This document shows positions 1 through 64,000 of a DNA stretch of 64,000 nucleotides, piece by piece. Origin of the DNA: Patescibacteria group bacterium (GTDB lineage Bacteria > Patescibacteriota > Patescibacteriia > SG8-24). How positions within the stretch are numbered: the first letter of the stretch is position 1; each line of letters begins with the position of its first letter. The notes under the pieces were generated by a model. It did no database searches. It was not told where the DNA came from and was given only the letters and a program-made list of their open reading frames with translations. The position numbers and the translations under genes are program-made. The stretch covers positions 6,591-70,590 of the forward strand of contig JBAYFM010000006.1 in NCBI GenBank assembly GCA_041667185.1, read 5' to 3'.

Positions 1-213
1 GCCGTGGGAACTAGTGGCCCGGAGCGCCCAGACCCCCAAGTTGTAGGCCCGGGAGTAGTTGTCCAGATAGCCGCTGCGGCCGTCGGCCTCGAGCGCGAGC
101 CAGGGCACGAGCTGCCATTGCTCCTTTTGGGAGCGGGCGTACGCCCGGATGCTTTCAGCCAGGTCCGCTGTCGTTTTCTCAATGGCCTTTTTGGGGTCGA
201 TCTTTTTTGCCAT
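1..213 (-). CDS. hypothetical protein, 5' part of a tandem paralog (runs off the window start)
   Basis: Reverse translation begins MAKKIDPKKAIEKTTADLAESIRAYARSQKEQW..., nearly identical to the N-terminus of the 457..975 gene. A GGAGG RBS lies 6 nt upstream of the ATG at 211-213 (revcomp). Confidence 0.55.
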   Translation of the reverse strand, partial: MAKKIDPKKAIEKTTADLAESIRAYARSQKEQWQLVPWLALEADGRSGYLDNYSRAYNLGVWALRATSSHG

Positions 214-327
214 CAGAGCCTCCGTGGTTGTCGAAAGAACGCCCTTTTCTTATCATGGCGCATTGGCCGGGTCAAGGCGGTTGCTCGCATATCAAAACGC
301 GGGCCGTTGCTAGCCAGCGTTTTCGCC

Positions 328-347
328 ACGTCGTTCGCGAACGACGT
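328..347. repeat. perfect 20-bp palindrome ACGTCGTTCGCGAACGACGT (core of the dispersed repeat family)
   Basis: Exact palindrome. The same core recurs at 1161, 17528 and 35874, and a degenerate copy at 36667. Confidence 0.8.
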
Positions 348-382
348 AGCTCCGCATCTCCGTATTTCATACAAAAAAAGGC

Positions 383-412
383 GCCAAGGGTTGGCGCCTG
401 CGGTTCAAAAGC
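383..412 (-). terminator. rho-independent terminator for the 457..975 gene
   Basis: Minus strand reads ccgcaggcgccaacccttggcgcc followed by a T-tract: a GC hairpin plus U-run directly after the stop. Confidence 0.5.
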
Positions 413-456
413 GGATAGTCCTCTTCGATGTGAAAAAGACTGTCCCTTTTGCCTTA

Positions 457-975
457 TCAGAAGATGCTTGAGAGGTTGGCTGGGCCGCGCTGGTCGGCGG
501 TGTAGACCGGCTTCAGACCACGCTCCCGGCGGATCTTTTTGCGCCAGGCGGCCTGTTTAGCGGGGTCGTAGAACTTGTTGGTCGGTTTCTTGGATTTCCT
601 CTGGAGTCCCTTGATGATCGCGGCGGCGTCCAGTTCCTTGATGTGAGCGGCGAGAGCGAGCACCTCTCTGTCTGAGGCGGGAGTGGGCTTGCCTTGGTCC
701 CAGTGGAACATGCCGGCCCGGATCAGTTCGCCGGTCGCGAGGTCAACGTAGATGTTGTAGCCGCCGTCGGAGCGGCTCGCGTCGAGCGCCCAGACCCCCA
801 AGTTGTAGGCCCGGGAGTAGTTGTCCAGGTAGCCGCTGCGGCCGTCGGCCTCGAGTGCGAGCCAGGGCACGAGCCGCCACTGCTCCTTCTGGGAGCGGGC
901 GTACGCCCGGATGCTTTCAGCCAGGTCCGCTGTCGTTTTCTCAATGGCCTTTTTAGGGTCGATCTTTTTCGCCAT
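457..975 (-). CDS. hypothetical protein (tandem paralog; no domain recognised)
   Basis: ORF 457..1008 was trimmed to the ATG of MAKKIDPKK, which has a GGAGG RBS. The first ~300 bp plus the upstream region are ~95% identical to 1..310. Confidence 0.6.
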   Translation of the reverse strand: MAKKIDPKKAIEKTTADLAESIRAYARSQKEQWRLVPWLALEADGRSGYLDNYSRAYNLGVWALDASRSDGGYNIYVDLATGELIRAGMFHWDQGKPTPASDREVLALAAHIKELDAAAIIKGLQRKSKKPTNKFYDPAKQAAWRKKIRRERGLKPVYTADQRGPANLSSIF

Positions 976-1084
976 CAGAGCCTCCATGGTTGTCGAAAGA
1001 ACGCTCATTTCTTATCATGGCGCATTGGCCGGGTCAAGGCGGTTGCTCGCATATCAAAACGCGGGCCGTTGCCAGCCCGCGTCT

Positions 1085-1228
1085 CTCCCTGATCCAATGA
1101 ACGGGAGAGTGCGGGAGTGCAGGAGTCGGGGAGACCCGACAAAAACTCCTACACTCCGCCACGTCGTTCGCGAACGACGTGACTCCGTCTCTTCGTCTCT
1201 CCCTGACTCCGTCTCTCCTAAACTTCCC
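1085..1228. repeat. dispersed composite palindromic repeat element (copy R2)
   Basis: Contains gggagagtgcgggagtgcaggagtc, the palindrome core at 1161-1180, and gactccgtctct...ctctccctgactccgtctctcc. Confidence 0.75.
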
Positions 1229-1234
1229 AACTTT

Positions 1235-1780
1235 CTAAATCTTCTTCACTTGCAAGAAATCCAACTCCACCGGCGTCTCGCGGCCGAACATGGAGACGAG
1301 CACCTTGATTTTGCCGCGCGACTCGTCGATCTCGGCCACCTTGCCTTCGAAGCCCTTGAACGGGCCGTCGGTGATCTTGACCGGAGCGTTGACATCAATG
1401 TTGATCTTGTATTCCGGCTCGTTGACGCCCATCCGTTTCTGGATGGTCTTGATCTCCTCCTCGGAGATCGGAGTCGGCGTGTTGCCCGTGCCGATGAAGC
1501 CGGTCACGTTCGGCGTGTTGCGGACGACATACCAGGAGTCGTCGGTGACGATCATCTCGACCATGACGTAGCCGGGGAAAATCTTCTCCTCGACGATCTT
1601 GCGCTTGCCGTTCTTGATCTTGATCTTTTTTTCCTTGGGGATCAGGACGCCGAAGATCTTGTCCTGCATGTCCATGGACTCGATGCGCTGCTTGAGATTG
1701 TGGGCGACGTTCTCCTCGTAACCGGAGTAGGTGTGGATGGCGAACCAGCGTCGTCCGAGTTGTGATGTCTGTTTCGGCAT
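1235..1780 (-). CDS. nusG: transcription termination/antitermination factor NusG
   Basis: 181 aa with an NGN domain plus C-terminal KOW (GPFKGFEGKVAEID...KIKVLVSMFGRETPVELDF). It lies immediately downstream of secE, the classic pairing. Confidence 0.9.
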   Translation of the reverse strand: MPKQTSQLGRRWFAIHTYSGYEENVAHNLKQRIESMDMQDKIFGVLIPKEKKIKIKNGKRKIVEEKIFPGYVMVEMIVTDDSWYVVRNTPNVTGFIGTGNTPTPISEEEIKTIQKRMGVNEPEYKINIDVNAPVKITDGPFKGFEGKVAEIDESRGKIKVLVSMFGRETPVELDFLQVKKI

Positions 1781-1834
1781 AGGGGCCGAGAGGCAATTGG
1801 CAGCTGCCAGCTAGCGCCGGCCGCGCCCAAAGGA

Positions 1835-2023
1835 CTAAATGTTAAGAACGCGGCGGAAGATGATGACCAGGGCGTAATCGATGACGCCGAAAAACACGGC
1901 GGTCGACAGGGAAATGCCGATGACGACCAAGGTGTCCTTGACGACGTGGCTGCGAGTCGGCCAGGTGACCTTCGTGAGCTCGGCCCGCGATTCCTTTATA
2001 TAAGCGATGAGAGGATTGGCCAT
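1835..2023 (-). CDS. secE: preprotein translocase subunit SecE
   Basis: 62 aa with a single C-terminal TM helix (WPTRSHVVKDTLVVIGISLSTAVFFGVIDYAL), directly upstream of nusG. Confidence 0.85.
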   Translation of the reverse strand: MANPLIAYIKESRAELTKVTWPTRSHVVKDTLVVIGISLSTAVFFGVIDYALVIIFRRVLNI

Positions 2024-2224
2024 AGTGAGCCAAATTTCAGGTTCTTAAAACCGCCCCGGGGGCGGTATATAGATTGATATGCCGACTATAGCGCAGAAAC
2101 TGCGGGTTGGCAAGTGGGACGCTGTTTTGCCGGCCAGCGCCGACTTCAGCCCGGCCACAAGCCCAGTTGCGCTGTTTGCGCCCAGGGTGTTAAGTAGGGG
2201 CGGACCCAGACAAAGGAGAGTCCT

Positions 2225-2941
2225 ATGTATGGGGAGAACCTTTTACTTCGACTCATCCCGCTGTGGATACTCGCCGCGGTCGTGTCGATCGCGGTCATGC
2301 TGCTGCTCCGTCGCTTTCGCGGCGGCCGCGGCCTCAGAACCGCGACCGTCGTCATCTGGTCGCTCGCGGCGGCTGGCTACGGCGGCACGATCCTGGCCGA
2401 TCGCACCGGTATTTCCGCTTTGCCCGTCACGATCATCATTTCTGATTCTTGGTCCGAGGTCGAGAGGATCGAGATCATCGCGGCCGCGGATTATTGGAAC
2501 GGACTGGTCCTGGAGATGACCGGCCGTCCGGCTTTCATCCTGCGGCGCGGCGCCGCCGGTTATCAGCCGGATCGTTTCTATCTGGCCCCGGTCTTCGGAT
2601 CCAAGCCGTGCGATGGTTTGAACGTGGTCGCTCCGGATGACTCCGATCCGGCCAGTTCCGGCGAGGGCGTGGATGGCATAGGACGTTTCATCGCCTGCGG
2701 CTGGCATTGGCCGGGCGGCGACGTCATCGTTTGGCGCCGCCAGGTCTGGTTCGGTGATGAGTTGGATCATTGCGATCTGAACCGGATCGTTCGCCACGAA
2801 CTCGGCCATATGCTGGGGCTGTCTCACTATGGCGAGGAGGGTCGTTCGACCATGGCGTCGGTCGTTCGTTGCGGTACGGATGAAGCGGCTCTGCGCCGCT
2901 ATGACCGCGTCCTGCTGGAACAGCTCTTTTACGGCCGCTGA
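2225..2941 (+). CDS. membrane-anchored zinc metalloprotease, matrixin/metzincin-like (HExxHxxGxxH)
   Basis: N-terminal TM helix, an HELGHMLGLSH zinc-binding motif and a downstream Met-turn-like STM. Confidence 0.65.
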   Translation: MYGENLLLRLIPLWILAAVVSIAVMLLLRRFRGGRGLRTATVVIWSLAAAGYGGTILADRTGISALPVTIIISDSWSEVERIEIIAAADYWNGLVLEMTGRPAFILRRGAAGYQPDRFYLAPVFGSKPCDGLNVVAPDDSDPASSGEGVDGIGRFIACGWHWPGGDVIVWRRQVWFGDELDHCDLNRIVRHELGHMLGLSHYGEEGRSTMASVVRCGTDEAALRRYDRVLLEQLFYGR

Positions 2942-2946
2942 ATCTT

Positions 2947-2980
2947 AAGACCGCACTCTTTGGAGGGCGGTCTTTTTTTG
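2947..2980 (+). terminator. rho-independent terminator
   Basis: agaccgc-actctttggagg-gcggtct hairpin followed by T7. Confidence 0.6.
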
Positions 2981-3033
2981 TTTCGCGGTCGGACGGCTCG
3001 GTCGCCGGAGCGGTCGCTTCTTAATACCGAAGA

Positions 3034-4107
3034 TTAGCTGGCTGCCCCGTCTGCGGCGGGGGAGTCTTTTTTGACTTTCAATATGAGTTGACCGCACGCC
3101 GCGGCGATGTCCGTGCCCATGGAGCGCCGGCGCGTGGCGTCGATCCCGGCGCGTTCCAGGGCGGCCAGAAAATCCTGCGTCGCCGTCTCGTCGGAACCAG
3201 TGAAGCCGGAGTCGGTCGCATTGTAGGGGATGAGGTTCACCCGGGCCCGGCCGGACGCGCGCACGAAAGCAGTCAGAAGTTCGGCGTGTCGCGGCGTGTC
3301 GTTGACGCCGGCGAGCAGGAGGTATTCGAAAGTCACGTGCCGACGCCGGCCGCCTTTTTCCTGGAGATAGCGGTTCGACCAGGCGGCCAGCCGTCCGAGG
3401 AAGCCTTCGTATGAGGTCGGCATGATCTCGCGGCGCGTCACGGGGTCGGCGCTGTGCAGGGAGATGGCGAGACGCACCGGCGGCCAGTCTTGGTCGCCGA
3501 GGAGCGCTTCGAGCTGCGGCAGGAGCCCGACGCTCGAGACAGTGATGTGGGTGGGGCCGACGTCCGTCCGCTCAAGGAGCGTCCGGATCGCCGCTTTGAC
3601 GTTGTCATAATTCGCCATCGGTTCGCCCATGCCCATGAAGACCAGGTTGCTGATCCGTCCGGCTTGTTCCGTGTGTTCCGCCAGGTGGCGTTTCCAGAAG
3701 CGGTACTGGTCGACGATCTCGTCGGCGGTCAGATTGCGCTGGAGCCCCATCCGGCCGGTGGCGCAGAACGTGCAGCGCATGGCGCAGCCGACCTGCGAGG
3801 AGACGCAGATCGTCCAGGCGCCGCGGCGGTTGCGCATGAGCACGGTCTCGATGCATTGTCCGTCCGTCAGTTTCAGGGCCGCTTTGTGGGTCTCGTTGTC
3901 GCCGCTTCCGACGATGGTCGCGTCGACATAGGATGTCCAGGGAGTGTTTTCGGCCAAAGTTTGCCGCAGGCCGGCCGGCAGGGAAGTGGCGTTGTTCCAG
4001 CTGTTCCAGCCATCCTGAAACAAGGCCGAGCCGATCTGCTTCCAGCGGAAAGCCGGCTCGTCCGGGAAATTTTTTCTGAAGAGTTCTTCGCGGGTCAGTG
4101 GCATCAT
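3034..4107 (-). CDS. rlmN: 23S rRNA (adenine2503-C2)-methyltransferase RlmN (radical SAM)
   Basis: CAMRCTFCATG radical-SAM cysteine motif and an RlmN/Cfr family-like sequence throughout (GMGEP, IPYN). Confidence 0.85.
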   Translation of the reverse strand: MMPLTREELFRKNFPDEPAFRWKQIGSALFQDGWNSWNNATSLPAGLRQTLAENTPWTSYVDATIVGSGDNETHKAALKLTDGQCIETVLMRNRRGAWTICVSSQVGCAMRCTFCATGRMGLQRNLTADEIVDQYRFWKRHLAEHTEQAGRISNLVFMGMGEPMANYDNVKAAIRTLLERTDVGPTHITVSSVGLLPQLEALLGDQDWPPVRLAISLHSADPVTRREIMPTSYEGFLGRLAAWSNRYLQEKGGRRRHVTFEYLLLAGVNDTPRHAELLTAFVRASGRARVNLIPYNATDSGFTGSDETATQDFLAALERAGIDATRRRSMGTDIAAACGQLILKVKKDSPAADGAAS

Positions 4108-4191
4108 AGGTCAGCGCGTCTCATCTAATACTATCAGGGAATTGCGCGCAATACTAAACCGCCCCTTGCGGGGCGGTTTTTCGGCTGTCAG

Positions 4192-4881
4192 CTAGAGCGT
4201 GGCGTCGGCGCCTTCGGTGGTGTAGTCGCCGGAATTGCCGCTGGCCTTGCAGGTCTTGCGATCGGCATAGAACTGCTTCCAAGTGGCGTTCTTTTCGCTC
4301 TTGAAAGTCTTGTTGGCCTGGCGGAGTGAAGTCTGGTAGGCGGACCAGGCAGCCTTGGCCGCGGCGCGGCGTTCCTTGAGATCGACGATCTTCCAGGCTG
4401 CGACGAGCGCGGTCTTGCGGGCCTCGAGCGCGGCTTTGTGGGCGTTGTAGCGGGTCTCGATGGATTTGAGGAGAGCGGTTTCGCGGCTGGCGACGGCGGT
4501 CTGCATGCAGGCGATCATCGCGGCGTTCGCGGCTTCAGCCTCCAGGCGCTTTTTTTCCTTGAGCTGTTCCCGTTCCTTTTTCAGCTGTTCGCGGAGCTTC
4601 TCTTTTTCTTCCTTGATCCGTTCGCGTTCGGTTTTAGCTTTCTCTTTCCAGTCGTCATCATCATGGTCGTTGACGTTGGAATTGACGTTAGTGTTCGCGT
4701 TGGTGTTTGTGTTGGAGTTTGAGTTGCTGTTGGTGTTCGTATTCGTGTTTGCGTTCGTGTTGACGTTGACGTTCGAATTGGAATTCGAGTTGTCGTTGGT
4801 CTCGGTCGCAAGGACCGGGAGGGCCAGGGTCGAGGCCATGAGCGAGGCCAGGACGGCCGTGCCGAGGTAGCGTTTGAACAT
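4192..4881 (-). CDS. secreted protein with an N/T/S-rich repeat tract and a coiled-coil domain
   Basis: Signal peptide (MFKRYLGTAVLASLMASTLALPVLA), then a ~45-aa (N-x)n tract (NSNSNSNVNVNTNANTNTNT...), a DHDDDD stretch, and a heptad-rich K/E region. Confidence 0.6.
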   Translation of the reverse strand: MFKRYLGTAVLASLMASTLALPVLATETNDNSNSNSNVNVNTNANTNTNTNSNSNSNTNTNANTNVNSNVNDHDDDDWKEKAKTERERIKEEKEKLREQLKKEREQLKEKKRLEAEAANAAMIACMQTAVASRETALLKSIETRYNAHKAALEARKTALVAAWKIVDLKERRAAAKAAWSAYQTSLRQANKTFKSEKNATWKQFYADRKTCKASGNSGDYTTEGADATL

Positions 4882-5015
4882 AGTTTATGGGCGCTTGATT
4901 AGCGTTAATTTAATAAGGCGCTTAATAGCATAATATATGACGCCGTTCGTGGCAAAATCTTACAGGTTCAAAAAGACGCCGGCTGGAGCCCGGCGCCTTT
5001 TTATCGTGTGATTCG

Positions 5016-7668
<2,653 letters not shown>

Positions 7669-7789
7669 GGCATCCTCCTGTTGGTTTTGCGGCGTTGAAC
7701 CGCTGGAACTCGAGCTGAGCTATTATATAAAGAACCGGTATCCGCACCTTGCCCGCCGCAGCCGCCTTTGTCAAACGCCGGCTGCACCT

Positions 7790-7816
7790 GCCAAAGATCG
7801 GGAAATCTGATATCAT
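7790..7816 (+). promoter_or_regulatory. candidate extended -10 promoter (TGATATCAT) for the 7845 gene
   Basis: TGnTATCAT sits 29 nt upstream of the ATG; the -35 is weak. Confidence 0.3.
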
Positions 7817-7844
7817 TTGAGCTGTCCTAAAAAGTACGCGGCCT

Positions 7845-8726
7845 ATGGCTTTCGATCCGACCCGGGAAGGACAATTGACCGAGGATCAGCTCAAGTGGGG
7901 CTACTGGTGGGTCACGCACAAAGTGCAGGTCCGCAAGATCTTCGCGATCGCGCTGGTGGTTTTGGATGTCGCGCTGGTCGGTTACGGCAGCTTCGGTTTC
8001 ATTGACTGGTTCTTCTTGTCCGGGGCCAGGGAGCGGCAGGAGATCGGGCTCCTGGCCGAGACGGTGACTGATTTTCCTTACTTTCACGCCCGGTTCGCGC
8101 CGCGGGAGCTGGCTATCGAGGGCACGTCGGTCCTCGAGGCAGGGGAGGGTAGTTATGATCTGGCGACCAGGGTCGCGAATCCGAATCCGCAGTGGTGGGC
8201 GAATTTCAATTATCAGTTCCTGTCCGGCAGCGAGCCGCTGGGTGCGTTGCAGCGCGGCTACATCCTGCCTGGCGAGGTCAAATATCTTTCCGGCCTGGGG
8301 ACCAAAGCGGCGAGTTTTCCGAGCGGCGCCGAGGTCGCGATCACTGATCTGGTCTGGCATCGGGTGAACAATCATATTGTTCGTCCGGATTACGCCGTCT
8401 GGTCGGCCGCCCGTCTGAATTTCCTGCTCTCGGACATCAAGTTCCAGGCTCCGGATCCGTCCGATCAGCTGAAGGTCAGCCGGGCGTCATTCACTCTGAA
8501 GAACGATTCCGGTTACGGTTATTGGAAGGTCGGTTTTTTCGTCGCGCTGCTGCGGGGCGAGCAGGTGGTCGCGGCTAACTACGTCACTGTGAGCGAGTTG
8601 CGCGCTGGCGACGTGCGGCCGGTCGAGGCTAGTTGGTTCTCCGATCTGCCGCCGGTCGACCGGGTCGAGATCACGCCCGAGGTCAACCTGTTTGATGACC
8701 GGGTTTTCATCCCGCCGGGACAATGA
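7845..8726 (+). CDS. hypothetical membrane-anchored protein
   Basis: N-terminal TM helices then a ~230-aa soluble domain; no motif recognised. Confidence 0.5.
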   Translation: MAFDPTREGQLTEDQLKWGYWWVTHKVQVRKIFAIALVVLDVALVGYGSFGFIDWFFLSGARERQEIGLLAETVTDFPYFHARFAPRELAIEGTSVLEAGEGSYDLATRVANPNPQWWANFNYQFLSGSEPLGALQRGYILPGEVKYLSGLGTKAASFPSGAEVAITDLVWHRVNNHIVRPDYAVWSAARLNFLLSDIKFQAPDPSDQLKVSRASFTLKNDSGYGYWKVGFFVALLRGEQVVAANYVTVSELRAGDVRPVEASWFSDLPPVDRVEITPEVNLFDDRVFIPPGQ

Positions 8727-8871
8727 ACTGTCGCAAGGTTCACTTATCGGCGCGACTGGTGTAAAAAGAGCTGGTCCAGCTCTGTTTTTATTGAGTTCCG
8801 CTCGGCTGTGGGACCGAGCTCAGCTCGGTCTGAAAAGATGACGGCGAAGCCCGGCTTCGCATTCTCTTTAT

Positions 8872-9975
8872 ATGAATAGATTGACGGCGATATTCAGGCG
8901 GTTCGATTGGGTCCTGTTCGGGTCGGCTTTAGCGCTCACGATCTTCGGACTCGCGGTGCTTTATAGTACCTCGCTCGGCACGGGAGCCGCGGCCGGCGAG
9001 TTCGCCAATTTCCGCAAGCAGCTGGCGTTCGCCGGCGTCGGCGCGGCCGTGGCAGTGGCTTTCACCCTCGTCAATTACCGCTACCTGTCGAACTTTTCTA
9101 AGGTCCTGTACGTCGTTTCCGTCCTGTTGCTCATGGCCGTCCTGATCATGGGCCAGACGACGCGCGGCGCCCGGAGCTGGTTCGGTTTCGGCGGTTTCGG
9201 CATCCAGCCCGTGGAATTCGTGAAACTTTTCCTGGTGGTCTTCCTGGCCAAGTTCTTCAGCGACTACGCGCGCGACCATCGGCCGTTCCTGCCGATCGCC
9301 GGTTCCGGCCTCGCTTTCGGCGCGCTGTTCTGCCTGGTCGCGATCCAGCCGGATTTCGGTTCAGCCTTCCTGCTCGGCATCATTTGGTTCTCCATGCTGC
9401 TCATCGCCGGGGTCAAACGGTCGCACCTGCTCGCACTCGCGATCTTCGCGGCCGTCGTCGCAGCGACCGCCTGGCTCCTCGTCCTGCAGCCGTATCAGAA
9501 AGACCGCGTCCTGGCCTTCCTCGATCCCGGTCGCGATCCGCTCGGCCGCGGCTACAACGTCACCCAGTCGGTGATCGCCGTCGGCTCCGGCGGCTTCTTC
9601 GGCCGCGGTCTCGGCTACGGCTCGCAGAGCCAGCTGCACTTCCTGCCGGAGCGCCAGACTGATTTCATTTTCGCGGCCACGGCCGAAGAGCTCGGCTTCC
9701 TCGGCGTGCTGCTCGTCTGCGGCCTGTTCGCGATCATCTTCTACCGGTGTTTCATCCTGGCGAAGAACGCGCGCGACGATTTCTCGCTGTTCCTGGTCCT
9801 CGGCATCGCGATCTCGCTCGCCGCCGAGGTCGCGGTCAACGTCGGCGGCAACCTGCGGCTCATGCCGGTCACGGGCATCACCCTGCCGTTCCTGAGCTAC
9901 GGCGGCAGTTCGCTCCTCGCGAAATTCTTGACGCTCGGCGTCCTCGAATCCGTCGCCGTCCGCAGCGCGCGCTGA
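8872..9975 (+). CDS. SEDS-family peptidoglycan glycosyltransferase (FtsW/RodA)
   Basis: 367 aa, ~10 TM, conserved SEDS stretches (GSRSWF-like GARSWFGFGGFGIQPVEFVKL, FAATAEELGFLG, GITLPFLSYGGSS). Confidence 0.85.
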   Translation: MNRLTAIFRRFDWVLFGSALALTIFGLAVLYSTSLGTGAAAGEFANFRKQLAFAGVGAAVAVAFTLVNYRYLSNFSKVLYVVSVLLLMAVLIMGQTTRGARSWFGFGGFGIQPVEFVKLFLVVFLAKFFSDYARDHRPFLPIAGSGLAFGALFCLVAIQPDFGSAFLLGIIWFSMLLIAGVKRSHLLALAIFAAVVAATAWLLVLQPYQKDRVLAFLDPGRDPLGRGYNVTQSVIAVGSGGFFGRGLGYGSQSQLHFLPERQTDFIFAATAEELGFLGVLLVCGLFAIIFYRCFILAKNARDDFSLFLVLGIAISLAAEVAVNVGGNLRLMPVTGITLPFLSYGGSSLLAKFLTLGVLESVAVRSAR

Positions 9976-10040
9976 GCCTCCGGCCTGTGCATAAACCGGG
10001 ATTGAAAGGGGGCTGAAAAAATGCTAAAATATCAACAGGG

Positions 10041-10451
10041 ATGCGGATGACCCGCGGCCCTGAAAATAAAAAGTCGGCCAGTAAAACCAAAAATATGGCT
10101 TTTCAACAGCCCGCGGCCCGTCCTTCGCAATTTTACGATGAAGGGATCAAACTGATCTCCTACTGTCCGTTATGCGAGGCCAGTTACAATCCGCATGAGA
10201 CCAAAGTGCTGGGCGAGAAAGAGGATAGCCATCTGCTGCACATCCAATGCGGCAACTGCCGCAACGCCATCCTCGCGCTCGTCCTGATCTCGGCCGTGGG
10301 CGTGAGTTCCGTCGGTCTCGTGACCGATCTCAGCGGCGACGAGGTCGACCGTTTCAAATCCGGGCGCGCCGTTTCCACGGACGACGTCATTGATACCCAC
10401 CACTTGCTGCGCGACGAGGACGAGATGTTCCGCCGCCTGGCCATGGCCTGA
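10041..10451 (+). CDS. hypothetical zinc-ribbon membrane protein
   Basis: CPLC...CGNC cysteine pairs then a TM helix. The real start may be MAFQQ at 10095. Confidence 0.45.
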   Translation: MRMTRGPENKKSASKTKNMAFQQPAARPSQFYDEGIKLISYCPLCEASYNPHETKVLGEKEDSHLLHIQCGNCRNAILALVLISAVGVSSVGLVTDLSGDEVDRFKSGRAVSTDDVIDTHHLLRDEDEMFRRLAMA

Positions 10452-10468
10452 TCGACCAATAGCCAACA

Positions 10469-10491
10469 AGCCGCCCTCGGGCGGTTTTTTG
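10469..10491 (+). terminator. rho-independent terminator
   Basis: ccgccctcgggcgg hairpin plus T6. Confidence 0.6.
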
Positions 10492-10693
10492 ACTGGTCAG
10501 TTTTTCTGTTCATCGCGGATGAATTGTTCCAACTTGACGATCTTCAAAACCAGTCAACAGCCGCCAGCCGGCCGCCGTTAACCCAAAAGCCGGCGAGACT
10601 CTTGCGTGTTTCGGAAAAACAGTGTAAACAATTAGGAATGCGAATTCCTTTTTTTTTATTTTTCATTCAGCTTGGAATAAGCTCTGAACAGCT

Positions 10694-11383
10694 ATGGAAA
10701 CAGTGAAGTTGGCGGTCAAAGGCCGGTCGGTCAAAGGAAAACAGGTGAAGACGCTGCGGACGGCCGGCGTCATTCCCGCGGTCGTTTACGGCCACGGCGT
10801 CGATTCGCGCCCGGTCGAAGTCGATTACAAGATCTTCGAGAAGGTGCTGGATCAAGCCGGCGAATCCACGCTCGTCGACCTCGTGATCGACGGCGGCGAA
10901 ACGGTGAAGGTCCTGATCCAGGACGTCCAGCGCGATCCGCTCAAGGACACTATCACGCACGTCGACCTACGCCAGGTCCGCATGACCGAGAAGCTCGATG
11001 TCGACATCGAGATCAACTTCATCGGCGAGGCTCCGGCCGTCAAGGAATCCGGCGCCATCCTGGTCCGCAGCATGAGCGTCATCGCCGCCCGCTGTTTGCC
11101 GGGCGACCTGGTCCACGCCATCGACGTCGATCTGACCGGCATGAAGAAGATCGGCGACATCATCAAGGTCAAGGATCTGGCGGCCCTCAAGGGCATCGAG
11201 TTCATGGCCAACCCGAACGAGGTCATCGCGGTCGTCAACGAGCCGATCTCGGAGGCTGAGCTCAAGGCTATGGAGGCCAAGCCGGTCGAGGATGTCAGCG
11301 CCGTGAAGGTCGAGGCTGATGAGAAGAAGGCCGCGGCTGCCGCCGAGGAACCGGCCGAGGACAAGAAAGAAAAGAAGAAGTAA
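10694..11383 (+). CDS. rplY: 50S ribosomal protein L25 / general stress protein Ctc (long form)
   Basis: VKLAVKGRSVKGKQVKTLRTAGVIPAVVYGHG N-terminus and an acidic C-terminal extension. Confidence 0.88.
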   Translation: METVKLAVKGRSVKGKQVKTLRTAGVIPAVVYGHGVDSRPVEVDYKIFEKVLDQAGESTLVDLVIDGGETVKVLIQDVQRDPLKDTITHVDLRQVRMTEKLDVDIEINFIGEAPAVKESGAILVRSMSVIAARCLPGDLVHAIDVDLTGMKKIGDIIKVKDLAALKGIEFMANPNEVIAVVNEPISEAELKAMEAKPVEDVSAVKVEADEKKAAAAAEEPAEDKKEKKK

Positions 11384-11398
11384 GGCCGGCGCGATCGG

Positions 11399-12637
11399 TT
11401 GTTCACGCGGCGCCCCGCAAGTGTTAAAGTGAAGGGGCCAGCAGGCCGGGTTTCCGGCCGTGATCCCGCCAATGTGAACAACGCGAACATCCCGTCCAAC
11501 GAAACGCCGACTACCCGCCGAGAGAGCATCTCCCGGCGGGTAGTTTTGGCTCTCAGGGAATCTTTCTGGGCTAACATCGCCGCCTGGAGCGCGATTTTCT
11601 TCGCGGTCGTCCTGGGTCTGGCCGCGCTCGGCTGGTTTTTCTGGACCGGCGACCGCGCGGCCAGCGGGGGATCGTTTTTCTCGCGGTTCGTCCGCGAGTC
11701 CGCGCCAGCCGCGGCACCGCCGGCGGCCGAGACTCCAGCTGCGCCCATGGTCCGGCGGGCCATTGACGGCCTGCCTCTCGCAGCAGCCGCTGACGATACC
11801 GGATATTTCGCCGTGACCGTGGAGAACATGATCGAGGCCCGGCCGCTGTCCGGACTCGCCGCCGCCGCGCTCGTCATCGAAGCTCCGGTCGAGGGCGGCA
11901 TCACGCGCTTCCTGGCCGTGTATCCGGCCGCCGCGACGGTCGGTAAGATCGGTCCGGTGCGCTCGGCCCGGCCCTATTTCGTCGAGTGGTCGCGGGAATT
12001 CGGCGCGCTTTACGCCCACGTCGGCGGCAGCCCGGACGCCCTGAAGATCCTGAACGCTGCCTCGCCGCGCAGCCTCAACCAATTCTTCTGGGGAAAATAT
12101 TTCTGGCGCGATGCCGGCCGCCAGATGCCGCACAATGTCTACACGTCCGTCGAGTTGCTGGCCGGCGGGAATTCGGCGCGCTATGGCAGCCAGGCCGCGG
12201 CGCTGCCTCGGTCCTGGAAGTTTAAGGAGGAAGCGGCGCTCGAGGAGCGGCCGGCGGCTTCGCCCGACATTGTCGTTGATTATTCGACGCCGACCTATCG
12301 CGCCGCCTGGAAATATGACCGGGCCCGCAACATCTACCGCCGCTATCAGAATGACAGCTTGCAGCGCGACGACGCCGGTGCGGACATCCAGGCGAAGAAC
12401 GTCCTGGTGCAGTTCGCCAAAGTGGTCGTGCTCGACGAGGCTGGCCGCCGCAGCATCCAGACCGCCGGCCAAGGTCCGGCGCTGGCCGCTGTCGATGGCC
12501 GGACCATTTCCGCCACCTGGAAGAGCCTCGTGGACGGCCGGACCAGATTCTATGACGACCAGGGTGTTGAGATTACGTTCAATGCCGGGCCGACCTGGAT
12601 CGAGGTCGTGCCGCTCGGATCAGACGTGGCGCATTGA
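11399..12637 (+). CDS. DUF3048-like membrane-anchored protein (YerB family; tentative)
   Basis: N-terminal TM, then a domain with ITRFLAVYP / ARPYFVEWS / GALYAHVGGS stretches reminiscent of DUF3048. Confidence 0.45.
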   Translation: MFTRRPASVKVKGPAGRVSGRDPANVNNANIPSNETPTTRRESISRRVVLALRESFWANIAAWSAIFFAVVLGLAALGWFFWTGDRAASGGSFFSRFVRESAPAAAPPAAETPAAPMVRRAIDGLPLAAAADDTGYFAVTVENMIEARPLSGLAAAALVIEAPVEGGITRFLAVYPAAATVGKIGPVRSARPYFVEWSREFGALYAHVGGSPDALKILNAASPRSLNQFFWGKYFWRDAGRQMPHNVYTSVELLAGGNSARYGSQAAALPRSWKFKEEAALEERPAASPDIVVDYSTPTYRAAWKYDRARNIYRRYQNDSLQRDDAGADIQAKNVLVQFAKVVVLDEAGRRSIQTAGQGPALAAVDGRTISATWKSLVDGRTRFYDDQGVEITFNAGPTWIEVVPLGSDVAH

Positions 12638-12652
12638 TCGCGCCGCGAGCGG

Positions 12653-13090
12653 ATGAATATGAGATTTGTTCATCGGACCAGCGGTAATAGTGCGGCGGCT
12701 TTCTCCGCGATGGAGCTGCTTTTGACGGTCGCGGTTTTTGGCCTGTTCATTTCCCTGGTGCTCATCGGCGTCGCCGGCCGCCAAGCGGCGCGGCGCGACG
12801 TGACTCGCGTCGCCAATATGGACCAGCTGCAGAAGGCGCTGGCCATGTATGTTTCCGATGCCCAGGAGTATCCGGAAATGAAAGGGTGCGTGACGGGCGA
12901 TGATCCGCTGATGCTGGCGCTGAAAGAAAAGAAATTCTTTGACGACAAGGCCGTGCTTCGGGATCCGAAGACGCCGGACGACGCCGGCGGCTGTTTCTAT
13001 TATGACGGCGGCGGCAGCGCTTACTCGCTGCGTTACGTCTTGGAGACCGATGCCGTCGATTCCAAGGGCGAGCATTTCCTCGCGCCGTGA
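12653..13090 (+). CDS. type IV pilin-like (prepilin-type N-terminal domain) protein
   Basis: AAFSAMELLLTVAVFGLFISLVLIGVA matches the class-III leader (F+1, E+5) with Ala at -1. It is followed by the pseudopilin-like RQAARRDVTRVANMDQLQKALAMY. Confidence 0.55.
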   Translation: MNMRFVHRTSGNSAAAFSAMELLLTVAVFGLFISLVLIGVAGRQAARRDVTRVANMDQLQKALAMYVSDAQEYPEMKGCVTGDDPLMLALKEKKFFDDKAVLRDPKTPDDAGGCFYYDGGGSAYSLRYVLETDAVDSKGEHFLAP

Positions 13091-13103
13091 TCCTTTTGGC
13101 GGA

Positions 13104-13985
13104 TCAGTGGCGGCAATTCCGGCTGAAATGGATGCCGATCGTCACGCGCGACCAGTTGAGTATCTTGCCGGCTGCGAGGCCGGGTATTTTTTTTGCGGCC
13201 GCGGCGGCGAGGGCGCGGTATTGGCCGGGCAGGATTTCGCAGAAGAGATGCAGGTGCGCTTGCGGTCCCAGGGCGGCGGCGAGCTGGTCCAGGAGCCGAT
13301 AGTATAAGATGAGGCCGTCGCGTCCGCCGGCGAGCGCGGTCCGGGGTTCGTGCCGTCGGACGTCCGGCGGCAGGCGGCGCAGGGCCGCGGTCGGTATATA
13401 CGGCAGGTTGGCGACGATGATCAACGTGTCGGCTTGCCGCGCGGTCTTCAGGAACGGGGAGAGCAGATCGCCGCGGCGGAAAATGATCTTTTTGTTCAAT
13501 CCAAAAGCGCGGGCGTTGCGGCGGGCGATTGCCAGGGCGGCCGGCGAGATGTCGGTCGCTCCGATCCGCCAGTCCGGAGTTTCGGCCGCCGCGGTGATGG
13601 CGAGGCAGCCGGAACCGGTGCCGATGTCGAAGAACGCGGCGCGCGGGTGGTCGGCCCGCAGTCTGATGATCTCCTGGGCGATGATCTCAGTGGCGGGGCG
13701 GGGGATGAGGGTGGCCTCGGAGACCGCGAACTCGCGCCCCAGGAACGGCGCGCGGCCGACGAGGTAAGCGACCGGTTCATGGCAGAGCCGCCGCGCGATC
13801 ATCAAAAAGAAACGCCGCGCTCGCGCTGGCGCCAGTTTTTTTTCAGGATCCGCTATCAGCGCTTCCCGGCTGAGACCCGCGGCCGCGGTCAAAAAAAGCT
13901 CGCTCTCGCGCCAGGGATCGTTCCCGGCGCAGCGATGTTTCTTGAGCAGTTCCGCGCCCGCGCGCAGGGCTTCTTTAAGCGTCAT
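13104..13985 (-). CDS. prmC: release-factor glutamine N5-methyltransferase PrmC/HemK
   Basis: [15 protein letters not shown] motif and IVANLPYIP (an NPPY variant), directly downstream of prfA. The start was chosen at MTLKEAL. Confidence 0.8.
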
Positions 13986-14019
13986 GAGCGGTCCGGTCCG
14001 GCGTGATCCCCGCCGCGGC

Positions 14020-15093
14020 TCAGTCTTCATTATCTTCCTCGTCGCCCATGGCGCCCGCGCGCAGGGCGGCAAGCAGCGTCTCCAGTCCGCCGTCGAGGAT
14101 GGTCTGGATGTTGTGCCAGGATTTCTTGATGCGGTGGTCGGTGACGCGATCTTGGGGGAAATTGTAGGTGCGGATCTTCTCGGAGCGTTCGCCGCTGCCG
14201 ATCTGGCCGCGCCGGAGCGCTTTCTCCGCGGCCTGGCGCTTCTCTTCTTCGATGGCGAGCAGGCGCGAGCGCAGGATGCTCATCGCGCGTTCGCGGTTCT
14301 GGGTCTGGGAGCGCTCGTCCTGGCACTGGACGATCATGCCGGTCGGCAGATAGGTGATGCGCACGGCCGAATAGGTCGTCTGGACGCTCTGGCCGCCGTG
14401 GCCGCCGGAGAGGAAGGTGTCGACGCGCAGGTCCTTAGCCTCGATCTTGATATCAATATCTTCGGCTTCGGGCATGGCGGCGACCGTCACGGTCGAGGTG
14501 TGGATGCGGCCGGTCTTCTCGGTCTCCGGCACGCGCTGGACGCGGTGCACGCCGCTCTCGAATTTCAGGTCGCGGTAGGCGTTCGTGCCTTCGACGAAGA
14601 AGATGACCTCTTTGACGCCGCCGAGTTCGGTCCGGCTGAGCGAGGACATCTTGGTCTTCCAGCCGCGGCGTTCGGCGTAGCGCGAGTACATGCGAAAGAG
14701 TTCGGCCGCGAACAGCGCGGCCTCTTCGCCGCCGGCGCCGGCGCGGATCTCGACGTAGCAGTTCTTCCGGTCGAGCGGTTCGGGCGGCACGAGCGCGGCT
14801 TCGAGTTCGATCCGCTGCTCCGCCTCCGCGGCGGTCAGCCGCTCCAGTTCCTCGCGGGCGAGCTGCTGCATCTCCGGATCATCGCCCAGGGCTGCGGCCG
14901 CGCGGGCCTCTTCCTTGGCGGCGGCGGTCGCGAGGTACTTGTCGCCGATCTCCAAGCACTCCTTGGTCGCGGAATATTCCAGACCCAGGTCTTTCATCTT
15001 TTTCTGGTCGCCCAGGACCTCGGGACTCGAAAGCAGCCGCTCCAGTTCGGCGACGCGTTGCTTCTTGGTCTCCAGGGCTTTGTTGATGTCCAT
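14020..15093 (-). CDS. prfA: peptide chain release factor 1
   Basis: GGQ motif ([12 protein letters not shown]) and a PxT-type tripeptide ([14 protein letters not shown]). The start was trimmed to MDINKALE at 15093. Confidence 0.9.
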
Positions 15094-15168
15094 ATAAAAA
15101 TGGCGGAGGTTCGGAGGCCCGGCCGCAAGGGGCCGGGACGCCGGGACTTCCGCCACTTTAAAATTTAC

Positions 15169-15447
15169 CTAAGCGGACTTTTTCAGGGCTTTCTTGGCCT
15201 TGCGCTCGGCGGTCTTGGTCTTCTTGGAAGCGACGGTCTCGGTCGACTTCTTGGCCTTGCGCTCCTGGAATTTCTCCACGCGCCGCGCGGTGTCGACGAG
15301 CTTCTGCTTGCCGGTGTAGAACGGATGGCAGTTCGAACAAAGCTCGACGTTGATCTCTTCAACGGTCGAACCGACGGTGAACGTGTTGCCGCAGGCGCAG
15401 ATCACCTTGGCTTCCGGGAAATAGGTCGGGTGGATACCTTTTTTCAT
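15169..15447 (-). CDS. rpmE: 50S ribosomal protein L31
   Basis: MKKGIHPTY...CxCxnCxxCHP zinc ribbon plus a lysine-rich tail. Confidence 0.85.
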
Positions 15448-15622
15448 AGGCTCTGATAGCTAAATTTCGATGACAGGAGGTTAGCACGGCGGAAGAAATG
15501 TATCAAGTCTGGAGCGGGTCAGGCGGCTGTCACCGGTCAGTCGCAGCGTGAGCGACGGGGTTCGGTGGATATATATTAAAGATATCCGGGATAAGCGCCA
15601 GCGGCGTCGGCCGCCAGCCTCT

Positions 15623-15651
15623 TGCCAGTTCCGGCGGCATTAGGTAATCTA
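15623..15651 (+). promoter_or_regulatory. candidate sigma70-like promoter TTGCCA-N17-TAATCT; would give a ~185-nt rpsB 5' leader
   Basis: Hexamers with 17-bp spacing inside the 390-bp divergent rpmE/rpsB intergenic region. Confidence 0.35.
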
Positions 15652-15838
15652 TCGTCCGTGGAAAGCGTCCATCGCACTAAGTCCGCAAGGACCGCGCGAC
15701 ACGGTGTTTTCCCGCTTATTCATCCCACATACGCCCCATTTTCAAAGTGACGCGTCCTGCCGCGTAAAATCCGCTGAAGCGGATCACGCGGTCGCGCCGC
15801 CGGGTGCGTAGAGGTCTAAGGAACATTTTTTTGTTTCT

Positions 15839-16576
15839 ATGCCTAAATTACCGACAGTCCTGGAGCTCCTCCAGGCCGGAGTCCACTTCGGACATCAGTC
15901 GTCCCGCTGGCACCCTAAGATGAAGCCGTACATCTTCGGCGCGCGGAACGGCATCCATATCGTCGATCTCGAAAAAACGCTCGTGAAGCTGGGCGAAGCG
16001 CTCGACTTCGTGCGCGACACCGTCGCCCGCGGCGGCGTCGTTTTGTTCCTCGGCACCAAGCGCCAGGCCAAGGATATCGTCAAGTCGGCCGCGCTCGATT
16101 GCGGCATGCCGTACGTCTGCGGCCGCTGGCTCGGCGGCACGCTCACGAACTATGTCGAGGTCATGCGGCTCATCAAACATTTCAATGACCTCAAGGCCCA
16201 GCAGGCTTCCGGCGCGCTCGCCAAATACACCAAGAAGGAGCAGTCCAACTTCGCCAAGGAGATCGAGGATCTCGAGAACAAGGTCGGCGGCATCAAGAAC
16301 CTGACCCGTCCGCCGGACGCGCTCTTCATCATCGACGTCAAGAAAGAGAAGACCGCCCTCGACGAGGCTCAGACCCGGAAGATCCCGGTCATCGCCCTCT
16401 CCGACACCAATGTCAATCCGGAGGATATCACTTATCCCATCCCGTCGAACGATGACGCTATCAAGACCATCGAACTCATGACCAAACTCGTGGCCGAGGC
16501 GGTCAAAGAGGGCAAGGTCATCCGCGAGAAGGCGGTCACCGCTCCGAAAGTCGTCGCCGCCGCTCCGAAAGCGTAA
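15839..16576 (+). CDS. rpsB: 30S ribosomal protein S2
   Basis: LLQAGVHFGHQSSRWHPKM signature; 245 aa. Confidence 0.93.
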   Translation: MPKLPTVLELLQAGVHFGHQSSRWHPKMKPYIFGARNGIHIVDLEKTLVKLGEALDFVRDTVARGGVVLFLGTKRQAKDIVKSAALDCGMPYVCGRWLGGTLTNYVEVMRLIKHFNDLKAQQASGALAKYTKKEQSNFAKEIEDLENKVGGIKNLTRPPDALFIIDVKKEKTALDEAQTRKIPVIALSDTNVNPEDITYPIPSNDDAIKTIELMTKLVAEAVKEGKVIREKAVTAPKVVAAAPKA

Positions 16577-16606
16577 GCGGAACTAACCGCAGCAACTGCG
16601 CAAATT

Positions 16607-17212
16607 ATGGCCATTGATGCCAAGACCATCAACGAACTTCGTAATCTGACCGGAGCCGGGATCGTCGACTGCAAGAACGCGCTCGAGGAGACCGCTGGCG
16701 ACGTCGCCAAGGCGACCGACATCCTGCGCAAGAAAGGCCTCGCCAAGTCCGCCAAACGCGAAGGTAAGGACACCAAGGCCGGACTCGTCTACGCCTACAT
16801 CCACGGCGAAGGCCGCGTCGGCGTGCTCATCGAAGTCCAGTGCGAGACTGATTTCGTCGCGCGGACCGAACAGTTCAAACAATTCGTCCACGACGTCGCC
16901 ATGCAGGCCGCGGCCATGAACCCGCTGTACCTCTCCCCGGAAGCCGTTCCGGCCGAAGTGCTCGAGAAAGAGAAGGAGATCTACGCCGCCGAGTTCGCCG
17001 GTTCTTCGAAACCGAAAGAGATGGTCGAGAAGATCGTCTGCGGCAAGCTCGAGAAATATTTCTCCGAGACCTGTCTCACGAATCAGGCGTTCATCAAGGA
17101 TGAGGATAAGACCATCAGCGAGCTGTTGAAGGATATTTCCGCCAAGACCGGCGAGAAGGTTGTCCTGAAGCGCTTCGTCCGCTTCGCGCTTTCCGAGGCT
17201 TTGGTCTGCTGA
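16607..17212 (+). CDS. tsf: elongation factor Ts (short form)
   Basis: INELRNLTGAGIVDCKNAL UBA-like N-terminus and LIEVQCETDFVARTE; rpsB-tsf order. Confidence 0.9.
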   Translation: MAIDAKTINELRNLTGAGIVDCKNALEETAGDVAKATDILRKKGLAKSAKREGKDTKAGLVYAYIHGEGRVGVLIEVQCETDFVARTEQFKQFVHDVAMQAAAMNPLYLSPEAVPAEVLEKEKEIYAAEFAGSSKPKEMVEKIVCGKLEKYFSETCLTNQAFIKDEDKTISELLKDISAKTGEKVVLKRFVRFALSEALVC

Positions 17213-17250
17213 CCCGGGTCCGCATACACGCACGAACGAATGATATTCCA

Positions 17251-17276
17251 AACCCCGCCGCGTGGCGGGGTTTTTG
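17251..17276 (+). terminator. rho-independent terminator after tsf
   Basis: ccccgccgcgtggcgggg hairpin plus T5. Confidence 0.65.
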
Positions 17277-17299
17277 GCTGCTCCGCCCGCTTCACCCCC

Positions 17300-17570
17300 C
17301 CCATTGCTTCACCGCTCCAAATACTCCAGCACTCTCAAACTCCCTGACTCCGTCTCTCCCTGACTCCAGTACTCCAGAACTCCAGCACTCTCCCAATTGT
17401 TAGTGACCTCGGTGTCAGACACCGAGGAGATGGAGAGTGCGGAAGTGGAGGAGTGGGGGAGACACGATAAAACTTCAGCCCTCCAGCACTCCCTGACTCC
17501 GTCTCTCCCGCACTCCCGCACTCCGCCACGTCGTTCGCGAACGACGTGGCTCCCGCACTCTCCCAAGTTG
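17300..17570. repeat. dispersed composite palindromic repeat element (longest copy, R3)
   Basis: Multiple ctccagcactc / gactccgtctctccctgactcc units, an internal hairpin cctcggtgtcagacaccgagg, and the core palindrome at 17528-17547. Confidence 0.75.
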
Positions 17571-17667
17571 ACAACCCGCGAGGGGTGGATTAAGGTCGGC
17601 AACAGCTCTTTTCGCGGCCTGACGACAGGTCGGGTTTCTGTAGGTCATTGAAAATCCAAAGGAGTCG

Positions 17668-18276
17668 ATGATGCGGCACGAGCTTGATTTGCATTCTGCG
17701 TTGATCGCGGGAGTGGTAATAGGGATACTTTGGCCGCTATTGACCTATGTCATCCTCGTGGGGACGAAGTTGATGTCGGAGCCGGAGACTGCCCGCCACG
17801 AAGCCGGCCACGTCGTCGCGCATTTCGTCGGTTTCGGCAAGGCGCCGTATCGCGTCGCTCTGACTACGTTCCAACTGAGCAACACGATGGGGCGCACGAC
17901 GAACTGCAGCGGCGACGACTGTCGCGGCAATATCAGCGTGGCCGAGCAGTGGCACACGCTTGTGCTGCTCTTAGCTGGCATGGCCGCCGCTTCGTCGCGC
18001 GATGGCGGCGACAACGACATCCGCACCTTCCGGGATGTTGTTTTAGTCCTCCTGGATGAACAGCAAAGCGGTCAGGATATCAGTCCGCCGTGGCCCAACG
18101 ATCTGTCCCTCCGACAGTTTGACTTCACGGACATCAGCGAAGAGGCGTGGCGTCGGACGACCGAAGTGGTCGCCCAGCATCGTCCTCAGATTGACGCCTT
18201 GGCCGAAGCGCTTCTGCGCCGCGGCAGCCTCGAGCACGAGGAGATCGAGGCTATCATCGACGCGACCGGCAAGTGA
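17668..18276 (+). CDS. stand-alone FtsH-like M41 peptidase-domain protein (TM anchor, no AAA module)
   Basis: TARHEAGHVVA (FtsH TAYHEAGHA), GGDNDI (FtsH GASNDI), and a C-terminal HRPQIDALAEALLRRGSLEHEEIEAII that matches the FtsH helical tail. Confidence 0.65.
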   Translation: MMRHELDLHSALIAGVVIGILWPLLTYVILVGTKLMSEPETARHEAGHVVAHFVGFGKAPYRVALTTFQLSNTMGRTTNCSGDDCRGNISVAEQWHTLVLLLAGMAAASSRDGGDNDIRTFRDVVLVLLDEQQSGQDISPPWPNDLSLRQFDFTDISEEAWRRTTEVVAQHRPQIDALAEALLRRGSLEHEEIEAIIDATGK

Positions 18277-18295
18277 GTCCGCCGTTCGTCAGCTT

Positions 18296-18326
18296 GGCCG
18301 CCCTGCAATACTGCGGGGCGGTTTTT
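18296..18326 (+). terminator. rho-independent terminator
   Basis: ccgccctgcaatactgcggggcgg plus T5. An adjacent ccggacccagtccgggtccgg hairpin with a flanking A-run terminates the minus-strand gene. Confidence 0.6.
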
Positions 18327-18422
18327 AATTTCCTTTTTTTTGGCGCAATAAAAAAACCGGACCCAGTCCGGGTCCGGCAGAAAAGAACTGCGAGCGGTTG
18401 CCGTTCGATCATCGCTGCTGCG

Positions 18423-18779
18423 TCAGCCGCTTTGGCCGCCGCTGCCGTTGCTGTAGCGTCGGTTGCCGCTTGGTCCGTCATTCTTGAGGACGAGCGGATC
18501 GGACGGATCGGCGGCGACGATCGGATCCGCTTTCGACTGGAGGTCCGACTGCCGCGGCAGACACGCCGCGATCTCGCAGAATTGACGGAGGGTTTCCGCG
18601 GCCGCCTGTTTTCGGGCCGCCATTTCTTCAAGACTGATGCCGAATTTCCGGCAATGGTCGACCTCCCAGTCCGTCAGGCCGAGGCGCAGTTGTTGGCGCC
18701 GCGCCTGTTTCTCATCGAGTTTGATGATGAGCAATCCGACGGCGGCGACCGCGATCAGCAAAAGGACTCCTGCTGCCAT
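18423..18779 (-). CDS. hypothetical small membrane-anchored protein
   Basis: Start trimmed to MAAGVLLLIAVAAVGLLIIKL; a TM helix then a ~90-aa soluble part. It lies between the two M41 paralogs. Confidence 0.45.
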   Translation of the reverse strand: MAAGVLLLIAVAAVGLLIIKLDEKQARRQQLRLGLTDWEVDHCRKFGISLEEMAARKQAAAETLRQFCEIAACLPRQSDLQSKADPIVAADPSDPLVLKNDGPSGNRRYSNGSGGQSG

Positions 18780-18993
18780 GTGTTCTCCTTCCGTTGCCAA
18801 GGAACGATGTTTTCCGCAGACACGAATGATAGTCTTGCCCCAGCCGTTGTCAATGGCTTTTGAAGGCTGAGAACCAGGCTCCGTCGGACCCGAAGCGCCT
18901 TGACAAGACGGCATTTTTATGCTTAATTGTCAGGTTGCATCCGGCACACATCCGGGCTGAATAAGCTCTTTGATAACCCAGAAGGAGACCTCG

Positions 18994-19599
18994 ATGACCA
19001 CGGATTTTTCGGAGTGTTGGTATTTCCCGATGATGTTTCAGATCACGATGATTTTCTGTGGTTATCTCATCGGCGTACGCCATGCCTTTCGCAACAGCGA
19101 ATTTAATGCCAGGCATGAAGTTGGCCATACGATCGTAGGGCTAGCCAGCACTTGTCTCCAGGTGCATTACACGAAGCTGACGTCGCCACTCCTTCCATTC
19201 AGTGAAGAAGGAGGACGTGTGGTTTTCGGCGGGATCGATCTCAGCGGTCTCAACATTAATTCCAGCGCGTCTCTTTGGGAGTGCGGTGCGCTGGTGTCAG
19301 CCGGCGAGGTTGCCGTGCAGAGCGACATGGGCTGTGAAAATGACCTGGAGAATTTCGGATCGGTAGCGCGAGAATTGGTGCGCCGGCAGTCGGCTGGCGA
19401 GGATATCCGTCCGCCCTGGCAGACCGATGCCGTACGCCGATCGTATTCGGCCGCTGACATCCGCGAATTTTGTCTGGCACGCGCCAGCGAACTGCTGCGG
19501 CAACAAGCCGGTCTGATCGAACCGCTCATCGAAGCCCTTCTTCGCCAGCGCCGTCTTGACTGCGCGGAGATCGACATCATCGTCGCCAGTCAGGGTTGA
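18994..19599 (+). CDS. stand-alone FtsH-like M41 peptidase-domain protein (paralog)
   Basis: ARHEVGHTIVG and a C-terminal LIEPLIEALLRQRRLDCAEIDIIVA. There is a TM helix before the HExxH, and the ATG at 18994 has an AAGGAG RBS. Confidence 0.6.
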   Translation: MTTDFSECWYFPMMFQITMIFCGYLIGVRHAFRNSEFNARHEVGHTIVGLASTCLQVHYTKLTSPLLPFSEEGGRVVFGGIDLSGLNINSSASLWECGALVSAGEVAVQSDMGCENDLENFGSVARELVRRQSAGEDIRPPWQTDAVRRSYSAADIREFCLARASELLRQQAGLIEPLIEALLRQRRLDCAEIDIIVASQG

Positions 19600-19622
19600 G
19601 AGGTCAACGTCATTTCTTATAT

Positions 19623-19662
19623 GACCGTTTCGGGCAAACACCCGAGCGGTCATTTTATTTTT
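19623..19662 (+). terminator. rho-independent terminator
   Basis: gaccgtttcggg-caaacac-cccgagcggtc hairpin then attttattttt. Confidence 0.55.
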
Positions 19663-19663
19663 C

Positions 19664-19672
19664 TGATATAAT
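19664..19672 (+). promoter_or_regulatory. extended -10 promoter element TGATATAAT for the gap cluster
   Basis: Perfect TGnTATAAT 56 nt upstream of the gap ATG, directly after the terminator. Confidence 0.45.
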
Positions 19673-19727
19673 ATTTTCCTGTCGGCCAGCAGCTAACGGC
19701 CGGCAACTAAGCGCCAGATCAGCCATT

Positions 19728-20750
19728 ATGCCTATCCGCGTCGCCATCAACGGTTTCGGCCGCATCGGACGGAATACGCTCAAAGGAGCCTGGGGCCGGC
19801 TCAAGGATCTCGAATTCGTCGCTCTGAACGATCTCACCGACACCAAGACCCTGGCGCATCTCCTGAAGCACGACACTTCTTACGGCGCCTGGGACCGCGA
19901 GGTGAGTTACGACGAGAAGAATCTCATCGTCGACGGCAAGAAGATCCCGGTCTTCGCCGAGAAGGATCCGGCGCTGCTGCCGTGGGCCAAACTCCGCGTC
20001 GACGTGGTGCTCGAATGCACCGGCCGGTTCACGAGCGAGGAGAAAGCCTCGACGCATCTCAAGGCCGGCGCCCGGCTCGTCATCCTGTCCGCTCCGGCCA
20101 AGGGCGGCAACGTGCCGACTTATGTGCTCGGCGTGAACGCCGACGGCAAGACCAAGTTCGGCAAGGAGAAGATCATCAATAACGCTTCCTGCACCACGAA
20201 CTGCATCGCGCCGGTGGCCAAGGTCATCGAGGACACCTTCGGCGTCAAGCGCGCTTTCATGACGACCGTCCACGGCTACACCGCCGATCAGAATCTCCAG
20301 GACGGGCCGCACAAGGATCTGCGCCGCGCGCGGGCCGCGGCCGCGAACATCGTGCCGACTTCGACCGGAGCGGCCATCGCCGTCACGGAGTGCATTCCGG
20401 CGATGACGGGCATCTTCGACGGGCTCGCCATCCGCGTCCCGGTGCCGGTGGTCTCGCTCGCGGATTTCACGTTCCTGCTCAAGAAGAAGACGACCGTCGA
20501 GGAGGTCAACGCGGCGCTGAAGAAAGCCGCGGCCGGACCCATGAAGGGCGTGCTCGCCGTGACCGACGAACCGCTGGTCTCTTCGGATTTCATCCGTAAC
20601 AACAATTCCGGCATCGTTGATCTGAAACTGACCAAGGTCATGGAGGGCGACTTCCTGAAGGTCATCGCCTGGTACGACAACGAGTGGGGTTATTCGATGC
20701 GGCTCGCCGATATGGCGCAGCTCTACGCGTCGAAGATGCTCAAGAATTGA
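19728..20750 (+). CDS. gap: glyceraldehyde-3-phosphate dehydrogenase
   Basis: INGFGRIGR Rossmann N-terminus and the ASCTTNCIAP active-site Cys; 340 aa. Confidence 0.93.
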   Translation: MPIRVAINGFGRIGRNTLKGAWGRLKDLEFVALNDLTDTKTLAHLLKHDTSYGAWDREVSYDEKNLIVDGKKIPVFAEKDPALLPWAKLRVDVVLECTGRFTSEEKASTHLKAGARLVILSAPAKGGNVPTYVLGVNADGKTKFGKEKIINNASCTTNCIAPVAKVIEDTFGVKRAFMTTVHGYTADQNLQDGPHKDLRRARAAAANIVPTSTGAAIAVTECIPAMTGIFDGLAIRVPVPVVSLADFTFLLKKKTTVEEVNAALKKAAAGPMKGVLAVTDEPLVSSDFIRNNNSGIVDLKLTKVMEGDFLKVIAWYDNEWGYSMRLADMAQLYASKMLKN

Positions 20751-20760
20751 GTCCAAGACC

Positions 20761-21675
20761 GTGTCTGCCCGGGTCGCGACATGGCTGTTCGACGGGGTCA
20801 CCGCTGTTCTGCTGGCGGCGATCCCGTTGTATTTTTGGTCCTTGCGCGGGCGCTGGGCGAAGATCCCGCTTCGGGGGCGTTACGTCCTTTTCGCGGGAGC
20901 GCTCGGGTTTCTTTGGCTGGCGGTTTTTTACGGCAGTTTCATCGAGCCGAAAATGCTCACGGTCAGGACTTACGAGGTCAGCGCTGGTTCCGGTTCCGAC
21001 AAGATCTCGCTCGCGGTCGTGAGCGATCTGCATCTCGGCGTCTACAAAGGACGCGCCTGGACGGAGCGCGTCGTGCGCCGGATCAACGAACTCAAACCTG
21101 ACGTCATCCTGCTCGCCGGCGACTTCGCCGCCAACCAGGCCGGACTCGAAGCTCTCGAACCGTTCCGCGATCTCCGGGCGAAAGACGGCGTGTACGCCGT
21201 GCTCGGCAATATTGATTATGAGATCGGCGGCGTGGATATCCGCCGCCGCATCGAGTCCTACGGTATTGAGGTGTTGACCAACGAATCGGTGCGGCTGGGC
21301 GACAGCGAGCGCGAGGTGCGACTGATCGGACTCGATGATCTGAAATACGGCCATCCGGATTGGGAAGCGGCGCTGGCGGAGGTTCCGGCCGGAGCGTTCA
21401 CGATCCTCGCGGCCCATAATCCGAACGCGGTCCAGCGGGCGGAGACTCTCGGCCTCGACGTCGTCGTCTCCGGACACACGCATGGCGGTCAGATCCGGCT
21501 GCCCTTCATCGGGCCGCTGGCTCCGCTGCCGACCAGACTCGGCCGGCGTTTCGACCGCGGCCTCTTCGATTACGGACCTGTCAGCCTGCTCATCACGCCC
21601 GGAGCGGGGGAGACCGGCACCCGCGCCCGCCTCCTCTGTCCGCCCGAAATCTCGGTCCTGGAGATCTCTTATTGA
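20761..21675 (+). CDS. membrane-anchored calcineurin-like metallophosphoesterase
   Basis: VVSDLHLG, LAGDF, GNIDYE and GHTHGGQ motifs; N-terminal TM helices; GTG start. Confidence 0.7.
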   Translation: MSARVATWLFDGVTAVLLAAIPLYFWSLRGRWAKIPLRGRYVLFAGALGFLWLAVFYGSFIEPKMLTVRTYEVSAGSGSDKISLAVVSDLHLGVYKGRAWTERVVRRINELKPDVILLAGDFAANQAGLEALEPFRDLRAKDGVYAVLGNIDYEIGGVDIRRRIESYGIEVLTNESVRLGDSEREVRLIGLDDLKYGHPDWEAALAEVPAGAFTILAAHNPNAVQRAETLGLDVVVSGHTHGGQIRLPFIGPLAPLPTRLGRRFDRGLFDYGPVSLLITPGAGETGTRARLLCPPEISVLEISY

Positions 21676-21753
21676 TGCCTCCCGGCCGCGGTTAGAGCCG
21701 CCGGGCCGGATGTGTTATAATTGAAAAGCTTAAGTACTCTTCCGTGAATTTTT

Positions 21754-22947
21754 ATGAAACTCGCCGTCGTGGCCGATCTTAAGAAATTGGCCGGCAAACG
21801 CGTCTTGGTCCGCGTGGACTTCAACATCCCTCTCGGCCCGAAAGGCCGGATCGAACCAGCCGAAGGAGCCAAGATTCAGGCCACGCTTCCGACCGTGGAA
21901 TACCTGGTCCGCGCGAACGCCAAAGTCATCCTGGTCTCGCATCTGGGCCGGCCGCAGGGCTGCGAGCCGAAATATTCGCTGGCGCCGATCGCTAAGTATC
22001 TCGCCAAGCTGCTGGATCGTCCGGTCAGGTTCATTGATGATTGTCTGGAAGATGATGCCGACCAGGTCGCCAAGAAATTGGCGCAGCTTCAGGACGGCGA
22101 GGTCGCACTGCTCGAAAACATCCGGTATTACCCCGAGGAGGAGAAGAACGATGCTAGGTTCGCCAAGCGGTTGGCTGGTCTCGCCGACATTTTCGTGAAC
22201 GATGCTTTCGCGACTTGCCATCGCGCCCACGCTTCGACCGCCGGCGTGACGAAGTTCCTGCCGAGCTATGCCGGCCTGCTCGTCGAGAAGGAAGTGGTGA
22301 GTCTCGACAAACTGCTCAAGAAGCCGAAGAAACCGTTCTATGTGCTCATGGGCGGCGCCAAGATCTCGTCGAAACTTCCGACGCTCGAGAAGATGCTCCA
22401 GACGGCCGACAAGGTTTTTGTCGGCGGCGGCATGGCCAACAGTTTCTTCAAGGCCCGGGGTTACGGCATCGGCAAGTCGAAAGTCGAGCCGGAGGAGGTC
22501 AGGTTCGCCAAGAAGCTCCTGAAGAACAAGAGACTGATCCTACCGGTTGACGTGCTCGCGGCTTCGGCGCTCAAGGAAAATGCCGCGGTCCGCGTGGCCA
22601 AGCCCGATGACGTGCGCCCGAACGAGTACATCGTCGATATCGGCACGCAGACGATGCGCGACTTCGCGCTCGAACTGAAGAAAGCCAGGACGCTCGTCTG
22701 GAACGGACCGGTCGGCCTCTTCGAGATCCGCAAGTTCAGCCACGGCTCGATCATCCTCGGCCGCGTCATCGCGGCGCATTCGCGCGGCCGCGCTTTCGGC
22801 GTCGTCGGCGGCGGCGAGACGATCGTCTGCCTGGAACGGACCGGCATGGCCGAGTACGTCGACCACATCTCGACCGGCGGCGGCGCGATGCTGGAGTACC
22901 TGTCCGGCAAGGTCTTGCCGGGGATCAAACCCTTATTGCATAAATAA
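21754..22947 (+). CDS. pgk: phosphoglycerate kinase
   Basis: VRVDFNIPL N-terminus, GGGMANSF and GGGA hinge motifs; 397 aa. Confidence 0.93.
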   Translation: MKLAVVADLKKLAGKRVLVRVDFNIPLGPKGRIEPAEGAKIQATLPTVEYLVRANAKVILVSHLGRPQGCEPKYSLAPIAKYLAKLLDRPVRFIDDCLEDDADQVAKKLAQLQDGEVALLENIRYYPEEEKNDARFAKRLAGLADIFVNDAFATCHRAHASTAGVTKFLPSYAGLLVEKEVVSLDKLLKKPKKPFYVLMGGAKISSKLPTLEKMLQTADKVFVGGGMANSFFKARGYGIGKSKVEPEEVRFAKKLLKNKRLILPVDVLAASALKENAAVRVAKPDDVRPNEYIVDIGTQTMRDFALELKKARTLVWNGPVGLFEIRKFSHGSIILGRVIAAHSRGRAFGVVGGGETIVCLERTGMAEYVDHISTGGGAMLEYLSGKVLPGIKPLLHK

Positions 22948-22967
22948 CGGCTTAACCAAGCTCGAAT

Positions 22968-23750
22968 ATGGACATGAATAATGACAAGATCGGCTGCTGC
23001 CGCTGCAAGGGAAAAGCGCCCATGATGATCGCTGCGCTGCTGATGCTGGCGCTCACGGCTTGGCTCGGGCTCAAGGCCAGGAATGCCTGGCGCGAATACG
23101 AGTTCATCGGCGTGCCGATCGAGCGGCACACGTTCACGATCGCGGGCGAGGGCCGCGTCTCGGTCATTCCGGACATCGCCAAGATCGAGATCGGCAATGT
23201 GGTCGAACGGCCGACGGTCGGCGCGGCGCAGAAAGAGAACACGCGGATCATGAATGCGTTCAACGAGAAACTGGATTCGTTCGGCGTCGTCAAGGCCGAC
23301 GTCCAGACCTCGAACTATTCCATCCAGCCGGTCTACGATTGGAATGACGGCAGACAGCTCTTGCGCGGCTACCAGGTGGCGCAGAATCTGCGGCTGAAGA
23401 TCCGCAACCTCGACAACGTCGGCGACATCATCGGCGCCGCCGGCACGCTTGGCGCCAATCAGATCGGCGGCATCGAGTTCACGGTCGACGAACCGGAGGC
23501 GGTCAAAGAGCAGGCGCGGGTCAAGGCGCTAGAGAACGCCAAGAGCAAGGCCGACGCCCTGTCCAAGGTCGTGGGCGTCGAGATCGTTCGGGTCATCTCT
23601 TTCAGCGAGAACTCCACCGAGCCGATCTATAACCGGCCGTATTTCGCCGACAAGGCCATGGCCGTCGGCGGCGCGCCAGCTGCGCCGGACATTCAGGCCG
23701 GCAGCGCGGAGTACGTCATCAATGTCGACGTGACTTACGAGATCCGCTAA
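22968..23750 (+). CDS. SIMPL/DUF541 family protein (membrane-anchored)
   Basis: A TM anchor then a domain with [10 protein letters not shown]...[11 protein letters not shown]...[10 protein letters not shown] typical of the SIMPL / 26-kDa periplasmic immunogenic protein family. Confidence 0.55.
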
Positions 23751-23767
23751 GTGCTGATCATCATCTT

Positions 23768-25027
23768 ATGGCTAACAAGATCAAGGACATCAGGGCGAGG
23801 GAAATTCTCGATTCGCGCGGCAATCCGACGCTCGCGGTGAAGGTCGAAGTCGAAGGCGGATTCTTCGGCGCCGCTTCGGTGCCGTCCGGCGCTTCGACCG
23901 GCGTCCATGAGGCGCTCGAACTCCGCGACGGCGACAAGAAACGCTACGGCGGCCAGGGCGTGCTCAAAGCCGTCGAGAACGTCAACAAGATCATCGGACC
24001 GAAGCTGCGCGGCATGGACGTCACTCTGCAGCGCAAGATCGACGACGCGATGCTCGGCCTCGACGGCACGGAGAACAAGTCCAAGCTCGGCGCCAACGCC
24101 ATCCTGGGCATCTCGCTCGCGTGCGCCCGCGCCGGCGCCGCCGTCCGCGGCGTCCCGCTCTACGTCTACCTGCGCTCGGTCTACGGCATCGATCGCAAGG
24201 GGTTCGAACTGCCGCTGCCGATGATGAACATCCTGAACGGCGGCCGGCACGCCGATTTCGCGATCGACTTCCAGGAATGCATGATCATCCCGAAGATGAA
24301 GAGATTCGCGGAACGCGTCCGCGCCGGCAGCGAGATCTTCCATGCGCTCGGCAAGATCCTGAAGAAGAAGGGCTACGTCACTTCGGTGGGCGACGAAGGC
24401 GGCTTCGCGCCGCGCCTCGCCTCGAACGAAGAAGCGTTCGAACTCATCCTCGACGCGATCGAGGACGCCGGTTACGCTCCAGGCAAGGACGTGGCGCTCG
24501 GCGCCGACGTGGCGGCTTCGGAGTTCTATGACGAGGACAAGAAAGTCTACAACCTGAATGTCGAAAAGAAGGTCCTGGCTCCGGCCGAGCTCATCAAGCT
24601 GTACGAGAAGTGGCTGGCCAAATATCCGTTCATCCTCATCGAGGACGGTCTGGCCGAGGATGACTGGGAGAACTGGGAGGACCTGACCGCTAAGCTCGGC
24701 AAGAAGCTGGCGCTCATCGGCGACGATCTCTTCGTCACGAACGTCAAGCGTCTGGAGATGGGCATCAATCGCAAAGTCGGCAACGCCATCCTGATCAAGG
24801 TCAACCAGATCGGTTCGCTCTCCGAGACCATGGATACGATCATGCTGGCTCAGCAGAACAAGTACAAAGTCGCCATCTCGCACCGTTCCGGCGAGACCGC
24901 GGATACCTTCATCGCCGATCTCGCGGTGGCGGTCGGGGCCGAATTCATCAAGACCGGCAGCCTGTCGCGGAGCGAACGGCTGGAGAAGTACAACCGGCTC
25001 ATGGAGATCGAAGAGGAGATCGCCTGA
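23768..25027 (+). CDS. eno: enolase
   Basis: [26 protein letters not shown]-like [20 protein letters not shown]. Confidence 0.95.
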
Positions 25028-25166
25028 CCGCTGACAACCGGATCAATCAACCGCCTCCCGCGCCAGCAGGGGGCGGTTTTAGCTTAATTAAGGCTAATCT
25101 TGATCTTCGGTGGTCGGGAGCTTCATTTTTGGCTCTCTTACTTGTATAATTTCTACCACGCCCATT

Positions 25167-26738
25167 ATGACCACCAAAAAAATCGCCGCCGCTAAAATTC
25201 CGCCCGTCGTTCTGGCTGTCATTGATGGCTGGGGCTTGGCACCGCCAGGCCGGGGTAACGCAATCTCGCTCTCCAAGACGCCGAACTTGGACGCTTTGTT
25301 CGGCAAATATCCGCATTCCCAGCTCATGGCGCACGGCCGTTACGTCGGCCTGCTGCCCGACCAGGAAGGCAACTCCGAGGCCGGCCACATGAACATCGGC
25401 GCCGGCCGGATCGTCCGGCAAGATATTTCTTATGTCACCGAGGCGATCAAGGATCGCACTTTTTTCAAGAATACCGCTTTCAAGGAGGTCCTGAAGCACG
25501 CCAAGAAATACGGCACCACGGTTCATCTCATGGGCTTGCTTTCGAACGGCAACAGCGCTCATGCCTGTCCGGAGCATCTTTACGCCCTGTTGGAATTTTG
25601 CCGCGACGAAGGCATTGACCGGGTGTTGCTGCATCTCTTCACCGACGGCCGCGATTCGCCGCCGTTCTCGGCCACGCGGCTCCTGCATGATCTCGAGAAA
25701 CGGCTGTATCCGAACCAGCAGATCGCCACGGTCATGGGCCGCTTTTACGCCATGGACCGCAACAAGCGCTGGCCGCGCATCGAGCTGGCTTATAATGCCA
25801 TCGTCTGCGGCGAAGGCCTCGTGGCGGCGAACGCCCACGCAGCCATCCTGCACGGCTACAATCGCGGCGAGTCCGACGAATTCATCTTGCCGACCGTGAT
25901 GGTGGGCGAGGACAAGCGGCCGATCGGCGGCGTCCACGACAATGACGTCGTCATTTTCTTCAACCTGCGCAGCGATCGCGCCCGCGAACTGACCAAGGCT
26001 TTCGTGCAGAAGGATTTCGAACAGCGTTCCGAAGGCGTCTTCAAGCGCAAGTGCGTGCCGCGCAACACCCGCTTCGCGGTGATGGCGGATTTCGGACCTG
26101 ATCTGCCGCATGTCTTCACCGCGTTCCCCAGCCGCGACATCCAGCTCGGCCTCACCGAGGTGCTCGCGCCAGTGCGGCAGTTCTACATCGCCGAATCCGA
26201 GAAATACGCGCACGTGACCTACTTCTTCAACGGCGGCTTCGCCGACCCGCGCGTCGGCGAGGAGCGGATGCGCGTGCCGTCGCCTTTCGTGGCCCATTAC
26301 GATTCCAAACCGGAGATGCGCGCCATGACCATCGCCGGCGAAGTGGCGCGCCGGGTGCGGTCCGGACTCCATGATTTTACCGTCTTGAATCTCGCCAATC
26401 TCGACATGGTCGGACACACCGGCAATCTGTCCGCGACCATCAAGGCTGTGGAGACGGTCGATCATTGCATCGGGATCATCGCCGAAGCGGTGCTGGAGAA
26501 AAAAGGCCACCTGATACTCACCGGCGATCACGGCAACGCCGAACTCATGATCAATCCCGAGACTGGCGAACTCATGACCGAACATACCGCGAATCCGGTG
26601 CCGTTCCTGCTCGTGAGCGATGTTTTCCGCAAGGCCAAGATCGGCGACGGGATGCTGGCCGATGTCGCGCCGACCATCCTTGATATCATGCATATCCCCA
26701 AACCGGTCGAAATGTCGGGATTTTCGCTTCTCCGCTGA
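25167..26738 (+). CDS. gpmI: 2,3-bisphosphoglycerate-independent phosphoglycerate mutase (copy 1)
   Basis: VIDGWG, GNSEAGHMNIGAGR (catalytic Ser), and a C-terminal GDHGNAE transferase domain. Confidence 0.9.
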   Translation: MTTKKIAAAKIPPVVLAVIDGWGLAPPGRGNAISLSKTPNLDALFGKYPHSQLMAHGRYVGLLPDQEGNSEAGHMNIGAGRIVRQDISYVTEAIKDRTFFKNTAFKEVLKHAKKYGTTVHLMGLLSNGNSAHACPEHLYALLEFCRDEGIDRVLLHLFTDGRDSPPFSATRLLHDLEKRLYPNQQIATVMGRFYAMDRNKRWPRIELAYNAIVCGEGLVAANAHAAILHGYNRGESDEFILPTVMVGEDKRPIGGVHDNDVVIFFNLRSDRARELTKAFVQKDFEQRSEGVFKRKCVPRNTRFAVMADFGPDLPHVFTAFPSRDIQLGLTEVLAPVRQFYIAESEKYAHVTYFFNGGFADPRVGEERMRVPSPFVAHYDSKPEMRAMTIAGEVARRVRSGLHDFTVLNLANLDMVGHTGNLSATIKAVETVDHCIGIIAEAVLEKKGHLILTGDHGNAELMINPETGELMTEHTANPVPFLLVSDVFRKAKIGDGMLADVAPTILDIMHIPKPVEMSGFSLLR

Positions 26739-26747
26739 CGCAATTTT

Positions 26748-28334
26748 ATGCCCGAAGGCGTACCGAAACCGGTCCTGCTGCTGGTGCTCGATGGTTGGGG
26801 CGTGGCCCCGGCCGGCGAAGGCAATCCCGTTGAGGCCGCCGAGACCCCGGTCTTCGACGACTTGGTCCGTACTTATCCGACCGCGACCGTGCGCGCTTCC
26901 GGCGAAGCCGTCGGTTTGTCTTGGGGCGAGATGGGCAACTCCGAGGTCGGCCATCTGACGATCGGCGCGGGCAAGATCTTCTACCAGTCGCTGCCGCGCA
27001 TCAACATGCAGATCCAGACCGGGGCGTTCTTCGAGAACGACGTCCTGATCAAGGCTGCCGAACACGCCAAGAAGAACAATTCAGCGTTCCATATCATGGG
27101 CATCCTGAGTCCGGGCAACGTCCACGGTTCGGACGAGCACATCTATGCGCTGCTCGAATTCGCCAAGCGTCAGGGACTCACCAAGGTCTTCGTGCACGCG
27201 TTCATGGACGGTCGTGATTCCATCTTCAACATGGGCATCGAGTTCATGCGCGCACTGCAGAAGAAGATGACCGAGCTCGGCGTCGGGCGCGTCGCCTCGA
27301 TGGGCGGCCGTTACTGGGGCATGGACCGCGATAACCGCTGGGACCGGGTCGAGAAAGCCTACAATGCCATCGTCGGCAAGGACGGCGTCGCCAAAAAATA
27401 CGAAGATCCGATCAAGGCCATCGAGGAATCTTACGCCGCCAAGGTCTACGACGAAGAGATCGAGCCGGCCATCTTCACCGAGGGTGGCCAGCCGGTCGGT
27501 CCCGTCAAAGACGGCGACGCTCTGGTCTTCGCGAATTATCGTCCGGACCGTTCGCGCCAGATCGCGCAGGCGTTCTGCATCCCGTCGTTCGCCAAGTTCC
27601 AGCGCGACTACCTGCCCAACCTGTATTTCGCCACGATGATGGAATACGAGAAGGGGACGCCGGCCAAGATCATGTATCCGCCGGAGAACATCGACACCTG
27701 TCTCGCCAAGATCGTCTCGGAAGCCGGCTTGAAGCAGCTGCATATCGCCGAGACGGAAAAATACGCGCACGTCACGTTCTTCATGAACGGCATGCGCGAG
27801 GAGCCGTATCCGGGCGAGGATCGCGTGATCATCCCGTCGCCGCGCGTCTCGTCCTATGATCAGGCACCGGCCATGTCCACGCCAAAGATCGCCGAGCGCA
27901 TCGTCAAGGAATTTGAGGAGAAGAAATACGACCTGATCGTCTGTAATTTCGCGAACGCCGACATGGTCGGGCACACTGGTAAGTTCGAAGCCACCAAACA
28001 GGGCTGCGAGGTCATCGATCAGTGCTTGGGGACGATCGTGAACGCGGCGCTGCAGCACGGCGGCGCGATCGTGATCACGGCCGACCACGGCAACGGCGAG
28101 GAGGTCATCAACCTGCAGACCGGCGAGCTCGACAAAGAGCACAGCACCAATCCCGTGCCGTTCATCGTCGTCGCCGAGAGTTTCCGCGGCCAGGCGTCGC
28201 CGTCGGGCGAGGTGATCGGCGGCGATCTTTCGATCATGCCGCCGGTCGGCATGTTGGCCGATGCGGCGCCGACGGTCCTGAAACTGCTGGGCGTGCCGCA
28301 ACCGAAGGAATTGACCGGCTCGCCGCTCATTTAG
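26748..28334 (+). CDS. gpmI: 2,3-bisphosphoglycerate-independent phosphoglycerate mutase (tandem paralog, copy 2)
   Basis: VLDGWG, GNSEVGHLTIGAGK, ADHGNGE. Same architecture as copy 1, ~40% identity. Confidence 0.88.
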   Translation: MPEGVPKPVLLLVLDGWGVAPAGEGNPVEAAETPVFDDLVRTYPTATVRASGEAVGLSWGEMGNSEVGHLTIGAGKIFYQSLPRINMQIQTGAFFENDVLIKAAEHAKKNNSAFHIMGILSPGNVHGSDEHIYALLEFAKRQGLTKVFVHAFMDGRDSIFNMGIEFMRALQKKMTELGVGRVASMGGRYWGMDRDNRWDRVEKAYNAIVGKDGVAKKYEDPIKAIEESYAAKVYDEEIEPAIFTEGGQPVGPVKDGDALVFANYRPDRSRQIAQAFCIPSFAKFQRDYLPNLYFATMMEYEKGTPAKIMYPPENIDTCLAKIVSEAGLKQLHIAETEKYAHVTFFMNGMREEPYPGEDRVIIPSPRVSSYDQAPAMSTPKIAERIVKEFEEKKYDLIVCNFANADMVGHTGKFEATKQGCEVIDQCLGTIVNAALQHGGAIVITADHGNGEEVINLQTGELDKEHSTNPVPFIVVAESFRGQASPSGEVIGGDLSIMPPVGMLADAAPTVLKLLGVPQPKELTGSPLI

Positions 28335-28418
28335 AGTTGGGGAGTCAGGGAGAGGCGAAGCGGGGGAGATCGAGTCTCTCCCTGACCCCGTCTCTCCCTG
28401 ACTCCGTCTCTCGCATTT
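28335..28418. repeat. dispersed repeat element (copy R4)
   Basis: ggggagtcagggagag...ctctccctgaccccgtctctccctgactccgtctctc. Confidence 0.7.
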
Positions 28419-29246
28419 ATGCCCGAATTACCCGAAGTCGAGACCATCCGCCGCCAGTTGGAAAAAGAGGCCGTCGGTCGGCGCATCAAAGGCGTTGATG
28501 TCCGTTTTTCCGGCCGGCTGAATGTGAAGCCGGCGGTTCTGGCCAAAGCTCTGGTCAGCTCCAGGATCATTGCCGCCCGCCGCCGCGCCAAGCTGCTGTT
28601 CGTGGATTTTTCGAGCGGCTGGACGCTCGTACTGCACCTGAAGATGACCGGGCGACTGCTGCTCGTGCCGGCCAAGACCCGGCCTGGCAAGCACGATCAT
28701 CTGGTGTTCCATCTGAACGGCGGGCGCGATCTTTTTTTCGAGGACGTGCGCAAGTTCGGTTATCAGAAACTCATCCGGACCGAGGAGGTCGAGGAGGCAA
28801 TCGTCGTGGCCGGCGATTACGGACCGGAACCGTTGGAGCCGGGATTCACGCTGGCGCGGTTCACAGGCTGCCTGCGCAAGTTCGGCCGCAAGAAGATCAA
28901 GCCGTCGCTCCTGGATCAGACCTGTCTCGCCGGGATCGGCAATATTTACGCCGACGAATCCCTGTGGCGCGCCCGGATCAGGCCGGAGCGCCGCGTCGCC
29001 ACGCTCGGACCGGCGGAGCTCAAGGCGCTCTATGCTGGCGTGCGGGACAGTCTGAAGATCTCGATCCGCAATCGCGGCACTTCGGCCGATGATTATCTGG
29101 ATCTGTACGGCAAAAAAGGCACGAACGAGGCCGCTCTCAAAGCGTACGGCCGCGAGGGCCTGAAGTGCCGCCGGTGTGGCGGCCTGATCGCCAAAGTGCG
29201 GCTGGCCGGCCGGGGCACGCATTATTGTCCGCGTTGCCAGAAATGA
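28419..29246 (+). CDS. mutM: formamidopyrimidine-DNA glycosylase
   Basis: MPELPEVE N-terminus (catalytic Pro2/Glu3) and a C-terminal CRRCGGLI...CPRCQ zinc finger. Confidence 0.9.
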   Translation: MPELPEVETIRRQLEKEAVGRRIKGVDVRFSGRLNVKPAVLAKALVSSRIIAARRRAKLLFVDFSSGWTLVLHLKMTGRLLLVPAKTRPGKHDHLVFHLNGGRDLFFEDVRKFGYQKLIRTEEVEEAIVVAGDYGPEPLEPGFTLARFTGCLRKFGRKKIKPSLLDQTCLAGIGNIYADESLWRARIRPERRVATLGPAELKALYAGVRDSLKISIRNRGTSADDYLDLYGKKGTNEAALKAYGREGLKCRRCGGLIAKVRLAGRGTHYCPRCQK

Positions 29247-29285
29247 ATTCATCCGGCGGCTAGACGTCCGCCTGACACTTGATCT

Positions 29286-29939
29286 ATGTTCATACCCGAC
29301 ACGCGCGCGTTCCGTTATCTCAATGATCTCGCCGGGCAGAACTCCATCCTCGACTGGGTCGGCATTTTTGCGGCTAAGTACCTGATCTTCATCATGCTGG
29401 GTTACGTGCTGGCCGCCGCAGCGCTCATCTACTGGCGGGAACATCAGCACCGGCGCGAACCGCTCCTCCGCAAGATCGGGGAGATGTTCTCGCGCCGCCA
29501 CGCGGAGCATTCGGCCGCCGCCGCGGTCGCCGCGGTCCGGGCCCTGGTCGCGGCCGCGTTGGCTTATGTGATCAACCAGCTGATCGCCATGGTCTGGTTC
29601 CGGCCGCGGCCGTTCGTGACCCTGCGCGCGGTCAATAAACTGACCGACACGCCGGCGACCGATAAATCTTTCCCGTCGGACCACACGGCGATCTCGTTCG
29701 CGCTGGCTTTTTCCGTCGTTTATACGAAACCGGCCGCCGGCGCGATCCTGTTCGTCGGAGCCGCGATCGTCGCTCTTGGCCGGGTCTTCGTCGGCGTCCA
29801 TTATCCGAGCGATATTCTCGCCGGCGCGGCCGTGGGCTGCTTTTCAGCCTGGGTGACGCGGCTGGCGGAGCTGCGTTTCCGCGGCTTGGCGCCGCTCAAG
29901 GAACAGCTCAAGAATCTCGGCCGCCGCGCCAAATTATGA
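29286..29939 (+). CDS. PAP2-family membrane phosphatase (undecaprenyl-diphosphatase-like)
   Basis: PAP2 motifs RPRPF, PSDH, GRVFVGVHYPSD; the stop overlaps the manC-like ATG (ATGA). Confidence 0.75.
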   Translation: MFIPDTRAFRYLNDLAGQNSILDWVGIFAAKYLIFIMLGYVLAAAALIYWREHQHRREPLLRKIGEMFSRRHAEHSAAAAVAAVRALVAAALAYVINQLIAMVWFRPRPFVTLRAVNKLTDTPATDKSFPSDHTAISFALAFSVVYTKPAAGAILFVGAAIVALGRVFVGVHYPSDILAGAAVGCFSAWVTRLAELRFRGLAPLKEQLKNLGRRAKL

Positions 29940-31039
29940 TCGCTCTCATCCTGGCTGGCGGCGGCGGCACGCGCCTCTGGCCGGTTTCCCGCCGGAAGAA
30001 TCCCAAACAGGTCGAGGCGATCATCGGCGACCGCTCACTGTTGCAGACGACCTACGCCCGGCTCCGCCGCGGTTTTCCGGCCGCCAAGATCTTCGTCGCC
30101 GCCGGCATCGGCCAGCAGCGGAAGATCGCCGCTCAGCTGCCCCAGCTGCCGGCGGAGAACCTGATCCTCGAACCTTGCCGCCGCGACACAGCCGCGGCCG
30201 TCGGTTTCGCCCTGCTGCGGATCGCGCAGCGCCATCCCGGAGAGACTTTCGTCGTCATCAATTCCGACGCTTACATTCAGGACGTCCCGGAATATCTGCG
30301 CGTCATCAGACTGGCCGGACGCCTGGCCGCCGCGCGGCCGGAGAACGCCGTACTCATCGGGATCGCGCCGGATTATCCGGAGACCGGGTACGGCTACATC
30401 AAGACCGGTCGGCGCGCTCTGAAGCTCGCGGCCGGCGCGGGCCGGAGCCGCCGGACGGATTTCGTTTTCGCGGTCGAGAAGTTCGTGGAGAAACCCGATC
30501 TCGCGACCGCTCGCGAGTATCTGGCGCACGGCGGCTATCTCTGGAATCCGACACTGGTCGTCGGCCGCATCGATCGCTTTCTCGAACTCTACGGCCGGTA
30601 CTTGCCGCGGCACGCCGCCCTGTTCCGCCGGATGGCGGCCGCGTTCGGTACCCGCGGCGAGAAGGCCGCCATCGACCGCTTGTTCGCCCGACTGCCGTCC
30701 GTGAGCATCGATTACGGCATCCTGGAAAAAGAACGGTCCATGCTCGTGCTACCGGCCGCTTTCGGCTGGGCCGACGTCGGCAACTGGCGCGCGGTCAAGG
30801 AAGTCCTGTCGCCGTCCCGCGGGTCCAGCGTCGTCAAAGGCCTGCATGTCGGCCACGAGTCGAGCGGCAACATCATCTATTCGCCGGCCGGCAAACTCGT
30901 CGCCACCATCGGCGTCTCGGACATGGTGATCATCGATACCGGCGACACTGTCCTCGTCTGTCCGCAGGACCGGGCTCAGGACGTGAAGCAGATCGTCAGC
31001 CAACTCGAAGGCTGCGGCAAACTTAAGAAATTCATCTGA
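29936..31039 (+). CDS. mannose-1-phosphate guanylyltransferase (nucleotidyltransferase domain only)
   Basis: LAGGGGTRLWPVSR sugar-nucleotidyltransferase motif; 367 aa; no cupin/PMI domain. Confidence 0.75.
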   Translation: MIALILAGGGGTRLWPVSRRKNPKQVEAIIGDRSLLQTTYARLRRGFPAAKIFVAAGIGQQRKIAAQLPQLPAENLILEPCRRDTAAAVGFALLRIAQRHPGETFVVINSDAYIQDVPEYLRVIRLAGRLAAARPENAVLIGIAPDYPETGYGYIKTGRRALKLAAGAGRSRRTDFVFAVEKFVEKPDLATAREYLAHGGYLWNPTLVVGRIDRFLELYGRYLPRHAALFRRMAAAFGTRGEKAAIDRLFARLPSVSIDYGILEKERSMLVLPAAFGWADVGNWRAVKEVLSPSRGSSVVKGLHVGHESSGNIIYSPAGKLVATIGVSDMVIIDTGDTVLVCPQDRAQDVKQIVSQLEGCGKLKKFI

Positions 31040-32079
31040 TGAGAAAGCTACTGATCACGGTCGGCAGCGTCGCGGCGGTCGTCGCTCTGGGCGGCTGGAT
31101 CGCGGCTTGGCTCGTCACGCCGGGGCATCCGGCCGACGCCAGTTTCAGCGTGGCCGCGGGCGAGAACGTCGATCGTATCGTGGCGCGCCTCAGCGATCGC
31201 GGCTTCATCCGCAGCCGGGCGCTGTTCAAGCTGGCGCTCAGGCAAAGCGGCCTGGAAGCGAAACTCCAGCCCGGCAATTATGATCTGGCCGGCGTCTCGA
31301 CCCAGTTCGAGCTCATCAAGAGACTGACGAGCGGGGGAGTCTCCGCTGACGAGTTTGTCCTGCTCATCAAGGAGGGTTGGGATCTGCGTGATATCCAAAA
31401 GCGGCTGGAGGAGCTGGGGTATGCCGGCGCCAAGGAATTTTTCCGGGCGACCGGCGAGCCGCTCGCCGAACCAGGCCGTTCCGACAAGCGGCCCGCGCCG
31501 GATCTGACGGAAGAGTTCCCCATGCTGGCCTCGAAGCCGACCGGCACGAGCCTCGAAGGCTACCTGTTTCCCGACACTTATCGGCTGTTCAAGACAGCGA
31601 CGCCCGAGGAGATCGTGCAGGAACTGGTCGCCAATCTGGAGCGCCGGTTGCGCGCGGCCGGCCTGCTCGACCGGATCGTCGCCGACAAGAAACTGAACGA
31701 GATCCTGACGCTCGCGAGCATCGTGGAGCAGGAAGTGCGATCGCCGGAGGATCGCCGCCTGGTCGCCGATCTTTTCGAGCGCCGCCTGGAGCGGGGGATG
31801 GCCCTGCAGGCCGACTCGACGGTCAATTACGTCACCGGCAAGAGCGCCGCCGCAGCCAGCGCTGCCGATCTTCAGGCCGACTCGCCTTTCAATACTTACC
31901 AATATCCCGGCTTGCCGCCGGGTCCCATCTGCAATCCCGGTCTCTCCGCCGTGAGCGCCGTGCTGGATCCGGAGCCGAACCAGTACTGGTATTTCCTGAC
32001 CGATGACGCGGGGGCGGTGCATTACGCCAAGACCTTCGAGGAACACGTTCAAAACAAAGCGCGCTATCTGCGGCGCTAG
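31039..32079 (+). CDS. mltG: endolytic murein transglycosylase MltG (YceG family)
   Basis: TM anchor, LQADSTVNYVTG and YNTYQYPGLPPGPICNPG signature. Confidence 0.85.
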   Translation: MRKLLITVGSVAAVVALGGWIAAWLVTPGHPADASFSVAAGENVDRIVARLSDRGFIRSRALFKLALRQSGLEAKLQPGNYDLAGVSTQFELIKRLTSGGVSADEFVLLIKEGWDLRDIQKRLEELGYAGAKEFFRATGEPLAEPGRSDKRPAPDLTEEFPMLASKPTGTSLEGYLFPDTYRLFKTATPEEIVQELVANLERRLRAAGLLDRIVADKKLNEILTLASIVEQEVRSPEDRRLVADLFERRLERGMALQADSTVNYVTGKSAAAASAADLQADSPFNTYQYPGLPPGPICNPGLSAVSAVLDPEPNQYWYFLTDDAGAVHYAKTFEEHVQNKARYLRR

Positions 32080-32091
32080 CCCGGCAACCAT

Positions 32092-33828
32092 ATGGGTTCA
32101 ACTTCGCGAAGATCATTCGGCCTGATCATCCTGATCGCCAGTTTCGTTATCGCCGGTTTCGCAGTCGTGGTCCGGCCGGCTGTGGCGCAAACCGTCGAGG
32201 AGATCAGTTCGTTCGCGTCCGACATCGAGGTCCGGAGCGACGGGATCGTCGGGATCGTCGAGACTATCGAATATTATTTTCCCGACGAGCGCCACGGCAT
32301 CTATCGCGACATCGCGGAGGAATACGTCAACGACCGGGGCGAGCAATACCGCATTCCGATCACGGTCCTGAGCGTCCGCGATGAGCGCGGCAACGACTGG
32401 AACTATTCCCTCGAACGCGGCGGGAGCGGCTTGCGCGTCAAGATCGGCGATCCGAACCGGACCGTCACCGGCCGCCAGGTCTACGTCATCGCTTACGAGG
32501 CGACCGGTGCGCTCCGATATTTTGCGGACCATGACGAACTCTATTGGAACGCCACGGGGACCGAGTGGCAGGTCCCGATCCGCCGCGCCGCCGCGACCAT
32601 CAGGCTGCCCGAACCGATCGATCCGGCAACGATCACACTCAAGTGTTACACCGGCGGGCGCGGCTCGGCCGCCGAGAATTGCCAGAAGAGCGTCCAGGGC
32701 CGGCAGGCTGATTTTGCGGCGACCGGCGCGCTGACCGTGGTGGTCGGCTGGCCGCCGGGACTCATCGCGAAGGTCGAGGCAGCGGCGGCGCCGGCGGTGT
32801 CCTGGCCCGGCGTGCCGTGGCGCTGGATCCTGTCAGCGCTGCTCCCGTCGCTCGTCATCCCGTTGGGCGTCTTCATTTATCTGTTCGGACGCTGGCGGCG
32901 GTACGGCCGCGATCTCCAAGGCAGTCCGACGCTCGTGGTCCAATATGATCCGCCGGACAAACTGGGAGCGGCCGAGACCGGCGTCATCTACGACGCCACG
33001 GCCGACATCCGGGAGGTCTCGGCGGCCATCGTGGAACTGGCGGTCCGCGGTTTCCTGCTGATCCGCGAGGTCGAGACTCAGGGGCTGATCTTCAAGAGCC
33101 AGGATCACGAGCTCGTGAAGCTCGCGGCTCCGACTGGCGCCGCGCCGTTGGCCGAACATGAGAGCAAACTGCTCGCCGCGCTGTTCCCGGCCGGCGACAC
33201 GGTCCGGCTTTCCTACATCAAAGAGCACCATGCTTTCTCGGGCCAGCTGAAGGGCATCACCGATTCGATGTATGACCGGGTCACGACGCTCGGATATTTC
33301 GAACAGAATCCGGAGCGGGTGCGCGCCAAGTATTTCGGCGCCGGCGTGGCGTTCATGCTGGTCGGATTCTTCATTGCACCGCTCGCGATCGCGGCGGTCC
33401 TCGCCGGCATCATTTGTCTGGTCTTCGGCGCCATCATGCCCAAGCGCACGGCCCGGGGCGTCCAGGCGTTCGATCACGCCAAGGGTTTCCGGGAATATCT
33501 GGAGCACGCGGAAAAATATCGCCTGCAGTGGCAGGAGCGGGAAAATATCTTCGAGAAGTTCCTGCCTTACGCCATGGTCTTCGGGATCGTCGATAAATGG
33601 GCCAAGGCGTTCGAGGGACTCCAGTTGCAGCAGCCGTCCTGGTACGAGGGCCGGGCGTTCGGTTCCGGAGCCTTCAATGCCGTCATGTTCAGTTCGGCTT
33701 TCAACAGTTTCGGGACCGCGATGAATTCGGCTGTGCTCTCGACGCCGTCCCGGAGTTCGAGCGGCAGCGGTTTTTCGGGCGGCTTTTCCGGCGGCGGCGG
33801 AGGCGGTGGCGGCGGGGGATCGTGGTAG
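32092..33828 (+). CDS. DUF2207-family membrane protein
   Basis: Signal peptide or TM, a ~230-aa extracytoplasmic domain, a central TM, PTLVVQYDPP, C-terminal TMs and a poly-Gly tail (GGFSGGGGGGGGGG). Confidence 0.6.
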   Translation: MGSTSRRSFGLIILIASFVIAGFAVVVRPAVAQTVEEISSFASDIEVRSDGIVGIVETIEYYFPDERHGIYRDIAEEYVNDRGEQYRIPITVLSVRDERGNDWNYSLERGGSGLRVKIGDPNRTVTGRQVYVIAYEATGALRYFADHDELYWNATGTEWQVPIRRAAATIRLPEPIDPATITLKCYTGGRGSAAENCQKSVQGRQADFAATGALTVVVGWPPGLIAKVEAAAAPAVSWPGVPWRWILSALLPSLVIPLGVFIYLFGRWRRYGRDLQGSPTLVVQYDPPDKLGAAETGVIYDATADIREVSAAIVELAVRGFLLIREVETQGLIFKSQDHELVKLAAPTGAAPLAEHESKLLAALFPAGDTVRLSYIKEHHAFSGQLKGITDSMYDRVTTLGYFEQNPERVRAKYFGAGVAFMLVGFFIAPLAIAAVLAGIICLVFGAIMPKRTARGVQAFDHAKGFREYLEHAEKYRLQWQERENIFEKFLPYAMVFGIVDKWAKAFEGLQLQQPSWYEGRAFGSGAFNAVMFSSAFNSFGTAMNSAVLSTPSRSSSGSGFSGGFSGGGGGGGGGGSW

Positions 33829-33858
33829 GCCGTTTGATCTCATAACTCCTGAATTCCT

Positions 33859-34260
33859 ATGACCGACGCACAACTCAAGAAGATCTTCGCCATCAAGACC
33901 ATCGCCGCGGTCGGCTTGTCGTCGAACGCCGCGCGGCCGAGTTACGGCGTCTGCTCGTATCTGCAGGGCCGCGGTTATCGGATCATCCCGGTGAATCCCA
34001 ACGAGACCGAAGTTCTGGGGGAGAAAGCCTATCCGGACCTGGACGCCGTGCCGGGGCCGGTCGAGATCGTTCAGATCTTCCGCCGGCCGGAAGCCGTGCC
34101 GGAGATCGTCGAAGCCGCCATCCGCAAAGGCGCCCAGGTCGTTTGGATGCAGGACGGAGCCGGAAATCCGGACGCGGCGCGCCGCGCCGAAGCGGCTGGC
34201 CTGCTGGTCGTGGCGGATGATTGCATGTTGCGCCAGCACCGGAGGTTGTTCGGTGAGTAG
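33859..34260 (+). CDS. CoA-binding domain protein (YccU/YneT-like)
   Basis: 133 aa; IAAVGLSSNAARPSYGVCSYLQGRGYRIIPVNP Rossmann-like CoA-binding fold. Confidence 0.7.
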   Translation: MTDAQLKKIFAIKTIAAVGLSSNAARPSYGVCSYLQGRGYRIIPVNPNETEVLGEKAYPDLDAVPGPVEIVQIFRRPEAVPEIVEAAIRKGAQVVWMQDGAGNPDAARRAEAAGLLVVADDCMLRQHRRLFGE

Positions 34261-34261
34261 G

Positions 34262-34390
34262 GTAGCGGAGAGTGGGGGAGACGAAGTGTTGAAGTACTGG
34301 AGTACTGAAGTACGGAAGCTTAACCTCAAACCTCCAGCACTCCCGCACTTCAGCACTTCAGTACTCCTGCATTTCCTCACCCCCCCCATC
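34262..34390. repeat. dispersed repeat element (copy R5)
   Basis: ggagagtggggg...cctccagcactcccgcacttcagcacttcagtactcc, followed by the cassette terminator/leader. Confidence 0.65.
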
Positions 34391-34435
34391 TTCATCAAAA
34401 AACCGCCTCGTAGGCGGTTTTTTGACCATTATTCC

Positions 34436-34506
34436 AGTCTTTGTTAAGGTGCTTTCCGCAGCCGCTGGTTGCCGTGTTCTTTCACTAACATCATCGGAGG
34501 TAGAGA
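34436..34506 (+). promoter_or_regulatory. conserved cassette leader (TTGTTAAGGTG box + GC hairpin + GGAGGTAGAGA RBS), copy 1
   Basis: Near-identical to 35198-35264 and 36766-36841, and partially to 36000-36073. Confidence 0.5.
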
Positions 34507-34974
34507 ATGAATCCGAAGACGATCGTGGTCTCTCTTTTCGCCTTGTTTCTTTTGGCAGGGTGCGCCAAGTTTCGCTTCGATGTTCCGGACGGCTTCAAGA
34601 TCATCGAAGAGCAGAGGGATAATTTTGGCCAGGGCAAGTGGCAGCTCACGAACGAGGCGGGCAATAGCATGATTTTTGTCAACCTAATGTCAGCCGAGGT
34701 TTGGCCGCTGGATAAGCAAGTGGACGAGTACCTATCTCTCATCGCTGATCTGGATGGTGTGATCACCGAGAAAGTGATCACGGATTACAGAAGTTCCGCG
34801 AGGCTGGAGTTCACGTACGTCGCGCAACAGTCTCACAGGACTGGTCGGGTCTTCTTTCGTCAGTTGACTGAAAGAAATATGACCATCGTCGTTTTTGGTT
34901 GGTGGTTGGATTCCCAGGCTGCGACCGCCGGACCAGCCTTCGAAGCCGTCGCCGCTTCGGCCGACTATAAGTAA
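34507..34974 (+). CDS. paralogous small lipoprotein, cassette 1
   Basis: Lipobox LLAGC; 155 aa; C-terminal FEAVAASADYK shared with cassettes 2-4. Confidence 0.65.
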   Translation: MNPKTIVVSLFALFLLAGCAKFRFDVPDGFKIIEEQRDNFGQGKWQLTNEAGNSMIFVNLMSAEVWPLDKQVDEYLSLIADLDGVITEKVITDYRSSARLEFTYVAQQSHRTGRVFFRQLTERNMTIVVFGWWLDSQAATAGPAFEAVAASADYK

Positions 34975-35007
34975 CGGGTTCTTCATCAGCTCCGATTTTC
35001 TTCAGCT

Positions 35008-35038
35008 CGCCGCGCTCTCTCAAGGGCGCGGTTTTTTT
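35008..35038 (+). terminator. rho-independent terminator of cassette 1
   Basis: ccgcgctctctcaagggcgcgg plus T7. Homologous terminators follow cassettes 2-4. Confidence 0.6.
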
Positions 35039-35099
35039 CGCAACTATCAGAAAACCTCGGCGTCAGCCGAGGTTGAATAAAAGACGCGAATCCCCCGCA

Positions 35100-35150
35100 G
35101 TTTTAGCGGAGAGGGATCAGAACTCCCACACTCCCACACTCTCCGTCTTC
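35100..35150. repeat. dispersed repeat fragment (copy R6)
   Basis: agcggagagggatcagaactcccacactcccacactctccgtcttc. Confidence 0.5.
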
Positions 35151-35264
35151 ATCAAAAAACCGCCCCGTAGGCGGTTTTTTGACCATTACTTCAGCCTTTG
35201 TTAAGGTGCTTCCCGCAGCTGCAAGCTGCCGCGTTCTTTCATCAATATCATCTGGAGGTGGGGA

Positions 35265-35741
35265 ATGAATTTGAAAACGATCATCGTATCCGTATTCGCG
35301 CTGTGTCTTTTTGCAGGCTGCGCCGCTCCGCAGGCGCATCTGATCGTGCCGGACGGCTGGCAGGCCACCTCGATACACGATCTCGAGTCCGGCTTCAGCC
35401 AGACGTTGGCAAACGAGGGTGAGCAGGCCTACATCTTCGTCAAAATAGCCCCGGATAAAACTTATCCGCGCGTTAAGGAACAGCTGGACTCGGATCTCCG
35501 TTACATCAAAAGTGTTGGCGGCAAGCTGATCGAGTCCCTGGTTGTTGCCGATCAGAGCTTCGCGCGGCTGGCCTTCACGATCGAATTGGCAGATGGCACT
35601 CTGGGCATCGGCAGGATCATCTTGCGCAAGTCGACCAAGGGCAAGCGGACGGTTGCTGTCAGGGGTGTTTGGCCGCTGGATAAGGATGCGGTCATCAGGC
35701 CGGACTTCGAAGCCATTGCCGCTTCAGTCGACTACAAGTAG
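35265..35741 (+). CDS. paralogous small lipoprotein, cassette 2
   Basis: Lipobox LFAGC; 158 aa; C-terminal FEAIAASVDYK. Confidence 0.65.
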   Translation: MNLKTIIVSVFALCLFAGCAAPQAHLIVPDGWQATSIHDLESGFSQTLANEGEQAYIFVKIAPDKTYPRVKEQLDSDLRYIKSVGGKLIESLVVADQSFARLAFTIELADGTLGIGRIILRKSTKGKRTVAVRGVWPLDKDAVIRPDFEAIAASVDYK

Positions 35742-35799
35742 CAGGTTCGCCACCAGCTCCGATTCTCTTCAGTTCACCGCGCTCTCTCATGAGCGCGGT

Positions 35800-35990
35800 T
35801 TTTTTCGCCATTTTGAGGTGAAGAGACGGAGTCAGGGAGAGACGGAGTTGGGGAGATACGAAGATACGGAGTCACGTCGTTCGCGAACGACGTGACGGAG
35901 CCATATCGCTCACAAGCGACGCGACTCCGTCTCTCTGTTACTTCCTGACTCCGTCTCTCCCGCACTCCTGCACTCCCATACTTTCCACTA
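35800..35990. repeat. dispersed composite palindromic repeat element (copy R7)
   Basis: gagacggagtcagggagagacggag ... core palindrome 35874-35893 ... gactccgtctct ... cctgactccgtctctcc. Confidence 0.75.
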
Positions 35991-36073
35991 TTTCGGCCGC
36001 GTGTTAAGGTGGCGGCAGTCGATCGGATGTTCGTCGCACCTTTTTAACAACGCCGCTTCAGAGGAGGTTCAGG

Positions 36074-36568
36074 ATGAAGATCTCGCTGCTAGCGATCCTG
36101 GGTCTGGCCCAGTTGTTTTCTGCTGTCGATTGTTCGCCAGCCGGCGAGCCGAGACTCTGGTCCGAGTCGCCTCAGGGCTGGAAAGTCACGGCCGAACTGG
36201 TCCGCAGCGGTCGGGCGATGTTGGTCCTGAATCCGGAAAAGGCCGGTCTCGAGGCCGGATTCGGCGTGATCTGCGCGCCGGCCGGCAAGATGCCGCCTGA
36301 AGTCAGGTTCCGGTCGCTGGCGAGACAGGCCCGGGAAATGGCCGGCGCCGTGGACATCGAGGCGTACGACGCGGCCAAAAAGTTCTTTGTCCTGTCTTAC
36401 GCCTACGAGTCGGTTTCCGGCGAGGCTTACGTCGCTCGCGTCACCGTGAAGACGGATTCCTCAGGACTCGGCCAGACTCTGGTCATCTCCGGTTATTGGC
36501 CGGAGGCGGTCGATCCGGACCTGGCCCGCGTTTACGCCGACTTCGTCGCCTCGATCGATTTCAAATGA
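36074..36568 (+). CDS. paralogous small secreted protein or lipoprotein, cassette 3 (most diverged)
   Basis: Signal peptide with AVDCS; 164 aa; C-terminal ADFVASIDFK. Confidence 0.55.
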   Translation: MKISLLAILGLAQLFSAVDCSPAGEPRLWSESPQGWKVTAELVRSGRAMLVLNPEKAGLEAGFGVICAPAGKMPPEVRFRSLARQAREMAGAVDIEAYDAAKKFFVLSYAYESVSGEAYVARVTVKTDSSGLGQTLVISGYWPEAVDPDLARVYADFVASIDFK

Positions 36569-36614
36569 GTCCGTTCTGACCTGCTCCCGCGTCTCCTAGA
36601 GGCGCGGTTTTTTT

Positions 36615-36760
36615 CACCACTTTGAGGTGAAGAGACAGAGTCAGGGAGTGATGGAGAGACGGAGAGATGTCGCTCGCGAACGACACGGCCTCGTCTCTCC
36701 CTGACTCCGTCTCTCCTGCACTCCAGTACTCCCGCACTCTCCACCCACCCATCGTTTTGA
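36615..36760. repeat. dispersed repeat element with a degenerate core (copy R8)
   Basis: gagacagagtcagggag...ATGTCGCTCGCGAACGACAC...ctctccctgactccgtctctcctgcactccagtactcc. Confidence 0.7.
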
Positions 36761-36841
36761 CCATTCCCCCGGCCTTTGTTAAGGTGCTCTCCGCAGCCGC
36801 GGGCTGCAGTGTCCTTTCACCCAGATCATCGGAGGTAGAGA

Positions 36842-37312
36842 ATGAGCCTGAAAACGATCGTCGCGTCCGTCTTCGCGCTGTTCCTGTTGGCGGGGTGTGC
36901 GCCCAAGTTCCAAGTCACCGTGCCTGAAGGCTGGAAAGTGGCTAAGGAATTGAACGAAGAGGGCGTGCAAGCGAAACTCCTTGTCAACGCAAAGGAGGAT
37001 ATCGCGATCAAGGTCTTCTGCGTGCCGGCCGAACAAGTGCCGGTCGAGGAAGCTCTGAAGTCGACGGTCGACCTTGTGAACCAGGCTCAGGGCCAGATCG
37101 TCGAACAGGACCTCGCCGCTGACAAGAGCTCGTCCCGGGTCGTTTTTACGGTTACGGTTGATGGCACTGATCTTGCCGGCCGTCAGGTGTTCAAGCTGAG
37201 CAGCTATAAGCACGCCAAGGCGTTGCTTATCTCCAGTGTTTGGTTGGCCGCGCAAGATGCCGAGGCTGCCAAGGCTTTTGAGATCATCGCCGCTTCAGCT
37301 GACTTCAAGTAG
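36842..37312 (+). CDS. paralogous small lipoprotein, cassette 4
   Basis: Lipobox LLAGC; 156 aa; C-terminal FEIIAASADFK. Confidence 0.65.
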   Translation: MSLKTIVASVFALFLLAGCAPKFQVTVPEGWKVAKELNEEGVQAKLLVNAKEDIAIKVFCVPAEQVPVEEALKSTVDLVNQAQGQIVEQDLAADKSSSRVVFTVTVDGTDLAGRQVFKLSSYKHAKALLISSVWLAAQDAEAAKAFEIIAASADFK

Positions 37313-37494
37313 CCGCCCAGCGTCAGTTTCGTTTCCGATTCTCTCAGTTTGCCGCGTCTCGTCAGACGCGGTCTTTTTTATCCATTTATCCACAAAAGGT
37401 GTCAGGTACTTTTGGGGTGCCAAAGGTACCAGGTACCTTTTGCCCGGAAATCGGCGGTGCGGTACACTAGCCGGGCATTCATTAATATTTCGTT

Positions 37495-37944
37495 GTGACC
37501 ATGGATGAACTCGCCCGACAACTGGATCGTCCCGGGGACAACGCGCATTGTCCCGGCGTTTTCGTGCTGCGTGGCGGCCAAGTGCTCGTCGGTCTGCGGC
37601 ACTATGCCAAGCACGGCATCGCCGCGACCGATCTCTGGACCATCCCCGGCGGCCGCTGCGAAACCGGGGAGACCATCGGCCAGGCGGTCCGGCGCGAAGC
37701 GGCCGAGGAAGCCGGCCTGACCGAACTCGAGCTCACCGACTGGTTGGCCGAGATACCCGGCGCCCGGGCCGGCGACATCGTCCCGCTCTTCATCGGCCGT
37801 TCGTCCCAGCCGCCGCGCCTCATGGAGCCGGAGAAGTTCGCCGAGTGGCGCTGGTGCGATCCCGCCGCCGTGCCGCGGCCGTTCATCAATCCCGAAGCCC
37901 TGATCCTGCTCCAGGCGTGGGTCCGGTCGCATCCCCAAAACTGA
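37495..37944 (+). CDS. Nudix hydrolase
   Basis: Nudix box GGRCETGETIGQAVRREAAEEAGL. Confidence 0.8.
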   Translation: MTMDELARQLDRPGDNAHCPGVFVLRGGQVLVGLRHYAKHGIAATDLWTIPGGRCETGETIGQAVRREAAEEAGLTELELTDWLAEIPGARAGDIVPLFIGRSSQPPRLMEPEKFAEWRWCDPAAVPRPFINPEALILLQAWVRSHPQN

Positions 37945-37949
37945 CCGTT

Positions 37950-40079
37950 ATGCCGCACATCGATTTCGAAAAGGAACTGAACGCTGAACAGCTCGCGGTC
38001 GTGAAGAACGCCGACGGGCCGTGTTTGGTCTTGGCCGGCGCCGGCTCCGGCAAGACGCGGACCATCGTCTATCGCGTGGCCTATCTCGTGGAGCACGGCG
38101 TGGATCCGTCGAGCATCCTCCTGCTCACTTTCACCAACAAGGCCGCCAACGAGATGATGACCCGCATCGGCGAACTCCTCGGGCTCGCGGGCGACGCGCG
38201 GCCGGTCGGTCTCTGGGGCGGCACGTTCCATTCGGTCGCGAACCGGCTGCTCCGCATCTACGGCCGCCAGATCGGCTACGGCCAGAATTTCACCATCCTC
38301 GACGAAGAGGACGCTAAGGCGCTCATCAAGGCTTGTATCAAGGAGCTGAACCTCGACGCCGCCGGCCGCCGTTTTCTGTCGCCGGCCGGGGTCAAGGAGA
38401 TCCTGAGCTACGCGCGCAACTCGACCAAAGGCCTGGAGAAAGCGGTCGAACGGCACGATGCGCGGCTCGTTTCGGACCTCTCCAAGTTCACGGACATCGC
38501 CGCGCTCTACGAAAAGAAGAAACGCGCCGCGAACGCTATGGACTTCGACGACCTGCTCATCCGGCTCTACGAACTTTTGAAACAGGAACCGCGCCTGGCC
38601 GAACTTTTGTCCCAGCAGTTCCGTTACATCCTCGTCGATGAGTATCAGGACACGAATGCGCTCCAGGTGGCGTTCATCAAAGAGCTCGCGGGGCCGAAAC
38701 ACAATCTGCTTGTCGTCGGCGACGACGCCCAGAGCATCTATTCTTTCCGCGCGGCCGACGTGCGGAACATCCTGGATTTCCCGCAGCAGTTCCCGGACGC
38801 CAAGGTCTTCCGGCTGCAGACGAATTACCGCTCGACGCCGGAGATCCTCAGCCTCGCGAACGACATCATCGCCAAGAACGTCAATCAGTTCCCGAAAGAA
38901 TTGACGAGCGTGTCGAAAGGCCTGGAGAAACCAGCGGTCGTGCCGGCAGTCTCCGCTTCGAAGGAGGCGCAGTTCGTGTTCAATAAGATCGAACAACTGC
39001 TCGAATCCGGCGTGCCGGCGCGTGAGATCGCCGTGCTCTTCCGCGCCACGCACCATTCGCAGATGCTGGAGTTCGAACTCATGAAAGCCGCTCTGCCTTA
39101 CGACTACCGCGGCGGCCTGAAATTCTTCGACCGCGCGCACGTGAAGGACACGCTGGCGTTCCTGCGTCTCACGGTCAATTTCAGCGACGAGGCCGCCTGG
39201 CTCAGGGTGCTGGGACTTCAGGAGGGCATCGGCGATGTCTCGGCTGGCAAGATCTTCGAGGCTCTGCGCGCCGCCGGCAGTCTCGCCAAGTCCATTCTCG
39301 CGCCCATCGAGCAGCAGTTCGGCAATCGCGTGGCCCGCGGCTGGAAGGATCTGCGCGACATCCTGGAGGCGCTGCACGCGGCGGGCGGCAAGCCGGCCGA
39401 CCTCATCAAGGCTGTGACGACCTCGACCTACATCGATTATCTTGAAGCCGAATATCCGAATTACCGCGAGCGGCTGGAGGATCTGGACCAGCTCGCCGTG
39501 TTCAGCCGGAATTACGAGAAGGTCGAGGATTTTCTCGCGGACGTCACCTTGGACGACGGCGTCTTCGGCGGCGCGCGCGAACTCAAAGCCGGCGGCGGCC
39601 GGCGCGCCCCGTCGCGCGGCGACCGCATTGTGCTGTCGACCATCCATCAGGCCAAGGGGCTCGAATGGGACGCGGTGTTCATCATCCACCTGAACGACCA
39701 GTCGTTCCCGAACCGCAAGGCCGCGGCTGAACAGGGTGGTCTCGAAGAAGAGCGGCGCTTGTTCTACGTCGCCGTGACGCGGGCGCGCAAGTGGCTGTTC
39801 CTGAGTTATCCCGCGGCTATGGGCGGGCGCGAGGGCGGTTTCGATTACGCGCCGCCGTCGCTGTTCCTCGAAGAGATCGACGTTGCTTGCCTGAAGGACG
39901 GCGCCTGTCTCGCGGGCCGTCGCACCGGCAGCCGCTCGGGTGGCGACGATTGGTCCGATCCGGGATTCGACGATGAGTCGGTCGAAGTTGATCAGACGGG
40001 GGAACTGAAGGAAGTGGGGGAGCGGATGAAGAGCGTGAATGACGACTGGAAGAAAAAAAGCTTTTTAAGGGATGTTTGA
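37950..40079 (+). CDS. ATP-dependent DNA helicase, UvrD/PcrA/Rep family
   Basis: Walker A AGAGSGKTRT, motifs Ia/II (VDEYQDTN), VGDDAQSIYSFRAA, TIHQAKGLEWD. The start was trimmed to MPHIDFEKEL. Confidence 0.88.
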   Translation: MPHIDFEKELNAEQLAVVKNADGPCLVLAGAGSGKTRTIVYRVAYLVEHGVDPSSILLLTFTNKAANEMMTRIGELLGLAGDARPVGLWGGTFHSVANRLLRIYGRQIGYGQNFTILDEEDAKALIKACIKELNLDAAGRRFLSPAGVKEILSYARNSTKGLEKAVERHDARLVSDLSKFTDIAALYEKKKRAANAMDFDDLLIRLYELLKQEPRLAELLSQQFRYILVDEYQDTNALQVAFIKELAGPKHNLLVVGDDAQSIYSFRAADVRNILDFPQQFPDAKVFRLQTNYRSTPEILSLANDIIAKNVNQFPKELTSVSKGLEKPAVVPAVSASKEAQFVFNKIEQLLESGVPAREIAVLFRATHHSQMLEFELMKAALPYDYRGGLKFFDRAHVKDTLAFLRLTVNFSDEAAWLRVLGLQEGIGDVSAGKIFEALRAAGSLAKSILAPIEQQFGNRVARGWKDLRDILEALHAAGGKPADLIKAVTTSTYIDYLEAEYPNYRERLEDLDQLAVFSRNYEKVEDFLADVTLDDGVFGGARELKAGGGRRAPSRGDRIVLSTIHQAKGLEWDAVFIIHLNDQSFPNRKAAAEQGGLEEERRLFYVAVTRARKWLFLSYPAAMGGREGGFDYAPPSLFLEEIDVACLKDGACLAGRRTGSRSGGDDWSDPGFDDESVEVDQTGELKEVGERMKSVNDDWKKKSFLRDV

Positions 40080-40245
40080 GGAGCGCGGCGCGAGCGGAAC
40101 TGATCAAGAATAAGCGCCGCTCGCGAGATCTCGGCGGACGGCGAATCGTCCGACGAGGGGGGGAGGATATCCAGAGCAGACCTGCCGCAACCGCGGCGGG
40201 TTTTAGGTTCGGATCGGGCGATTTGCGTCCGGCTGGGATGGTGGC

Positions 40246-40274
40246 TTGACAATTAGCCCGAAATCGGGTATTTT
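40246..40274 (+). promoter_or_regulatory. candidate sigma70-like promoter TTGACA-N17-TATTTT
   Basis: Consensus -35 with 17-bp spacing, ~30 nt upstream of the 40304 ATG. Confidence 0.4.
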
Positions 40275-40303
40275 AAGCTGTTCTTTAACAAAGGGGGACT
40301 ACA

Positions 40304-40750
40304 ATGTCTGCATACGCTGGTGTGTTCTTTGGCGCGTTCATCATCTTTTTGCTCGGTGTCATCGTCAACACAGTGGTCAAATCCGTCGGGAAACAGGGGG
40401 ATGACGCGACGATCTCCAGAGTCCTGGTCTGCTGCATGTTCCTTCTGGGCATCATGGTCGCGACCACGTCTCTCGCGGTCAACAGATTCGGCCAGGCCCG
40501 GTTCAGCCACATGCTCGAGGTCGGCCAGGTCCAGGAGGTGCTCGGCGCCTTCACGCTCGAAGACGGCCGTTCTTTCGCCCTGTTGCGCGATCAGAGCGCC
40601 GGCACTGATGTCGTGTACTACGAGCTCGCTCAGCCTCTGCCCGCCGCCGCGAAATGCGTGATCTTCACGCATGAAAGAGAAAAGACTTTCCAGGATCCGA
40701 CCGGCGGCAGAGCTCTCGCGACCGTCGTCGATTGTCCCGCCAAGCAGTAG
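40304..40750 (+). CDS. hypothetical membrane protein
   Basis: Two N-terminal TM helices then a ~80-aa soluble tail. Confidence 0.5.
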   Translation: MSAYAGVFFGAFIIFLLGVIVNTVVKSVGKQGDDATISRVLVCCMFLLGIMVATTSLAVNRFGQARFSHMLEVGQVQEVLGAFTLEDGRSFALLRDQSAGTDVVYYELAQPLPAAAKCVIFTHEREKTFQDPTGGRALATVVDCPAKQ

Positions 40751-40798
40751 CTGCCGGCGGTCAGATCCTAGCGGACGCTGTCCATCCGCCGTCGCCTC

Positions 40799-40828
40799 GC
40801 CGCCGAGCTCAGCTCGGCGGTTTTTTTA
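40799..40828 (+). terminator. rho-independent terminator
   Basis: cgccgagctcagctcggcgg plus T7. Confidence 0.65.
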
Positions 40829-40926
40829 TTTGCTTCCGCCACGTCTAGTCCAACCTCATCATGACGCCTCGAATCCAAAAGAAAACCCGCCACGAGATCG
40901 TGGCGGGTCATTCTGATACGAACGGG

Positions 40927-41568
40927 TCAGGCTGTGAGGACGACCCAGGTGTCGGTTTGGCCGACGCAGTAGCCGAGCGGGATCATGGCTGGCATGAGCC
41001 TGATGAGCGGTGTCTGGATCCGCATTTCTTTCTTCGAACAGGTGATGGCGGCATCGAAGCAGCGGCAGAGGCAGGACCAGATCCCGAGGCTCAGGGATTT
41101 GCCGAGCTGCTGACCGCAGATGGCGTCGAGCAGCTTCGCAATTTCGGATGCGAGTCCTGTCCAGATCAAGTCAGCGAGCTTGCCGTTGTCGTTCACTTGT
41201 CTGATGGTCGGCTCGATGTCATCCAGGGTGCAGTTCGCCCAGCCGTTCACCGAGCGCTGAATGAATTCTGGTGACCCAGAAATCTCAAATGTGTTGCGGA
41301 CGTCGGTGACGACCTGAGTTTGCTGGTCGCGCAACGAGCGAGCCGAAAGACAGATGACATTTTTCACTTCGCGGTTGAGGCTCATGGCGAGGAGATCCCT
41401 GACGCCTTTTTTATTGATCTTCGAGGCAGGAGCCAGATTCAGGCAGCCGATGATCGAGGCTACGAACAGCGGGTCGGCGATTTTGATGACCTCATCCATG
41501 ACCAAGGGGTACTGCGCTTGTTTGATAAGCGTTTGTCTGAGCGCCACGGCTTTGCCTAGATAATTCAT
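40927..41568 (-). CDS. hypothetical cysteine-rich protein in a lower-GC islet
   Basis: Start at MNYLGK with a GGAGG RBS; C-terminal WSCLCRCFDAAITCSKK; local GC (~55%) is clearly below the window average. Confidence 0.45.
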   Translation of the reverse strand: MNYLGKAVALRQTLIKQAQYPLVMDEVIKIADPLFVASIIGCLNLAPASKINKKGVRDLLAMSLNREVKNVICLSARSLRDQQTQVVTDVRNTFEISGSPEFIQRSVNGWANCTLDDIEPTIRQVNDNGKLADLIWTGLASEIAKLLDAICGQQLGKSLSLGIWSCLCRCFDAAITCSKKEMRIQTPLIRLMPAMIPLGYCVGQTDTWVVLTA

Positions 41569-41777
41569 TGCAGCCTCCGTTTTTGCGTTGTTGTAAGGTA
41601 CGAGACGACGGACTCTAGCACAAATAAGCTTGATTGTCAATCCCGGCCGCTGTTGCGGCGAGGCGTGGTTGACCCGGCAGTCAGCGGCGCGATCTTTTGT
41701 TCGCGCGTCGGAACGGAAATATAAAATAAAAAAGAGACCCCTTGCGGAGCCTCTTTTGATCTTCGGGAAAGAGTCGC

Positions 41778-41882
41778 TTAGCGGCGGCGTTTCGCGGCCT
41801 TCTTGGACTTCTTCGCGACCTTCTTCGATTTCTTGGCGACTTTCTTCACGGCCTTCTTCGCCTTCTTGAGTTTCTTAGCCAT
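41778..41882 (-). CDS. 34-aa polybasic peptide (MAKKLKKAKKAVKKVAKKSKKVAKKSKKAAKRRR)
   Basis: Found by hand; it is below the 60-aa ORF-track cutoff. A (KKxA)n repeat. A minus-strand hairpin plus T-run terminator sits at ~41728-41758 directly after its stop. Confidence 0.35.
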   Translation of the reverse strand: MAKKLKKAKKAVKKVAKKSKKVAKKSKKAAKRRR

Positions 41883-42161
41883 AGTTGTAACGATGACCTG
41901 TTTGAGTAAAAACATTTCGACTTTTTTCAACTCGCGATCCTAGACAAGGGCGCGGCTGAATAACTGCTATAGTCATCGTAACACACGGACGCCTGCGGGC
42001 ACAAGAGTTTGGTCGAGCGTGGTGGCGTCAAAGCGGCGGACGACACGAGATCAGGACAATCCGGATCGGGTTCGCGTGTCTCGTTGTTGTCGTCTTGATT
42101 ATTTCCGTTTCGTATGCCAAGGTCTGGGTGGCGTTCTTTATTCAACAGAAAGGGGTTCGCC

Positions 42162-43136
42162 ATGACCTTGCTTAAGGGCACTCATCATGACCATATCGAC
42201 GGCTCAAGAGCCGTCAGCGACATCATTGATGATCTTTACCGGCTGGCCGGGAAGGACTTCCCGTTCCCGTCGGTCGAGGCCTGGCTCGCGTTCTTCCAGA
42301 ATCCGCAGGAGGATATCGTGAAGCGGTTCAACACCGTCACGAGCGTCCTGCAGAGCACTGAGGCGCTGGAGCTGCTCGGCTACGCTTACGGCCGACGGCG
42401 CGCCGCCGAAGGGCTGAAGTATGTCGAGGCCAAGTTCGCCCCGCAGTATCACGTGTTTGGCGGACTCGCGATGGCTGCCGTGGCCAAGGCCATGATCAGC
42501 GGTCTGAGGCGCGCGGAATGCGCTTCCTCTATCCGCATCCTGCCGGTGATCTGCATCGGCCGCGAGGCTGATCCGGCGACTGGCGTCAAGATCGCCAGGA
42601 TCGCGCTCGAGTACGACGGCGAAGCCGCGCTCGATCTCGTCTGCGACGAGGCGAACCACCCGCCGGAGAAGCATCTGCCGGCCTTCAAGTTGACGCAGGG
42701 CACGAAGGTCCGGCGCGACTGCCACGCCGGCGAGTGGGTCGCCAAAGAACCGGCCGCGACCTATCGCGAACGTTTGGTCCGGAACATCCGGACCGCGCTC
42801 TACGATCTTCGGGTCGACGGCATCGGCCAGGCGATCCCGTTGGCCGACGAACCAGAACTCATCAAGTTCATCGTCGGGAACGGCATCCGCGTCGCCGGCT
42901 GCCCGCTGTCGAACAAGTATTGCGGGCTACTGAGCGACGTGCGCGAATTACGCATCGGCGAGCTCCTGGATCAGGGCGTCATCTACACCCTGAACGCCGA
43001 CGACGACCTGTTCATGGCTTCTTTGCCCGAGGTCGCCGCAGTCTGCGACGCCGCTTACGGCTTCACACCGGAGCAGCAGCGCCAGCTCGAAGAGAACGTC
43101 TTCCGCGGCGCTTTCGCCGCCGACATCCGGCGCTGA
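42162..43136 (+). CDS. adenosine/adenine deaminase-family amidohydrolase
   Basis: HHDHIDGS (HxHxDG), CHAGE and LNADDDLF metal-ligand motifs typical of the adenosine deaminase superfamily. Confidence 0.7.
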   Translation: MTLLKGTHHDHIDGSRAVSDIIDDLYRLAGKDFPFPSVEAWLAFFQNPQEDIVKRFNTVTSVLQSTEALELLGYAYGRRRAAEGLKYVEAKFAPQYHVFGGLAMAAVAKAMISGLRRAECASSIRILPVICIGREADPATGVKIARIALEYDGEAALDLVCDEANHPPEKHLPAFKLTQGTKVRRDCHAGEWVAKEPAATYRERLVRNIRTALYDLRVDGIGQAIPLADEPELIKFIVGNGIRVAGCPLSNKYCGLLSDVRELRIGELLDQGVIYTLNADDDLFMASLPEVAAVCDAAYGFTPEQQRQLEENVFRGAFAADIRR

Positions 43137-43148
43137 GGACATCTGAAA

Positions 43149-43183
43149 TACCGCCACGCTCTGTGGCGGTATTCTTTTTTTTG
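43149..43183 (+). terminator. bidirectional rho-independent terminator
   Basis: accgccacgctctgtggcggt flanked by an A-run and T8. Confidence 0.6.
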
Positions 43184-43185
43184 GA

Positions 43186-43548
43186 TCAGCGGAAAAGGTT
43201 GAAGCGCTGGACGACGCCCAGGTAGCCGAGCGCCAGGACGAAGAAGGCCAGCAGGCCGGCCGCGATCGCCTTGTGCGGTCCGATCTTGGGAGCCAGCAGC
43301 GCGACGATGAGCATGTAGGGGACCCAGGCGATGATGGAGCCGATGAGGACGAGCCAGGCGTGCTGGGCCACGGCCGAGCCGCCGCGGGAGTCGCCGATGA
43401 AAAAATACGCCACGAGGGTGAAGACCGGGATGAGCGTCGCGAGACCCGACAAGAGCCGGTAGTTGCTCTGTTCGAGCGCGACGATCAGGGTCGTCACCGT
43501 GCCGCCGACGATGAAGTAAATGACCAGATTTTTCAGTTGGTCGGTCAT
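43186..43548 (-). CDS. hypothetical small membrane protein (4 TM)
   Basis: 120 aa, hydrophobic throughout. Confidence 0.5.
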   Translation of the reverse strand: MTDQLKNLVIYFIVGGTVTTLIVALEQSNYRLLSGLATLIPVFTLVAYFFIGDSRGGSAVAQHAWLVLIGSIIAWVPYMLIVALLAPKIGPHKAIAAGLLAFFVLALGYLGVVQRFNLFR

Positions 43549-43654
43549 AAGCTCGAGATCAATGATCGTATTATAGCAAGAGTCTGGTGATCAATGCCGC
43601 CGGGCGCGAGCGATGAAAAAACCGTCCGTTCGGCCGGGCGGTCGGCGCTAGCCG

Positions 43655-44518
43655 TTACGGAACGATGTAGGGCGCTTCGCGTTTGCCGGTCTTCGAGGCG
43701 ACATGCGCGATCACTTTGCGGATCGTCTCTGGCGCCACGCCGTAGCGCTTCGCGATCGTCCGTGCCGCCAGTCGACGGTCCCAGATGCCGGCGAGGATGA
43801 TGTCGATGGTCAGATAGTCGACGCCGAGCTCGCCTTCGTCGGTCTGGTCGGCCCAGAGTTCGGCGGTCGGTTTGCGTTTGAGGACGCTCTCCGGCAGGCC
43901 GAGCTGGGCGGCGAGCGCGTAGATCTGGACCTTGAAAAGATCGAGGAACGGTTCGAGCCCGGAGATGTTGTCACCGCCGATGGTGTAGTAGGCGAGGAGG
44001 TGCTCGGTCCGGTTCTCGGTGCCGATGAGGATGCCGCCGAACAGCGAGCATGTGTGTTCGAGGATCTTCATCCGCTCGCGGGCGGCCATGTTGCCGCGCT
44101 GGAGCGCGGAGTCGCCGCGCTCGCCGAGGACGTCCTTGGCGGCGCGCCAGCTCGCTTCCACCGCTTCGCCGATGTTGACGGTGTGGACGTTCACATCGGG
44201 GATGCCGAGCGCGGCCGCGATTTCGCCGGCGATCGTCACGGATTCGGTCGCGGGTCCGCAGGGCAGCCGGAGCACGATGACGTTCTCGGGTCCGATGGCT
44301 CTGGTCACGAGCGCTGCGGCCACGGCGGAATCGATGCCGCCCGAGAGTCCGATCACAGCTTTCTTGAAGCCGTGGCGCTGGAAATATTTCCGGATGAGTT
44401 TGGTTTTGGCCGCGATGAGCTTGTCGGCTTTTTGGGGCGGGAGCCGCAAATAATCCGGCGCTTTGGCCGGGTCGAGATAGGTGCGGTTGTCCTTGCGGCC
44501 ATGTTTTGTCATAATCAT
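43655..44518 (-). CDS. nadE: NH3-dependent NAD+ synthetase
   Basis: PP-loop IGLSGGIDSAVAAAL; 287 aa. Confidence 0.88.
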   Translation of the reverse strand: MIMTKHGRKDNRTYLDPAKAPDYLRLPPQKADKLIAAKTKLIRKYFQRHGFKKAVIGLSGGIDSAVAAALVTRAIGPENVIVLRLPCGPATESVTIAGEIAAALGIPDVNVHTVNIGEAVEASWRAAKDVLGERGDSALQRGNMAARERMKILEHTCSLFGGILIGTENRTEHLLAYYTIGGDNISGLEPFLDLFKVQIYALAAQLGLPESVLKRKPTAELWADQTDEGELGVDYLTIDIILAGIWDRRLAARTIAKRYGVAPETIRKVIAHVASKTGKREAPYIVP

Positions 44519-44524
44519 AATTTT

Positions 44525-44640
44525 TCCTTCAATTCTTTACTCTCCCAAACTCTGTCACGCCGTTCGAGAGCGACATATCTCCGTCTCTCCCGCACTCCTG
44601 CACTCCAGCACTCCGTCACTTCTTAATCCAATCTTATTTT
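44525..44640. repeat. dispersed repeat element (copy R9, degenerate core ACGCCGTTCGAGAGCGACAT)
   Basis: ...atctccgtctctcccgcactcctgcactccagcactccgtcac... Confidence 0.65.
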
Positions 44641-44792
44641 CAGGCTTTTATCGGAGGTCTGTCAAGCGGATCCGGTGCAAGCCTGTCGTCGGGCGTTCGG
44701 CGGATTTGGCAAATTGACCTTTGAACCGGAAACAAGTAGTTTGATGGCGTCATCTGCCAGAGCAGCAGCGTATCACAGAATGGAGGTCAGTC

Positions 44793-45197
44793 ATGGGACG
44801 TTCATTGAAAGAGAAGATTGCCACATCAGGATCGGGTCTCGTTCGCCGGATCCGCCGCTGGCTCGTTTCACCGCTCGCCGAATTTCAGGAACTGCGGCGC
44901 CAGCGCGCTCTGGTCAAACGCCAGTTGCAATATGCTCTGGCGACCCAGTATCTTGTCGGGCAATTGCGGTACCACGGCATCGAGGTGCTGGAATATGAGC
45001 CCGGCGATCACGGACCCAGAGTTCGGGCCAGAGTGCATCCGGAACAGTCCTGGGTCTACTGCCTCATCTATTCCGCCGTACGGCAGCATTTTCCCGGACT
45101 CACGGAAGCCGAACTCTGCGACGGGGCGGAACCGGGCGAACTCCTGACCGCGGCTCACGGTTTTCGCCGACGCGACCAGCCCGCCAGCAATAATTGA
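44793..45197 (+). CDS. hypothetical protein
   Basis: 134 aa; no motif recognised; flanked by repeat copies R9 and R10. Confidence 0.4.
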   Translation: MGRSLKEKIATSGSGLVRRIRRWLVSPLAEFQELRRQRALVKRQLQYALATQYLVGQLRYHGIEVLEYEPGDHGPRVRARVHPEQSWVYCLIYSAVRQHFPGLTEAELCDGAEPGELLTAAHGFRRRDQPASNN

Positions 45198-45239
45198 ACA
45201 GCTTCGTTTTTTCGATCTTCGGACGGCCTTGGGCCGTCT

Positions 45240-45345
45240 TTTTTTAGAAGTGACGGAGTCAGGAAGTGTAGGAGAGACGGAGTCGTTGAGAGATTCTCCC
45301 GAACTCCGTCTCTCCCTGACTTCGTCTCTCACAAAAAACCCCGCA
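45240..45345. repeat. dispersed repeat element (copy R10)
   Basis: gacggagtcaggaagtgtaggagagacggagtc...gaactccgtctctccctgacttcgtctctc: inverted arms. Confidence 0.7.
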
Positions 45346-45378
45346 GCGGAATGCTGCGGGGCGTAGAGTCGAAAGAAC

Positions 45379-47556
45379 CTACTTGGAGGAGCCGCGAACG
45401 AGCGCAATCAAGTCCTTGAAGGGCTTGCCGCGGTCGATGAGCGATCCCTCGACGGGTTCTTTGGTGTAGAAGGTCGCTTCGGTGGCGATGATGCGCTTGT
45501 CGGACGATTCGATGCGGATGAAGCCCACGCCGGTATCAACGGTCTTGAGCTTGTGATCCTCGAAGGCCGAACCACGCTTGATCGTACCGAGCTCCAGACA
45601 GACGCGCTGCCCGAGGTGGGCATCCCACATCTCGAGATGTTCGCTGACGTGGAAGTTGGCGCCCACGACGAGCTGGCTTTCCGCCGCCATCTCAAGCATC
45701 TCCTGCGGCCGGAGCGAAGTGGTCTTGGCCCGGCTCATGTGCGGATGCATGACGGAGACGCGGAGGCCGGACGGGAGATCGAACTCGCCGTTTTCCGGTT
45801 CCACGATCTTGCCGTTCACGAGTCCCATGAGGTGCGGAACATAGTACCCCTTCGCGTTGAGCAGGTCGGCGATCGCCTCGTAGACGCGCGTGGCGATGAC
45901 ATGTTTCATCACCACGAGCGGCGTGTGGCCGTCCCGGAGCGACCACAGGTCGTGGTTGCCGGGGATGACGACGAATGTCGGCAGCGACTGCTCGCAGATG
46001 CGAGCGATCTGGTCGGCCGCGGCGGTGCCGGAAGAGAGCTTCTCGATAGCCGTGTTGAAGCGGTGGTGGAAGACCTTCAGCAAGACCTTGGCGACGAGTT
46101 CGCCAGCCAGGGTCTCCTGCTCGGTGACGTTCATGGCCGCGTAGATCTCATCGAGGTATTTGTAACCTTCGACGAGGTCGCCGGCGCCGATGAGCATCTG
46201 CGCATCGCGTTCGATGATGGCTTTGGGCAGGGTATCGAGGAAATATCGGATGTCGGTCCGGATCGAGCCGGCGTGCAGACAACCGAACGCCACGATGGAG
46301 TCAGTGTGACACTCCTGAACCAGGGCCGGATAACGCAGATTTTCGCGCATCCAGTAGCTGTCGAAGTCCCAGCGTTTGGACTGGCTGTCGAAGCGCAGTC
46401 CGGGCCAGTTCTTCGGCTGCTTGCCGTAGCGGTTCGCGAGCGGCTTGAGTTCGGCTTCGACCGTCTCGCGGCTGAGCTTGGCAGCATCAGCCAGGAGGCC
46501 GGCGGACATCCGCCCGTGCTCCTTGAGGAGCGTGAGCAGCTTCTGCTGGCGCGGGGTCAGGCTCTTCGGCAACTCGATGTACGAGCGTTCGAGGCGCACG
46601 TAATCCTTGAAGCTGAAGCTCTTGACCACGGGGTCGCTGCGGTCGCGATGGACCGTCATGACGCGGACGCCGATCTGGTTCTCGTTGACCCGCACTTCCT
46701 GCAGACGATGCAGCACCGGGACCGAAACGTACGGCCGGGGCAGTTCGCCTGAAGGCTTGGTGATGGTCGCGCCGAAACAGCCGACGGCCTGGATGTCCGG
46801 GAGCTCGCGGGAGCTCTGGCGGCGCTTGTCTTTGAGGACGCGCTCGATCGGCGTCGAGAAGTAGTCGCCCCGCATCCACACGGATTTTTCGGGAACGAGC
46901 ACTTCGACGACCTTGCCAGCCTGTTTGATGGGTAGGCGGTCGCCGCCGGTCTGGTAGACGCGGATGTCAGTGTTGCGCAGCTCTGCGAGGAGCTGGGCCA
47001 CGGACTCACCGATCTCGCCGTCGTACGCCGGACTCGGGAAGATATACAACTTGATCTTCTCGCCCTTGGCGTTCGTGAAGACGGGGAGGGACTTGGCAAG
47101 GCGTTCGGCCATGCGGTCGGGTTCGAACTCATCGAGATACGACTGGAACCGCGCTGCCGTGGCTTCAAGCATCTCGATGTCCTTCGAATCGGCCGTGACG
47201 GGCTCGGCGTCCTTCTTGGTTCGGCGCTTGCCGGCGGCCTTGTTGGGCTTTCGCGCTGTCGGCTTCTTGGTCGTGGCCGCGGCTTCCGCCTTGGCCTGCG
47301 CCTTCTCGTCTTTCTGGATCCGCTTGATCAGCTTGTTGATCTCGTTGATCCGCCTCTTGAGCTTCAGCGTCTTCTCCCGGACGTACCGGGCGGCGATGAG
47401 ACCGCCAGCGAGGACGACGAAGTGGACGTCTTCGCGGCTGAACGTTTCGGCGGCCTGCTCGAGCAGGGCCTGGCGATAACCGTCGCTCGGAAAATCAATC
47501 CGGGAAATCAGACCGATGCGGGTCGACGAACCACTGCTATTGTCGGTGGGCATCAT
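45379..47556 (-). CDS. large multidomain protein with a winged-HTH and a divergent C-terminal calcineurin-like metallophosphoesterase; function unknown
   Basis: C-terminal motifs GAGDLVEG (GDxxD), VIPGNHD, MHPH, GANFHVSEH. Central RQQKLLTLLKEHGRMSAGLLADAAKLSRETV. A K-rich coiled linker. An N-terminal degenerate phosphoesterase-like segment (RIGLISRIDF...VVLAGGL). The start was trimmed to the ATGATG with an AGGAGG RBS. Confidence 0.6.
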   Translation of the reverse strand: MMPTDNSSGSSTRIGLISRIDFPSDGYRQALLEQAAETFSREDVHFVVLAGGLIAARYVREKTLKLKRRINEINKLIKRIQKDEKAQAKAEAAATTKKPTARKPNKAAGKRRTKKDAEPVTADSKDIEMLEATAARFQSYLDEFEPDRMAERLAKSLPVFTNAKGEKIKLYIFPSPAYDGEIGESVAQLLAELRNTDIRVYQTGGDRLPIKQAGKVVEVLVPEKSVWMRGDYFSTPIERVLKDKRRQSSRELPDIQAVGCFGATITKPSGELPRPYVSVPVLHRLQEVRVNENQIGVRVMTVHRDRSDPVVKSFSFKDYVRLERSYIELPKSLTPRQQKLLTLLKEHGRMSAGLLADAAKLSRETVEAELKPLANRYGKQPKNWPGLRFDSQSKRWDFDSYWMRENLRYPALVQECHTDSIVAFGCLHAGSIRTDIRYFLDTLPKAIIERDAQMLIGAGDLVEGYKYLDEIYAAMNVTEQETLAGELVAKVLLKVFHHRFNTAIEKLSSGTAAADQIARICEQSLPTFVVIPGNHDLWSLRDGHTPLVVMKHVIATRVYEAIADLLNAKGYYVPHLMGLVNGKIVEPENGEFDLPSGLRVSVMHPHMSRAKTTSLRPQEMLEMAAESQLVVGANFHVSEHLEMWDAHLGQRVCLELGTIKRGSAFEDHKLKTVDTGVGFIRIESSDKRIIATEATFYTKEPVEGSLIDRGKPFKDLIALVRGSSK

Positions 47557-47761
47557 GTCGTGCCTCCTTTGGGGTTTGGTTGTCAAAGTACTGCTGGCGC
47601 CGGATGCGCCGCCTCGCGGCCTTCGCGAGGTTCATAGCACCTTAGAAAGAAGGCGAGGTTTTGTCAATCGGATTTTTAGGCCGGGGCATCTTGCCAAAAA
47701 GCCGAAAATAGTGTATGGTCTCATGAACTGATTTTTCGTTGATCAGGCCAAATTTGAGGCT

Positions 47762-48799
47762 ATGAAGACCGTCGAATCGGTAACTGAAGGGCATCCGGAT
47801 AAAGTCTGCGACCAGATCGCTGACGCTATTTTGGATGCGTACCTGACACGCGACCCCGCGAGTCGCGTGGCGGTGGAGGTTTTGGGCACCCACGGGGCGC
47901 TCATCATCGGCGGCGAGGTCACTTCGCGCGCGACCGTCGATCCGGGCCAGATCGCGTCCAAGGTCTACAAGGAGATCGGCTACGACGACGATCTCGAGGT
48001 TTTCGTGAACATTGATGAGCAGTCGCCGGACATCGCCAAGGGCGTGGACGGCGGCGGCGCCGGCGACCAGGGGATCATGTATGGCTACGCCACGGCCGAG
48101 ACCAAAGAATATCTGCCGCCGCCGGTGGTACTCGCACAACGCCTGGCTTGGGGGCTCACGGATCTCCGCAAGAACAATCCGGATTTTTCCTGGCTGCGTC
48201 CGGACGGCAAGACCCAGGTGACGATCGATCAGGGTCGGCCGGTGGCGATCGTCGTGTCCGCGCAGCACGCCGAAGAGATCGATGCCGCCGCGATGCGGCA
48301 GCTGCTGCTCAAGAACCTTATTGCGCCGCTCGTTGATGACGCGCGGCGCACGAGCGTTTACATCAACGCCACGGGTTCCTTCGTGCGCGGCGGTTTCGCC
48401 GCTGACACCGGACTCACCGGGCGCAAGATTATGGTCGACACTTACGGCGGCCTCATCCCGCACGGCGGGGGAGCGTTCTCCGGCAAGGATCCGACGAAGG
48501 TTGACCGGTCGGCCGCCTACATGGCGCGCTTCGCCGCGAAGAACGTCGTGGCGAACGGCGTCGCCAAGAGCTGCCTGATCTCGGTAGCCTACGTCATCGG
48601 CAAGGAAGAGCCGCTCATGCTGCGGGCCGTCTCCGGCGATGGACGCGATCTCAGCGGCTACGTCAACCAGCATTTTGATTTCCGGCCGCGCGCCATCATT
48701 GAACGGCTGAATCTGCGCCGGCCGATCTATCGCCCCACGGCCGCTTACGGGCACTTCGGCCGCGACGAATTCCCCTGGGAACACATCGTCCTCGACTGA
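47762..48799 (+). CDS. metK: S-adenosylmethionine synthetase (short form)
   Basis: GHPDKVCDQIADAILD and GGGAFSGKDPTKVDRSAAY; 345 aa, ~40 aa shorter than typical bacterial MetK. Confidence 0.88.
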   Translation: MKTVESVTEGHPDKVCDQIADAILDAYLTRDPASRVAVEVLGTHGALIIGGEVTSRATVDPGQIASKVYKEIGYDDDLEVFVNIDEQSPDIAKGVDGGGAGDQGIMYGYATAETKEYLPPPVVLAQRLAWGLTDLRKNNPDFSWLRPDGKTQVTIDQGRPVAIVVSAQHAEEIDAAAMRQLLLKNLIAPLVDDARRTSVYINATGSFVRGGFAADTGLTGRKIMVDTYGGLIPHGGGAFSGKDPTKVDRSAAYMARFAAKNVVANGVAKSCLISVAYVIGKEEPLMLRAVSGDGRDLSGYVNQHFDFRPRAIIERLNLRRPIYRPTAAYGHFGRDEFPWEHIVLD

Positions 48800-48950
48800 T
48801 CAGCGCCTCGAATATCAGAACGTCGCCTCCGCGGGCGGCGTTTTGAACTTGACCGGGAATTGCCGGCGGCCCATACTGTGGACTGCCGAAGCCTCCGGGC
48901 TCATTCGGCGATCGCACTTTTGATCATTTCAGGAAGACTAGGAGGTCAAC

Positions 48951-49613
48951 ATGAACTGGCTAACATTGGCCACCGCTGTCTGTTTCGTCTTATCGGTCGG
49001 TTACGCTCTCGGTCGGTTGGCGACTCGCGCCGCCAGCCGTCGCCAACTCGAACGGATCTTCGTCGATCATTATCGGACCTGGTGCCATCTGCTCGGACGT
49101 CTGCATCCGGAGCCGGTCCCGCTGGGTTGGAATTGCCGGGTGGTCCAGGCTTTGCGCAAAGAGGTCGGGGCCAGACTCGATATGACGCTGAAGATGATCC
49201 AGTTCGGCCGGCAGCATTTCCAGGTCGATCGCGAGATCTCGGAGCGGCTGGAGAGATCGTCGGCCAGGAATCTCGAGGCCGCGTCCGCCCTGCTCGACTA
49301 TGGCGAGGGACAGGTCTTGCCGCTGCTTGGCCGCGTCCGCGATTGCGCCTCGTTGCTGCATGGCGAGGTCGAGATGTTGATCAAACTTGCCTCCGGACGT
49401 TACGACCGGCTCGCCGCGCGCGGTTGCCAGGTCGAAGCGGAACGACAAAGGATCACTATGATCCGCAATGCCAGCGCCGCCAGCCGGCTTCAGATCGCCG
49501 GCGCTCCGGTCACCACCATGAAACTGCTGCGGGTCCAGCTAAGGGTCATCCATGATCTGCTGCTCACCGCCGACGTCCTTGAAACCATGCTCCCGCCCGC
49601 AGGAGGGAAGTGA
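48951..49613 (+). CDS. hypothetical membrane-anchored protein
   Basis: N-terminal TM then an Arg/Leu-rich helical region; 220 aa. Confidence 0.45.
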   Translation: MNWLTLATAVCFVLSVGYALGRLATRAASRRQLERIFVDHYRTWCHLLGRLHPEPVPLGWNCRVVQALRKEVGARLDMTLKMIQFGRQHFQVDREISERLERSSARNLEAASALLDYGEGQVLPLLGRVRDCASLLHGEVEMLIKLASGRYDRLAARGCQVEAERQRITMIRNASAASRLQIAGAPVTTMKLLRVQLRVIHDLLLTADVLETMLPPAGGK

Positions 49614-49639
49614 GGCTCAGAGGCTTTCCAGACGGCTCA

Positions 49640-49770
49640 TTCGTTGGGCTGTCTTTTTTTTGTGGATGTGGAGAGTGGGGTGGGAGTGCTGGAGTGCTGG
49701 AGTGCTGGAGTGCTGGAGTGCTGGAGTGCTCTCATACTCCGTCTCTCCCACACTTCCAAACTCCCACACC
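49640..49770. repeat. dispersed repeat element (copy R11) containing a (GGAGTGCT)5 octanucleotide microsatellite
   Basis: gtggagagtggggtgggagtgctggagtgctggagtgctggagtgctggagtgctctcatactccgtctctccc. Confidence 0.75.
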
Positions 49771-49799
49771 TTGACTTTATGGCCATTTTGAGCTAATCT
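49771..49799 (+). promoter_or_regulatory. candidate promoter TTGACT-N17-TAATCT for the 49877 gene
   Basis: Good hexamers with 17-bp spacing immediately 3' of the repeat element. Confidence 0.4.
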
Positions 49800-49876
49800 T
49801 GCTGGTCCGATTTGCGGGCTTCGTACCTTGAACATTCATCGAGCTCAGCTCCTCTCATCAGACTGGAGGTCCGATC

Positions 49877-50539
49877 ATGACCATCATCAGTGCCAGCGCG
49901 GTCGCTATCATCGCTTTTTTGAGCGGCATCCTGTTCCAGAATTCGCGCGCTTTTCGTCAGCGGCTCCGATGCACCAAGGCCAGATTGACGGAGTCCGGAG
50001 CGCAGATCGCCAAGACTCGCCTGCAGTTGGCGTCCGCTGGTCGCGCCCATAATCCGAACGGCCTGATCGCCTGGGCGAGGCAGCATGCCGCGCAACTGCT
50101 CGATCAGAACGAAGGGACCCGTCTCGCTGCTCTGGGGCTCGCCGACAAAGATCGGGACGGCCTGGGCCACGCCGAGGACATGGAACGCGAGGTCTGGCAC
50201 GGCATCTGCGCCGCGCGCAGCATCATGGAGTGCACGGAACGCTATCTGTCCAAGCAGATCTGTCTCGACAATCAGAAGATGAACGGATTTTTGGACGATA
50301 TCGAAGGGTTGCGCCGTCGGCTGGGCGCGCGTCTCGATCGATCGACGGCCGGTCCGAGTATCTACGAGGAGCAGATCCGCCTCGTCCGGCTGGGCGCGCG
50401 CATCGTCGCAGAGCGGGAGACTTTCAAGAGCGATCCGGCCGTCGGCTGGAACCGCATTCAGTCACTGCTCCGCGCCCTCGTTGATGTCGACCAGAGTCTG
50501 GAGTCGAAGCTCGGCGCTTTCAACCTGAACGACCGCTGA
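49877..50539 (+). CDS. hypothetical membrane-anchored protein
   Basis: 220 aa; N-terminal TM; helical region. Confidence 0.45.
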   Translation: MTIISASAVAIIAFLSGILFQNSRAFRQRLRCTKARLTESGAQIAKTRLQLASAGRAHNPNGLIAWARQHAAQLLDQNEGTRLAALGLADKDRDGLGHAEDMEREVWHGICAARSIMECTERYLSKQICLDNQKMNGFLDDIEGLRRRLGARLDRSTAGPSIYEEQIRLVRLGARIVAERETFKSDPAVGWNRIQSLLRALVDVDQSLESKLGAFNLNDR

Positions 50540-50563
50540 CGGAACAGCGGACTTGAGAGACGA

Positions 50564-50598
50564 ACGCTTGTTCGTCTCTTTTTTTTGTGCGCCTGATC
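50564..50598 (+). terminator. rho-independent terminator
   Basis: gagagacgaacgcttgttcgtctct plus T9. Confidence 0.65.
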
Positions 50599-50645
50599 CT
50601 GAAATGGTAAAATGCCCGCGTATTCATTTAATCTCGCTTCTATCT

Positions 50646-51332
50646 ATGGATGCCGCTAATCCCGCCAAGCAGCCGGTTGCCGTTCCTCCGGCCGCTCCGC
50701 CGACGCCGCCCGCACAGTCCAATAACAGACTCTTGATCATCATCATCGCCGTCGTGGTCGGCCTTTCGTTTCTGGGCTGGGTCGGTTCGAAGGTCGCCGG
50801 TTTCGTCGCTCGCAAGGCTCTCGAAGCCGGTACCGGCCTGAAGATCGATGACAAAGGCGGCGTCGTCAGTTTCAAGGGACAGGACGGAGCAGAGATGAAA
50901 TTTGACGCCAACGGGCAGGGCGGCACGTTCACTTATAAGACCGAGACCGGCGAGACCGGCGTCATCGAGACTCAGGTCGGCGGCACGGACAAACTCCTGG
51001 CGCTGCCCGAGTCGTTCCCGTCGGATATCCCGGTCATGTCCGGTTTGAAACTGATCAATAAGTACAGTCTGGGTTCGGGCGAGATGAATACTTTCACGCT
51101 GACCTGGACCGCCGCCGAGAGCCAGAAGAAGATCGCGGATTATTATAAGGAAGCCATGCCGCGGAACGGCTGGACCTTGACGACCGAATTCGCCACGCCT
51201 GATAGCCTGATGATTTCTTTCGAAAAGATGTTCGACGCCAAGACCGAGACCAAGCATTCGGCGACCTTCAGTTTCACGTCGAAAGAGGACGGCAGCCTCG
51301 AAGTTTCGCTGGTGGCTCAGATTTACAAATAG
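50646..51332 (+). CDS. hypothetical membrane-anchored protein (Pro/Ala-rich N-terminus, TM, beta-rich domain)
   Basis: Start trimmed to MDAANPAKQ; a TM helix LLIIIIAVVVGLSFLGWVG. Confidence 0.5.
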   Translation: MDAANPAKQPVAVPPAAPPTPPAQSNNRLLIIIIAVVVGLSFLGWVGSKVAGFVARKALEAGTGLKIDDKGGVVSFKGQDGAEMKFDANGQGGTFTYKTETGETGVIETQVGGTDKLLALPESFPSDIPVMSGLKLINKYSLGSGEMNTFTLTWTAAESQKKIADYYKEAMPRNGWTLTTEFATPDSLMISFEKMFDAKTETKHSATFSFTSKEDGSLEVSLVAQIYK

Positions 51333-51351
51333 CGGCGAAGGTCAGACCCGC

Positions 51352-51403
51352 TGAAAAAATAGAAATGCGCCGGTCGTTGGCCGGCGCATTTTTCTATTTG
51401 GAT
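51352..51403. terminator. bidirectional terminator
   Basis: aaatgcgccggtcgttggccggcgcattt flanked by A-runs and T-runs. Confidence 0.6.
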
Positions 51404-51407
51404 ATGA

Positions 51408-51845
51408 TCAGGCCGCGGACAAAGCGGCGTGGTGCAGCGTCAACGGGCGGAAGATCGGCTGTGGCTGGGACTCGGGCAGGGCGAGGCGCTGAATGGCCAG
51501 CCAGAGGTTGTCGATCACATATTCCTTGAACATCCGGCGGCGATGGCGTTTCGCCTGTTCGGATTTTTTCTCTTCATGGGGATGCCGGACATGTTCGATG
51601 GCCTCTCCCGCAAGCGGTCCGCGGTGGGGGAGCGTGCGCATCAGGGATGTCCGATAGGCGTCGATCTGATTGTGCCAGGCTCGCGAAAATATCTCCCGCA
51701 GATCCCGTATCGTTTCGGCCGGGGTAATTTCTTGTTCACCCGTTTCGTGGAATCCTTCAAAGACTTTAGCGGCCGGCTCACGACAGATGACGAGGATTTG
51801 CGTGAGGTAAAGCAGGGCGAGCGCGATTTTTTTTATTTTACGCAT
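51408..51845 (-). CDS. hypothetical secreted protein
   Basis: Signal peptide MRKIKKIALALLYLTQILVI. Confidence 0.45.
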   Translation of the reverse strand: MRKIKKIALALLYLTQILVICREPAAKVFEGFHETGEQEITPAETIRDLREIFSRAWHNQIDAYRTSLMRTLPHRGPLAGEAIEHVRHPHEEKKSEQAKRHRRRMFKEYVIDNLWLAIQRLALPESQPQPIFRPLTLHHAALSAA

Positions 51846-51964
51846 GTTTGGGTCCTCCCAACTCAAGTGTATGAAGACTGGGTCATGCTTGTCAAGTTTT
51901 TATCAACAGTTAGCGCTTTTTTGGGTATATTGGCCGCGGCAAAAATGTGTTATAATGATATTCT

Positions 51965-52702
51965 ATGACACCCAGGGCTTTGGAGATCGCGTCCGTGACC
52001 AAGAAATTCGGCGGCCGCGCCGCGATCAGCGGTCTGACGCTTCAGATCGACCCGGGCGAGATCTACGGACTCATCGGACCGAACGGATCCGGCAAGACGA
52101 CGACCATCAAGATGATCGCCGGTCTTTATCGTCCGACCAAAGGTTCGATCAGCATCGGTGGCATCGACGTCGCCAAGACTCCGACGCGCGCCAAACGCCG
52201 GATCGGTTACGTTCCCGATGATCCGGCGGGTTACGATCGGCTGACCGGACGCGAATTCCTGGAGTTCGTCGGCCAGCTTTACGGCATGGAACGCGGTGCT
52301 CGCGACCGGAAGATCGATGAGCTCCTGGAACGTTATGATTTGGGACGTCTCGCTGACGGCCTGTTCGGCCGGTATTCCCGGGGGACCAAGCAAAAGTTTT
52401 CCATTCTGGCGGCGCTGCTTCACGCGCCGTCGCTGCTGCTCGTCGACGAGCCGATGGTCGGTCTCGATCCGGCGAGCGCCGTCGCGACCGAGGAACTTTT
52501 CCGCGAGTTCGCCCGGGCTGGCGGCGCCATCCTGCTTTCGACCCACACTCTCGCTGTCGCCGAGATCCTCTGTGGCCGCTTCGGCCTGCTCCAGGAAGGG
52601 CGTCTGGCGGCGGAAGGGACGCTCGTTGATCTGCGCGCCCGGGCCGGACTCGGGTCCGGGACCCTGGAAGAGTGTTATCTGAAGCTCGCGGCCAAGTTAT
52701 GA
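51965..52702 (+). CDS. ABC transporter ATP-binding protein
   Basis: Walker A GPNGSGKTT, signature LSGGTKQK-like YSRGTKQKFS, Walker B LLLVDEP. Confidence 0.85.
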   Translation: MTPRALEIASVTKKFGGRAAISGLTLQIDPGEIYGLIGPNGSGKTTTIKMIAGLYRPTKGSISIGGIDVAKTPTRAKRRIGYVPDDPAGYDRLTGREFLEFVGQLYGMERGARDRKIDELLERYDLGRLADGLFGRYSRGTKQKFSILAALLHAPSLLLVDEPMVGLDPASAVATEELFREFARAGGAILLSTHTLAVAEILCGRFGLLQEGRLAAEGTLVDLRARAGLGSGTLEECYLKLAAKL

Positions 52703-54378
52703 TCTTCGAGCTCGCTGCTTTGCGCGCCGTCCGCCGGCGCGAGATCCGGAACAGTTTCCGGGAGTTGACCTGGGCTGATGCCGCGGTGGCGTTTCTCTTC
52801 CTGGTCCTGTGTATTTTCGCGGCTCTGGCCGCATATTTTATTTTCCGGCGCGCTTTTTCGTTCCTGCTCAGCGAGTTGCCGGCCGGACCGCTCCTCGTCC
52901 GTTACGTGTTGGAGACGGCTTTCGCTTTCATTTTCCTGTTCGGCGCCGTCAGTTTCGTGGCGGCGTCCTTTCCGCTGATTTTCCGCTACGGCGAAGTGCG
53001 GCTGCTCCTCAGTCTGCCGGTCGAGCCGGTGGCGGTCTACATTCATCGTTTTTTAGCGGCCGCGGCGCTTTCTTCCTGGCCCATCGTGATCATCGGCCTG
53101 CCGGCGCTTTTCGCCCTGGGCGCGGCGCTTCAGGCTTCGGCCGCTTATTACGGTTTTTGCCTGATCGTGGCGCTGTTATTCCTGCTGGCGATCTCTCTGG
53201 CCGGAGGCTTGCTGTCTTTCGCTGTCGGTTGGCTGGCTCGGCCGCTGTCCTCGGGCTGGATCAAGGCTTTGGAAACTTTCGGCGCTCTCTATCTTCTGGG
53301 TCTTCTCATCCGTTATGTCGCTTCCCGGCAGGTCGTCGGCCTGTTCGGGGCTGTGACCGCGCCGGAGATCGCCGCTTCCGGATCCCGGCTGGCGGAAATG
53401 TTCGCCTGGTTCCCCAGTCATCCTTTCGCCGAGCTCGTCATCGGCGCTTTGCCCGGGGCTGCCGGAAATCCGGCCAGGACGGCGTTGGCGATCGCACTGG
53501 CTCTCGCGGCCGCAGCCGTGATTCTGCTGGCGCTCGCCCGGTCGTTCTTTTTGCCGATCTGGCGCTTCACTGAAGAGGGCGGATTCCTGGCCCGGCCGGA
53601 GGACGCTTCGGGGCGGCGGCCGGCCATGTCTTTTCCCAGGCTTTTCCGTTGGCGCTACGGCTACCTGTTCGAAAAAGAGTATCTGCAATTCCGGCGCGAT
53701 TCCGGAGAAGTGTTCAGCGCTGTCTTTCTGGCCGCGCTACTGTTCTTTTTCCTCCTGGCCATCCGCGCGGTCGCTGGTATGGATATCATCGATCAGGCCG
53801 CGATCCTCACCGAGCAGATGTTGTTCCGGGTGTTCGTGTCGATCGGTTATTTTTCCCTGATCCTGGGAATGCGGTTCGCTTTCCCGTCCCTGTCGCTCGA
53901 AGGCCGCGGCGCCTGGGCTCTCTGGTCGAGCCCGGTCCATATCCACGAGTTCTTCTCTTGGAAATTATTTTTTTGGACGGCGGCCAGCGCGATCCCGTTG
54001 CTCGCGGCGGCCGCGGTCACGACCCTGACTTTCGGACTCGGCTGGGTGCTGGGAACGTTCCTGGTCTTCGCTGTTCTCTGTCTGAACGCGGCGATCACGG
54101 CGCTGACCCTCGGCCAGGGCTGCGCCTTTCCGGATTTCCGGAAACGCGACGCGGAGTCTTTATCGACCTCGCCGGCCGGGATCGCGGCCGTGGTCCTGGG
54201 GCTTCTTTATATATATGTAGCCGCCGGCTATGTCCGGGGATTCACGGCTGCTTACCTGAAGAACGGAATGATCGACGCAGTGTCGATCCTCGGGCTCGCC
54301 GTCATCTCGATCCTGGTCGTGGCCGTCTATGGAGTGCTCGCTCCGCGGCGCATGAAGCGGTTGGAGATCGACGTCTGA
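52699..54378 (+). CDS. polytopic membrane protein, probable ABC-2-type permease partner
   Basis: ~12 TM; the ATG overlaps the ATPase stop (ATGA), which indicates translational coupling. Confidence 0.55.
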   Translation: MIFELAALRAVRRREIRNSFRELTWADAAVAFLFLVLCIFAALAAYFIFRRAFSFLLSELPAGPLLVRYVLETAFAFIFLFGAVSFVAASFPLIFRYGEVRLLLSLPVEPVAVYIHRFLAAAALSSWPIVIIGLPALFALGAALQASAAYYGFCLIVALLFLLAISLAGGLLSFAVGWLARPLSSGWIKALETFGALYLLGLLIRYVASRQVVGLFGAVTAPEIAASGSRLAEMFAWFPSHPFAELVIGALPGAAGNPARTALAIALALAAAAVILLALARSFFLPIWRFTEEGGFLARPEDASGRRPAMSFPRLFRWRYGYLFEKEYLQFRRDSGEVFSAVFLAALLFFFLLAIRAVAGMDIIDQAAILTEQMLFRVFVSIGYFSLILGMRFAFPSLSLEGRGAWALWSSPVHIHEFFSWKLFFWTAASAIPLLAAAAVTTLTFGLGWVLGTFLVFAVLCLNAAITALTLGQGCAFPDFRKRDAESLSTSPAGIAAVVLGLLYIYVAAGYVRGFTAAYLKNGMIDAVSILGLAVISILVVAVYGVLAPRRMKRLEIDV

Positions 54379-54494
54379 CGGATCTCACGGCTTGTGGCGG
54401 CTGCGCAGTTATTGTTATGTGAGCCGCGGCAGACCAGTCCTCGTCGTTTCTTGAGTTGTAAAAAAGCTGGAAATTTAGTATCATTAAGGCAGAT

Positions 54495-55532
54495 ATGAGC
54501 ACCCAAAGATTCCAGAGCTACTTCTTTATAGCCGTTCTTGTTTTGAGCGGCCTTCTGACCTTACTGGTCTTCAGATCGTATTTGCCGTTGCTGGCTTTTG
54601 GCGGGGCTTTGGCCGTGGTTGCGCGGCCGCTTTACGCATATCTGCTCAAGCTCATCCGTTCGGAGATTGCCGCAGCTTTCCTGACCGTGATCGTGGTCGC
54701 CCTGACCGTCGTCCTGCCGCTGATCTATTTCTTGGCTGCTCTGTCCGGCGAGCTCATTTCTCTGTTCGGTCACGCGCGGGGGTTCTTTTCGGCTGACGCG
54801 GTCGTAGCTTATCTTGAACGCATCCTGCCGTCCGGACTCCACATTCAGATCCCCGAGATCATCAACCAGTCCCTGAGCGTGCTCAGGGCTGTGGTTGAAG
54901 GATTATCTTCCAATCTTTTCGAGTTCTTCTCCAACATCCTGGGCATGTTCTTGGCTTTCGTCATCATCCTGATCTTCGTCTATTACTTGCTCAAGGATGG
55001 CGCCCGGATCAAGGCAGAGTTTTTGGCGCTGTCGCCGCTCGGCGATGATTACGATGAAATGGTCCTGAGCCGCGTCATTATCGCTGTTCGCGCCGTCGTG
55101 AACGGCGTGCTGGTGATCGGGCTCATCAAAGGCGTCTTAGCCGGAGTTTTCTTCTGGATTTTTGGCGTGCCGGCGCCGTTCTTCTGGGGTACGATGACCG
55201 GGGCCGCATCTTTTCTGCCGATCTTCGGCTCGTCGCTCGTCACCGTGCCGACGATCGTCTATCTGGTCATTTCCGGCCATTATGGCGCGGCCATCGGCCT
55301 GACCCTGGTCTCGCTCCTCCTCATCGGCACGGTCGATAATTTCCTTCAGCCCAAACTGGTCGAAAGCAAGACTAATATCCATCCGCTGCTGATCCTATTG
55401 TCCATTCTCGGCGGCCTGCAGTTCTTCGGTTTTGCCGGTTTCATTTTGGGCCCGCTGACGCTCGCGACCACCATGGCCCTGCTCGATATTTACAAGAAAG
55501 ATTTCCGCGGTCATCTTACGGACCTGACGTAA
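54495..55532 (+). CDS. AI-2E family transporter (PerM/YdiK, UPF0118)
   Basis: 8 TM; conserved GVPAPFFWGTMTGAASFLPIFGS and LQPKLVESKTNIHPLLILLSILGG. Confidence 0.75.
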   Translation: MSTQRFQSYFFIAVLVLSGLLTLLVFRSYLPLLAFGGALAVVARPLYAYLLKLIRSEIAAAFLTVIVVALTVVLPLIYFLAALSGELISLFGHARGFFSADAVVAYLERILPSGLHIQIPEIINQSLSVLRAVVEGLSSNLFEFFSNILGMFLAFVIILIFVYYLLKDGARIKAEFLALSPLGDDYDEMVLSRVIIAVRAVVNGVLVIGLIKGVLAGVFFWIFGVPAPFFWGTMTGAASFLPIFGSSLVTVPTIVYLVISGHYGAAIGLTLVSLLLIGTVDNFLQPKLVESKTNIHPLLILLSILGGLQFFGFAGFILGPLTLATTMALLDIYKKDFRGHLTDLT

Positions 55533-55587
55533 TCGGTGCGATGATAATAAAACCGCCGAGCTGGGCTCGGCGGTTTTGATTTCGGAT

Positions 55588-56073
55588 TCAGTTGAGGAAT
55601 TTTTTGATATCCGCGAAATTCTTGCCGGCCAGATTGTGATTGGCCGACCACTCCTCCTGCGAGACGTCGCGGCCGAACCAAGGCGGCGGCACGAAGGCTG
55701 TCCGCGCCGAATCGTTATTGAATTCAATCTCCACGACGGTCAGACCCTCGAGCGGACCGTGAAAAACATCGATCTCGCCCATGAGGCCTTCCGGCAGGGG
55801 AAAGAAATAGCGGGTCTTGGCCAGGCTGCGGATGGACAGGCCGCGGAGGCGCGTGAATTCCTCTTCGGTCAGCGGAATGTTGATCTCATCCTTGCGCGAG
55901 AAATCATTTTTGGCCACGTCCAGTTTCTTGGTCAGTTCGTAACGCTGGCCGATGCGGCGGATGCGCAACGGTTCGCCGCCTTCGGACAAGTAGTGCTGTT
56001 CGATCTCGCTGCGGCCGAGTTCATTGAGGTTCGGCGTCTCTTTGACCAGGAAGGAAAGCTCGCTTTCTAGCAT
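55588..56073 (-). CDS. CYTH-domain protein (triphosphate tunnel metalloenzyme / class IV adenylyl cyclase-like)
   Basis: N-terminal ExExK-type motif (LESELSFLVKE); start trimmed to MLESELSF. Confidence 0.55.
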   Translation of the reverse strand: MLESELSFLVKETPNLNELGRSEIEQHYLSEGGEPLRIRRIGQRYELTKKLDVAKNDFSRKDEINIPLTEEEFTRLRGLSIRSLAKTRYFFPLPEGLMGEIDVFHGPLEGLTVVEIEFNNDSARTAFVPPPWFGRDVSQEEWSANHNLAGKNFADIKKFLN

Positions 56074-56083
56074 AGGGGGCGGA

Positions 56084-56794
56084 TTATTCGCCGGCGGCCG
56101 GCTGCGTCGCGGCGGTTTTATTTTCGGAGTCATCATTGGCGGCGGCGTTCACGACGGGCACATCGGCGGCCGAAGGTTTCTTGGCCAGCGAACCGAGCCG
56201 TTTCCAGAAATTACCAGCGAGGTTGCGGAGCGAGATCCAGGCCTGGGCCAGGAAGGGGCGGGATTTTTCCCAGGCCAGCCCCCAAAAACTGCCGACGGCG
56301 GAGCCTAGCTCTTCGGCCTGCTGGGTCTGAGCGGTGGTGGCGACTTGGTTGACGGCGGTGACGGCAGCAGTGGTCGCTGCAGCGGTTGCGGCAGTGGTAA
56401 CGGTGGCGTTAGTGCTGGCGGCAGCAGCGTCGTTGGCGGAGCCGGTCAATCCCGCCGGCTTTGCCGCCGAGTCCTCGGTTTCAACGGCCACAGCCAACGT
56501 TGGATCGGCTGGCGCTGCGTTCGTCGGCGTCGATGCGGGTGATCCATTTGCCTGGACAGCCGCCGGTGGTTTCGTTTTCGCGATCGCGAGTTTCCGTCCA
56601 GCCGACTGCATCGCCGAGACCGCCCGATCTTTGATCTGCACGATGGTCGGCAGCTGCTCCTCTCCGAGCGGCGCGGCGTAGGTCTCATTATTGAAAGGGG
56701 AGATGCGCGCTAGGATGATCGGCACCGCGATGAACGCGGCCAGGATCGCCGTGATGATCAGCTTCTTTTTTTGGTCCGGGTTGGGAGTCGGCAT
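56084..56794 (-). CDS. hypothetical membrane-anchored Ala/Thr-rich low-complexity protein
   Basis: TM helix then an A/T/P-rich tract; start trimmed to MPTPNPDQKKK. Confidence 0.4.
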   Translation of the reverse strand: MPTPNPDQKKKLIITAILAAFIAVPIILARISPFNNETYAAPLGEEQLPTIVQIKDRAVSAMQSAGRKLAIAKTKPPAAVQANGSPASTPTNAAPADPTLAVAVETEDSAAKPAGLTGSANDAAAASTNATVTTAATAAATTAAVTAVNQVATTAQTQQAEELGSAVGSFWGLAWEKSRPFLAQAWISLRNLAGNFWKRLGSLAKKPSAADVPVVNAAANDDSENKTAATQPAAGE

Positions 56795-56838
56795 GGCGGT
56801 GGGATTAATCTCGTTTAGGTCGGCCGGGCAATCGCGCA

Positions 56839-58647
56839 TCATTCGACCGGCGGCGGATGTTGGCCATATTTAGCTTTGAGTCCGGCGATCTTCTGTTCGG
56901 CGGCCAGCGTCAGTTTTCCGGTCCCGAGCGGATCATATCCCCGCAAGACATCGCTGTCGTTGAAGCCGTCACTGTCGGTGTCGGCGTTCTTCGGGTCAGT
57001 GCCGTAGATTCGGATCTCATCGCCGTCGGAGAGGTTATCGCCGTCCATGTCGGGGTTTTTGCGATCAAGGTAATTGTCGATTTCGTACAGGTCGGCCAGG
57101 CCGTCGCTGTCCTGATCCGGTAGTTTGCCGCTCTTGGAAAGTGGGTCAAAGCCCGACCAGATTTCGTCCCAGTCATTGAAGCCGTCGTCGTCAGTGTCGC
57201 GTTTCAGTGGATCGGTCCGATAGACGCCGACCTCCTTGCCGTCAGCGAGGCCGTCGTCGTCAGTGTCGCGTTTCAGTGGATCGGTGCCGAGCCTTTTTTC
57301 TTCTTGGTCGCTGAGACCGTCGCTGTCAACGTCGCTGATCTCGGACGTGGCGGGCTGCTCGGTGTCGGCGGCCGGGGCGGTCGCGGTGGGTTCGCTCCGG
57401 ACCTGAAGCGGAATATCGAAGCCGCGCGCGCTCAGGATGTGCCCGCCGGGGGCGAGAGCCAGCAGTCCTTTTTCCAGAGTGAAGCTGATGCGATAGCCGC
57501 CCGGAATGAGTTCGTAGGCGTAAGGCTGGGCGGACGACGGGTCGAGCGGAAGTTTTTCGATCTGCGGTCCGACGAGGTCTTCGAGCCGCGCCGGATAATT
57601 CTTGTTCGAACTCTGGTAGGAATTCAGGCCGATGCGCAGCACGTTCATCGCGCGGTAGCGTTCCCAGTCGCGTTCCTCGGCCGGGTCGACTATTTTTTCA
57701 GGTTTCGCCAGTTCCGCGACGGCCGCTGTTTTTGACGTCGTCACTCGCGGCAGTCTGTCCAGGAGCGTCGGCGCGGCCAAACCGATGACGAGCAGCAGTG
57801 CGCCGCCGGCGGCCAGCCAGCCGTAGAGACGGCTGATCGCGTCATCCGTCCGCTGGTCGTCATTTTCAACCGCGTCTTCGTAATAGATCTGGAGATAGGT
57901 CAGTAGCGCAGCGAGGCCGATCAGGCCGACCAGGATCTGTCCGGCAACGACGAGCGCATCCCAGGAAAGGTCGGCGCCCAGGATCCGGAAAGCGCTGTCG
58001 GAAGCCTGCGCCCCGGGGATCATTCCGGCCGCCAGTTCGATGAGGGTGGCGAGGGCCGCGGTCCAGATCGAGAGGATGAAAAGCTGCAGCCCCAGGGCCA
58101 GGGTCCGGCCGCGAACCAGACCGTAACTTCGGGACAGCAGTTTCGTTCCGGACAGATCTTCGGCAAGCAGCGTTGGCAACAGCAAAGCTGATCGGAACAT
58201 GACGAGAAGACCGGGCAGGACCAGGGCGAGAGCGGCGGCGCCGGACGCCAGCAGTGCCAGGGCGGCGGCGCTGACCAGCCCGATGACGCGGCTGAAGCCG
58301 ATTGCCAGCGCTTGGCCGAGTCTTGTCTTGAAGGCGGCGACGGCGCTGATTCCGGCCAGAAGCCCCAGGAAGAGGATGACGCCGATCAGTAATTCCAAGA
58401 CCACCAGGCTGGTGGTCCAATTGTCGCTGGGCCAGTGTTGCTGCCAAGTGCTGAGCGCGGCCAGTGCGGTCGCCAAAATGACGAACCATTGTAGTGAGAT
58501 CAGCGCGGCGAAGAGGCCGGCTTTGCGCATCAGGCGGTTGAAAACCCTCAACAACCGGCCTTTGAAACCCGGAAAGTTCGGTTGGCGGCTCGGTGGCGCG
58601 ACTTTTTTGGTCGCAGCGCCCGATAAGGTCAGCGGTTCGAAAGCCAT
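56839..58647 (-). CDS. polytopic membrane protein with C-terminal thrombospondin-type-3-like Ca-binding repeats
   Basis: ~8 TM N-terminal half. A middle pilin-like segment (YRAMNVLRIGLNSYQSSNKNYPARLEDL). Five DxDxDGxxDxxE repeats (TDPLKRDTDDDGLADGKE, and others). Confidence 0.55.
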   Translation of the reverse strand: MAFEPLTLSGAATKKVAPPSRQPNFPGFKGRLLRVFNRLMRKAGLFAALISLQWFVILATALAALSTWQQHWPSDNWTTSLVVLELLIGVILFLGLLAGISAVAAFKTRLGQALAIGFSRVIGLVSAAALALLASGAAALALVLPGLLVMFRSALLLPTLLAEDLSGTKLLSRSYGLVRGRTLALGLQLFILSIWTAALATLIELAAGMIPGAQASDSAFRILGADLSWDALVVAGQILVGLIGLAALLTYLQIYYEDAVENDDQRTDDAISRLYGWLAAGGALLLVIGLAAPTLLDRLPRVTTSKTAAVAELAKPEKIVDPAEERDWERYRAMNVLRIGLNSYQSSNKNYPARLEDLVGPQIEKLPLDPSSAQPYAYELIPGGYRISFTLEKGLLALAPGGHILSARGFDIPLQVRSEPTATAPAADTEQPATSEISDVDSDGLSDQEEKRLGTDPLKRDTDDDGLADGKEVGVYRTDPLKRDTDDDGFNDWDEIWSGFDPLSKSGKLPDQDSDGLADLYEIDNYLDRKNPDMDGDNLSDGDEIRIYGTDPKNADTDSDGFNDSDVLRGYDPLGTGKLTLAAEQKIAGLKAKYGQHPPPVE

Positions 58648-58777
58648 ACTTAAATAAGTATAGCATAAACGTTCTTTTCAGCCGGTGCGGGCGGCGGCGC
58701 GGTCCAGTTGACAAGCTTGGTCCGTTATTACAAGCTGGACCCAAAGTTCTTTCACTAAGATCAAGGACAGGAGGTCG

Positions 58778-59380
58778 TTGATGAAGACCGGCAAGCCAGT
58801 GTTGCGGATCATTTTGATCGTCGTTTCTGTTTTGGCCGCGATAGTGATCCTGTCGGCGCTCGCCAGACTAGCGCTCAGGATGAACGGCGAGGCCGACCCG
58901 AACGTCGGTCAGATCCGGATCCTTGGTTCCGTCGTCACGATCGAGCATGTGCTCACGGTCAGGCTGCCGGAGCCGGCTGAACAATGGGAGGCGGTGACGG
59001 GCGCGCGGCTCGACGACTATTCTCCGCGTCCCGTGTTAGCGCTTTTTCACCAAGAGCCGGCGGCCCGGGTGCTTCTGCAGCTGTGGCCGGCCGAGGGGGT
59101 GACGCCGGAAAACATCTCTACAGAGCTGGCGAAACAGCTCACGGATCAGGGGTTCGAGGTCGCCGCTTTTTGCGGTATCGGGCCATCCGGCCGGCGCTGC
59201 TCTTTGGTCTTCGAGTCCATCAGCCAGGAATCCGCGCCACGCGGCAAGATCTGGATCGAGTACTTGCCGGGTGATCCGCAGATGTTGCTGATCATAATCA
59301 GTACTTACGCACCGACTGATTATGAACAGTTCGAACCACAGATCGATTATTTGGCCGATCATGTCCGGTCGGACGATTGA
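58778..59380 (+). CDS. hypothetical membrane-anchored protein
   Basis: N-terminal TM (VLRIILIVVSVLAAIVILSALA); 200 aa. Confidence 0.45.
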   Translation: MMKTGKPVLRIILIVVSVLAAIVILSALARLALRMNGEADPNVGQIRILGSVVTIEHVLTVRLPEPAEQWEAVTGARLDDYSPRPVLALFHQEPAARVLLQLWPAEGVTPENISTELAKQLTDQGFEVAAFCGIGPSGRRCSLVFESISQESAPRGKIWIEYLPGDPQMLLIIISTYAPTDYEQFEPQIDYLADHVRSDD

Positions 59381-59448
59381 AACGAAAACCCCCGCCGCTT
59401 GGCAGGGGTTTTATTGTCCGTAAACCCCGGGCCTTGGCCCGGGGAGCG

Positions 59449-60405
59449 TCATTGTCGGGCCAGTTCCGCGAGCAGGACGCCGAGATCATCCAGGTCCGAG
59501 ACGCGAACGGCCTTTTCCCGCCAGGACTTCGCGTCCGGCAGGCCTTTGAAATACCAGATCAGGTGTTTGCGGAAGGTCAGCAGCGGTTCCGGACCGGGCT
59601 GGAGTTCGGCGTGCAGCCGAGCGTGTTCCATGATGACGGCGGCGCGCTCGGCGAGTGTCGGCGGCCGGTACGCGGTCCCGTTCAGAGTCGCGGCGATCTC
59701 GGCGAAGACCCAGGGATTGCCGAGCGCCCCGCGTCCGATCATCACGCCGTCGCCAGCAGTCGCGGCGAGCGCTTTGCGCGCGTCAGCTCCAGACGCAATG
59801 TCGCCGTTCACGAGGACCGGGATCTTCACGAGCGCCCGGGCGCGGCCGATCGCCTGCCAGTCGGCCTGGCCAGTGTAGCCCTGCTCTTTGGTCCGGCCGT
59901 GGATCGTCACGAGGTCGGCGCCCGAAGCCTCGACGGTCTTCACGAACGTCAGGATCTCGTCGGGTCTCGACCAGCCCAGGCGCGTCTTCACGGATACAGG
60001 TTTGGAGGTCGCTTCTTTGGCCGCGAGGATGATCCGGCATGCCAGTTCCGGATCTTTCATCAGCGCGGAACCGTTGAAATTGCAGACGATCTTATAGACC
60101 GGGCAGCCCATGTTCAGGTCGAAGGCGTCCGGAGAATATTTCTCATCGATGATCCGGATCGCTTCGGCCACGACGCCGGGATCGGAGCCGAACACCTGTT
60201 GGACGATGGGCCGCTCTTCCGGTTTAAAGTCGGCCATGTGCAAGGTTTTCCGATTGTCGCGGACCACGGCTTCGGCGCTGATCATTTCATGGAAGACGAC
60301 CTGGGCGCCCTGGCGCTTCGCGATACGGCAATAAGCCGAATCGGTCATGTCGGCCATCGGGGCGAGCGCGATGATGGGGCGGGGGAGCGAGGTCCAAAAC
60401 TTCAT
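59449..60405 (-). CDS. dus: tRNA-dihydrouridine synthase
   Basis: LAPMADMTD, FDLNMGCP, and the TIHGRT FMN/TIM-barrel motifs; start trimmed to MKFWTSLP. Confidence 0.88.
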   Translation of the reverse strand: MKFWTSLPRPIIALAPMADMTDSAYCRIAKRQGAQVVFHEMISAEAVVRDNRKTLHMADFKPEERPIVQQVFGSDPGVVAEAIRIIDEKYSPDAFDLNMGCPVYKIVCNFNGSALMKDPELACRIILAAKEATSKPVSVKTRLGWSRPDEILTFVKTVEASGADLVTIHGRTKEQGYTGQADWQAIGRARALVKIPVLVNGDIASGADARKALAATAGDGVMIGRGALGNPWVFAEIAATLNGTAYRPPTLAERAAVIMEHARLHAELQPGPEPLLTFRKHLIWYFKGLPDAKSWREKAVRVSDLDDLGVLLAELARQ

Positions 60406-60495
60406 AATTAAGCCACGATATCCGGTAGCGGCCCGCAGGTCAACTCCGCCGACGGTCAAGCGGGTTGTTTATCAGCCTGAATCCTGATAGGATTT

Positions 60496-62244
60496 ATGGG
60501 TAAAATAACCATGATTATGCTCAAATTTTCCAAAAAGATCGCATTCATCATCATCGCTATAGCGGTCGTGGCCGGGGTGGCGGGTTATTTGGCGCTGCGC
60601 GGTCCGCAGACCGTCTATGAGACCGATGTCGTGAGCCGTGGTTCGGTCGTGGAGACGATCTCGGTCACGGGTTCGATCGCGCCGGGTTCCAAGATCAGCC
60701 TGCAGCCGGAAGCCAGCGGCCGCGTCGCCAAGATCCTGGTCGCCGAGGGCGATCACGTCCAGGCCGGCGATGCCCTGATCAAGATCGATTCCCGCGATAT
60801 CGAGACCCGGATCTCGTCCCAGCGCGCGGTCTTGGCTTCGGCCCAGGCCCAGCTCCGGGAGTTTTTGGCCGGAGCGACGGCGGAAGATCTGCGAGTCAGC
60901 GAGTCCGCCGTGGAGACCGCCTCCGCTCAGTTGGCGGCCGCCGAGGCGGCCAAGATCGACGCCGAGATCGCCAAGACCAACGCTCAGCGCAATCTGGAGA
61001 ATACGCAGGCCAAAGGCGCGACCCTCATCGAATCCAAGATCAGCACGCTGCTCTTGGATTTCGACGACGCGGTCACAGCATCGTCCGACGCGGTCAACCG
61101 CCTGTCGATGCCGTTGTTCACCACCACCGATCAGTTGTCTTTTTCCAGTTCGAATTCCCAGGCCGAGTCCGATGCCGTCAGCTCTCGCCGTCTGGCTAAA
61201 GATGCTCTGGCGCCGCTCGCGGCCGCCGCCGCGTCAGCCCGATCGGTCGGCACGCTCGCGGCGGTTAAGGATTCTTACGCGATCATCCAGGCCAAACTGC
61301 AGGTGGTCAAGGCTCACATCGACGCCGCGGCCGCGGTCCTGAATTATTCTCTGGGACTCAGTTCCACTACGCTGGCCACCTATCAGCTCAACATCAATAC
61401 GGCTCAGAACACGCTGAATACCATCATTTCCACGCTGTCGACCGACCGTTCGAGCCTGGATCTGCAGCAGCGACTCAACGCTTCGGATGAGACCGCGGCT
61501 TCGATCGCGCTCGCGAATTCCGAGACCGCCCTGAATGCGGCCGCGAGCAGCATTGAGACGAGTCTGCGGGCGAAAGCCCAGGCTCAGGCCGCCTACGATC
61601 TGAAGAAGATCGGCACCCGGCCGGAGACGATCGATGTCCAGCGCGCCAGAGTCGCCGCGGAATCCGCCGCGCTCGACGGACTCCTGAACGAACTCACCAA
61701 GCGGACCGTGATCGCGCCGATCGAAGCGGTGGTCACCGACATCGCCGTCGAACTTGGCGAGACCGTGACTCAGAATCAGGTCGTGATCACGCTCAATTCC
61801 AAAGGCGCTTTTGAGATCCTCTCCAACATTTCCGAGGTCGATATCGCCCGGGTGACGGTCGGCGATCCGGTCACGATCACGCTTGACGCCTTCTCCACCG
61901 GCGAGAAGTGGACCGGCAAGGTCATCACGATCCAGCCGGCCGAGAAAGTCGTCGAGGGCGTCATCTTCTATGAGACCAAGATCGTCTTCGATCAGGAGGA
62001 TCCGCGCCTCAAGTCGGGCATGACCGCTAATCTGGATATCGAAGTGGCGCGCCACGACGGCGTGCTGCGGATTCCGTTGCGCGCTCTCAAAGAGAACGGC
62101 CGGAAGTACGTCCAGGTGCTGGTGAACGGCGTGCCCGCGGAAAAGGACGTCGCGGTCGGTCTGGAGAGCAATGATTTCGTCGAGATCACGAGCGGGTTGA
62201 CCGAGGGCGAGACCGTCGTCATCGCCGCTAACGGCAAGAAGTAA
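60496..62244 (+). CDS. HlyD/MacA-type periplasmic adaptor (membrane fusion protein) with a long coiled coil
   Basis: N-terminal TM, biotinyl-lipoyl-like SGRVAKILVAEGDHVQAGDALIKID, a long Ala/Gln coiled coil, and C-terminal beta-barrel/MP domains. Confidence 0.8.
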   Translation: MGKITMIMLKFSKKIAFIIIAIAVVAGVAGYLALRGPQTVYETDVVSRGSVVETISVTGSIAPGSKISLQPEASGRVAKILVAEGDHVQAGDALIKIDSRDIETRISSQRAVLASAQAQLREFLAGATAEDLRVSESAVETASAQLAAAEAAKIDAEIAKTNAQRNLENTQAKGATLIESKISTLLLDFDDAVTASSDAVNRLSMPLFTTTDQLSFSSSNSQAESDAVSSRRLAKDALAPLAAAAASARSVGTLAAVKDSYAIIQAKLQVVKAHIDAAAAVLNYSLGLSSTTLATYQLNINTAQNTLNTIISTLSTDRSSLDLQQRLNASDETAASIALANSETALNAAASSIETSLRAKAQAQAAYDLKKIGTRPETIDVQRARVAAESAALDGLLNELTKRTVIAPIEAVVTDIAVELGETVTQNQVVITLNSKGAFEILSNISEVDIARVTVGDPVTITLDAFSTGEKWTGKVITIQPAEKVVEGVIFYETKIVFDQEDPRLKSGMTANLDIEVARHDGVLRIPLRALKENGRKYVQVLVNGVPAEKDVAVGLESNDFVEITSGLTEGETVVIAANGKK

Positions 62245-62255
62245 TTTCCGCAACC

Positions 62256-62930
62256 ATGGCTGAACTCATCCGGCTGGAAAATTTGGTCAAAGAGTATGTT
62301 CAGGGCGAGCAGTTGGTCAAAGCCCTGAATGGCGTTGACTTGGTCATCAACAAGGGCGATTTTTTCGCCATCATGGGGCCTTCTGGTTGCGGCAAGTCCA
62401 CTCTGATGCACTTGCTCGGTTTTCTGCTGAGCCCAACGTCTGGCAAGTACGTCTTCGGCGGCCGCGATGCCAGCTCGCTCACGGAGAATGACCGGGCTGT
62501 GATCCGCAATGAACAGATCGGTTTCGTCTTTCAGGCCTACAACCTGCTGCCGCGCACCTCGGTTCTCGAGAATGTTTTGTTGCCGATCGAATATGCCGCT
62601 GTTGTCGACGCCAAAAAAGCGAAGAAACGCGCTCTGGAACTTCTGGACCGGGTCGGTCTGAGCCACCGTCTCGACGCCCGGCCCAACCAGCTCTCTGGCG
62701 GCGAACAACAGCGCGCGGCCATCGCCCGGGCGCTCATCAACGAGCCTTCACTGATCCTGGCTGACGAGCCGACCGGCAACCTTGATTCCAAAACCTCGGA
62801 CGACATCATGGCCATCATCGACGGTCTCCACAAGGAGGGGAATACCATCGTCATGGTCACTCACGAGGAAGACGTGGCGCAGCGCGCGGAACGAACCATC
62901 CGGATGAAGGACGGCCGCATCGTCTCCTGA
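62256..62930 (+). CDS. MacB/LolD-type ABC transporter ATP-binding protein
   Basis: [36 protein letters not shown]. Confidence 0.88.
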
Positions 62931-62934
62931 ACTT

Positions 62935-64000
62935 ATGTCCCTCTCCAAGGACATCATCTACTCCGGGCACACTTTGTGGGCGTCCAAGAGCCGCACTTTG
63001 CTTACGATGCTCGGGGTCATCATCGGCGTGATGTCCGTGGTCGCGGTTTCTTCGGTCGGCAAGAGCGCCCAGAATCTTATCCTGGACCAGGCTGAAGCGG
63101 TCGGAACCAACGTCATCGGCATCTTGCCGGGCGGCAGCGGCGAGAACGAACCGCCGCCGATCGCCATGGGCATCGCCACGAGCAGCCTCAAAGAGAGCGA
63201 TTTTCGCGCCGTGCGCGCCTTGCCGCACGTCATCCTCGGCGTTCCCATGGTCATGGCGCTGGAGTCGGTCTCGCTGGGACAGGTCGCCGCGATGACCACG
63301 ATCTACGGCACCGGCGAGGAATTTCCGGCCATGATGGATATGACGGTGGCCGAGGGTCGTTTTTTCGACGTCCGCGACGTCGCGGCTTATGGCCGGGTCG
63401 CGGTGCTTGGTTCCGGCGCGGCGAAAGATCTTTCCTTGCGCGGCAGTCCGTTCGGCAAACAGATCCGCGTCAAAGGCTACAACTATCAGGTCATCGGCAT
63501 CCTGAAAGAGAAGGGCGGCGGCGCGCTGGGCCAGATGGATGACGCGATCTACATCCCGGTGACGGCCGTCCAGAAATATATCGCCGGCATCAATCATCTG
63601 ACCGCCGCGCGGGTCAAGGTCGACAACGCCAGCAATCTCAATTGGGTCAAGGACGAGATCAAGAAGACCCTGCGCCGCCGCCATCACATCACTGATCCGG
63701 CCAAGGATGATTTCACGGTGCAGGCGGCCGAGCAGGCCATCACCACCATTGCCGGCATCACCGATTCCATCAATTATTTCCTGCTGTTCGTGACGGCGAT
63801 CTCGCTGCTCGTCGGCGGCATCAACATCATGAACATCATGTACGTCGCCGTCCGCGAACGCACGCGCGAGATCGGCCTCAGGAAATCCCTGGGCGCCAGG
63901 CCGGGCCGCATCCTCAGACAGTTCCTGACCGAAAGCTCGCTGATCTCGTTTTCCGGCGGCGTCATCGGCCTGATCTTGGGGACGGTCATCGCCGCGGCCG
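62935..64000 (+). CDS. MacB/FtsX-type ABC permease (3' end beyond the window)
   Basis: Translated by hand and open to the window end. TM1 LLTMLGVIIGVMSVVAV, a periplasmic domain, then the FtsX segment LLFVTAISLLVGGINIMNIMYVAVRERTREIGLRKSLGA. Confidence 0.8.
   Translation, partial: MSLSKDIIYSGHTLWASKSRTLLTMLGVIIGVMSVVAVSSVGKSAQNLILDQAEAVGTNVIGILPGGSGENEPPPIAMGIATSSLKESDFRAVRALPHVILGVPMVMALESVSLGQVAAMTTIYGTGEEFPAMMDMTVAEGRFFDVRDVAAYGRVAVLGSGAAKDLSLRGSPFGKQIRVKGYNYQVIGILKEKGGGALGQMDDAIYIPVTAVQKYIAGINHLTAARVKVDNASNLNWVKDEIKKTLRRRHHITDPAKDDFTVQAAEQAITTIAGITDSINYFLLFVTAISLLVGGINIMNIMYVAVRERTREIGLRKSLGARPGRILRQFLTESSLISFSGGVIGLILGTVIAAA

Follow-up and report, generated by a model that had tools for sequence, protein, structure and literature searches.

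Octamer-array hairpins and a nuclease-associated 20-base palindrome in intergenic repeats of Patescibacteria

Intergenic repeats were analysed in a window of 64 kb, which is the whole stretch of DNA under study. The first-pass annotation had listed 11 loci as copies of a dispersed intergenic family. Related repeats were found at all 11, which confirmed that the family is real. The repeats are two separate things, octamer-array hairpins and a 20-base perfect palindrome, here called the core. The features of the window were as follows.

328..347, no strand: exact core, solitary; right flank AGCTCCGCATCTCCGTAT with only about two CTCC units
1098..1160, plus strand: GGAG arm (1102-1133), centre GGGGAGACCCGACAAAAACTCC and start of a CTCC arm ending in CACTCCGCC
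1161..1180, no strand: exact core within the CTCC arm; flanked by ACTCCG-CC on the left and G-ACTCCG on the right
1181..1230, plus strand: CTCC octamer array of 6 units
17322..17395, plus strand: CTCC octamer array of 9 units, one-armed, unfolded
17420..17527, plus strand: hairpin homologous to 1098-1160 with identical centre; GGAG arm at 17422-17461
Within 17420..17527, plus strand: CTCC arm of this hairpin, 7 units, CTCCGCC at the end
17528..17547, no strand: exact core within the CTCC arm; flanked by CACTCCGCC on the left and GGCTCCCGC on the right
28333..28417, plus strand: coreless array hairpin, occupying the entire spacer from the second gpmI paralogue to the next gene
34262..34390, plus strand: coreless array hairpin of GAAG/GGAG and CTTC/CTCC units
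35100..35150, plus strand: rudimentary element, a small number of ACTCCCAC units; its spacer is paralogous to the others
35816..35873, plus strand: GGAG octamer arm of 7 units
35874..35893, no strand: exact core, missing in the paralogous spacer 36555-36845; flanked by ACGGAG-TC on the left and G-ACGGAG on the right
35901..35922, no strand: older, decayed core (CATATCGCTCACAAGCGACGCG), homologous to 36664-36690
35923..35980, plus strand: CTCC octamer arm of 7 units
36625..36745, plus strand: array hairpin with a decayed core at 36667-36686 (ATGTCGCTCGCGAACGACAC, 4 mismatches)
44557..44626, plus strand: decayed core (ACGCCGTTCGAGAGCGACAT), then a 6-unit CTCC array; one-armed, unfolded
45243..45335, plus strand: array hairpin between convergent terminators at 45221-45239 (plus) and 45362-45338 (minus)
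49668..49772, plus strand: array hairpin with six perfect GGAGTGCT, just past the terminator at 49630-49654

The arms of the hairpins are tandem octamer arrays, with GGAGNNNN in the left (5′) arm and NNNNCTCC in the right (3′) arm. In total, 98 units were found in 17 arrays at 10 loci (consensus CTCCnnCA), and the period was strictly 8 nt, as reported by TRF. The pattern (GGAGN4)x4 gave 35 matches in the window against 0 expected. Arm motifs of the GGAGAGACGGAGTC type had been described before, and they had 20 matches with 2 mismatches or fewer at the listed loci (0.9 expected), but the units are octamers and not 12-14-mers. The long hairpins that had been proposed were recovered for most elements. 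Fold z-scores were −3.3 to −6.5 in six elements and −2.0 to −2.4 in two, whereas the one-armed loci at 17300-17400 and 44525-44630 gave no fold. As had been noted, many array elements of the window were located directly downstream of canonical terminators. Since no T-run followed any core copy or array hairpin and canonical terminators stood just upstream, a role as intrinsic terminator was rejected. The array hairpins occupy dead space after terminators.

Two dispersed homologous hairpins (1098-1160 and 17420-17527) differed in length by exactly 40 nt, which corresponds to 5 octamers, and the six perfect GGAGTGCT copies were found in one array (49683-49730). The arrays grow and shrink by whole units, probably by slippage. 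No match to the (GGAGN4)x4 pattern was found in 877 kb of other CPR loci; the octamer unit family is lineage-specific and belongs to the lineage of the window. The architecture, hairpins with arms of 7-8-nt tandem repeats, is common and recurs across Patescibacteria (CPR) sequences. A relative at about 77% GyrB identity carried hairpins of GAAGACGC.../CTCCGCCA CTCCGTCA CTCCGCAT, and many other hairpins made from 7-8-nt arrays. An inverted-complement partner within 150 nt was found for 40 of 114 CPR arrays of period 7 or 8, compared to 5-6 in controls. The STRR heptamers of cyanobacteria are intergenic short tandem repeats. The arms alone are similar to them: in both, units of 7-8 nt are repeated in tandem between genes, and the units vary from lineage to lineage. 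However, the arms are inverted pairs that form hairpins, they occur in Patescibacteria and their units are different.

Exact copies of the core, ACGTCGTTCGCGAACGACGT, were located at 328, 1161, 17528 and 35874 (4 matches against 0.01 expected), and two to three decayed copies at 36667, 44557 and 35901. The perfect palindrome had been described as a building block of the whole family. It was indeed exact at four loci, but only these 4 of the 11 had it, and five loci had no core of any kind. The statement that inverted arms flank the core was true only at 35874, the sole exact copy central to a hairpin. The cores at 1161 and 17528 were inside the CTCC arm, with the hairpin centre elsewhere, and the core at 328 had no GGAG arm. 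At least six of the seven cores in the window touched arrays. In the spacer 35725-36078, a fresh core was present beside a decayed one, whereas the paralogous spacer (36555-36845) had the decayed one only. The comparison of these two spacers points to recurrent core insertion in the window. Half-cores alone were not enriched in the 64 kb (18 against 9.9 expected, 8 of them within cores). A DNA uptake sequence was rejected because of this result and because four exact cores in 64 kb were found where about one per kb is needed. Array hairpins occurred without the core in the window, and the core occurred without arrays in other genomes, so the description as one composite element was abandoned.

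Species-representative genomes contained the core or its fully compensated variants in 120 or more stretches, and 87 of the 120 listed carried CPR names. The core is a palindromic element spread across ultra-small Patescibacteria. All variants of the palindrome were perfect, with compensation in both halves. In other genomes the palindrome extended 3 nt outward (GxC...Gx'C). Flank positions 1-3 were complementary in 95, 87 and 76% of cases, and further out the flanks were direct repeats in register. This direct repeat of local sequence, 6-8 bp long, was imperfect with a fixed register, and in place of it the 2-3 bases closest to the core were palindromic. Among the matches listed, 73 of 126 cores had an exact repeat of 5 nt or more directly next to them, compared to about 11 expected. 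The boundary of the repeat had two readings, a 22-nt insert with a 6-bp duplication, or a 20-nt insert with an 8-bp duplication of which 2 nt were converted. The core started at the last A of the tRNA CCA in 17 of 125 cases among the matches listed. About 85% of the cores in the genome scan were away from tRNAs, with direct repeats of unrelated local sequence. Judged from sequence, the core has the character of a very small insertion. In other genomes, cores were not generally surrounded by tandem copies of the direct repeat that flanks them, and no elements with separated half-cores were found in 877 kb. A clean pair of empty and filled orthologous sites was not recovered; two near-identical strains had no polymorphism at the elements.

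The partner gene of the core encodes an 85-aa SLX1/UPF0213-like GIY-YIG nuclease. The protein matched PF01541 (E = 2.9e-12), the Tyr, Arg and Glu columns were invariant in the alignment, and the 85 aa consist of the catalytic domain only, with no separate DNA-binding domain. A profile of 20 sequences matched 1zg2 (E = 1.1e-6), 1ywl (5.5e-5) and SLX1 chains (1.5e-4 to 3e-3). By these matches, the nuclease resembles the UPF0213 (YhbQ-like) and SLX1 structure-specific nucleases. This homology and the perfect palindrome suggest that it may cleave branched or cruciform DNA. In a protein-first search, a core-like palindrome was within 300 bp in 48 of 80 GIY-YIG loci, nearly always upstream. Among the 61 GIY-YIG loci from metagenomes that had enough upstream sequence, the core or a fully compensated perfect palindrome was upstream in 56, and a same-strand tRNA was upstream in 48. 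Forty-nine palindromes began exactly at A76, spanning 8 tRNA species, and flank polarity relative to the ORF was fixed (28 cases). The term "genome-specific" does not fit a core found in at least 120 stretches and at 56 of 61 GIY-YIG loci. Nuclease cassettes with cores at both sides were found at the loci L145, L177 and L171. Nuclease sequence did not co-vary with the T7/C7 variant of the palindrome. Neither a GIY-YIG gene nor a tRNA was found in the window; therefore, the nuclease is linked to the genome of the window by analogy. We observed the association of palindrome and nuclease, and from it we infer mobilisation by the nuclease. We know of no GIY-YIG enzymes that make such duplications.

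The core was compared with known systems. REPs are imperfect palindromes, 20-40 bp long, that share a conserved GTAG at the 5′ end and lack a target duplication. They are species-specific and tied to a Y1 (HUH) transposase (RAYT). The core is similar to the REP/REPIN-RAYT systems (REPtrons, Proteobacteria) in that short extragenic palindromes are scattered, often past gene ends, and that a nuclease-type gene in single copy has palindromes on its own flanks and is presumed to act in trans on hairpin DNA. However, the core is a perfect palindrome, the same 20-mer across a superphylum, it has a 6-8-bp direct repeat and targets tRNAs between CC and A, and its partner is an 85-aa GIY-YIG domain. 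Assignment to REP/BIME was rejected because the core and all variants are perfect, start with ACG... or CTG... and have no GTAG; because the neighbour in 56 of 61 loci is GIY-YIG and no Y1 (HUH) transposase, with no partner gene in the window; and because repeats of at least 5 nt at 73 of 126 cores (about 11 expected) do not fit insertion without target duplication. The core resembles MITEs in being non-coding, with inverted ends, a probable target-site duplication, many copies and derivation from a coding partner. Its two "ends" abut, in contrast to MITEs, and at 20-24 bp it is several times below the size of any MITE known to us. With regard to a target duplication of fixed length, the repeats were strongly enriched with a fixed register, and the length reads 6 to 8 bp. 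A MITE with an autonomous TIR partner was rejected, as no separated half-core pairs were found in 877 kb. A DDE transposase with matching ends was not found either; the partner ORF encodes a nuclease domain and has complete cores on its flanks. The filing under REP/MITE was thus given up, since the palindrome is perfect and without GTAG, has a target duplication and has a GIY-YIG partner, not Y1 or DDE.

Fungal mitochondria have mobile G+C-rich palindromic clusters and ultra-short palindromic elements. These are also very short palindromic inserts that multiply in a small genome, close to tRNA genes and the ends of genes, and some of them come with short target duplications and tandem arrays. 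In contrast to the core, they are organellar, have other sequences and are not conserved across phyla, and for most of them we know of no dedicated nuclease. Homing endonuclease genes cleave intron-less or empty alleles and are then copied in by repair. The nuclease gene is similar to those of the GIY-YIG type (I-TevI relatives) as a small, putatively selfish gene at a conserved host site (PMC1564403), where the host gene end is duplicated so that function is kept. It shares the GIY-YIG catalytic domain. However, the 85-aa protein has no additional domain for DNA binding that would confer a long asymmetric target; it is a bare catalytic domain nearest the SLX1/UPF0213 branch, it is located behind at least 8 tRNA species, and the accompanying palindrome also occurs alone in many places. 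The SLX1/UPF0213 branch is regarded as non-selfish (PMC1564403). A literature search found no published description of the core sequence, and Rfam 15 gave 0 matches at gathering score across the whole 64-kb window. The view that the family was unrecognised was thus upheld, and the association of core and nuclease is apparently undescribed.

The best explanation as a whole, which we hold with somewhat better than even confidence, is that the repeats are array-armed hairpins in which the core landed as a nuclease-associated mobile palindrome. An alternative that appears unlikely is that the palindrome is a functional signal. It would be an RNA hairpin from A76 that terminates the tRNA precursor or directs its 3′ processing, possibly with the GIY-YIG protein as the cutter, and it would also shield the nuclease gene behind it or control its expression. 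The array hairpins would act in termination or, like REPs, stabilise mRNA. The 49 palindromes at exact A76, the ORF always downstream on the same strand and the element 28333-28417 that fills an intra-operon spacer agree with such a signal. Prokaryotic SLX1-like domains have been found fused to a TrmH tRNA methyltransferase, a fusion taken to hint at a role in RNA metabolism (PMC1564403). However, about 85% of the scan cores were not at tRNAs and had direct repeats of unrelated local sequence, and the palindromes were perfect as DNA, without the G-T-type variants that RNA would tolerate. In addition, the cores had no T-tract, the window elements were past canonical terminators and the window had no tRNA. 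The palindromes might also be made afresh at breaks, by a nuclease cut followed by hairpin or fold-back synthesis at a 10-nt half-core end. This would yield a perfect palindrome together with some flank bases copied from the template, as in P-nucleotides, and solitary cores would be scars of the insertion and loss of nuclease cassettes. Every variant was perfectly palindromic, reaching 2-3 nt into variable flanks. Half-core tandem arrays adjoined full cores at tRNA/GIY-YIG loci, with units of 29-30 nt (L024, L059) or of 28 nt in 3-5 copies among strains (L178-L181), and the three cassettes above had cores on both sides. We consider this origin quite improbable, as solitary cores were far more numerous than cassettes, the central 20 bp were identical amid very different flanks and lineages, and free half-core ends were seen only in those tandem arrays.

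The earlier reading was a single genome-specific REP/MITE-like composite, moved by an IS200/IS605-type Y1 or TnpB and acting as a recombination substrate. It is consistent with the unrelated loci 1098-1228 and 17420-17565, which have the same order of arms, the same centre and the core in the same place, and with the presence of elements in every spacer of the lipoprotein gene duplicates and of the duplicated 5′ region. It was nevertheless judged very unlikely, because the core is widespread in CPR independent of the arms, five elements have no core, REP hallmarks are missing (no GTAG, target duplication present) and the recurrent partner gene is GIY-YIG. The paralogous spacers differed in element content, so the changes in the elements came later than the duplication. 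We obtained no evidence that the repeats served as recombination substrates for the gene duplications; the paralogous spacers carried diverged versions. The short-read contigs L208 and L209 broke within the element at about 17358, as might be expected of an assembly or library artefact (collapsed or chimeric palindromes). However, three independent assemblies were identical at the elements (the ENA ERZ27249449 and JGI 3300037810 contigs were 100% identical), and the core recurred in MAGs produced by numerous studies and assemblers, where the biology of its context was consistent. The probability of an artefact was considered negligible.

For the preferred reading, of array-armed hairpins in which a nuclease-associated palindrome landed, the most likely mechanism that we infer from these associations is as follows. 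The nuclease gene and its palindrome would together form a selfish unit that settles behind tRNA genes. The nuclease would recognise the palindrome in hairpin or cruciform form, and it may spread ORF-less copies of the palindrome in trans, as RAYT transposases spread REPs. In the genome of the window, the core would have landed repeatedly in CTCC arrays, where the CTCCGCC(A) units match the CTCCGCCA 3′ ends of tRNA-Ser/Asp that are among the recurrent core targets elsewhere. These results suggested that the core is a mobile palindrome tied to a nuclease, which would be similar to REP-RAYT in function and not a member of it.

The 20-bp palindrome ACGTCGTTCGCGAACGACGT occurred in the window as exact copies at 328, 1161, 17528 and 35874. 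A search at up to three mismatches gave 4 matches, compared with 0.01 expected. Decayed cores were found at 36667 and 44557 (four mismatches each) and at about 35901. The first-pass annotation had assigned the same building blocks to all of its listed loci. The repeats were real, but the exact core was present at four loci only and five elements carried no core at all. Only at 35874 was the core at the centre. At 1161 and 17528 it lay inside the CTCC arm, with a hairpin centre elsewhere (GGGGAGAC(C/A)CGA(C/T)AAAA), and at 328 the GGAG arm was absent. The spacer at 35725-36078 held a fresh perfect core and a decayed one, whereas the paralogous spacer at 36555-36845 held a decayed copy alone, which supported repeated hits by the core. 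A tandem duplication was also observed at 1-300 and 763-1062 (94% identical), covering a 183-aa protein of unknown family and its upstream region. A full hairpin with core stood upstream of one copy, and the core alone upstream of the other.

The arms were analysed separately. The arm motif GGAGAGACGGAGTC gave 20 matches at up to two mismatches against 0.9 expected. A repeat finder and Tandem Repeats Finder both placed the copies at an 8-nt spacing, which had been overlooked before. The arms were tandem octamer arrays, with GGAGNNNN on the left side of each centre and NNNNCTCC on its right side, and four successive GGAGN4 units matched 35 times compared with 0 in shuffles. Parsing resolved 17 arrays at 10 loci, together 98 units, with the consensus CTCCnnCA, the commonest units being CTCCGTCT (15), CTCCCTGA (11), CTCCAGCA (10) and CTCCCGCA (7). 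Since the period, 8, is not divisible by 3, the arrays were non-coding. The GGAG/CTCC family was truly dispersed within the window. The elements at 1098-1228 and 17420-17565 had arm order, centre and core position in common and differed in length by exactly 40 nt, or 5 units. The arrays changed in length by whole units, probably through slippage, and selection or template switching may maintain the hairpin state. The long hairpins expected for whole elements were recovered in part: six elements beat shuffles by a wide margin (z −3.3 to −6.5), two weakly, and two one-armed loci were unfolded. The adjacency to terminators was confirmed: the elements at 35818, 36627, 45243 and 49668 each had a canonical stem-plus-T-run terminator directly upstream, and the 45243 element was flanked by two convergent terminators. 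Some 2.7 kb beyond the left end of the window, a CTCC octamer array also directly followed rplK (L202:13752-13790), showing that the family extended outside it.

Several gene features were observed in the same stretch. Positions 34507-37312 were occupied by four paralogous genes in tandem, with products of about 155-164 aa. Three had lipoprotein-like N-termini (LxxGC), the two that were scanned had no Pfam match, and each gene had a terminator and a diverged repeat element behind it. Two adjacent full-length gpmI paralogues (cofactor-independent phosphoglycerate mutase) were located at 25110-28334, an unusual arrangement in a reduced genome. The gene at 56839-58647 encoded 602 aa that included TSP3-like calcium-binding repeats (weak CglD match), and it had internal 45-nt DNA repeats at 56956-57285.

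The elements were not assembly artefacts, an explanation that would have undone the family. Across the elements at 328/1161 and 34262-36760, the ENA MEGAHIT contig ERZ27249449 and contigs of JGI 3300037810 matched the window at 100% identity. Other short-read contigs stopped inside the element at about 17358, as is expected at a repeat; core and array hairpins interrupt short-read assemblies. No element polymorphism was found between the window and the JGI 3300037810 strain across 33590-39568, the lipoprotein-array region. The sole difference was a 38-nt coding-region deletion at 34019-34056 in that strain, which broke the reading frame of a CoA-binding-domain gene. GyrB of the window had an identical counterpart in an NCBI MAG called 'Patescibacteria group bacterium'. 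The next relatives were about 80% identical, under names including Uhrbacteria, Parcubacteria and Patescibacteria group, and the best matches of NusG and gyrB DNA were Uhrbacteria loci. In three relatives with 77-80% GyrB identity, no core was found in about 20 kb of syntenic sequence, and CTCCG-type arrays were found in only one of the three. Among these three, GCA_027346945.1 carried a hairpin of the form GAAGACGC x3 ... CTCCGCCA CTCCGTCA CTCCGCAT and many further hairpins with arms of 7-8-nt units of other sequences. An intergenic region of this genome (L215:13735-13792) also contained a perfect (GA)29 microsatellite with TCTTTATC arrays after it.

The core had been regarded as genome-specific. 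This was contradicted by the exact 20-mer in at least 120 stretches of species-representative genomes. Among those listed, 87 had explicit CPR (Patescibacteria) names, 29 had generic or automated labels and 4 were high-G+C non-CPR taxa, in which the flanks resembled ordinary high-G+C coding DNA. The CPR names listed were Uhr-, Moran-, Peregrini-/Peri-, Wirth-, Doudna-, Kerfeld-, Buchanan-, Woese- and Saccharibacteria, Minisyncoccota and Parcubacteria. Host G+C of core-bearing genomes ranged from 30 to 63%, and several MAGs held at least 4 cores with different flanks at each. The cores were depleted in ORF-covered sequence, with 51% inside six-frame ORFs compared with 89% of all bases. A viral origin was ruled out, since the core was missing from all 2.9 million viral contigs searched. 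The literature searched contained no mention of the core or its central 12-mer, and nothing relevant on the palindrome sequence, CPR GIY-YIG, UPF0213 or YhbQ.

The anatomy of the core was determined from 125 instances (126 for the direct-repeat count). The design of the palindrome was GNC-ACGNCNNNCG/CGNNNGNCGT-GNC. It continued for three positions as G-x-C/core/G-x'-C with complementarity of 95, 87 and 76%, and complementarity at flank positions 4-5 was below chance. Farther out, the flanks were direct repeats in a fixed register, left −8 to −1 matching right +1 to +8. Exact adjacent repeats of 5 nt or more were present in 73 of the 126 instances, against about 11 with randomly paired flanks. 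The cleanest 8-bp duplications were GGTCCACC, GACTTATC and GGCGGGCC. The commonest form was a 6-bp repeat with two core-adjacent bases complementing the other side, and its two mirror forms were one form read from opposite strands. Nearby core variants were always altered in both halves (e.g. ACGTCGCTCGCGAGCGACGT, ACGTCGGTCGCGACCGACGT). In 17 of the 125 instances the core started exactly at the last A of a tRNA CCA; there the tRNA end was retained and a copy of it followed the core. Core and array hairpins can mislead tRNA 3'-end annotation. No autonomous element with separated 10-bp ends was found.

A nuclease gene was linked to the core. At several core loci, a small ORF within about 200 bp encoded a bare GIY-YIG catalytic domain (PF01541). 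These ORFs formed a family of 85 aa, 60-87% identical across CPR lineages, whose profile matched two UPF0213 proteins of solved structure, 1zg2 and 1ywl, as well as SLX1 structure-specific endonucleases. NCBIfam and PADLOC had no model for it. The link was examined from the protein side with 80 metagenome loci collected by the nuclease protein alone. At 48 of the 80, a core-like palindrome was within 300 bp; it was nearly always on the upstream side, and at some loci another lay 9-35 bp downstream. The upstream sequence was 300 nt or longer at 61 loci. Of these, 43 had the core at up to three mismatches and 13 more had a different perfect palindrome, mostly of the same design (e.g. GCCACGTCACTCGCGAGTGACGTGGC, GCCCTGTCGTTCGCGAACGACAGGGC, GCCACGTCAGCTTAAGCTGACGTGGC, GCCACGGCGCTCGCGAGCGCCGTGGC), giving 56 in total. 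A same-strand tRNA ended within 500 nt upstream at 48 of these 61 loci. Forty-nine palindromes began exactly at A76, the last base of the CCA, of tRNA-Asp, -Trp, -Gln and four tRNA-Ser species. The architecture was tRNA...xCC / A-core / GG + tRNA 3'-end copy ... ORF ... (tRNA 3'-end copy / core / GG + copy), and its polarity was fixed with respect to the ORF. Tandem units of 28-30 nt, comprising a half-core and duplicated flank, adjoined some of these cores with 5, 4 and 3 copies in related strains. In L178 (2172-2330), L180 and L181, the repeat was the 28-nt cagcgaacgaggtcgagttgcctctttc containing the half-core-like CGAACGAGGT, in 5, 4 or 3 copies directly after tRNA, core and pseudo-tRNA end. 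At another locus (L034:7117-7359), the core lay within the 3' part of the ORF in place of the conserved C-terminus, indicating that the nuclease gene, too, can be disrupted by the palindrome. Nuclease identity did not significantly track the T7/C7 palindrome variant, and co-evolution of the two was rejected. This fits recognition of shape rather than of that base and would equally be expected without interaction. In a published survey of the superfamily, stand-alone SLX1-like proteins of prokaryotes were described as vertically inherited with an unknown role, and a fusion to a tRNA methyltransferase was noted (PMC1564403). A study of CPR rRNA insertions mentioned GIY-YIG proteins, and neither palindromes nor tRNAs (PMC11270868).

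Array-armed hairpins were found across Patescibacteria. Period-7/8 arrays occurred at 0.6-0.8 per 10 kb in CPR loci, 1.9 in the window and 4.7 in GCA_027346945.1, and many formed inverted pairs. An inverted-complement partner was within 150 nt for 40 of 114 arrays, compared with 5-6 in two controls. This was a window-match test; an earlier unit-rotation version was dropped because its background was too high. The frequency of such partners indicated that array-armed hairpins were a common CPR architecture. The GGAG/CTCC set of the window was a local, homogenised family. Intergenic hairpins with 7-8-nt tandem arms were observed in L006, L022, L025, L049, L066, L092, L097, L102, L212 and L215 (for example L022:3088-3195; L215:2625-2715 and 7218-7430), and the unit differed per genome or locus. 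Such hairpins appear to be general in the intergenic DNA of Patescibacteria, and we found no description of them.

The compensated and extended palindrome, the direct repeats, the tRNA CC/A position and the linkage to a nuclease gene led us to a tentative proposal, which we consider possible rather than probable. The 20-22-bp palindrome may itself be a mobile element, spread in trans throughout Patescibacteria by the 85-aa SLX1-like GIY-YIG nuclease recognising a cruciform or hairpin, with tRNA CC/A as the preferred site. The nuclease would act on the extruded palindrome and disperse ORF-less copies. A rival reading is that the palindrome is a tRNA-processing or regulatory signal. Alternatively, palindromes could be newly made through fold-back repair at nuclease cuts. 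The module resembled free-standing GIY-YIG homing genes, but it had no DNA-binding domain and had a dispersed palindrome. REP-RAYT was the closest system in its working; however, every REP-defining feature testable here failed.

The single REP/MITE family of the first-pass annotation, which joined core and arms, was the remaining rival. The (GGAGN4)x4 pattern had no match in 877 kb of other CPR loci, and neither 8-nt periodicity nor extra copies of the flanking direct-repeat unit was found around other cores. This meant that the arms did not belong to the core element. Reading the arrays as target duplications of the core, stacked on one another, agreed with the 8-nt period and with a few loci (L024, L059, L093/L102), but failed on the general lack of periodicity and extra units and on the five core-less window elements. 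The cores at 1161 and 17528 had CACTCCGCC on the left, and GACTCCG and GGCTCCCG on the right. CTCCGCC/core/GGCTCCGCCA was among the commonest core contexts in other genomes because the 3' ends of tRNA-Ser and tRNA-Asp are CTCCGCCA. The CTCC arrays of the window supply many near-copies of the tRNA-Ser/Asp-end target used by the core elsewhere. The reverse causality is possible: an early core insertion may have come first, and its flank may then have been amplified into the arrays.

The genomes of Patescibacteria are tiny and are regarded as poor in mobile DNA. To our knowledge, no smaller mobile DNA element than the palindrome is known, if it is mobile. The array-armed hairpins are a second, unexplained intergenic feature of these bacteria. 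If the proposal of a mobile palindrome is true, it would be the first function assigned to stand-alone SLX1-like proteins of prokaryotes, and a candidate function for the uncharacterised bacterial SLX1/UPF0213 proteins. It would also be a third enzymatic path to palindrome dispersal, besides Y1 and DDE transposases, and a simple system to study how perfect palindromes are made and tolerated. A conserved module of palindrome and nuclease, shared by groups as far apart as Saccharibacteria and Uhrbacteria and by hosts of 30-63% G+C, would then be a marker of gene flow or shared constraint across the radiation.

Follow-up and report, generated by a model that had tools for sequence, protein, structure and literature searches.

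Diverged tandem paralogs from a Patescibacteria MAG represent a small family of predicted membrane-anchored M41 peptidases without an AAA+ module

Results

Gene layout of the locus

ORF1 and ORF2, two small genes in a Patescibacteria MAG, are diverged tandem paralogs from a small, unannotated family of M41-type peptidases that lack the AAA+ module and probably act independently of ATP in close proximity to the membrane. Together with an intervening gene for a 118-aa protein they form a trio located between tsf and gap, each member of which is labeled “hypothetical protein” in GenBank. A previous sequence-only reading of the 64-kb stretch of DNA analyzed here (the window) had proposed that the outer two genes code for paralogous, membrane-tethered M41-only proteins without AAA+, and this proposal is borne out by hhalign, by comparison of the family profile with PDB, and by two confident structural models.

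The two products are 34% identical over 179 aa (BLASTP, E = 2e-23), and both reading frames are intact, each being equipped with its own ribosome-binding site and N-terminal membrane helix. The same ORF1 and ORF2 proteins are carried by independent assemblies, the base composition within the genes is of the coding type (GC3 > GC1 > GC2), and transcription signals are separate for each of the three genes (Table 1). ORF1 and ORF2, and the trio as a whole with its promoter and terminators, are real, independent genes. The GC3 values of the trio (0.75, 0.73 and 0.62, the last being that of ORF2) are lower than those of the flanking housekeeping genes (0.80-0.87), a difference that low expression alone may explain. 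The surroundings of the locus contain no integrase, transposase or tRNA gene.

The ORF1 start chosen by NCBI is an internal TTG, yielding a 178-aa product from which the membrane helix would be lost. We favor the longer form, because the relatives retain the N-terminal helix and because a GGAG ribosome-binding site is present 8 nt upstream of its start. The longest frame of ORF2 opens at a TTG at position 18970, and gene callers use the ATG at 18994, which is preceded by GGAG.

Table 1. Features of the three-gene locus, with positions counted from the first nucleotide of the window
Feature	Position	Strand	Basis
ORF1, predicted AAA-less M41-type zinc peptidase, 202 aa; WCT10_02935 / MFA6603774.1	17668..18276	+	ORF call, Pfam M41, AF2 model
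ORF1 N-terminal hydrophobic (membrane) helix, residues 13-31	17704..17760	+	mean Kyte-Doolittle 2.45 over 19 residues
ORF1 HEAGH, predicted zinc-binding/catalytic motif (H44, E45, H48)	17797..17811	+	motif scan; aligns with T. maritima FtsH HEAGH
ORF1 Asp117 in GGDNDI, predicted third zinc ligand	18016..18018	+	aligns with FtsH 3kds/2ce7 ‘AANDI’ Asp
ORF1 DISPPW, family-specific motif, P and W nearly invariant	18076..18093	+	alignment; matches FtsH ‘GMSxxLGP.W’ region
ORF1 C-terminal helical region (Pfam M41 positions 149-191)	18127..18255	+	Pfam alignment
Terminator-like hairpin downstream of ORF1	18296..18323	+	12-bp stem, then T-run
Terminator-like hairpin downstream of 118-aa gene	18356..18378	-	hairpin prediction
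118-aa single-pass membrane protein, WCT10_02940; N-terminal hydrophobic helix at nt 18723-18776	18423..18779	-	ORF and GGAG site
Sigma-70-like promoter of 118-aa gene, TTGACA-16-TATCAT	18826..18853	-	11/12 consensus matches
ORF2, second predicted AAA-less M41-type zinc peptidase, 201 aa; WCT10_02945 / MFA6603776.1	18994..19599	+	ORF call, AF2 model
ORF2 N-terminal hydrophobic helix, residues 10-28	19021..19077	+	hydropathy
ORF2 HEVGH, predicted zinc-binding/catalytic motif	19114..19128	+	motif scan, alignment
ORF2 Asp117 in GCENDL, predicted third zinc ligand	19342..19344	+	invariant alignment column
ORF2 DIRPPW, family motif	19402..19419	+	alignment
Terminator-like hairpin downstream of ORF2	19629..19646	+	hairpin prediction

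M41 identity, fold and predicted zinc site

The HExxH motif alone is frequent, occurring 9 times in window ORFs that are 80 aa or longer; in contrast to such bare motifs, the profile and fold statistics for ORF1 and ORF2 are far above chance. As single sequences, both proteins fall below the gathering cut-off of Peptidase_M41 (PF01434; 29.9 bits), with 25.9 bits (E = 1e-5) for ORF1 and 19.3 bits (E = 1e-3) for ORF2, while at the profile level the similarity extends over the whole domain. All 12 family members match Pfam M41 at E < 0.01 (best E = 2.5e-14), with several relatives passing the gathering score, and when the family was compared with FtsH M41 domains by hhalign, the result was 99.7% at E = 8.8e-26 over 163 columns. 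Searching PDB with the family profile returned 18 matches, all of them FtsH, AFG3L2, YME1 or FtsHi, with E-values from 3.1e-22 to 1e-15 across profile positions 32-201. The AF2 models reach pLDDT values of 87.1 (ORF1) and 86.8 (ORF2), and the best 50 Foldseek matches in PDB for each model are, without exception, protease domains of FtsH, YME1, AFG3L2 or FtsHi. This family-level profile and fold evidence for the M41 identity of ORF1 and ORF2 is decisive, and provides the profile support on which the earlier proposal depended.

Other HExxH families, namely M78 (ImmA/IrrE), M50 (site-2 protease), M48 (HtpX) and the metzincins, were ruled out by Pfam and by the fold search. M41 is the sole family listed for either protein in a Pfam scan extended to E = 10, and no M78, M50 or M48 fold occurs among the top PDB matches of either model. 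Weak M50B matches were obtained for three relatives only, and stem from the combination of a membrane helix with HExxH.

The domain architecture consists of one N-terminal hydrophobic helix some 19-22 residues long, the HE(A/V)GH motif 12 residues further on, and a complete M41 domain, so that the succession of helix and motif described previously could be located in both ORFs. In the AF2 model of ORF1, residues 7-55 are predicted to form one unbroken helix, which runs into the HEAGH helix. With 12 residues separating the membrane helix from HExxH, the active site would lie at the membrane and not underneath an ATPase ring. Flanking charges, with +3 after the ORF2 helix, suggest by the positive-inside heuristic that the ORF2 domain may be cytoplasmic; for ORF1, the heuristic topology is ambiguous.

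The SGAANDI segment of T. maritima FtsH is matched by GGDNDI in ORF1 and by GCENDL in ORF2, and this alignment to the FtsH protease domain continues into the C-terminal helices, as had been noticed in the original reading. The Asp of the NDI/L motif, expected about 70-77 residues past HExxH, is D117 in both proteins. The two His, the Glu and D117 show no variation in the family alignment, D117 being found in 12/12 members, so that conservation of the third zinc ligand is seen in both copies and throughout the family. The aligned FtsH residue, D500, is reported to be a zinc ligand (Bieniossek et al. 2006). As predicted from these residues, the zinc site composed of HExxH and Asp117 is intact in ORF1 and ORF2. 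The Glu of the AAEE motif of FtsH, retained by most relatives in the alignment, is missing from both proteins, and its loss could lower activity.

Absence of the AAA+ module

No Walker A motif could be found by regular expression in or near ORF1 and ORF2, and a search of all six frames of the entire 64-kb window with an FtsH AAA-module HMM yielded no match, the best score being 4 bits (E = 1.9) far from the locus. The claim that no Walker ATPase accompanies the pair was thereby upheld, and a frameshifted AAA domain, the finding that could have overturned it, was seen neither upstream nor elsewhere in the window. The window contains no ftsH gene. The NCBIfam model for FtsH (TIGR01241), with its cut-off of 600, gives 11.2 bits, and neither ORF has a Pfam match to FtsH_ext, with a single membrane helix present instead of two. 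Because no AAA remnant exists in the window, ORF1 and ORF2 are not fragments of ftsH; a pseudogenized or frameshifted ftsH was ruled out by the Walker A and AAA-module searches, both of which came out empty.

The 118-aa membrane protein

The gene located between the paralogs and divergent to ORF2 codes, as had been described, for a single-pass membrane protein on the minus strand, with an ORF, a helix and a GGAG site all in place. Judging from its sequence, the membrane helix is followed by a helical segment and by a low-complexity tail which is probably disordered. It matched no family in Pfam, NCBIfam, PHROG or PADLOC, no homolog other than itself was found among 5.8 billion proteins, and the gene is absent from every M41-only locus of the relatives that was examined. 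It is at most a local substrate or regulator, a lineage-specific orphan and not a conserved partner. It is probably no core part of the membrane-proteolysis module suggested earlier.

Relatives and their genomic context

An exhaustive profile search of 1.84 billion representatives uncovered about a dozen distant relatives of approximately 200 aa, 20-36% identical, which share the signature H-E-x-G-H...G...W...D...PPW. The same architecture is found across many lineages with the catalytic residues invariant, and the family occurs mainly in Patescibacteria-like contigs. Word-indexed homolog searches were nearly blind to it, with ORF1 and the 118-aa protein each retrieving only itself, and the family profile giving seven matches. 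A contig scan with its most conserved pattern, AxHEAGH, gave only canonical FtsH genes among the matches listed, because this pattern is common to FtsH. In JGI metagenomes, a DNA pattern specifying HE[AV]GH, a gap and [DN][IV]xP[PS]W recovered 14 loci, of which one was a true member (already known) and three were FtsH genes, the rest being chance matches. We found no description of AAA-less or stand-alone M41 proteins in the literature.

Tandem pairs recur in three loci; besides the window pair, they occur at L025-27 and L024. At L025-27, ftsH is followed directly downstream, on the same strand, by M41-only genes for 240-aa and 215-aa proteins, and at L023, in a related genome, a 219-aa M41-only gene is similarly placed behind ftsH. 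Most relatives are set among chromosomal housekeeping genes and not beside ftsH, and one, P0005, lies on what is probably a phage contig, together with MazG-like and ThyX genes. Examination of gene neighborhoods thus revealed recurrent tandem paralogs and, in one lineage, adjacency to ftsH, but no other conserved partner. Since the window itself has no ftsH, the connection with FtsH is based on a single other lineage.

Lipoprotein signal peptides are present in three relatives, implying an extracytoplasmic domain, and the L025 pair is without a convincing membrane helix and so could be soluble and cytoplasmic. Given the three lipoprotein relatives and the heuristic nature of the topology assignments, one mechanism may not fit all members. 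The AAA-less relatives (P0004-P0010, P0013, P0019, P0034 and the second copies at L024/L025) resemble the window proteins in their size of about 200 aa, in the N-terminal anchor or signal, in the conserved HE(A/T)GH, G, W, D and PPW, in recurrent tandem pairing and in their residence on Patescibacteria-like contigs. They differ in showing only 20-28% identity to the window proteins, with the window pair branching outside both subgroups; some are lipoproteins, some are helix-less, some adjoin ftsH, and none has the 118-aa neighbor.

None of the three proteins had a match in PHROG or PADLOC-DB (E ≤ 1), tblastn in 50,697 phage records gave no match, and a scan of IMG/VR retrieved a single phage protein of 738 aa, containing AAA plus M41. 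These empty PADLOC, PHROG and tblastn searches, with IMG/VR giving only the AAA-plus-M41 protein, speak against a defense-system or phage protein.

Discussion

Comparison with known systems

The M41 domain of FtsH and mitochondrial AAA proteases (2CE7/3KDS) has the same fold as ORF1 and ORF2 (Foldseek E = 1.8e-7, query-normalized TM about 0.6), and shares with them HExxH, the Asp at the third-ligand site, the β-hairpin Gly and the C-terminal helices. Apart from having neither the AAA+ module nor the periplasmic FtsH_ext domain, and a single membrane helix where FtsH has two, ORF1 and ORF2 are only about 22% identical to FtsH domains, and possess their own DIxPPW motif in addition to missing the AAEE Glu.

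A stand-alone M41 fold with no room for AAA is also found in two phage entries, A0A6J5RJ76 (214 aa, uncultured Caudovirales phage) and I4AZJ7 (230 aa). Here the fold likeness amounts to Foldseek E = 3.6e-6, TMq 0.62 and TMt 0.59, at a sequence identity of 16-18%; these proteins are of viral origin and likewise uncharacterized. The M41-only pair, regarded at the outset as unusual, indeed belongs to a little-known family, but it is not unique, in view of its distant relatives and of the phage M41-only proteins in UniProt/BFVD. The family is small, unannotated and uncharacterized, and the AAA-less M41 architecture as such had already appeared in phage entries.

HtpX of E. coli (M48) is a membrane-bound, ATP-independent zinc endopeptidase which works beside FtsH in membrane-protein quality control. 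By analogy, it exemplifies the role that may be proposed for ORF1 and ORF2, that of a membrane-anchored HExxH peptidase without an ATPase, although its fold and family are unrelated and neither ORF has an M48 Pfam match. A functional separation of the two FtsH halves is also seen in the chloroplast FtsHi pseudo-proteases, whose structures (8xks, 8xku and 8xqw) are among the top fold matches. The uncoupling there is reversed: in FtsHi it is the HExxH site that has disappeared and the AAA motor that remains (PMC9020784), whereas ORF1 and ORF2 are without the motor and keep the predicted zinc site.

Possible mode of action and alternative explanations

On present evidence the most likely function of ORF1 and ORF2 would be that of an ATP-independent, membrane-proximal zinc peptidase, possibly oligomeric. 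Without an ATPase there would be no ATP-driven unfolding or translocation, and, given this absence, the two proteins should act as ATP-independent endopeptidases. Their active sites would be no more than about 2 nm away from the membrane surface, and the likely substrates would be unstructured or membrane-proximal segments, such as tails and loops of membrane proteins, or peptides. Isolated FtsH protease domains are known to form hexamers (a disk), and it is the protease domain that selects the partner protomer (reviewed in PMC9020784); since hexamerization and protomer pairing are governed by this domain in FtsH, ORF1 and ORF2 probably oligomerize as well. They might even form a hetero-oligomer in the manner of type A/type B FtsH. 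In functional terms, the pair may correspond to an HtpX-like helper of membrane-protein quality control, and may cooperate with the genuine FtsH. A bolder and rather doubtful extension holds that the whole family, centered on Patescibacteria, represents the FtsH protease ring freed from its ATPase and re-used as an ATP-independent peptidase at the membrane surface in two topologies. Its members would then fall into a cytoplasm-facing subfamily, sometimes encoded beside ftsH, and a lipoprotein subfamily operating outside the cell, where ATP is lacking, with tandem paralogs giving rise to hetero-oligomeric rings whose active sites would face the membrane.

Alternatively, such proteins could serve the genuine FtsH as accessory or regulatory subunits that dock onto, intercalate into or cap its protease ring and alter substrate choice or activity. 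The M41-only genes directly downstream of ftsH in L023 and L025-27 speak for this possibility, as do the helix-less and perhaps soluble, cytoplasmic L025 pair and the ability of the protease domain to drive hexamerization and partner choice in FtsH heterocomplexes (PMC9020784). We nevertheless judge it unlikely: ftsH is absent from the window and from the vicinity of most other relatives, invariant catalytic residues are not needed by a pure adaptor, and the three lipoprotein relatives would find themselves across the membrane from the FtsH protease ring. It is less likely still that the locus forms a site-specific regulatory module, in which one or both peptidases cleave the 118-aa protein or another anchored regulator and its cytoplasmic part is released or destroyed, as with anti-sigma factors. 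The 118-aa gene does lie between the paralogs, divergent to ORF2 and with a strong promoter of its own, and a membrane helix bearing a disordered-looking tail would make a plausible substrate for a protease without unfoldase. However, this protein has no homolog anywhere searched and no detectable sigma factor or regulator domain, and, being missing from every other family locus, it cannot be a conserved substrate.

A comparably low probability is given to a horizontally acquired phage or mobile cassette inserted between tsf and gap, with a role in phage-host or host-symbiont conflict. Such an origin would agree with the depressed GC3 of the trio relative to flanking housekeeping genes, with the separate transcription signals of each gene, with the probable phage contig carrying P0005, and with the stand-alone M41 proteins of the uncultured phages (A0A6J5RJ76 and I4AZJ7). 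Yet the low GC3 is perhaps just a matter of low expression, no integrase, transposase or tRNA gene was found near the locus, most relatives reside among chromosomal housekeeping genes, and the searches for phage and defense proteins argue against it, with PADLOC and PHROG empty for all three proteins, no tblastn match in the 50,697 phage records, and one AAA-containing phage protein as the only IMG/VR result. Decay of an ftsH gene into pseudogenized fragments, for which the sole argument is that the proteins broadly resemble the C-terminal half of FtsH, is extremely improbable. The frames are intact, with ribosome-binding sites and N-terminal helices of their own, no frame contains an AAA remnant, and the spaces upstream of ORF1 and ORF2 measure 455 nt and 717 nt; moreover, the architecture has been kept at 20-36% identity over many lineages with invariant catalytic residues.

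Implications

In the usual view, FtsH-type (M41) proteolysis cannot be separated from the AAA+ motor: the active sites are buried, and they become accessible only through ATP-driven translocation. The family delineated here appears, from its sequences, to combine a complete and apparently catalytic M41 domain with a membrane anchor, or in some members a lipoprotein signal, in place of the motor, and is conserved in this form. It raises the questions of how substrates gain access without a motor, and whether an M41 ring can serve as an ATP-independent protease. The activity is a predicted one, and the practical impact of the family is modest at present. Patescibacteria have reduced genomes and a largely unknown envelope biology, and for some of their “hypothetical proteins” a fold and a probable activity can now be proposed. 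Should the FtsH link seen in one lineage be functional, the family could constitute a new class of FtsH partner.

Two M41 domains without an ATPase

ORF1 (202 aa) and ORF2 (201 aa) are paralogues (34% identity over 179 residues, E = 2e-23), each with a single N-terminal segment of strong hydrophobicity (residues 13-31 in ORF1, 10-28 in ORF2) and an HE(A/V)GH motif starting exactly 12 residues past it. As single sequences, they match only Peptidase_M41 in Pfam, at 25.9 and 19.3 bits, below the gathering score of 29.9; searching the PDB with ORF1 alone retrieves Thermotoga (T.) maritima FtsH (E = 0.006), in an alignment pairing HEAGH with HEAGH, GGDNDI with GAANDI, and the C-terminal helices with those of FtsH. 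An exhaustive HMMER search of 1.84 billion representative proteins with a two-sequence profile (ORF1 and ORF2) yielded only 42 matches at E < 1e-3, canonical FtsH included, among which about a dozen proteins of ~200 aa share the ORF1/ORF2 layout. At the family level the M41 similarity proposed in the sequence-only reading is borne out: all 12 members match Pfam M41 with E-values below 0.01 (the best being 2.5e-14), hhalign aligns the family with FtsH protease domains at 99.7% probability (E = 8.8e-26, 163 columns), and the 18 PDB sequences matched by the family profile are all FtsH, AFG3L2, YME1 or FtsHi (best E = 3.1e-22, over the whole domain). AlphaFold2 models based on the 12-member alignment (mean pLDDT 87.1 for ORF1 and 86.8 for ORF2; pTM 0.80) place the membrane helix in continuity with the active-site helix in both proteins, and the best 50 Foldseek matches of each model in the PDB are all M41 protease domains. 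Because of these family-level and structural matches, the assignment of both proteins to M41 is secure, and we hold their identity with high confidence.

The 12-member alignment is invariant at the H, E, G and H of the zinc motif and at one Gly, one Trp and one Asp, and nearly so at the Pro-Trp of “DIxPPW”. The invariant Asp, D117 in both copies (ORF1 numbered from its ATG start, 17668), falls on the Asp of FtsH “NDI”, which we take from the T. maritima FtsH structure to be the third zinc ligand. In that structure, which Bieniossek and colleagues are said to have described in 2006, the ligands are reportedly H423, H427 and D500, and index arithmetic on the ORF1 alignment agrees with D500. Most relatives keep the Glu of FtsH “AAEE”; ORF1 and ORF2 lack it, which speaks against full activity.

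Both genes might alternatively be fragments of a decayed ftsH, with a frameshifted AAA domain upstream. An HMM representing the AAA modules of 12 FtsH proteins, run with all filters off against six-frame, stop-to-stop fragments of at least 15 aa from the whole window, found nothing better than E = 1.9 (4 bits), and neither ORF1 nor ORF2 has a Walker A motif nearby. ORF1 is preceded by a gap of 455 nt and ORF2 by one of 717 nt (mostly occupied by the minus-strand 118-aa gene), neither long enough for an AAA module, and with the NCBIfam FtsH equivalog the score is 11 bits where 600 are required. Together these results rule out ftsH fragments; no ftsH lies within the 64-kb window. In both proteins a single membrane helix joins a full M41 domain whose zinc-site residues are intact, with no ATPase, and the paralogous, membrane-tethered M41-only pair was correctly recognized from sequence.

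Coordinates of the M41 genes, their relatives and other features
Feature	Sequence	Coordinates	Strand	Remarks
ORF1	window	17668-18276	+	GGAG ribosome-binding site; terminator-like hairpin 3′
118-aa gene	window	18423-18779	-	own near-consensus promoter, ribosome-binding site, terminator
ORF2	window	18994-19599	+	GGAG ribosome-binding site; terminator-like hairpin 3′
ftsH, then tandem AAA-less M41 genes (240 and 215 aa)	L025, JAHFIV010000002.1, GCA_023246225.1	3609-7503
ftsH, then single AAA-less M41 gene (219 aa)	L023, GCA_964487195.1	1-1908
P0034 gene	L003	8001-8612		lipoprotein-type signal AAFGC
P0053 gene	L030	7001-7678		lipoprotein-type signal ATVGC
First family copy	L024	2-595		lipoprotein-type signal VVVGC
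P0005 gene	L019, Logan SRR24472968 contig, 68.8 kb	6001-6645
738-aa phage protein gene	L029, IMGVR_UViG_3300010162_000393, 136.9 kb	4450-6666		P-loop GLTGCGKT; HEAGH, GASNDL
HELGHMLGLSH ORF, 247 aa stop-to-stop	window	around 2795	+	HExxHxxGxxH
Two iPGM genes	window	about 25100-28200		L001 17497-19068 and 19078 onward; Metalloenzyme + iPGM_N domains
8-nt-period arrays	window	17320-17565 (5′ of ORF1), 1183-1218, 28374-28412, 34332-34371, 35122-35141, 35822-35860, 35923-35976, 44579-44620, 45295-45330, 49683-49730		last array: six perfect copies of GGAGTGCT (reverse complement)

A small family centred on Patescibacteria

The family is small and unannotated, centred on Patescibacteria, and very divergent, with pairwise identities of 20-36%. 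In a neighbour-joining tree it stands apart from FtsH protease domains, except for one member (P0016), and ORF1 and ORF2 are mutually closest, branching outside two loose subgroups. Tandem pairs recur in the window, on L024 and on L025-27 (GCA_023246225.1), and since the L025 and window pairs are each internally closest, they may represent independent duplications. In one lineage (L025-27, L023) the family genes lie directly downstream of canonical ftsH on the same strand; the upstream ORF of L023 is the C-terminal part of FtsH with SRH, HECGH and GASND, and downstream synteny (M23 peptidase, gltX, wecG) is identical in L025 and L023. Neighbours of the other relatives are ordinary housekeeping and envelope genes (recA, RodZ-like, FtsK, LytR-CpsA-Psr, signal peptidase I, M23 peptidase, tRNA synthetases), among which no common partner gene was found.

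N-termini, classified by simple heuristics rather than predictor output, are diverse. Three members (P0034, P0013/P0053 and the first L024 copy) carry PROSITE-type lipoprotein signal peptides 10-27 residues before HExxH, which would make their FtsH-type protease domain extracytoplasmic, and N-in signal-anchor features in three further members likewise imply a putatively exported domain. A positively charged stretch past the helix points to a cytoplasmic domain in P0005, P0010 and ORF2. The L025 pair, P0004 and P0016 lack a convincing membrane helix, and the topology of ORF1 is ambiguous.

The P0005 gene sits on what is probably a phage genome, a contig with PHROG hits; its neighbours are small unknown genes, genes for glutamine synthetase and a MazG-like pyrophosphatase (phrog_229, E = 4e-24), and a ThyX-like gene. 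Phage proteins with a stand-alone M41 fold, 214 and 230 aa long, are also present in BFVD; given these and the relatives elsewhere, AAA-less M41 is not unique to the window locus, and we found no paper describing such proteins. A separate 738-aa phage protein, with an unusual N-terminal P-loop followed by M41, is a divergent viral FtsH-like protease.

Locus and neighbouring genes

The three genes are embedded among housekeeping genes, in the order prfA and rpmE (both on the minus strand), rpsB, tsf, ORF1/118-aa gene/ORF2, gap, metallophosphoesterase, pgk, SIMPL, eno and two adjacent cofactor-independent phosphoglycerate mutase genes (iPGM), which follow eno immediately. GenBank contains the same three proteins, none with a functional annotation, and its entries place the uncultivated source organism in the Patescibacteria (CPR). 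The NCBI entry for ORF1 (MFA6603774.1) starts at an internal TTG (178 aa), losing most of the membrane helix; we favour the 201-202-aa form because its ATG has a GGAG site and the N-terminal helix is kept in relatives. In all three genes GC3 > GC1 > GC2, the pattern of genuine coding sequence, with GC3 of 0.75 (ORF1), 0.73 (118-aa gene) and 0.62 (ORF2), compared with 0.80-0.87 in prfA, rpsB, tsf, gap, pgk and eno; the lower values could stem from weak expression or from a three-gene block having been inserted between tsf and gap.

In the 118-aa protein an N-terminal membrane helix is followed by a helical segment and a tail of low complexity. Searches of Pfam, NCBIfam, PHROGs and PADLOC returned no matching family, the only hit among 5.8 billion proteins is the protein itself, and no other family locus contains the gene. 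We prefer to regard it as a lineage-specific orphan that lies between the paralogues by chance; a role as local substrate or regulator is conceivable.

Short 8-nt-period arrays (units including ACTCCAGC, CTCCGTCT and CTCCCGCA) are dispersed across the window and look like a repeat family specific to this genome. The tsf-ORF1 spacer is taken up by two repeat blocks together with an inverted copy (17426-17464), which may pair into long hairpins. Elsewhere in the window, the HELGHMLGLSH motif suggests a metzincin-type metalloprotease, to which the M41 genes are unrelated.

Possible mode of action

Without an unfoldase, ORF1 and ORF2 would cut only accessible, unstructured segments, and with a 12-residue spacer from membrane helix to HExxH the active site would lie near the membrane surface. 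In the FtsH protease disk (2CE7/2DHR) the N-terminal face is the catalytic face, turned towards the AAA ring and membrane; a ring of ORF1/ORF2-type proteins would, for this reason, turn its active sites to the membrane. Recurrent tandem paralogues would be compatible with hetero-oligomers, since isolated FtsH protease domains hexamerise and set the choice of protomer partners (PMC9020784). In functional terms the closest parallel is an ATP-independent helper of the HtpX type in membrane-protein quality control, and cooperation with FtsH would fit the ftsH adjacency in one lineage; we put this mechanism forward tentatively, as somewhat less probable than its opposite. Stand-alone M41 domains already have database entries, neither a conserved partner nor a phenotype has come to light, and the function proposed here is a prediction. 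Against these counterweights, ORF1 and ORF2 are M41 peptidase domains uncoupled from the AAA+ motor and tied to the membrane, an unusual architecture that poses a real mechanistic question.

Follow-up and report, generated by a model that had tools for sequence, protein, structure and literature searches.

A Tandem Array of Predicted Single-Gene Lipoprotein Units in Patescibacteria: Evidence for Homogenized Ends and Old Protein Cores

Introduction

Most Patescibacteria (the Candidate Phyla Radiation) have never been cultured and depend on a host, and their surface proteins are largely unannotated. What are we to make, then, of four neighboring, diverged, lipoprotein-like genes in such a genome, each of them set between what look like its own promoter and its own terminator? 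A preliminary description of the locus held that whole promoter-coding-terminator units had been duplicated, that the coding parts then diversified while the regulatory parts were retained, and that a variable surface-protein family of the antigenic or phase-variation kind was the outcome. Here we examine the locus within the 64-kb stretch of DNA that was analyzed (the window), and in related genomes. Taken as a whole, the best explanation has in our estimate a probability of about three in four: the array consists of tandem single-gene units of one unannotated family with a Mog1/PsbP fold, whose ends have been homogenized, whose cores are old, and whose products would serve as binding modules at the cell surface.

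The Array and Its Relatives

The open reading frames of the window include four co-oriented paralogs on the + strand, which match exactly the positions and sizes (155-164 aa) given before: c1 (34507-34974, 155 aa), c2 (35265-35741, 158 aa), c3 (36074-36568, 164 aa), and c4 (36842-37312, 156 aa). Their paralogy is supported by tblastn (c1-c2, 4e-24; c1-c4, 3e-21; c2-c4, 9e-23; c3-c4, 5e-11), and c3 is linked to c1 via a profile only. The protein identity to c1 is 37% for c2 and c4 and 18% for c3; the earlier figure of about 25-35% thus comes close for three copies but overstates c3. The mature part of each protein is about 135 aa long.

The lipobox test ([LVI][ASTVI][GAS]-C) is passed by c1 (LLAGC, with Cys19), c2 (LFAGC), and c4 (LLAGC), in which a Lys-containing n-region and a hydrophobic core precede the box, and these three are predicted to carry type II (lipoprotein) signal peptides. 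The test is failed by c3, a member of an old subfamily, which has lost the lipobox (SAVDC); its orthologs in relatives have AAGC. An L(L/F)AGC box in three of the four proteins and a common C-terminal tail had both been noted from the start, and the tail, A-S-x-D-[YF]-K, proves invariant in all four on alignment. In the 64-kb window, a motif search found neither Lgt nor LspA. No tRNA was found in the window either, and there is thus no sign of an integration site there.

The setting of the locus is one of housekeeping genes, and the site of the array is conserved in relatives, between DUF2207 and CoA-binding genes on one side and NUDIX/UvrD on the other. At this same chromosomal site the relatives have one, three, four, or five members, and the order of the members differs as well. 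A locus search with a narrower alignment found one locus among GTDB species genomes and three in metagenomes. Subfamilies are common to several genomes. Both c3 and c4 have orthologs elsewhere, which are 67-68% identical in amino acids and stable across genomes (67% for the c4 ortholog at locus L001). The genome under study also has a fifth, unlinked paralog, P0007, at locus L003. The conserved neighbors in relatives (p360, p57, p59, p107, and a 523-aa protein) have no match in Pfam, so the context offers no functional clue. One singleton adjoins an MFS/RND-like/MarR operon, on the opposite strand.

Promoters, Leaders, and Terminators

A promoter-like site with sigma-70-like features precedes each gene on the + strand. 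Sites 1 (34422-34450), 2 (35179-35207), and 4 (36757-36785) have TTGACC, 17 nt, and TGT-TAAGGT, an extended -10; site 3 (35982-36010) has the same spacing and -10 and a weaker -35, TTTCCA, unlike the c3 ortholog at L001, where the -35 is TTGACC. The 64 kb contain the sequence TGTTAAGGTG at exactly four places (0.75 expected), each about 65 nt 5′ of the ATG of one paralog, and the stringent pattern TTGACN-spacer-TGnTAnnnT has four sites in the window against 0.035 expected. TAAGGT matches TATAAT at only three of six positions, and a generic promoter scan did not call the TAAGGT boxes of the paralogs. The layout of -35, 17 nt, and extended -10 is found 5′ of most family members (L001, L003, L006, L007, L014, L015, and L017). 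Across the family the -10 takes the forms TAAGGT, TACAGT, and TAATGT, which vary at the inner positions alone, as expected of a true -10.

The leaders are about 55 nt long and contain a small hairpin, a GTTCYTT box, and a strong GGAGGT ribosome-binding site. In leader 1 (34451-34506, + strand), there is a 6-bp hairpin at 34458-34472, a GTTCTTT box, and the Shine-Dalgarno sequence GGAGGT at 34496-34501. In other subfamilies the hairpin has kept its position and changed its sequence. The notion of the leader as a structured, riboswitch-like element was dropped, as the folding energies are unexceptional (z from +1.2 to -1.9), leaving a small hairpin conserved in position. Rfam gave no match in the locus at the gathering score. 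Permissive matches, all sub-threshold (miRNA-precursor models on the long hairpins and two sRNA models close to terminators 1 and 2), were set aside as meaningless.

Downstream of each gene, again on the + strand, is a putative intrinsic terminator: terminator 1 at 35009-35039 (hairpin 35009-35032, a 10-bp stem with seven G-C pairs, and a T7 run), terminator 2 at 35776-35806 (hairpin 35776-35799), terminator 3 at 36587-36614 (hairpin 36587-36607), and terminator 4 at 37351-37379 (hairpin 37351-37372), the last three also with a T run. All four stems are G+C rich, 9-10 bp long, and followed by T6-T7. In at least five other genomes, most members, singletons and those of re-ordered arrays among them, come with a homologous CCGCGC...GCGCGG terminator. 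That the members in relatives each have their own promoter and terminator supports transcription of the genes as single units. Sequence and comparison together thus argue strongly that each paralog is, by prediction, its own promoter-coding-terminator unit. In this respect the preliminary description, which had assigned each gene its own leader and rho-independent terminator, is upheld. It had also called the regulatory parts near-identical, which fits c1, c2, and c4, whose upstream regions are 76-85% identical in one comparison and 80-84% in another (an identity matrix), and does not fit c3, where the identity to the others is 52-56% and 53-60%, respectively.

An Unannotated Family on a Well-Known Fold

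Scans of the four paralogs against Pfam and NCBIfam gave nothing significant, and none of 19 family members matched Pfam with E below 0.01. The LpqN (Lpp-LpqN), DcrB (DUF1795), and PsbP (PF01789) profiles reached their gathering score with none of the 19; a single member hits PsbP at a sub-threshold E of 0.028. A profile search against PDB sequences yielded nothing below E = 0.2. The expectation that no known lipoprotein family would match has therefore held in all three collections. The family is small, with eight matches among 5.8 billion proteins and 39 cluster representatives among 1.84 billion.

Structure prediction was applied to c1 and c3 (model pLDDT 89 and 82.5, respectively). Both models are alpha-beta-alpha sandwiches with a central antiparallel sheet, and both match members of the Mog1/PsbP/DUF1795 group significantly. 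The best structural matches are 3lyd, LpqN, and MTC28, the nearest proteins being the actinobacterial LpqN/MTC28/Apa group and DcrB. As modeled, the fold of the paralogs is clearly Mog1/PsbP/LpqN-like. The earlier statement that there is no recognizable domain is thus accurate for domains defined by sequence, and gives way where structures are compared. The four paralogs are one unannotated family, missed by current domain libraries, on a well-known fold.

The likeness to the LpqN/MTC28/Apa group and to Jonesia 3lyd, which are Mog1/PsbP-like secreted proteins or lipoproteins, is one of fold, and sequence similarity to Pfam or PDB entries is undetectable. Unlike the LpqN/MTC28/Apa proteins, the paralogs lack Pro/Ala-rich extensions, which within the family are confined to a 174-aa subfamily absent from the window; the family also has its own conserved C-terminal AASADF[KR] tail and belongs to a different phylum. 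DcrB is an enterobacterial inner-membrane lipoprotein encoded by a single-copy gene; it has no sequence match to the paralogs, and nothing seen here points to their taking part in lipoprotein maturation. The Mog1/PsbP fold as such serves many unrelated roles.

Old Cores, Homogenized Ends

Were whole units duplicated and their regulatory parts then retained? At synonymous third positions of the cores, 110 of 208 are identical (0.529), against 0.523 expected at saturation from a codon-usage baseline; orthologs range from 0.65 to 0.79. Within c4, the 5′ module (promoter, leader, and signal peptide) has 34 sites in common with the in-genome paralogs and 6 with the ortholog, whereas the core has 100 with the ortholog and 14 with the paralogs. 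The phylogenies of these two segments are thus incongruent within c4, as in the inter-paralog recombination clusters of the lpl type, and the identity matrix points the same way. Two long blocks tie the array to the P0007 locus. One, of 296 nt (36609-36904), spans a repeat, promoter 4, and the signal peptide of c4, and matches L003 9776-10063 at 85.5% identity; the other, of 151 nt (34949-35099), matches L003 10452-10602 at 89.4% identity. Within the latter, the c1 3′ flank (35040-35099), including a hairpin at 35055-35072, copies the 3′ flank of P0007.

These comparisons show protein cores that are old and orthologous across genomes, a 5′ module that has been homogenized within the genome in c1, c2, c4, and P0007, and a 3′ module (tail and terminator) that has been likewise homogenized in c1, c2, and P0007. 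Because the cores are saturated and the 5′ module of c4 follows the genome rather than the ortholog, we take the similarity of the ends to reflect concerted evolution and not retention; the duplication scenario of the preliminary description does not survive this result. Strong purifying selection on the ends could have added to their similarity, but it leaves unexplained why the ends of c4 resemble those of its paralogs more than those of its ortholog.

The homogenization would have come about by gene conversion or recombination acting on the conserved ends, in which case the signals for expression and export would evolve together and each core would remain distinct. Once processed by Lgt/Lsp, the proteins would be lipid-anchored at the outer face of the single membrane, where, to judge from their fold, they may act as binding modules. 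Conservation in the family centers on the N-terminal segment with VPxGW, the final strand, and the C-terminal helix with its AASADFK tail. These stretches may make up a conserved membrane-proximal part, with the remainder variable, so that different paralogs could bind different surface partners or ligands. The shared promoter and leader suggest common regulation. It is also conceivable, although on balance unlikely, that the 5′ and 3′ modules are handles for recombination by which the lineage swaps and re-deploys old, divergent cores between loci. Such cassette exchange would determine an episymbiont's surface repertoire, and possibly also its host range; the family-specific leader, with its hairpin and GTTCYTT box, would be a new shared control element.

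Comparison with Variable Lipoprotein Loci

The lpl locus of S. aureus is a variable locus of tandem lipoprotein paralogs, in which recombination between paralogs makes the evolutionary unit differ from the open reading frame (Tsuru and Kobayashi, 2008, PMC2568036). The present array is like lpl in all these features, and in a copy number that differs between genomes. It is unlike lpl in that the ends are conserved and the center varies; the conserved recombination site of lpl lies in the middle, with variation on either side of it. Family and fold of the proteins are different, too, and assemblies of this locus from the same population show no variation.

Variable lipoprotein families are also known from Mycoplasma, vlp being one of them. 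The vlhA (PMC6258824) and Vpma (PMC2268961) genes form their own transcription units, in which a highly conserved 5′ region and lipoprotein signal peptide precede a divergent mature part. They are switched by a GAA or poly-A tract that lies within the promoter or close to it, or by Xer-type inversion (PMC6258824, PMC2268961). Our array resembles the Mycoplasma families in its conserved 5′ region and signal peptide ahead of divergent mature parts, and in belonging to a small-genome, host-dependent organism. It differs in having no switch device and no internal tandem repeats in the mature proteins, and in being identical in three assemblies.

Alternative Explanations

Could the array nonetheless be a true antigenic or phase-variation system, with cassettes switched or recombined often, as in Mycoplasma vlp/vsp/vlhA or Borrelia vlp/vsp? 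The conserved 5′ expression and signal-peptide module ahead of differing mature parts, the signs of recombination at cassette ends, the varying copy number and order among related genomes, and the 8-nt tandem repeats just 5′ of three promoters, which recall the GAA repeats of vlhA (PMC6258824), would all suit it. However, within the locus no homopolymer or short repeat tract is found in any promoter spacer or coding sequence, and there is no invertible segment. A full promoter on every copy means that there are no promoterless, silent cassettes; the vicinity has no recombinase, and none of the promoters is flanked by inverted repeats on both sides. Both c3 and c4 have ordinary, stable orthologs, and the 8-nt repeats are not linked to the family. 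Comparison of assemblies points the same way: three others (from ENA, JGI, and Logan samples) are 100.0% identical over 33859-37944, 8-nt arrays included, as consensus sequences, which would miss minor variants. Nothing indicates stochastic switching; the antigenic or phase variation first proposed is not supported, and we consider such a system improbable. The possibility that the four paralogs are co-transcribed as a plain operon, with the hairpins as attenuators or mRNA-stabilizing structures, we rate lower still, as very improbable. All genes have one orientation and close spacing, and read-through is conceivable, but a G+C-rich stem and T run follow every gene, a conserved promoter box stands at a fixed distance 5′ of each, the gaps accommodate large insertions (see below), and the identical promoter and terminator type accompanies singletons and re-ordered arrays.

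Two rivals concern function. Immunity genes typically form runs of diverged paralogs in tandem, which recombination has shaped (PMC9484751), and each lipoprotein might neutralize a different envelope-targeting toxin, as in Tsi/Tli or T7SS immunity arrays. This seems hardly probable given the housekeeping surroundings, the absence of any neighboring gene for a toxin, a secretion system, or an Rhs/polymorphic toxin, both here and at every related locus, and best structural matches (3lyd, LpqN, MTC28) that are not immunity proteins. Alternatively, the proteins might be LpqN/DcrB-type lipoproteins of envelope biogenesis or lipid handling, duplicated per substrate; perhaps they help a symbiont that is auxotrophic for lipids to take these up from its host. 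For both models, the best matches among solved structures include LpqN ("lipid binding protein") and DcrB, and all the proteins are by prediction lipoproteins that sit at the outer side of the cytoplasmic membrane. We nevertheless find this doubtful: in sequence the paralogs resemble neither the LpqN nor the DcrB family, the syntenic loci have no linked transporter gene, and the family occurs in very few genomes, which would be unexpected for a core envelope function. Tandem single-gene units coding for surface binding modules remain our preferred reading. The family is of an ordinary kind; its twist is that the promoter and signal-peptide parts have probably been kept alike within the genome by recombination, while the cores are old and different. 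The locus thus defines a small lipoprotein family and assigns its fold, gives a clean comparative picture of how promoters and terminators are laid out in a Patescibacteria genome, and illustrates that concerted evolution can act on the signals for expression and export and not on the functional cores. Should the proteins mediate contact with host cells, the family would offer a way into host specificity; if not, it simply joins the other lipoprotein families that have expanded.

Hairpin Repeats

The array is interspersed with hairpin repeat elements. One, at 34262-34392, lies between the CoA-binding gene and cassette 1, is built of 8-nt tandem units (-54 kcal/mol, z = -5.6), and belongs to a dispersed family. 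The other two are at 35812-35990, with the central palindrome CACGTCGTTCGCGAACGACGTG (-92 kcal/mol, z = -8.2), and at 36622-36750 (z = -3.7). A copy had been said to flank each cassette. The three full elements agree with this, but between c1 and c2 there is only a degenerate remnant of 8-nt units (35100-35150), and no hairpin repeat is found 3′ of c4. The intergenic gaps of 290-330 nt tolerate insertions of such elements, 130-180 nt long. The 8-nt repeats are spread genome-wide and missing from the arrays of relatives; the hairpin repeats are confined to this genome, and the dispersed repeat is absent from every relative's array examined. Being missing there, the repeats are ruled out as a general part of the duplicated unit, and are not the interleaved cassette component that they were taken for.

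A symmetrical, terminator-like hairpin (A6-stem-T6; inverted repeats I5 and I20) at 34395-34425 abuts the -35 box of cassette 1, and a second copy (I5) is found at 35152-35182, before cassette 2. This hairpin is common to cassettes 1 and 2 and absent before c4 and P0007. The upstream blocks of c4 and P0007 are exceptional in another way: they have one whole repeat element in common.

Predicted Single-gene Transcription Units

The four co-oriented paralogs of the preliminary description stand, with exact positions, on the forward strand as ORFs of 155 aa (c1, 34507–34974), 158 aa (c2, 35265–35741), 164 aa (c3, 36074–36568) and 156 aa (c4, 36842–37312). Their database entries, WCT10_03015 to WCT10_03030 from a 'Patescibacteria group bacterium' MAG, call them hypothetical proteins. 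Pairwise identity among c1, c2 and c4 is 37–38% (tblastn E = 1e-21 to 1e-24). The most remote is c3, which has 18% identity to c1, without a direct match to it by tblastn, and reaches 5e-11 to c4. A lipobox had been reported for three of the four, and it is indeed c1, c2 and c4 whose N-terminal lipoprotein signal peptide has L(L/F)AGC at its end; the reported common C-terminal tail, A-S-x-D-[YF]-K, is present in all four. In c3 the signal region (36074–36133) has SAVDC where orthologs elsewhere have (F/L)AAGC. SAVDC is no lipobox; this genome has thus lost the motif from c3, yet the c3 ORF is intact and three other assemblies carry it unchanged. The G+C content is 52–59% over most of the array (34500–37500), being lowest in c1 (52%), compared to 61–68% in the flanking genes.

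As had been claimed, each gene is followed by a predicted rho-independent terminator, a 9–10-bp G+C-rich hairpin with a T6–T7 run. Each of the four start codons has the decamer TGTTAAGGTG about 65 nt upstream of it, and the 64 kb contain no further copy (four in total, 0.75 expected). TTGACC lies 17 nt ahead of it in c1, c2 and c4; the c3 −35 sequence is TTTCCA. The stringent pattern TTGACN-spacer-TGnTAnnnT has four matches in the window (0.035 expected), three of them in these cassettes. One layout is common to most family members in the related loci L001, L006, L007, L014 and L015, in L003 (a second contig of the same MAG) and in the five-gene array L017: an upstream terminator, TTGAC(C/T/G/A), a 17-nt spacer, TGn-TA(A/C)(G/A/T)GT, in most members a small leader hairpin and a GTTCYTT box, GGAGG(T), ATG, and a CCGCGC...GCGCGG hairpin with a T run about 35 nt past the stop codon. 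The predicted −10 differs at inner positions only (TAAGGT, TACAGT, TAATGT) and the upstream TG is retained, as would be expected of a genuine extended −10 element. The position of the leader hairpin is constant, but its sequence differs by subfamily (GCAGCC...GGCTGC vs. GGCCCG...CGGGCC), and within one subfamily it shows one compensatory C-G to T-A change. Since leader folding energies are unremarkable, we limit the claim to a small conserved stem.

A plain operon of four co-transcribed genes is very unlikely, because the same predicted signals travel with singletons (P0007, P0010, and P0014) and with re-ordered arrays (in L001 a c4-type gene precedes the c3-type), and because the gaps between cassettes in the window have accepted hairpin insertions of 130–180 nt between terminator and promoter. 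The comparative evidence is thus strong that c1–c4 are, as predicted from their signals, single-gene transcription units, which supports the independent transcription proposed earlier.

Conserved Ends, Old Cores

Among c1, c2 and c4, nucleotide identity is 76–85% over the upstream 95 nt and 72–75% over the signal-peptide codons, 29–60% along the core (the divergent mature part), 81–86% over the last seven codons and 61–85% downstream. Synonymous sites in the core are saturated: where the residues agree, 110 of 208 third positions match (0.529), compared to 0.523 expected at saturation from codon usage and 0.65–0.79 in orthologous pairs between genomes. The c4 core is 77% identical in nucleotides (67% in amino acids) to its L001 ortholog, but the two share only 73% upstream and 58% over the signal-peptide codons. 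In these two segments c4 is closer to c1, c2 and P0007, an unlinked fifth paralog in the same genome (80–84% and 72–85%, respectively). Site by site, between −88 and +63, c4 sides with its in-genome paralogs at 34 positions and with the ortholog at six, while in the core this turns to 14 for the paralogs and 100 for the ortholog.

The saturation, the segment identities and the site counts together contradict the history suggested initially, in which whole units were duplicated and their coding parts then diverged, taken here as a recent event: the cores are too old, and the c4 core tracks the ortholog while its 5′ end tracks the paralogs. The simplest reading of the sequences is that the ends evolve in concert while old cores persist. 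Gene conversion or recombination would act on the conserved ends, with a breakpoint near the lipobox, and would leave the cores in place. Of all features of the locus, this apparent concerted evolution of a module for expression and export stands out most.

P0007 and c4 have a 296-nt common upstream block (85.5% identity) that spans a whole hairpin element, promoter, leader and signal peptide, and P0007 and c1 a 151-nt common block at the 3′ end (89.4%) that reaches 65 nt past the terminator. P0007 is thus flanked on its 5′ side like c4 and on its 3′ side like c1. The 5′ module of c3 resembles that of its own ortholog, and c3 has taken no part in homogenization. The five members in L017 have five different signal peptides; homogenization is therefore limited to one subgroup and does not extend to the whole family.

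Interleaved Hairpin Repeats

The repeats are long imperfect hairpins of 8-nt units, GGAGnnnn in one arm and nnnnCTCC in the other, many centered on the palindrome CACGTCGTTCGCGAACGACGTG. They fold far better than shuffled controls (z −3.7 to −8.2), and an Rfam search found no family match. About a dozen intergenic places in the window carry them (CTCC-N4 pattern, 15 matches vs. 0 expected), among them 325–385, 1100–1240, 17290–17580, 28325–28415, 34262–34392, 35812–35990, 36622–36750, 44553–44627, 45243–45352 and 49675–49770; several stop right at a TTGAC box. A copy of the repeat had been noted beside each cassette. The element is no component of the cassette, because it is dispersed genome-wide and, found in loci of this genome only, is absent from every related array. 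It is rather an intergenic element settled between terminators and promoters, with one exception, the copy carried along inside the c4/P0007 block. An AGGTAC-rich palindromic sequence past the c4 terminator (37395–37450) is unlike these elements.

At the start of the window, 300-nt stretches at 1–300 and 763–1062, 762 nt apart, are 94% identical. They reflect a tandem duplicate of a 183-aa minus-strand gene (457–1008), each copy adjoining a hairpin element, just upstream of NusG (1235–1780) and SecE (1835–2023).

Fold, Likely Function, and Rival Readings

The preliminary description saw no recognizable domain. By sequence this holds, as profile searches of Pfam, NCBIfam and PDB sequences gave no match; by structure it does not. 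The AlphaFold model of c1, made from an eight-sequence alignment, is confident (pLDDT 89, pTM 0.82), with three strands, a helix, four strands and a helix in order. The most divergent paralog, c3, modeled separately (pLDDT 82.5), matches 3lyd (14.4), LpqN (12.9), MTC28 (12.2), PsbP (11.2), DcrB (11.1) and Tsi3 (11.0), a ranking the same as from c1; a Foldseek search returned the same set. The two models thus clearly point to a Mog1/PsbP-type fold for the family, whose nearest solved relatives are extracytoplasmic proteins and lipoproteins of actinobacteria. Though alike in structure to LpqN, MTC28 and DcrB, the window proteins fail the sequence criteria of those families. Conservation peaks in the VPxGW segment just after the lipobox Cys, in the last strand (GxWP), and in the helix and tail at the C-terminus, and is lowest in the first helix, strand 4 and the early loops.

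The fold is a ligand- or protein-binding scaffold, used in LpqN, DcrB, PsbP, Mog1, Eag chaperones and T6SS immunity proteins. We suppose that the proteins are lipid-anchored binding modules on the outward face of the membrane, their variable parts giving different specificities, a view held loosely because the fold serves such different settings. Lipoproteins that handle lipids are unlikely, as the expected transporter was not found at the loci, and an array of immunity proteins is quite improbable, the expected toxin or secretion system being likewise not found there. The locus had also been likened to antigenic or phase-variation families. True phase variation now has little probability: no switch was found at the locus, and over 33859–37944 the sequence is 100.0% identical in three more assemblies of this organism, obtained from different samples, with no variation at the array in the population so sampled. 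The sole inter-assembly difference seen is in the CoA-binding gene, where L012 lacks 36 nt in frame (34019–34054).

The architecture has analogs among known families of tandem lipoprotein genes. In the lpl cluster of S. aureus, inter-paralog recombination likewise uncouples the evolutionary unit from the ORF; its conserved region, however, occupies the center, whereas here the ends are conserved (PMC2568036). Variable lipoproteins of Mycoplasma resemble the window array in their conserved 5′ regions and signal peptides and differ in having defined switches (PMC6258824, PMC2268961).

Distribution and Neighborhood

A word-indexed search of 5.8 billion proteins returned only eight family members, four being the queries themselves. 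When 1.84 billion cluster representatives were searched exhaustively with a profile, 39 passed E ≤ 1e-3 and 15 passed E ≤ 1e-10. All 20 inspected have a lipobox-type N-terminus. Most also have a similar C-terminus, which reads AASADF[KR] in the closer members and has degenerated further in the distant ones. By the conserved C-terminal pattern, a member was detectable in one of 185,579 species-representative genomes. The family is new by sequence and narrow in distribution, with a known fold and a known arrangement. In a neighbor-joining tree, subfamilies (including the c3 type) are common to several genomes; a 174-aa subfamily with a Pro-rich linker is absent from the window. One clade unites c4, its L001 ortholog and the P0008/P0010 members, and c1, c2 and P0007 are known from this genome only.

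On one side the array is bordered by DUF2207 and CoA-binding genes, and on the other by genes for NUDIX and UvrD proteins. At the equivalent site, L001 has three members (NUDIX and CoA-binding proteins 95% and 81% identical in amino acids to those of the window), L005 at least two, L007 one and L017 five. The site is therefore a long-standing home of the family, with content differing between species. In relatives, two membrane proteins (~57–59 aa) and a 360–380-aa protein precede the array and a ~105-aa membrane protein follows it (L001, 2420–3912 and 6112–6435; L017, 3777–4922 and 8339–8653; L007, 3008–4144; L014, 50–1339). No Pfam match was found for any of these proteins, and the genes are all missing from the window. 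The L007 contig (CAYPMU010000056.1) is labeled 'uncultured Gammaproteobacteria' yet is syntenic with the Patescibacteria locus (DUF2207, CoA-binding, p360-like, family member, UvrD), and is probably mis-binned. P0007 (WCT10_04715; L003, 10001–10477) is a singleton flanked by an unannotated 523-aa gene and, in convergent orientation, a gene for a PilB/T2SSE-type ATPase.
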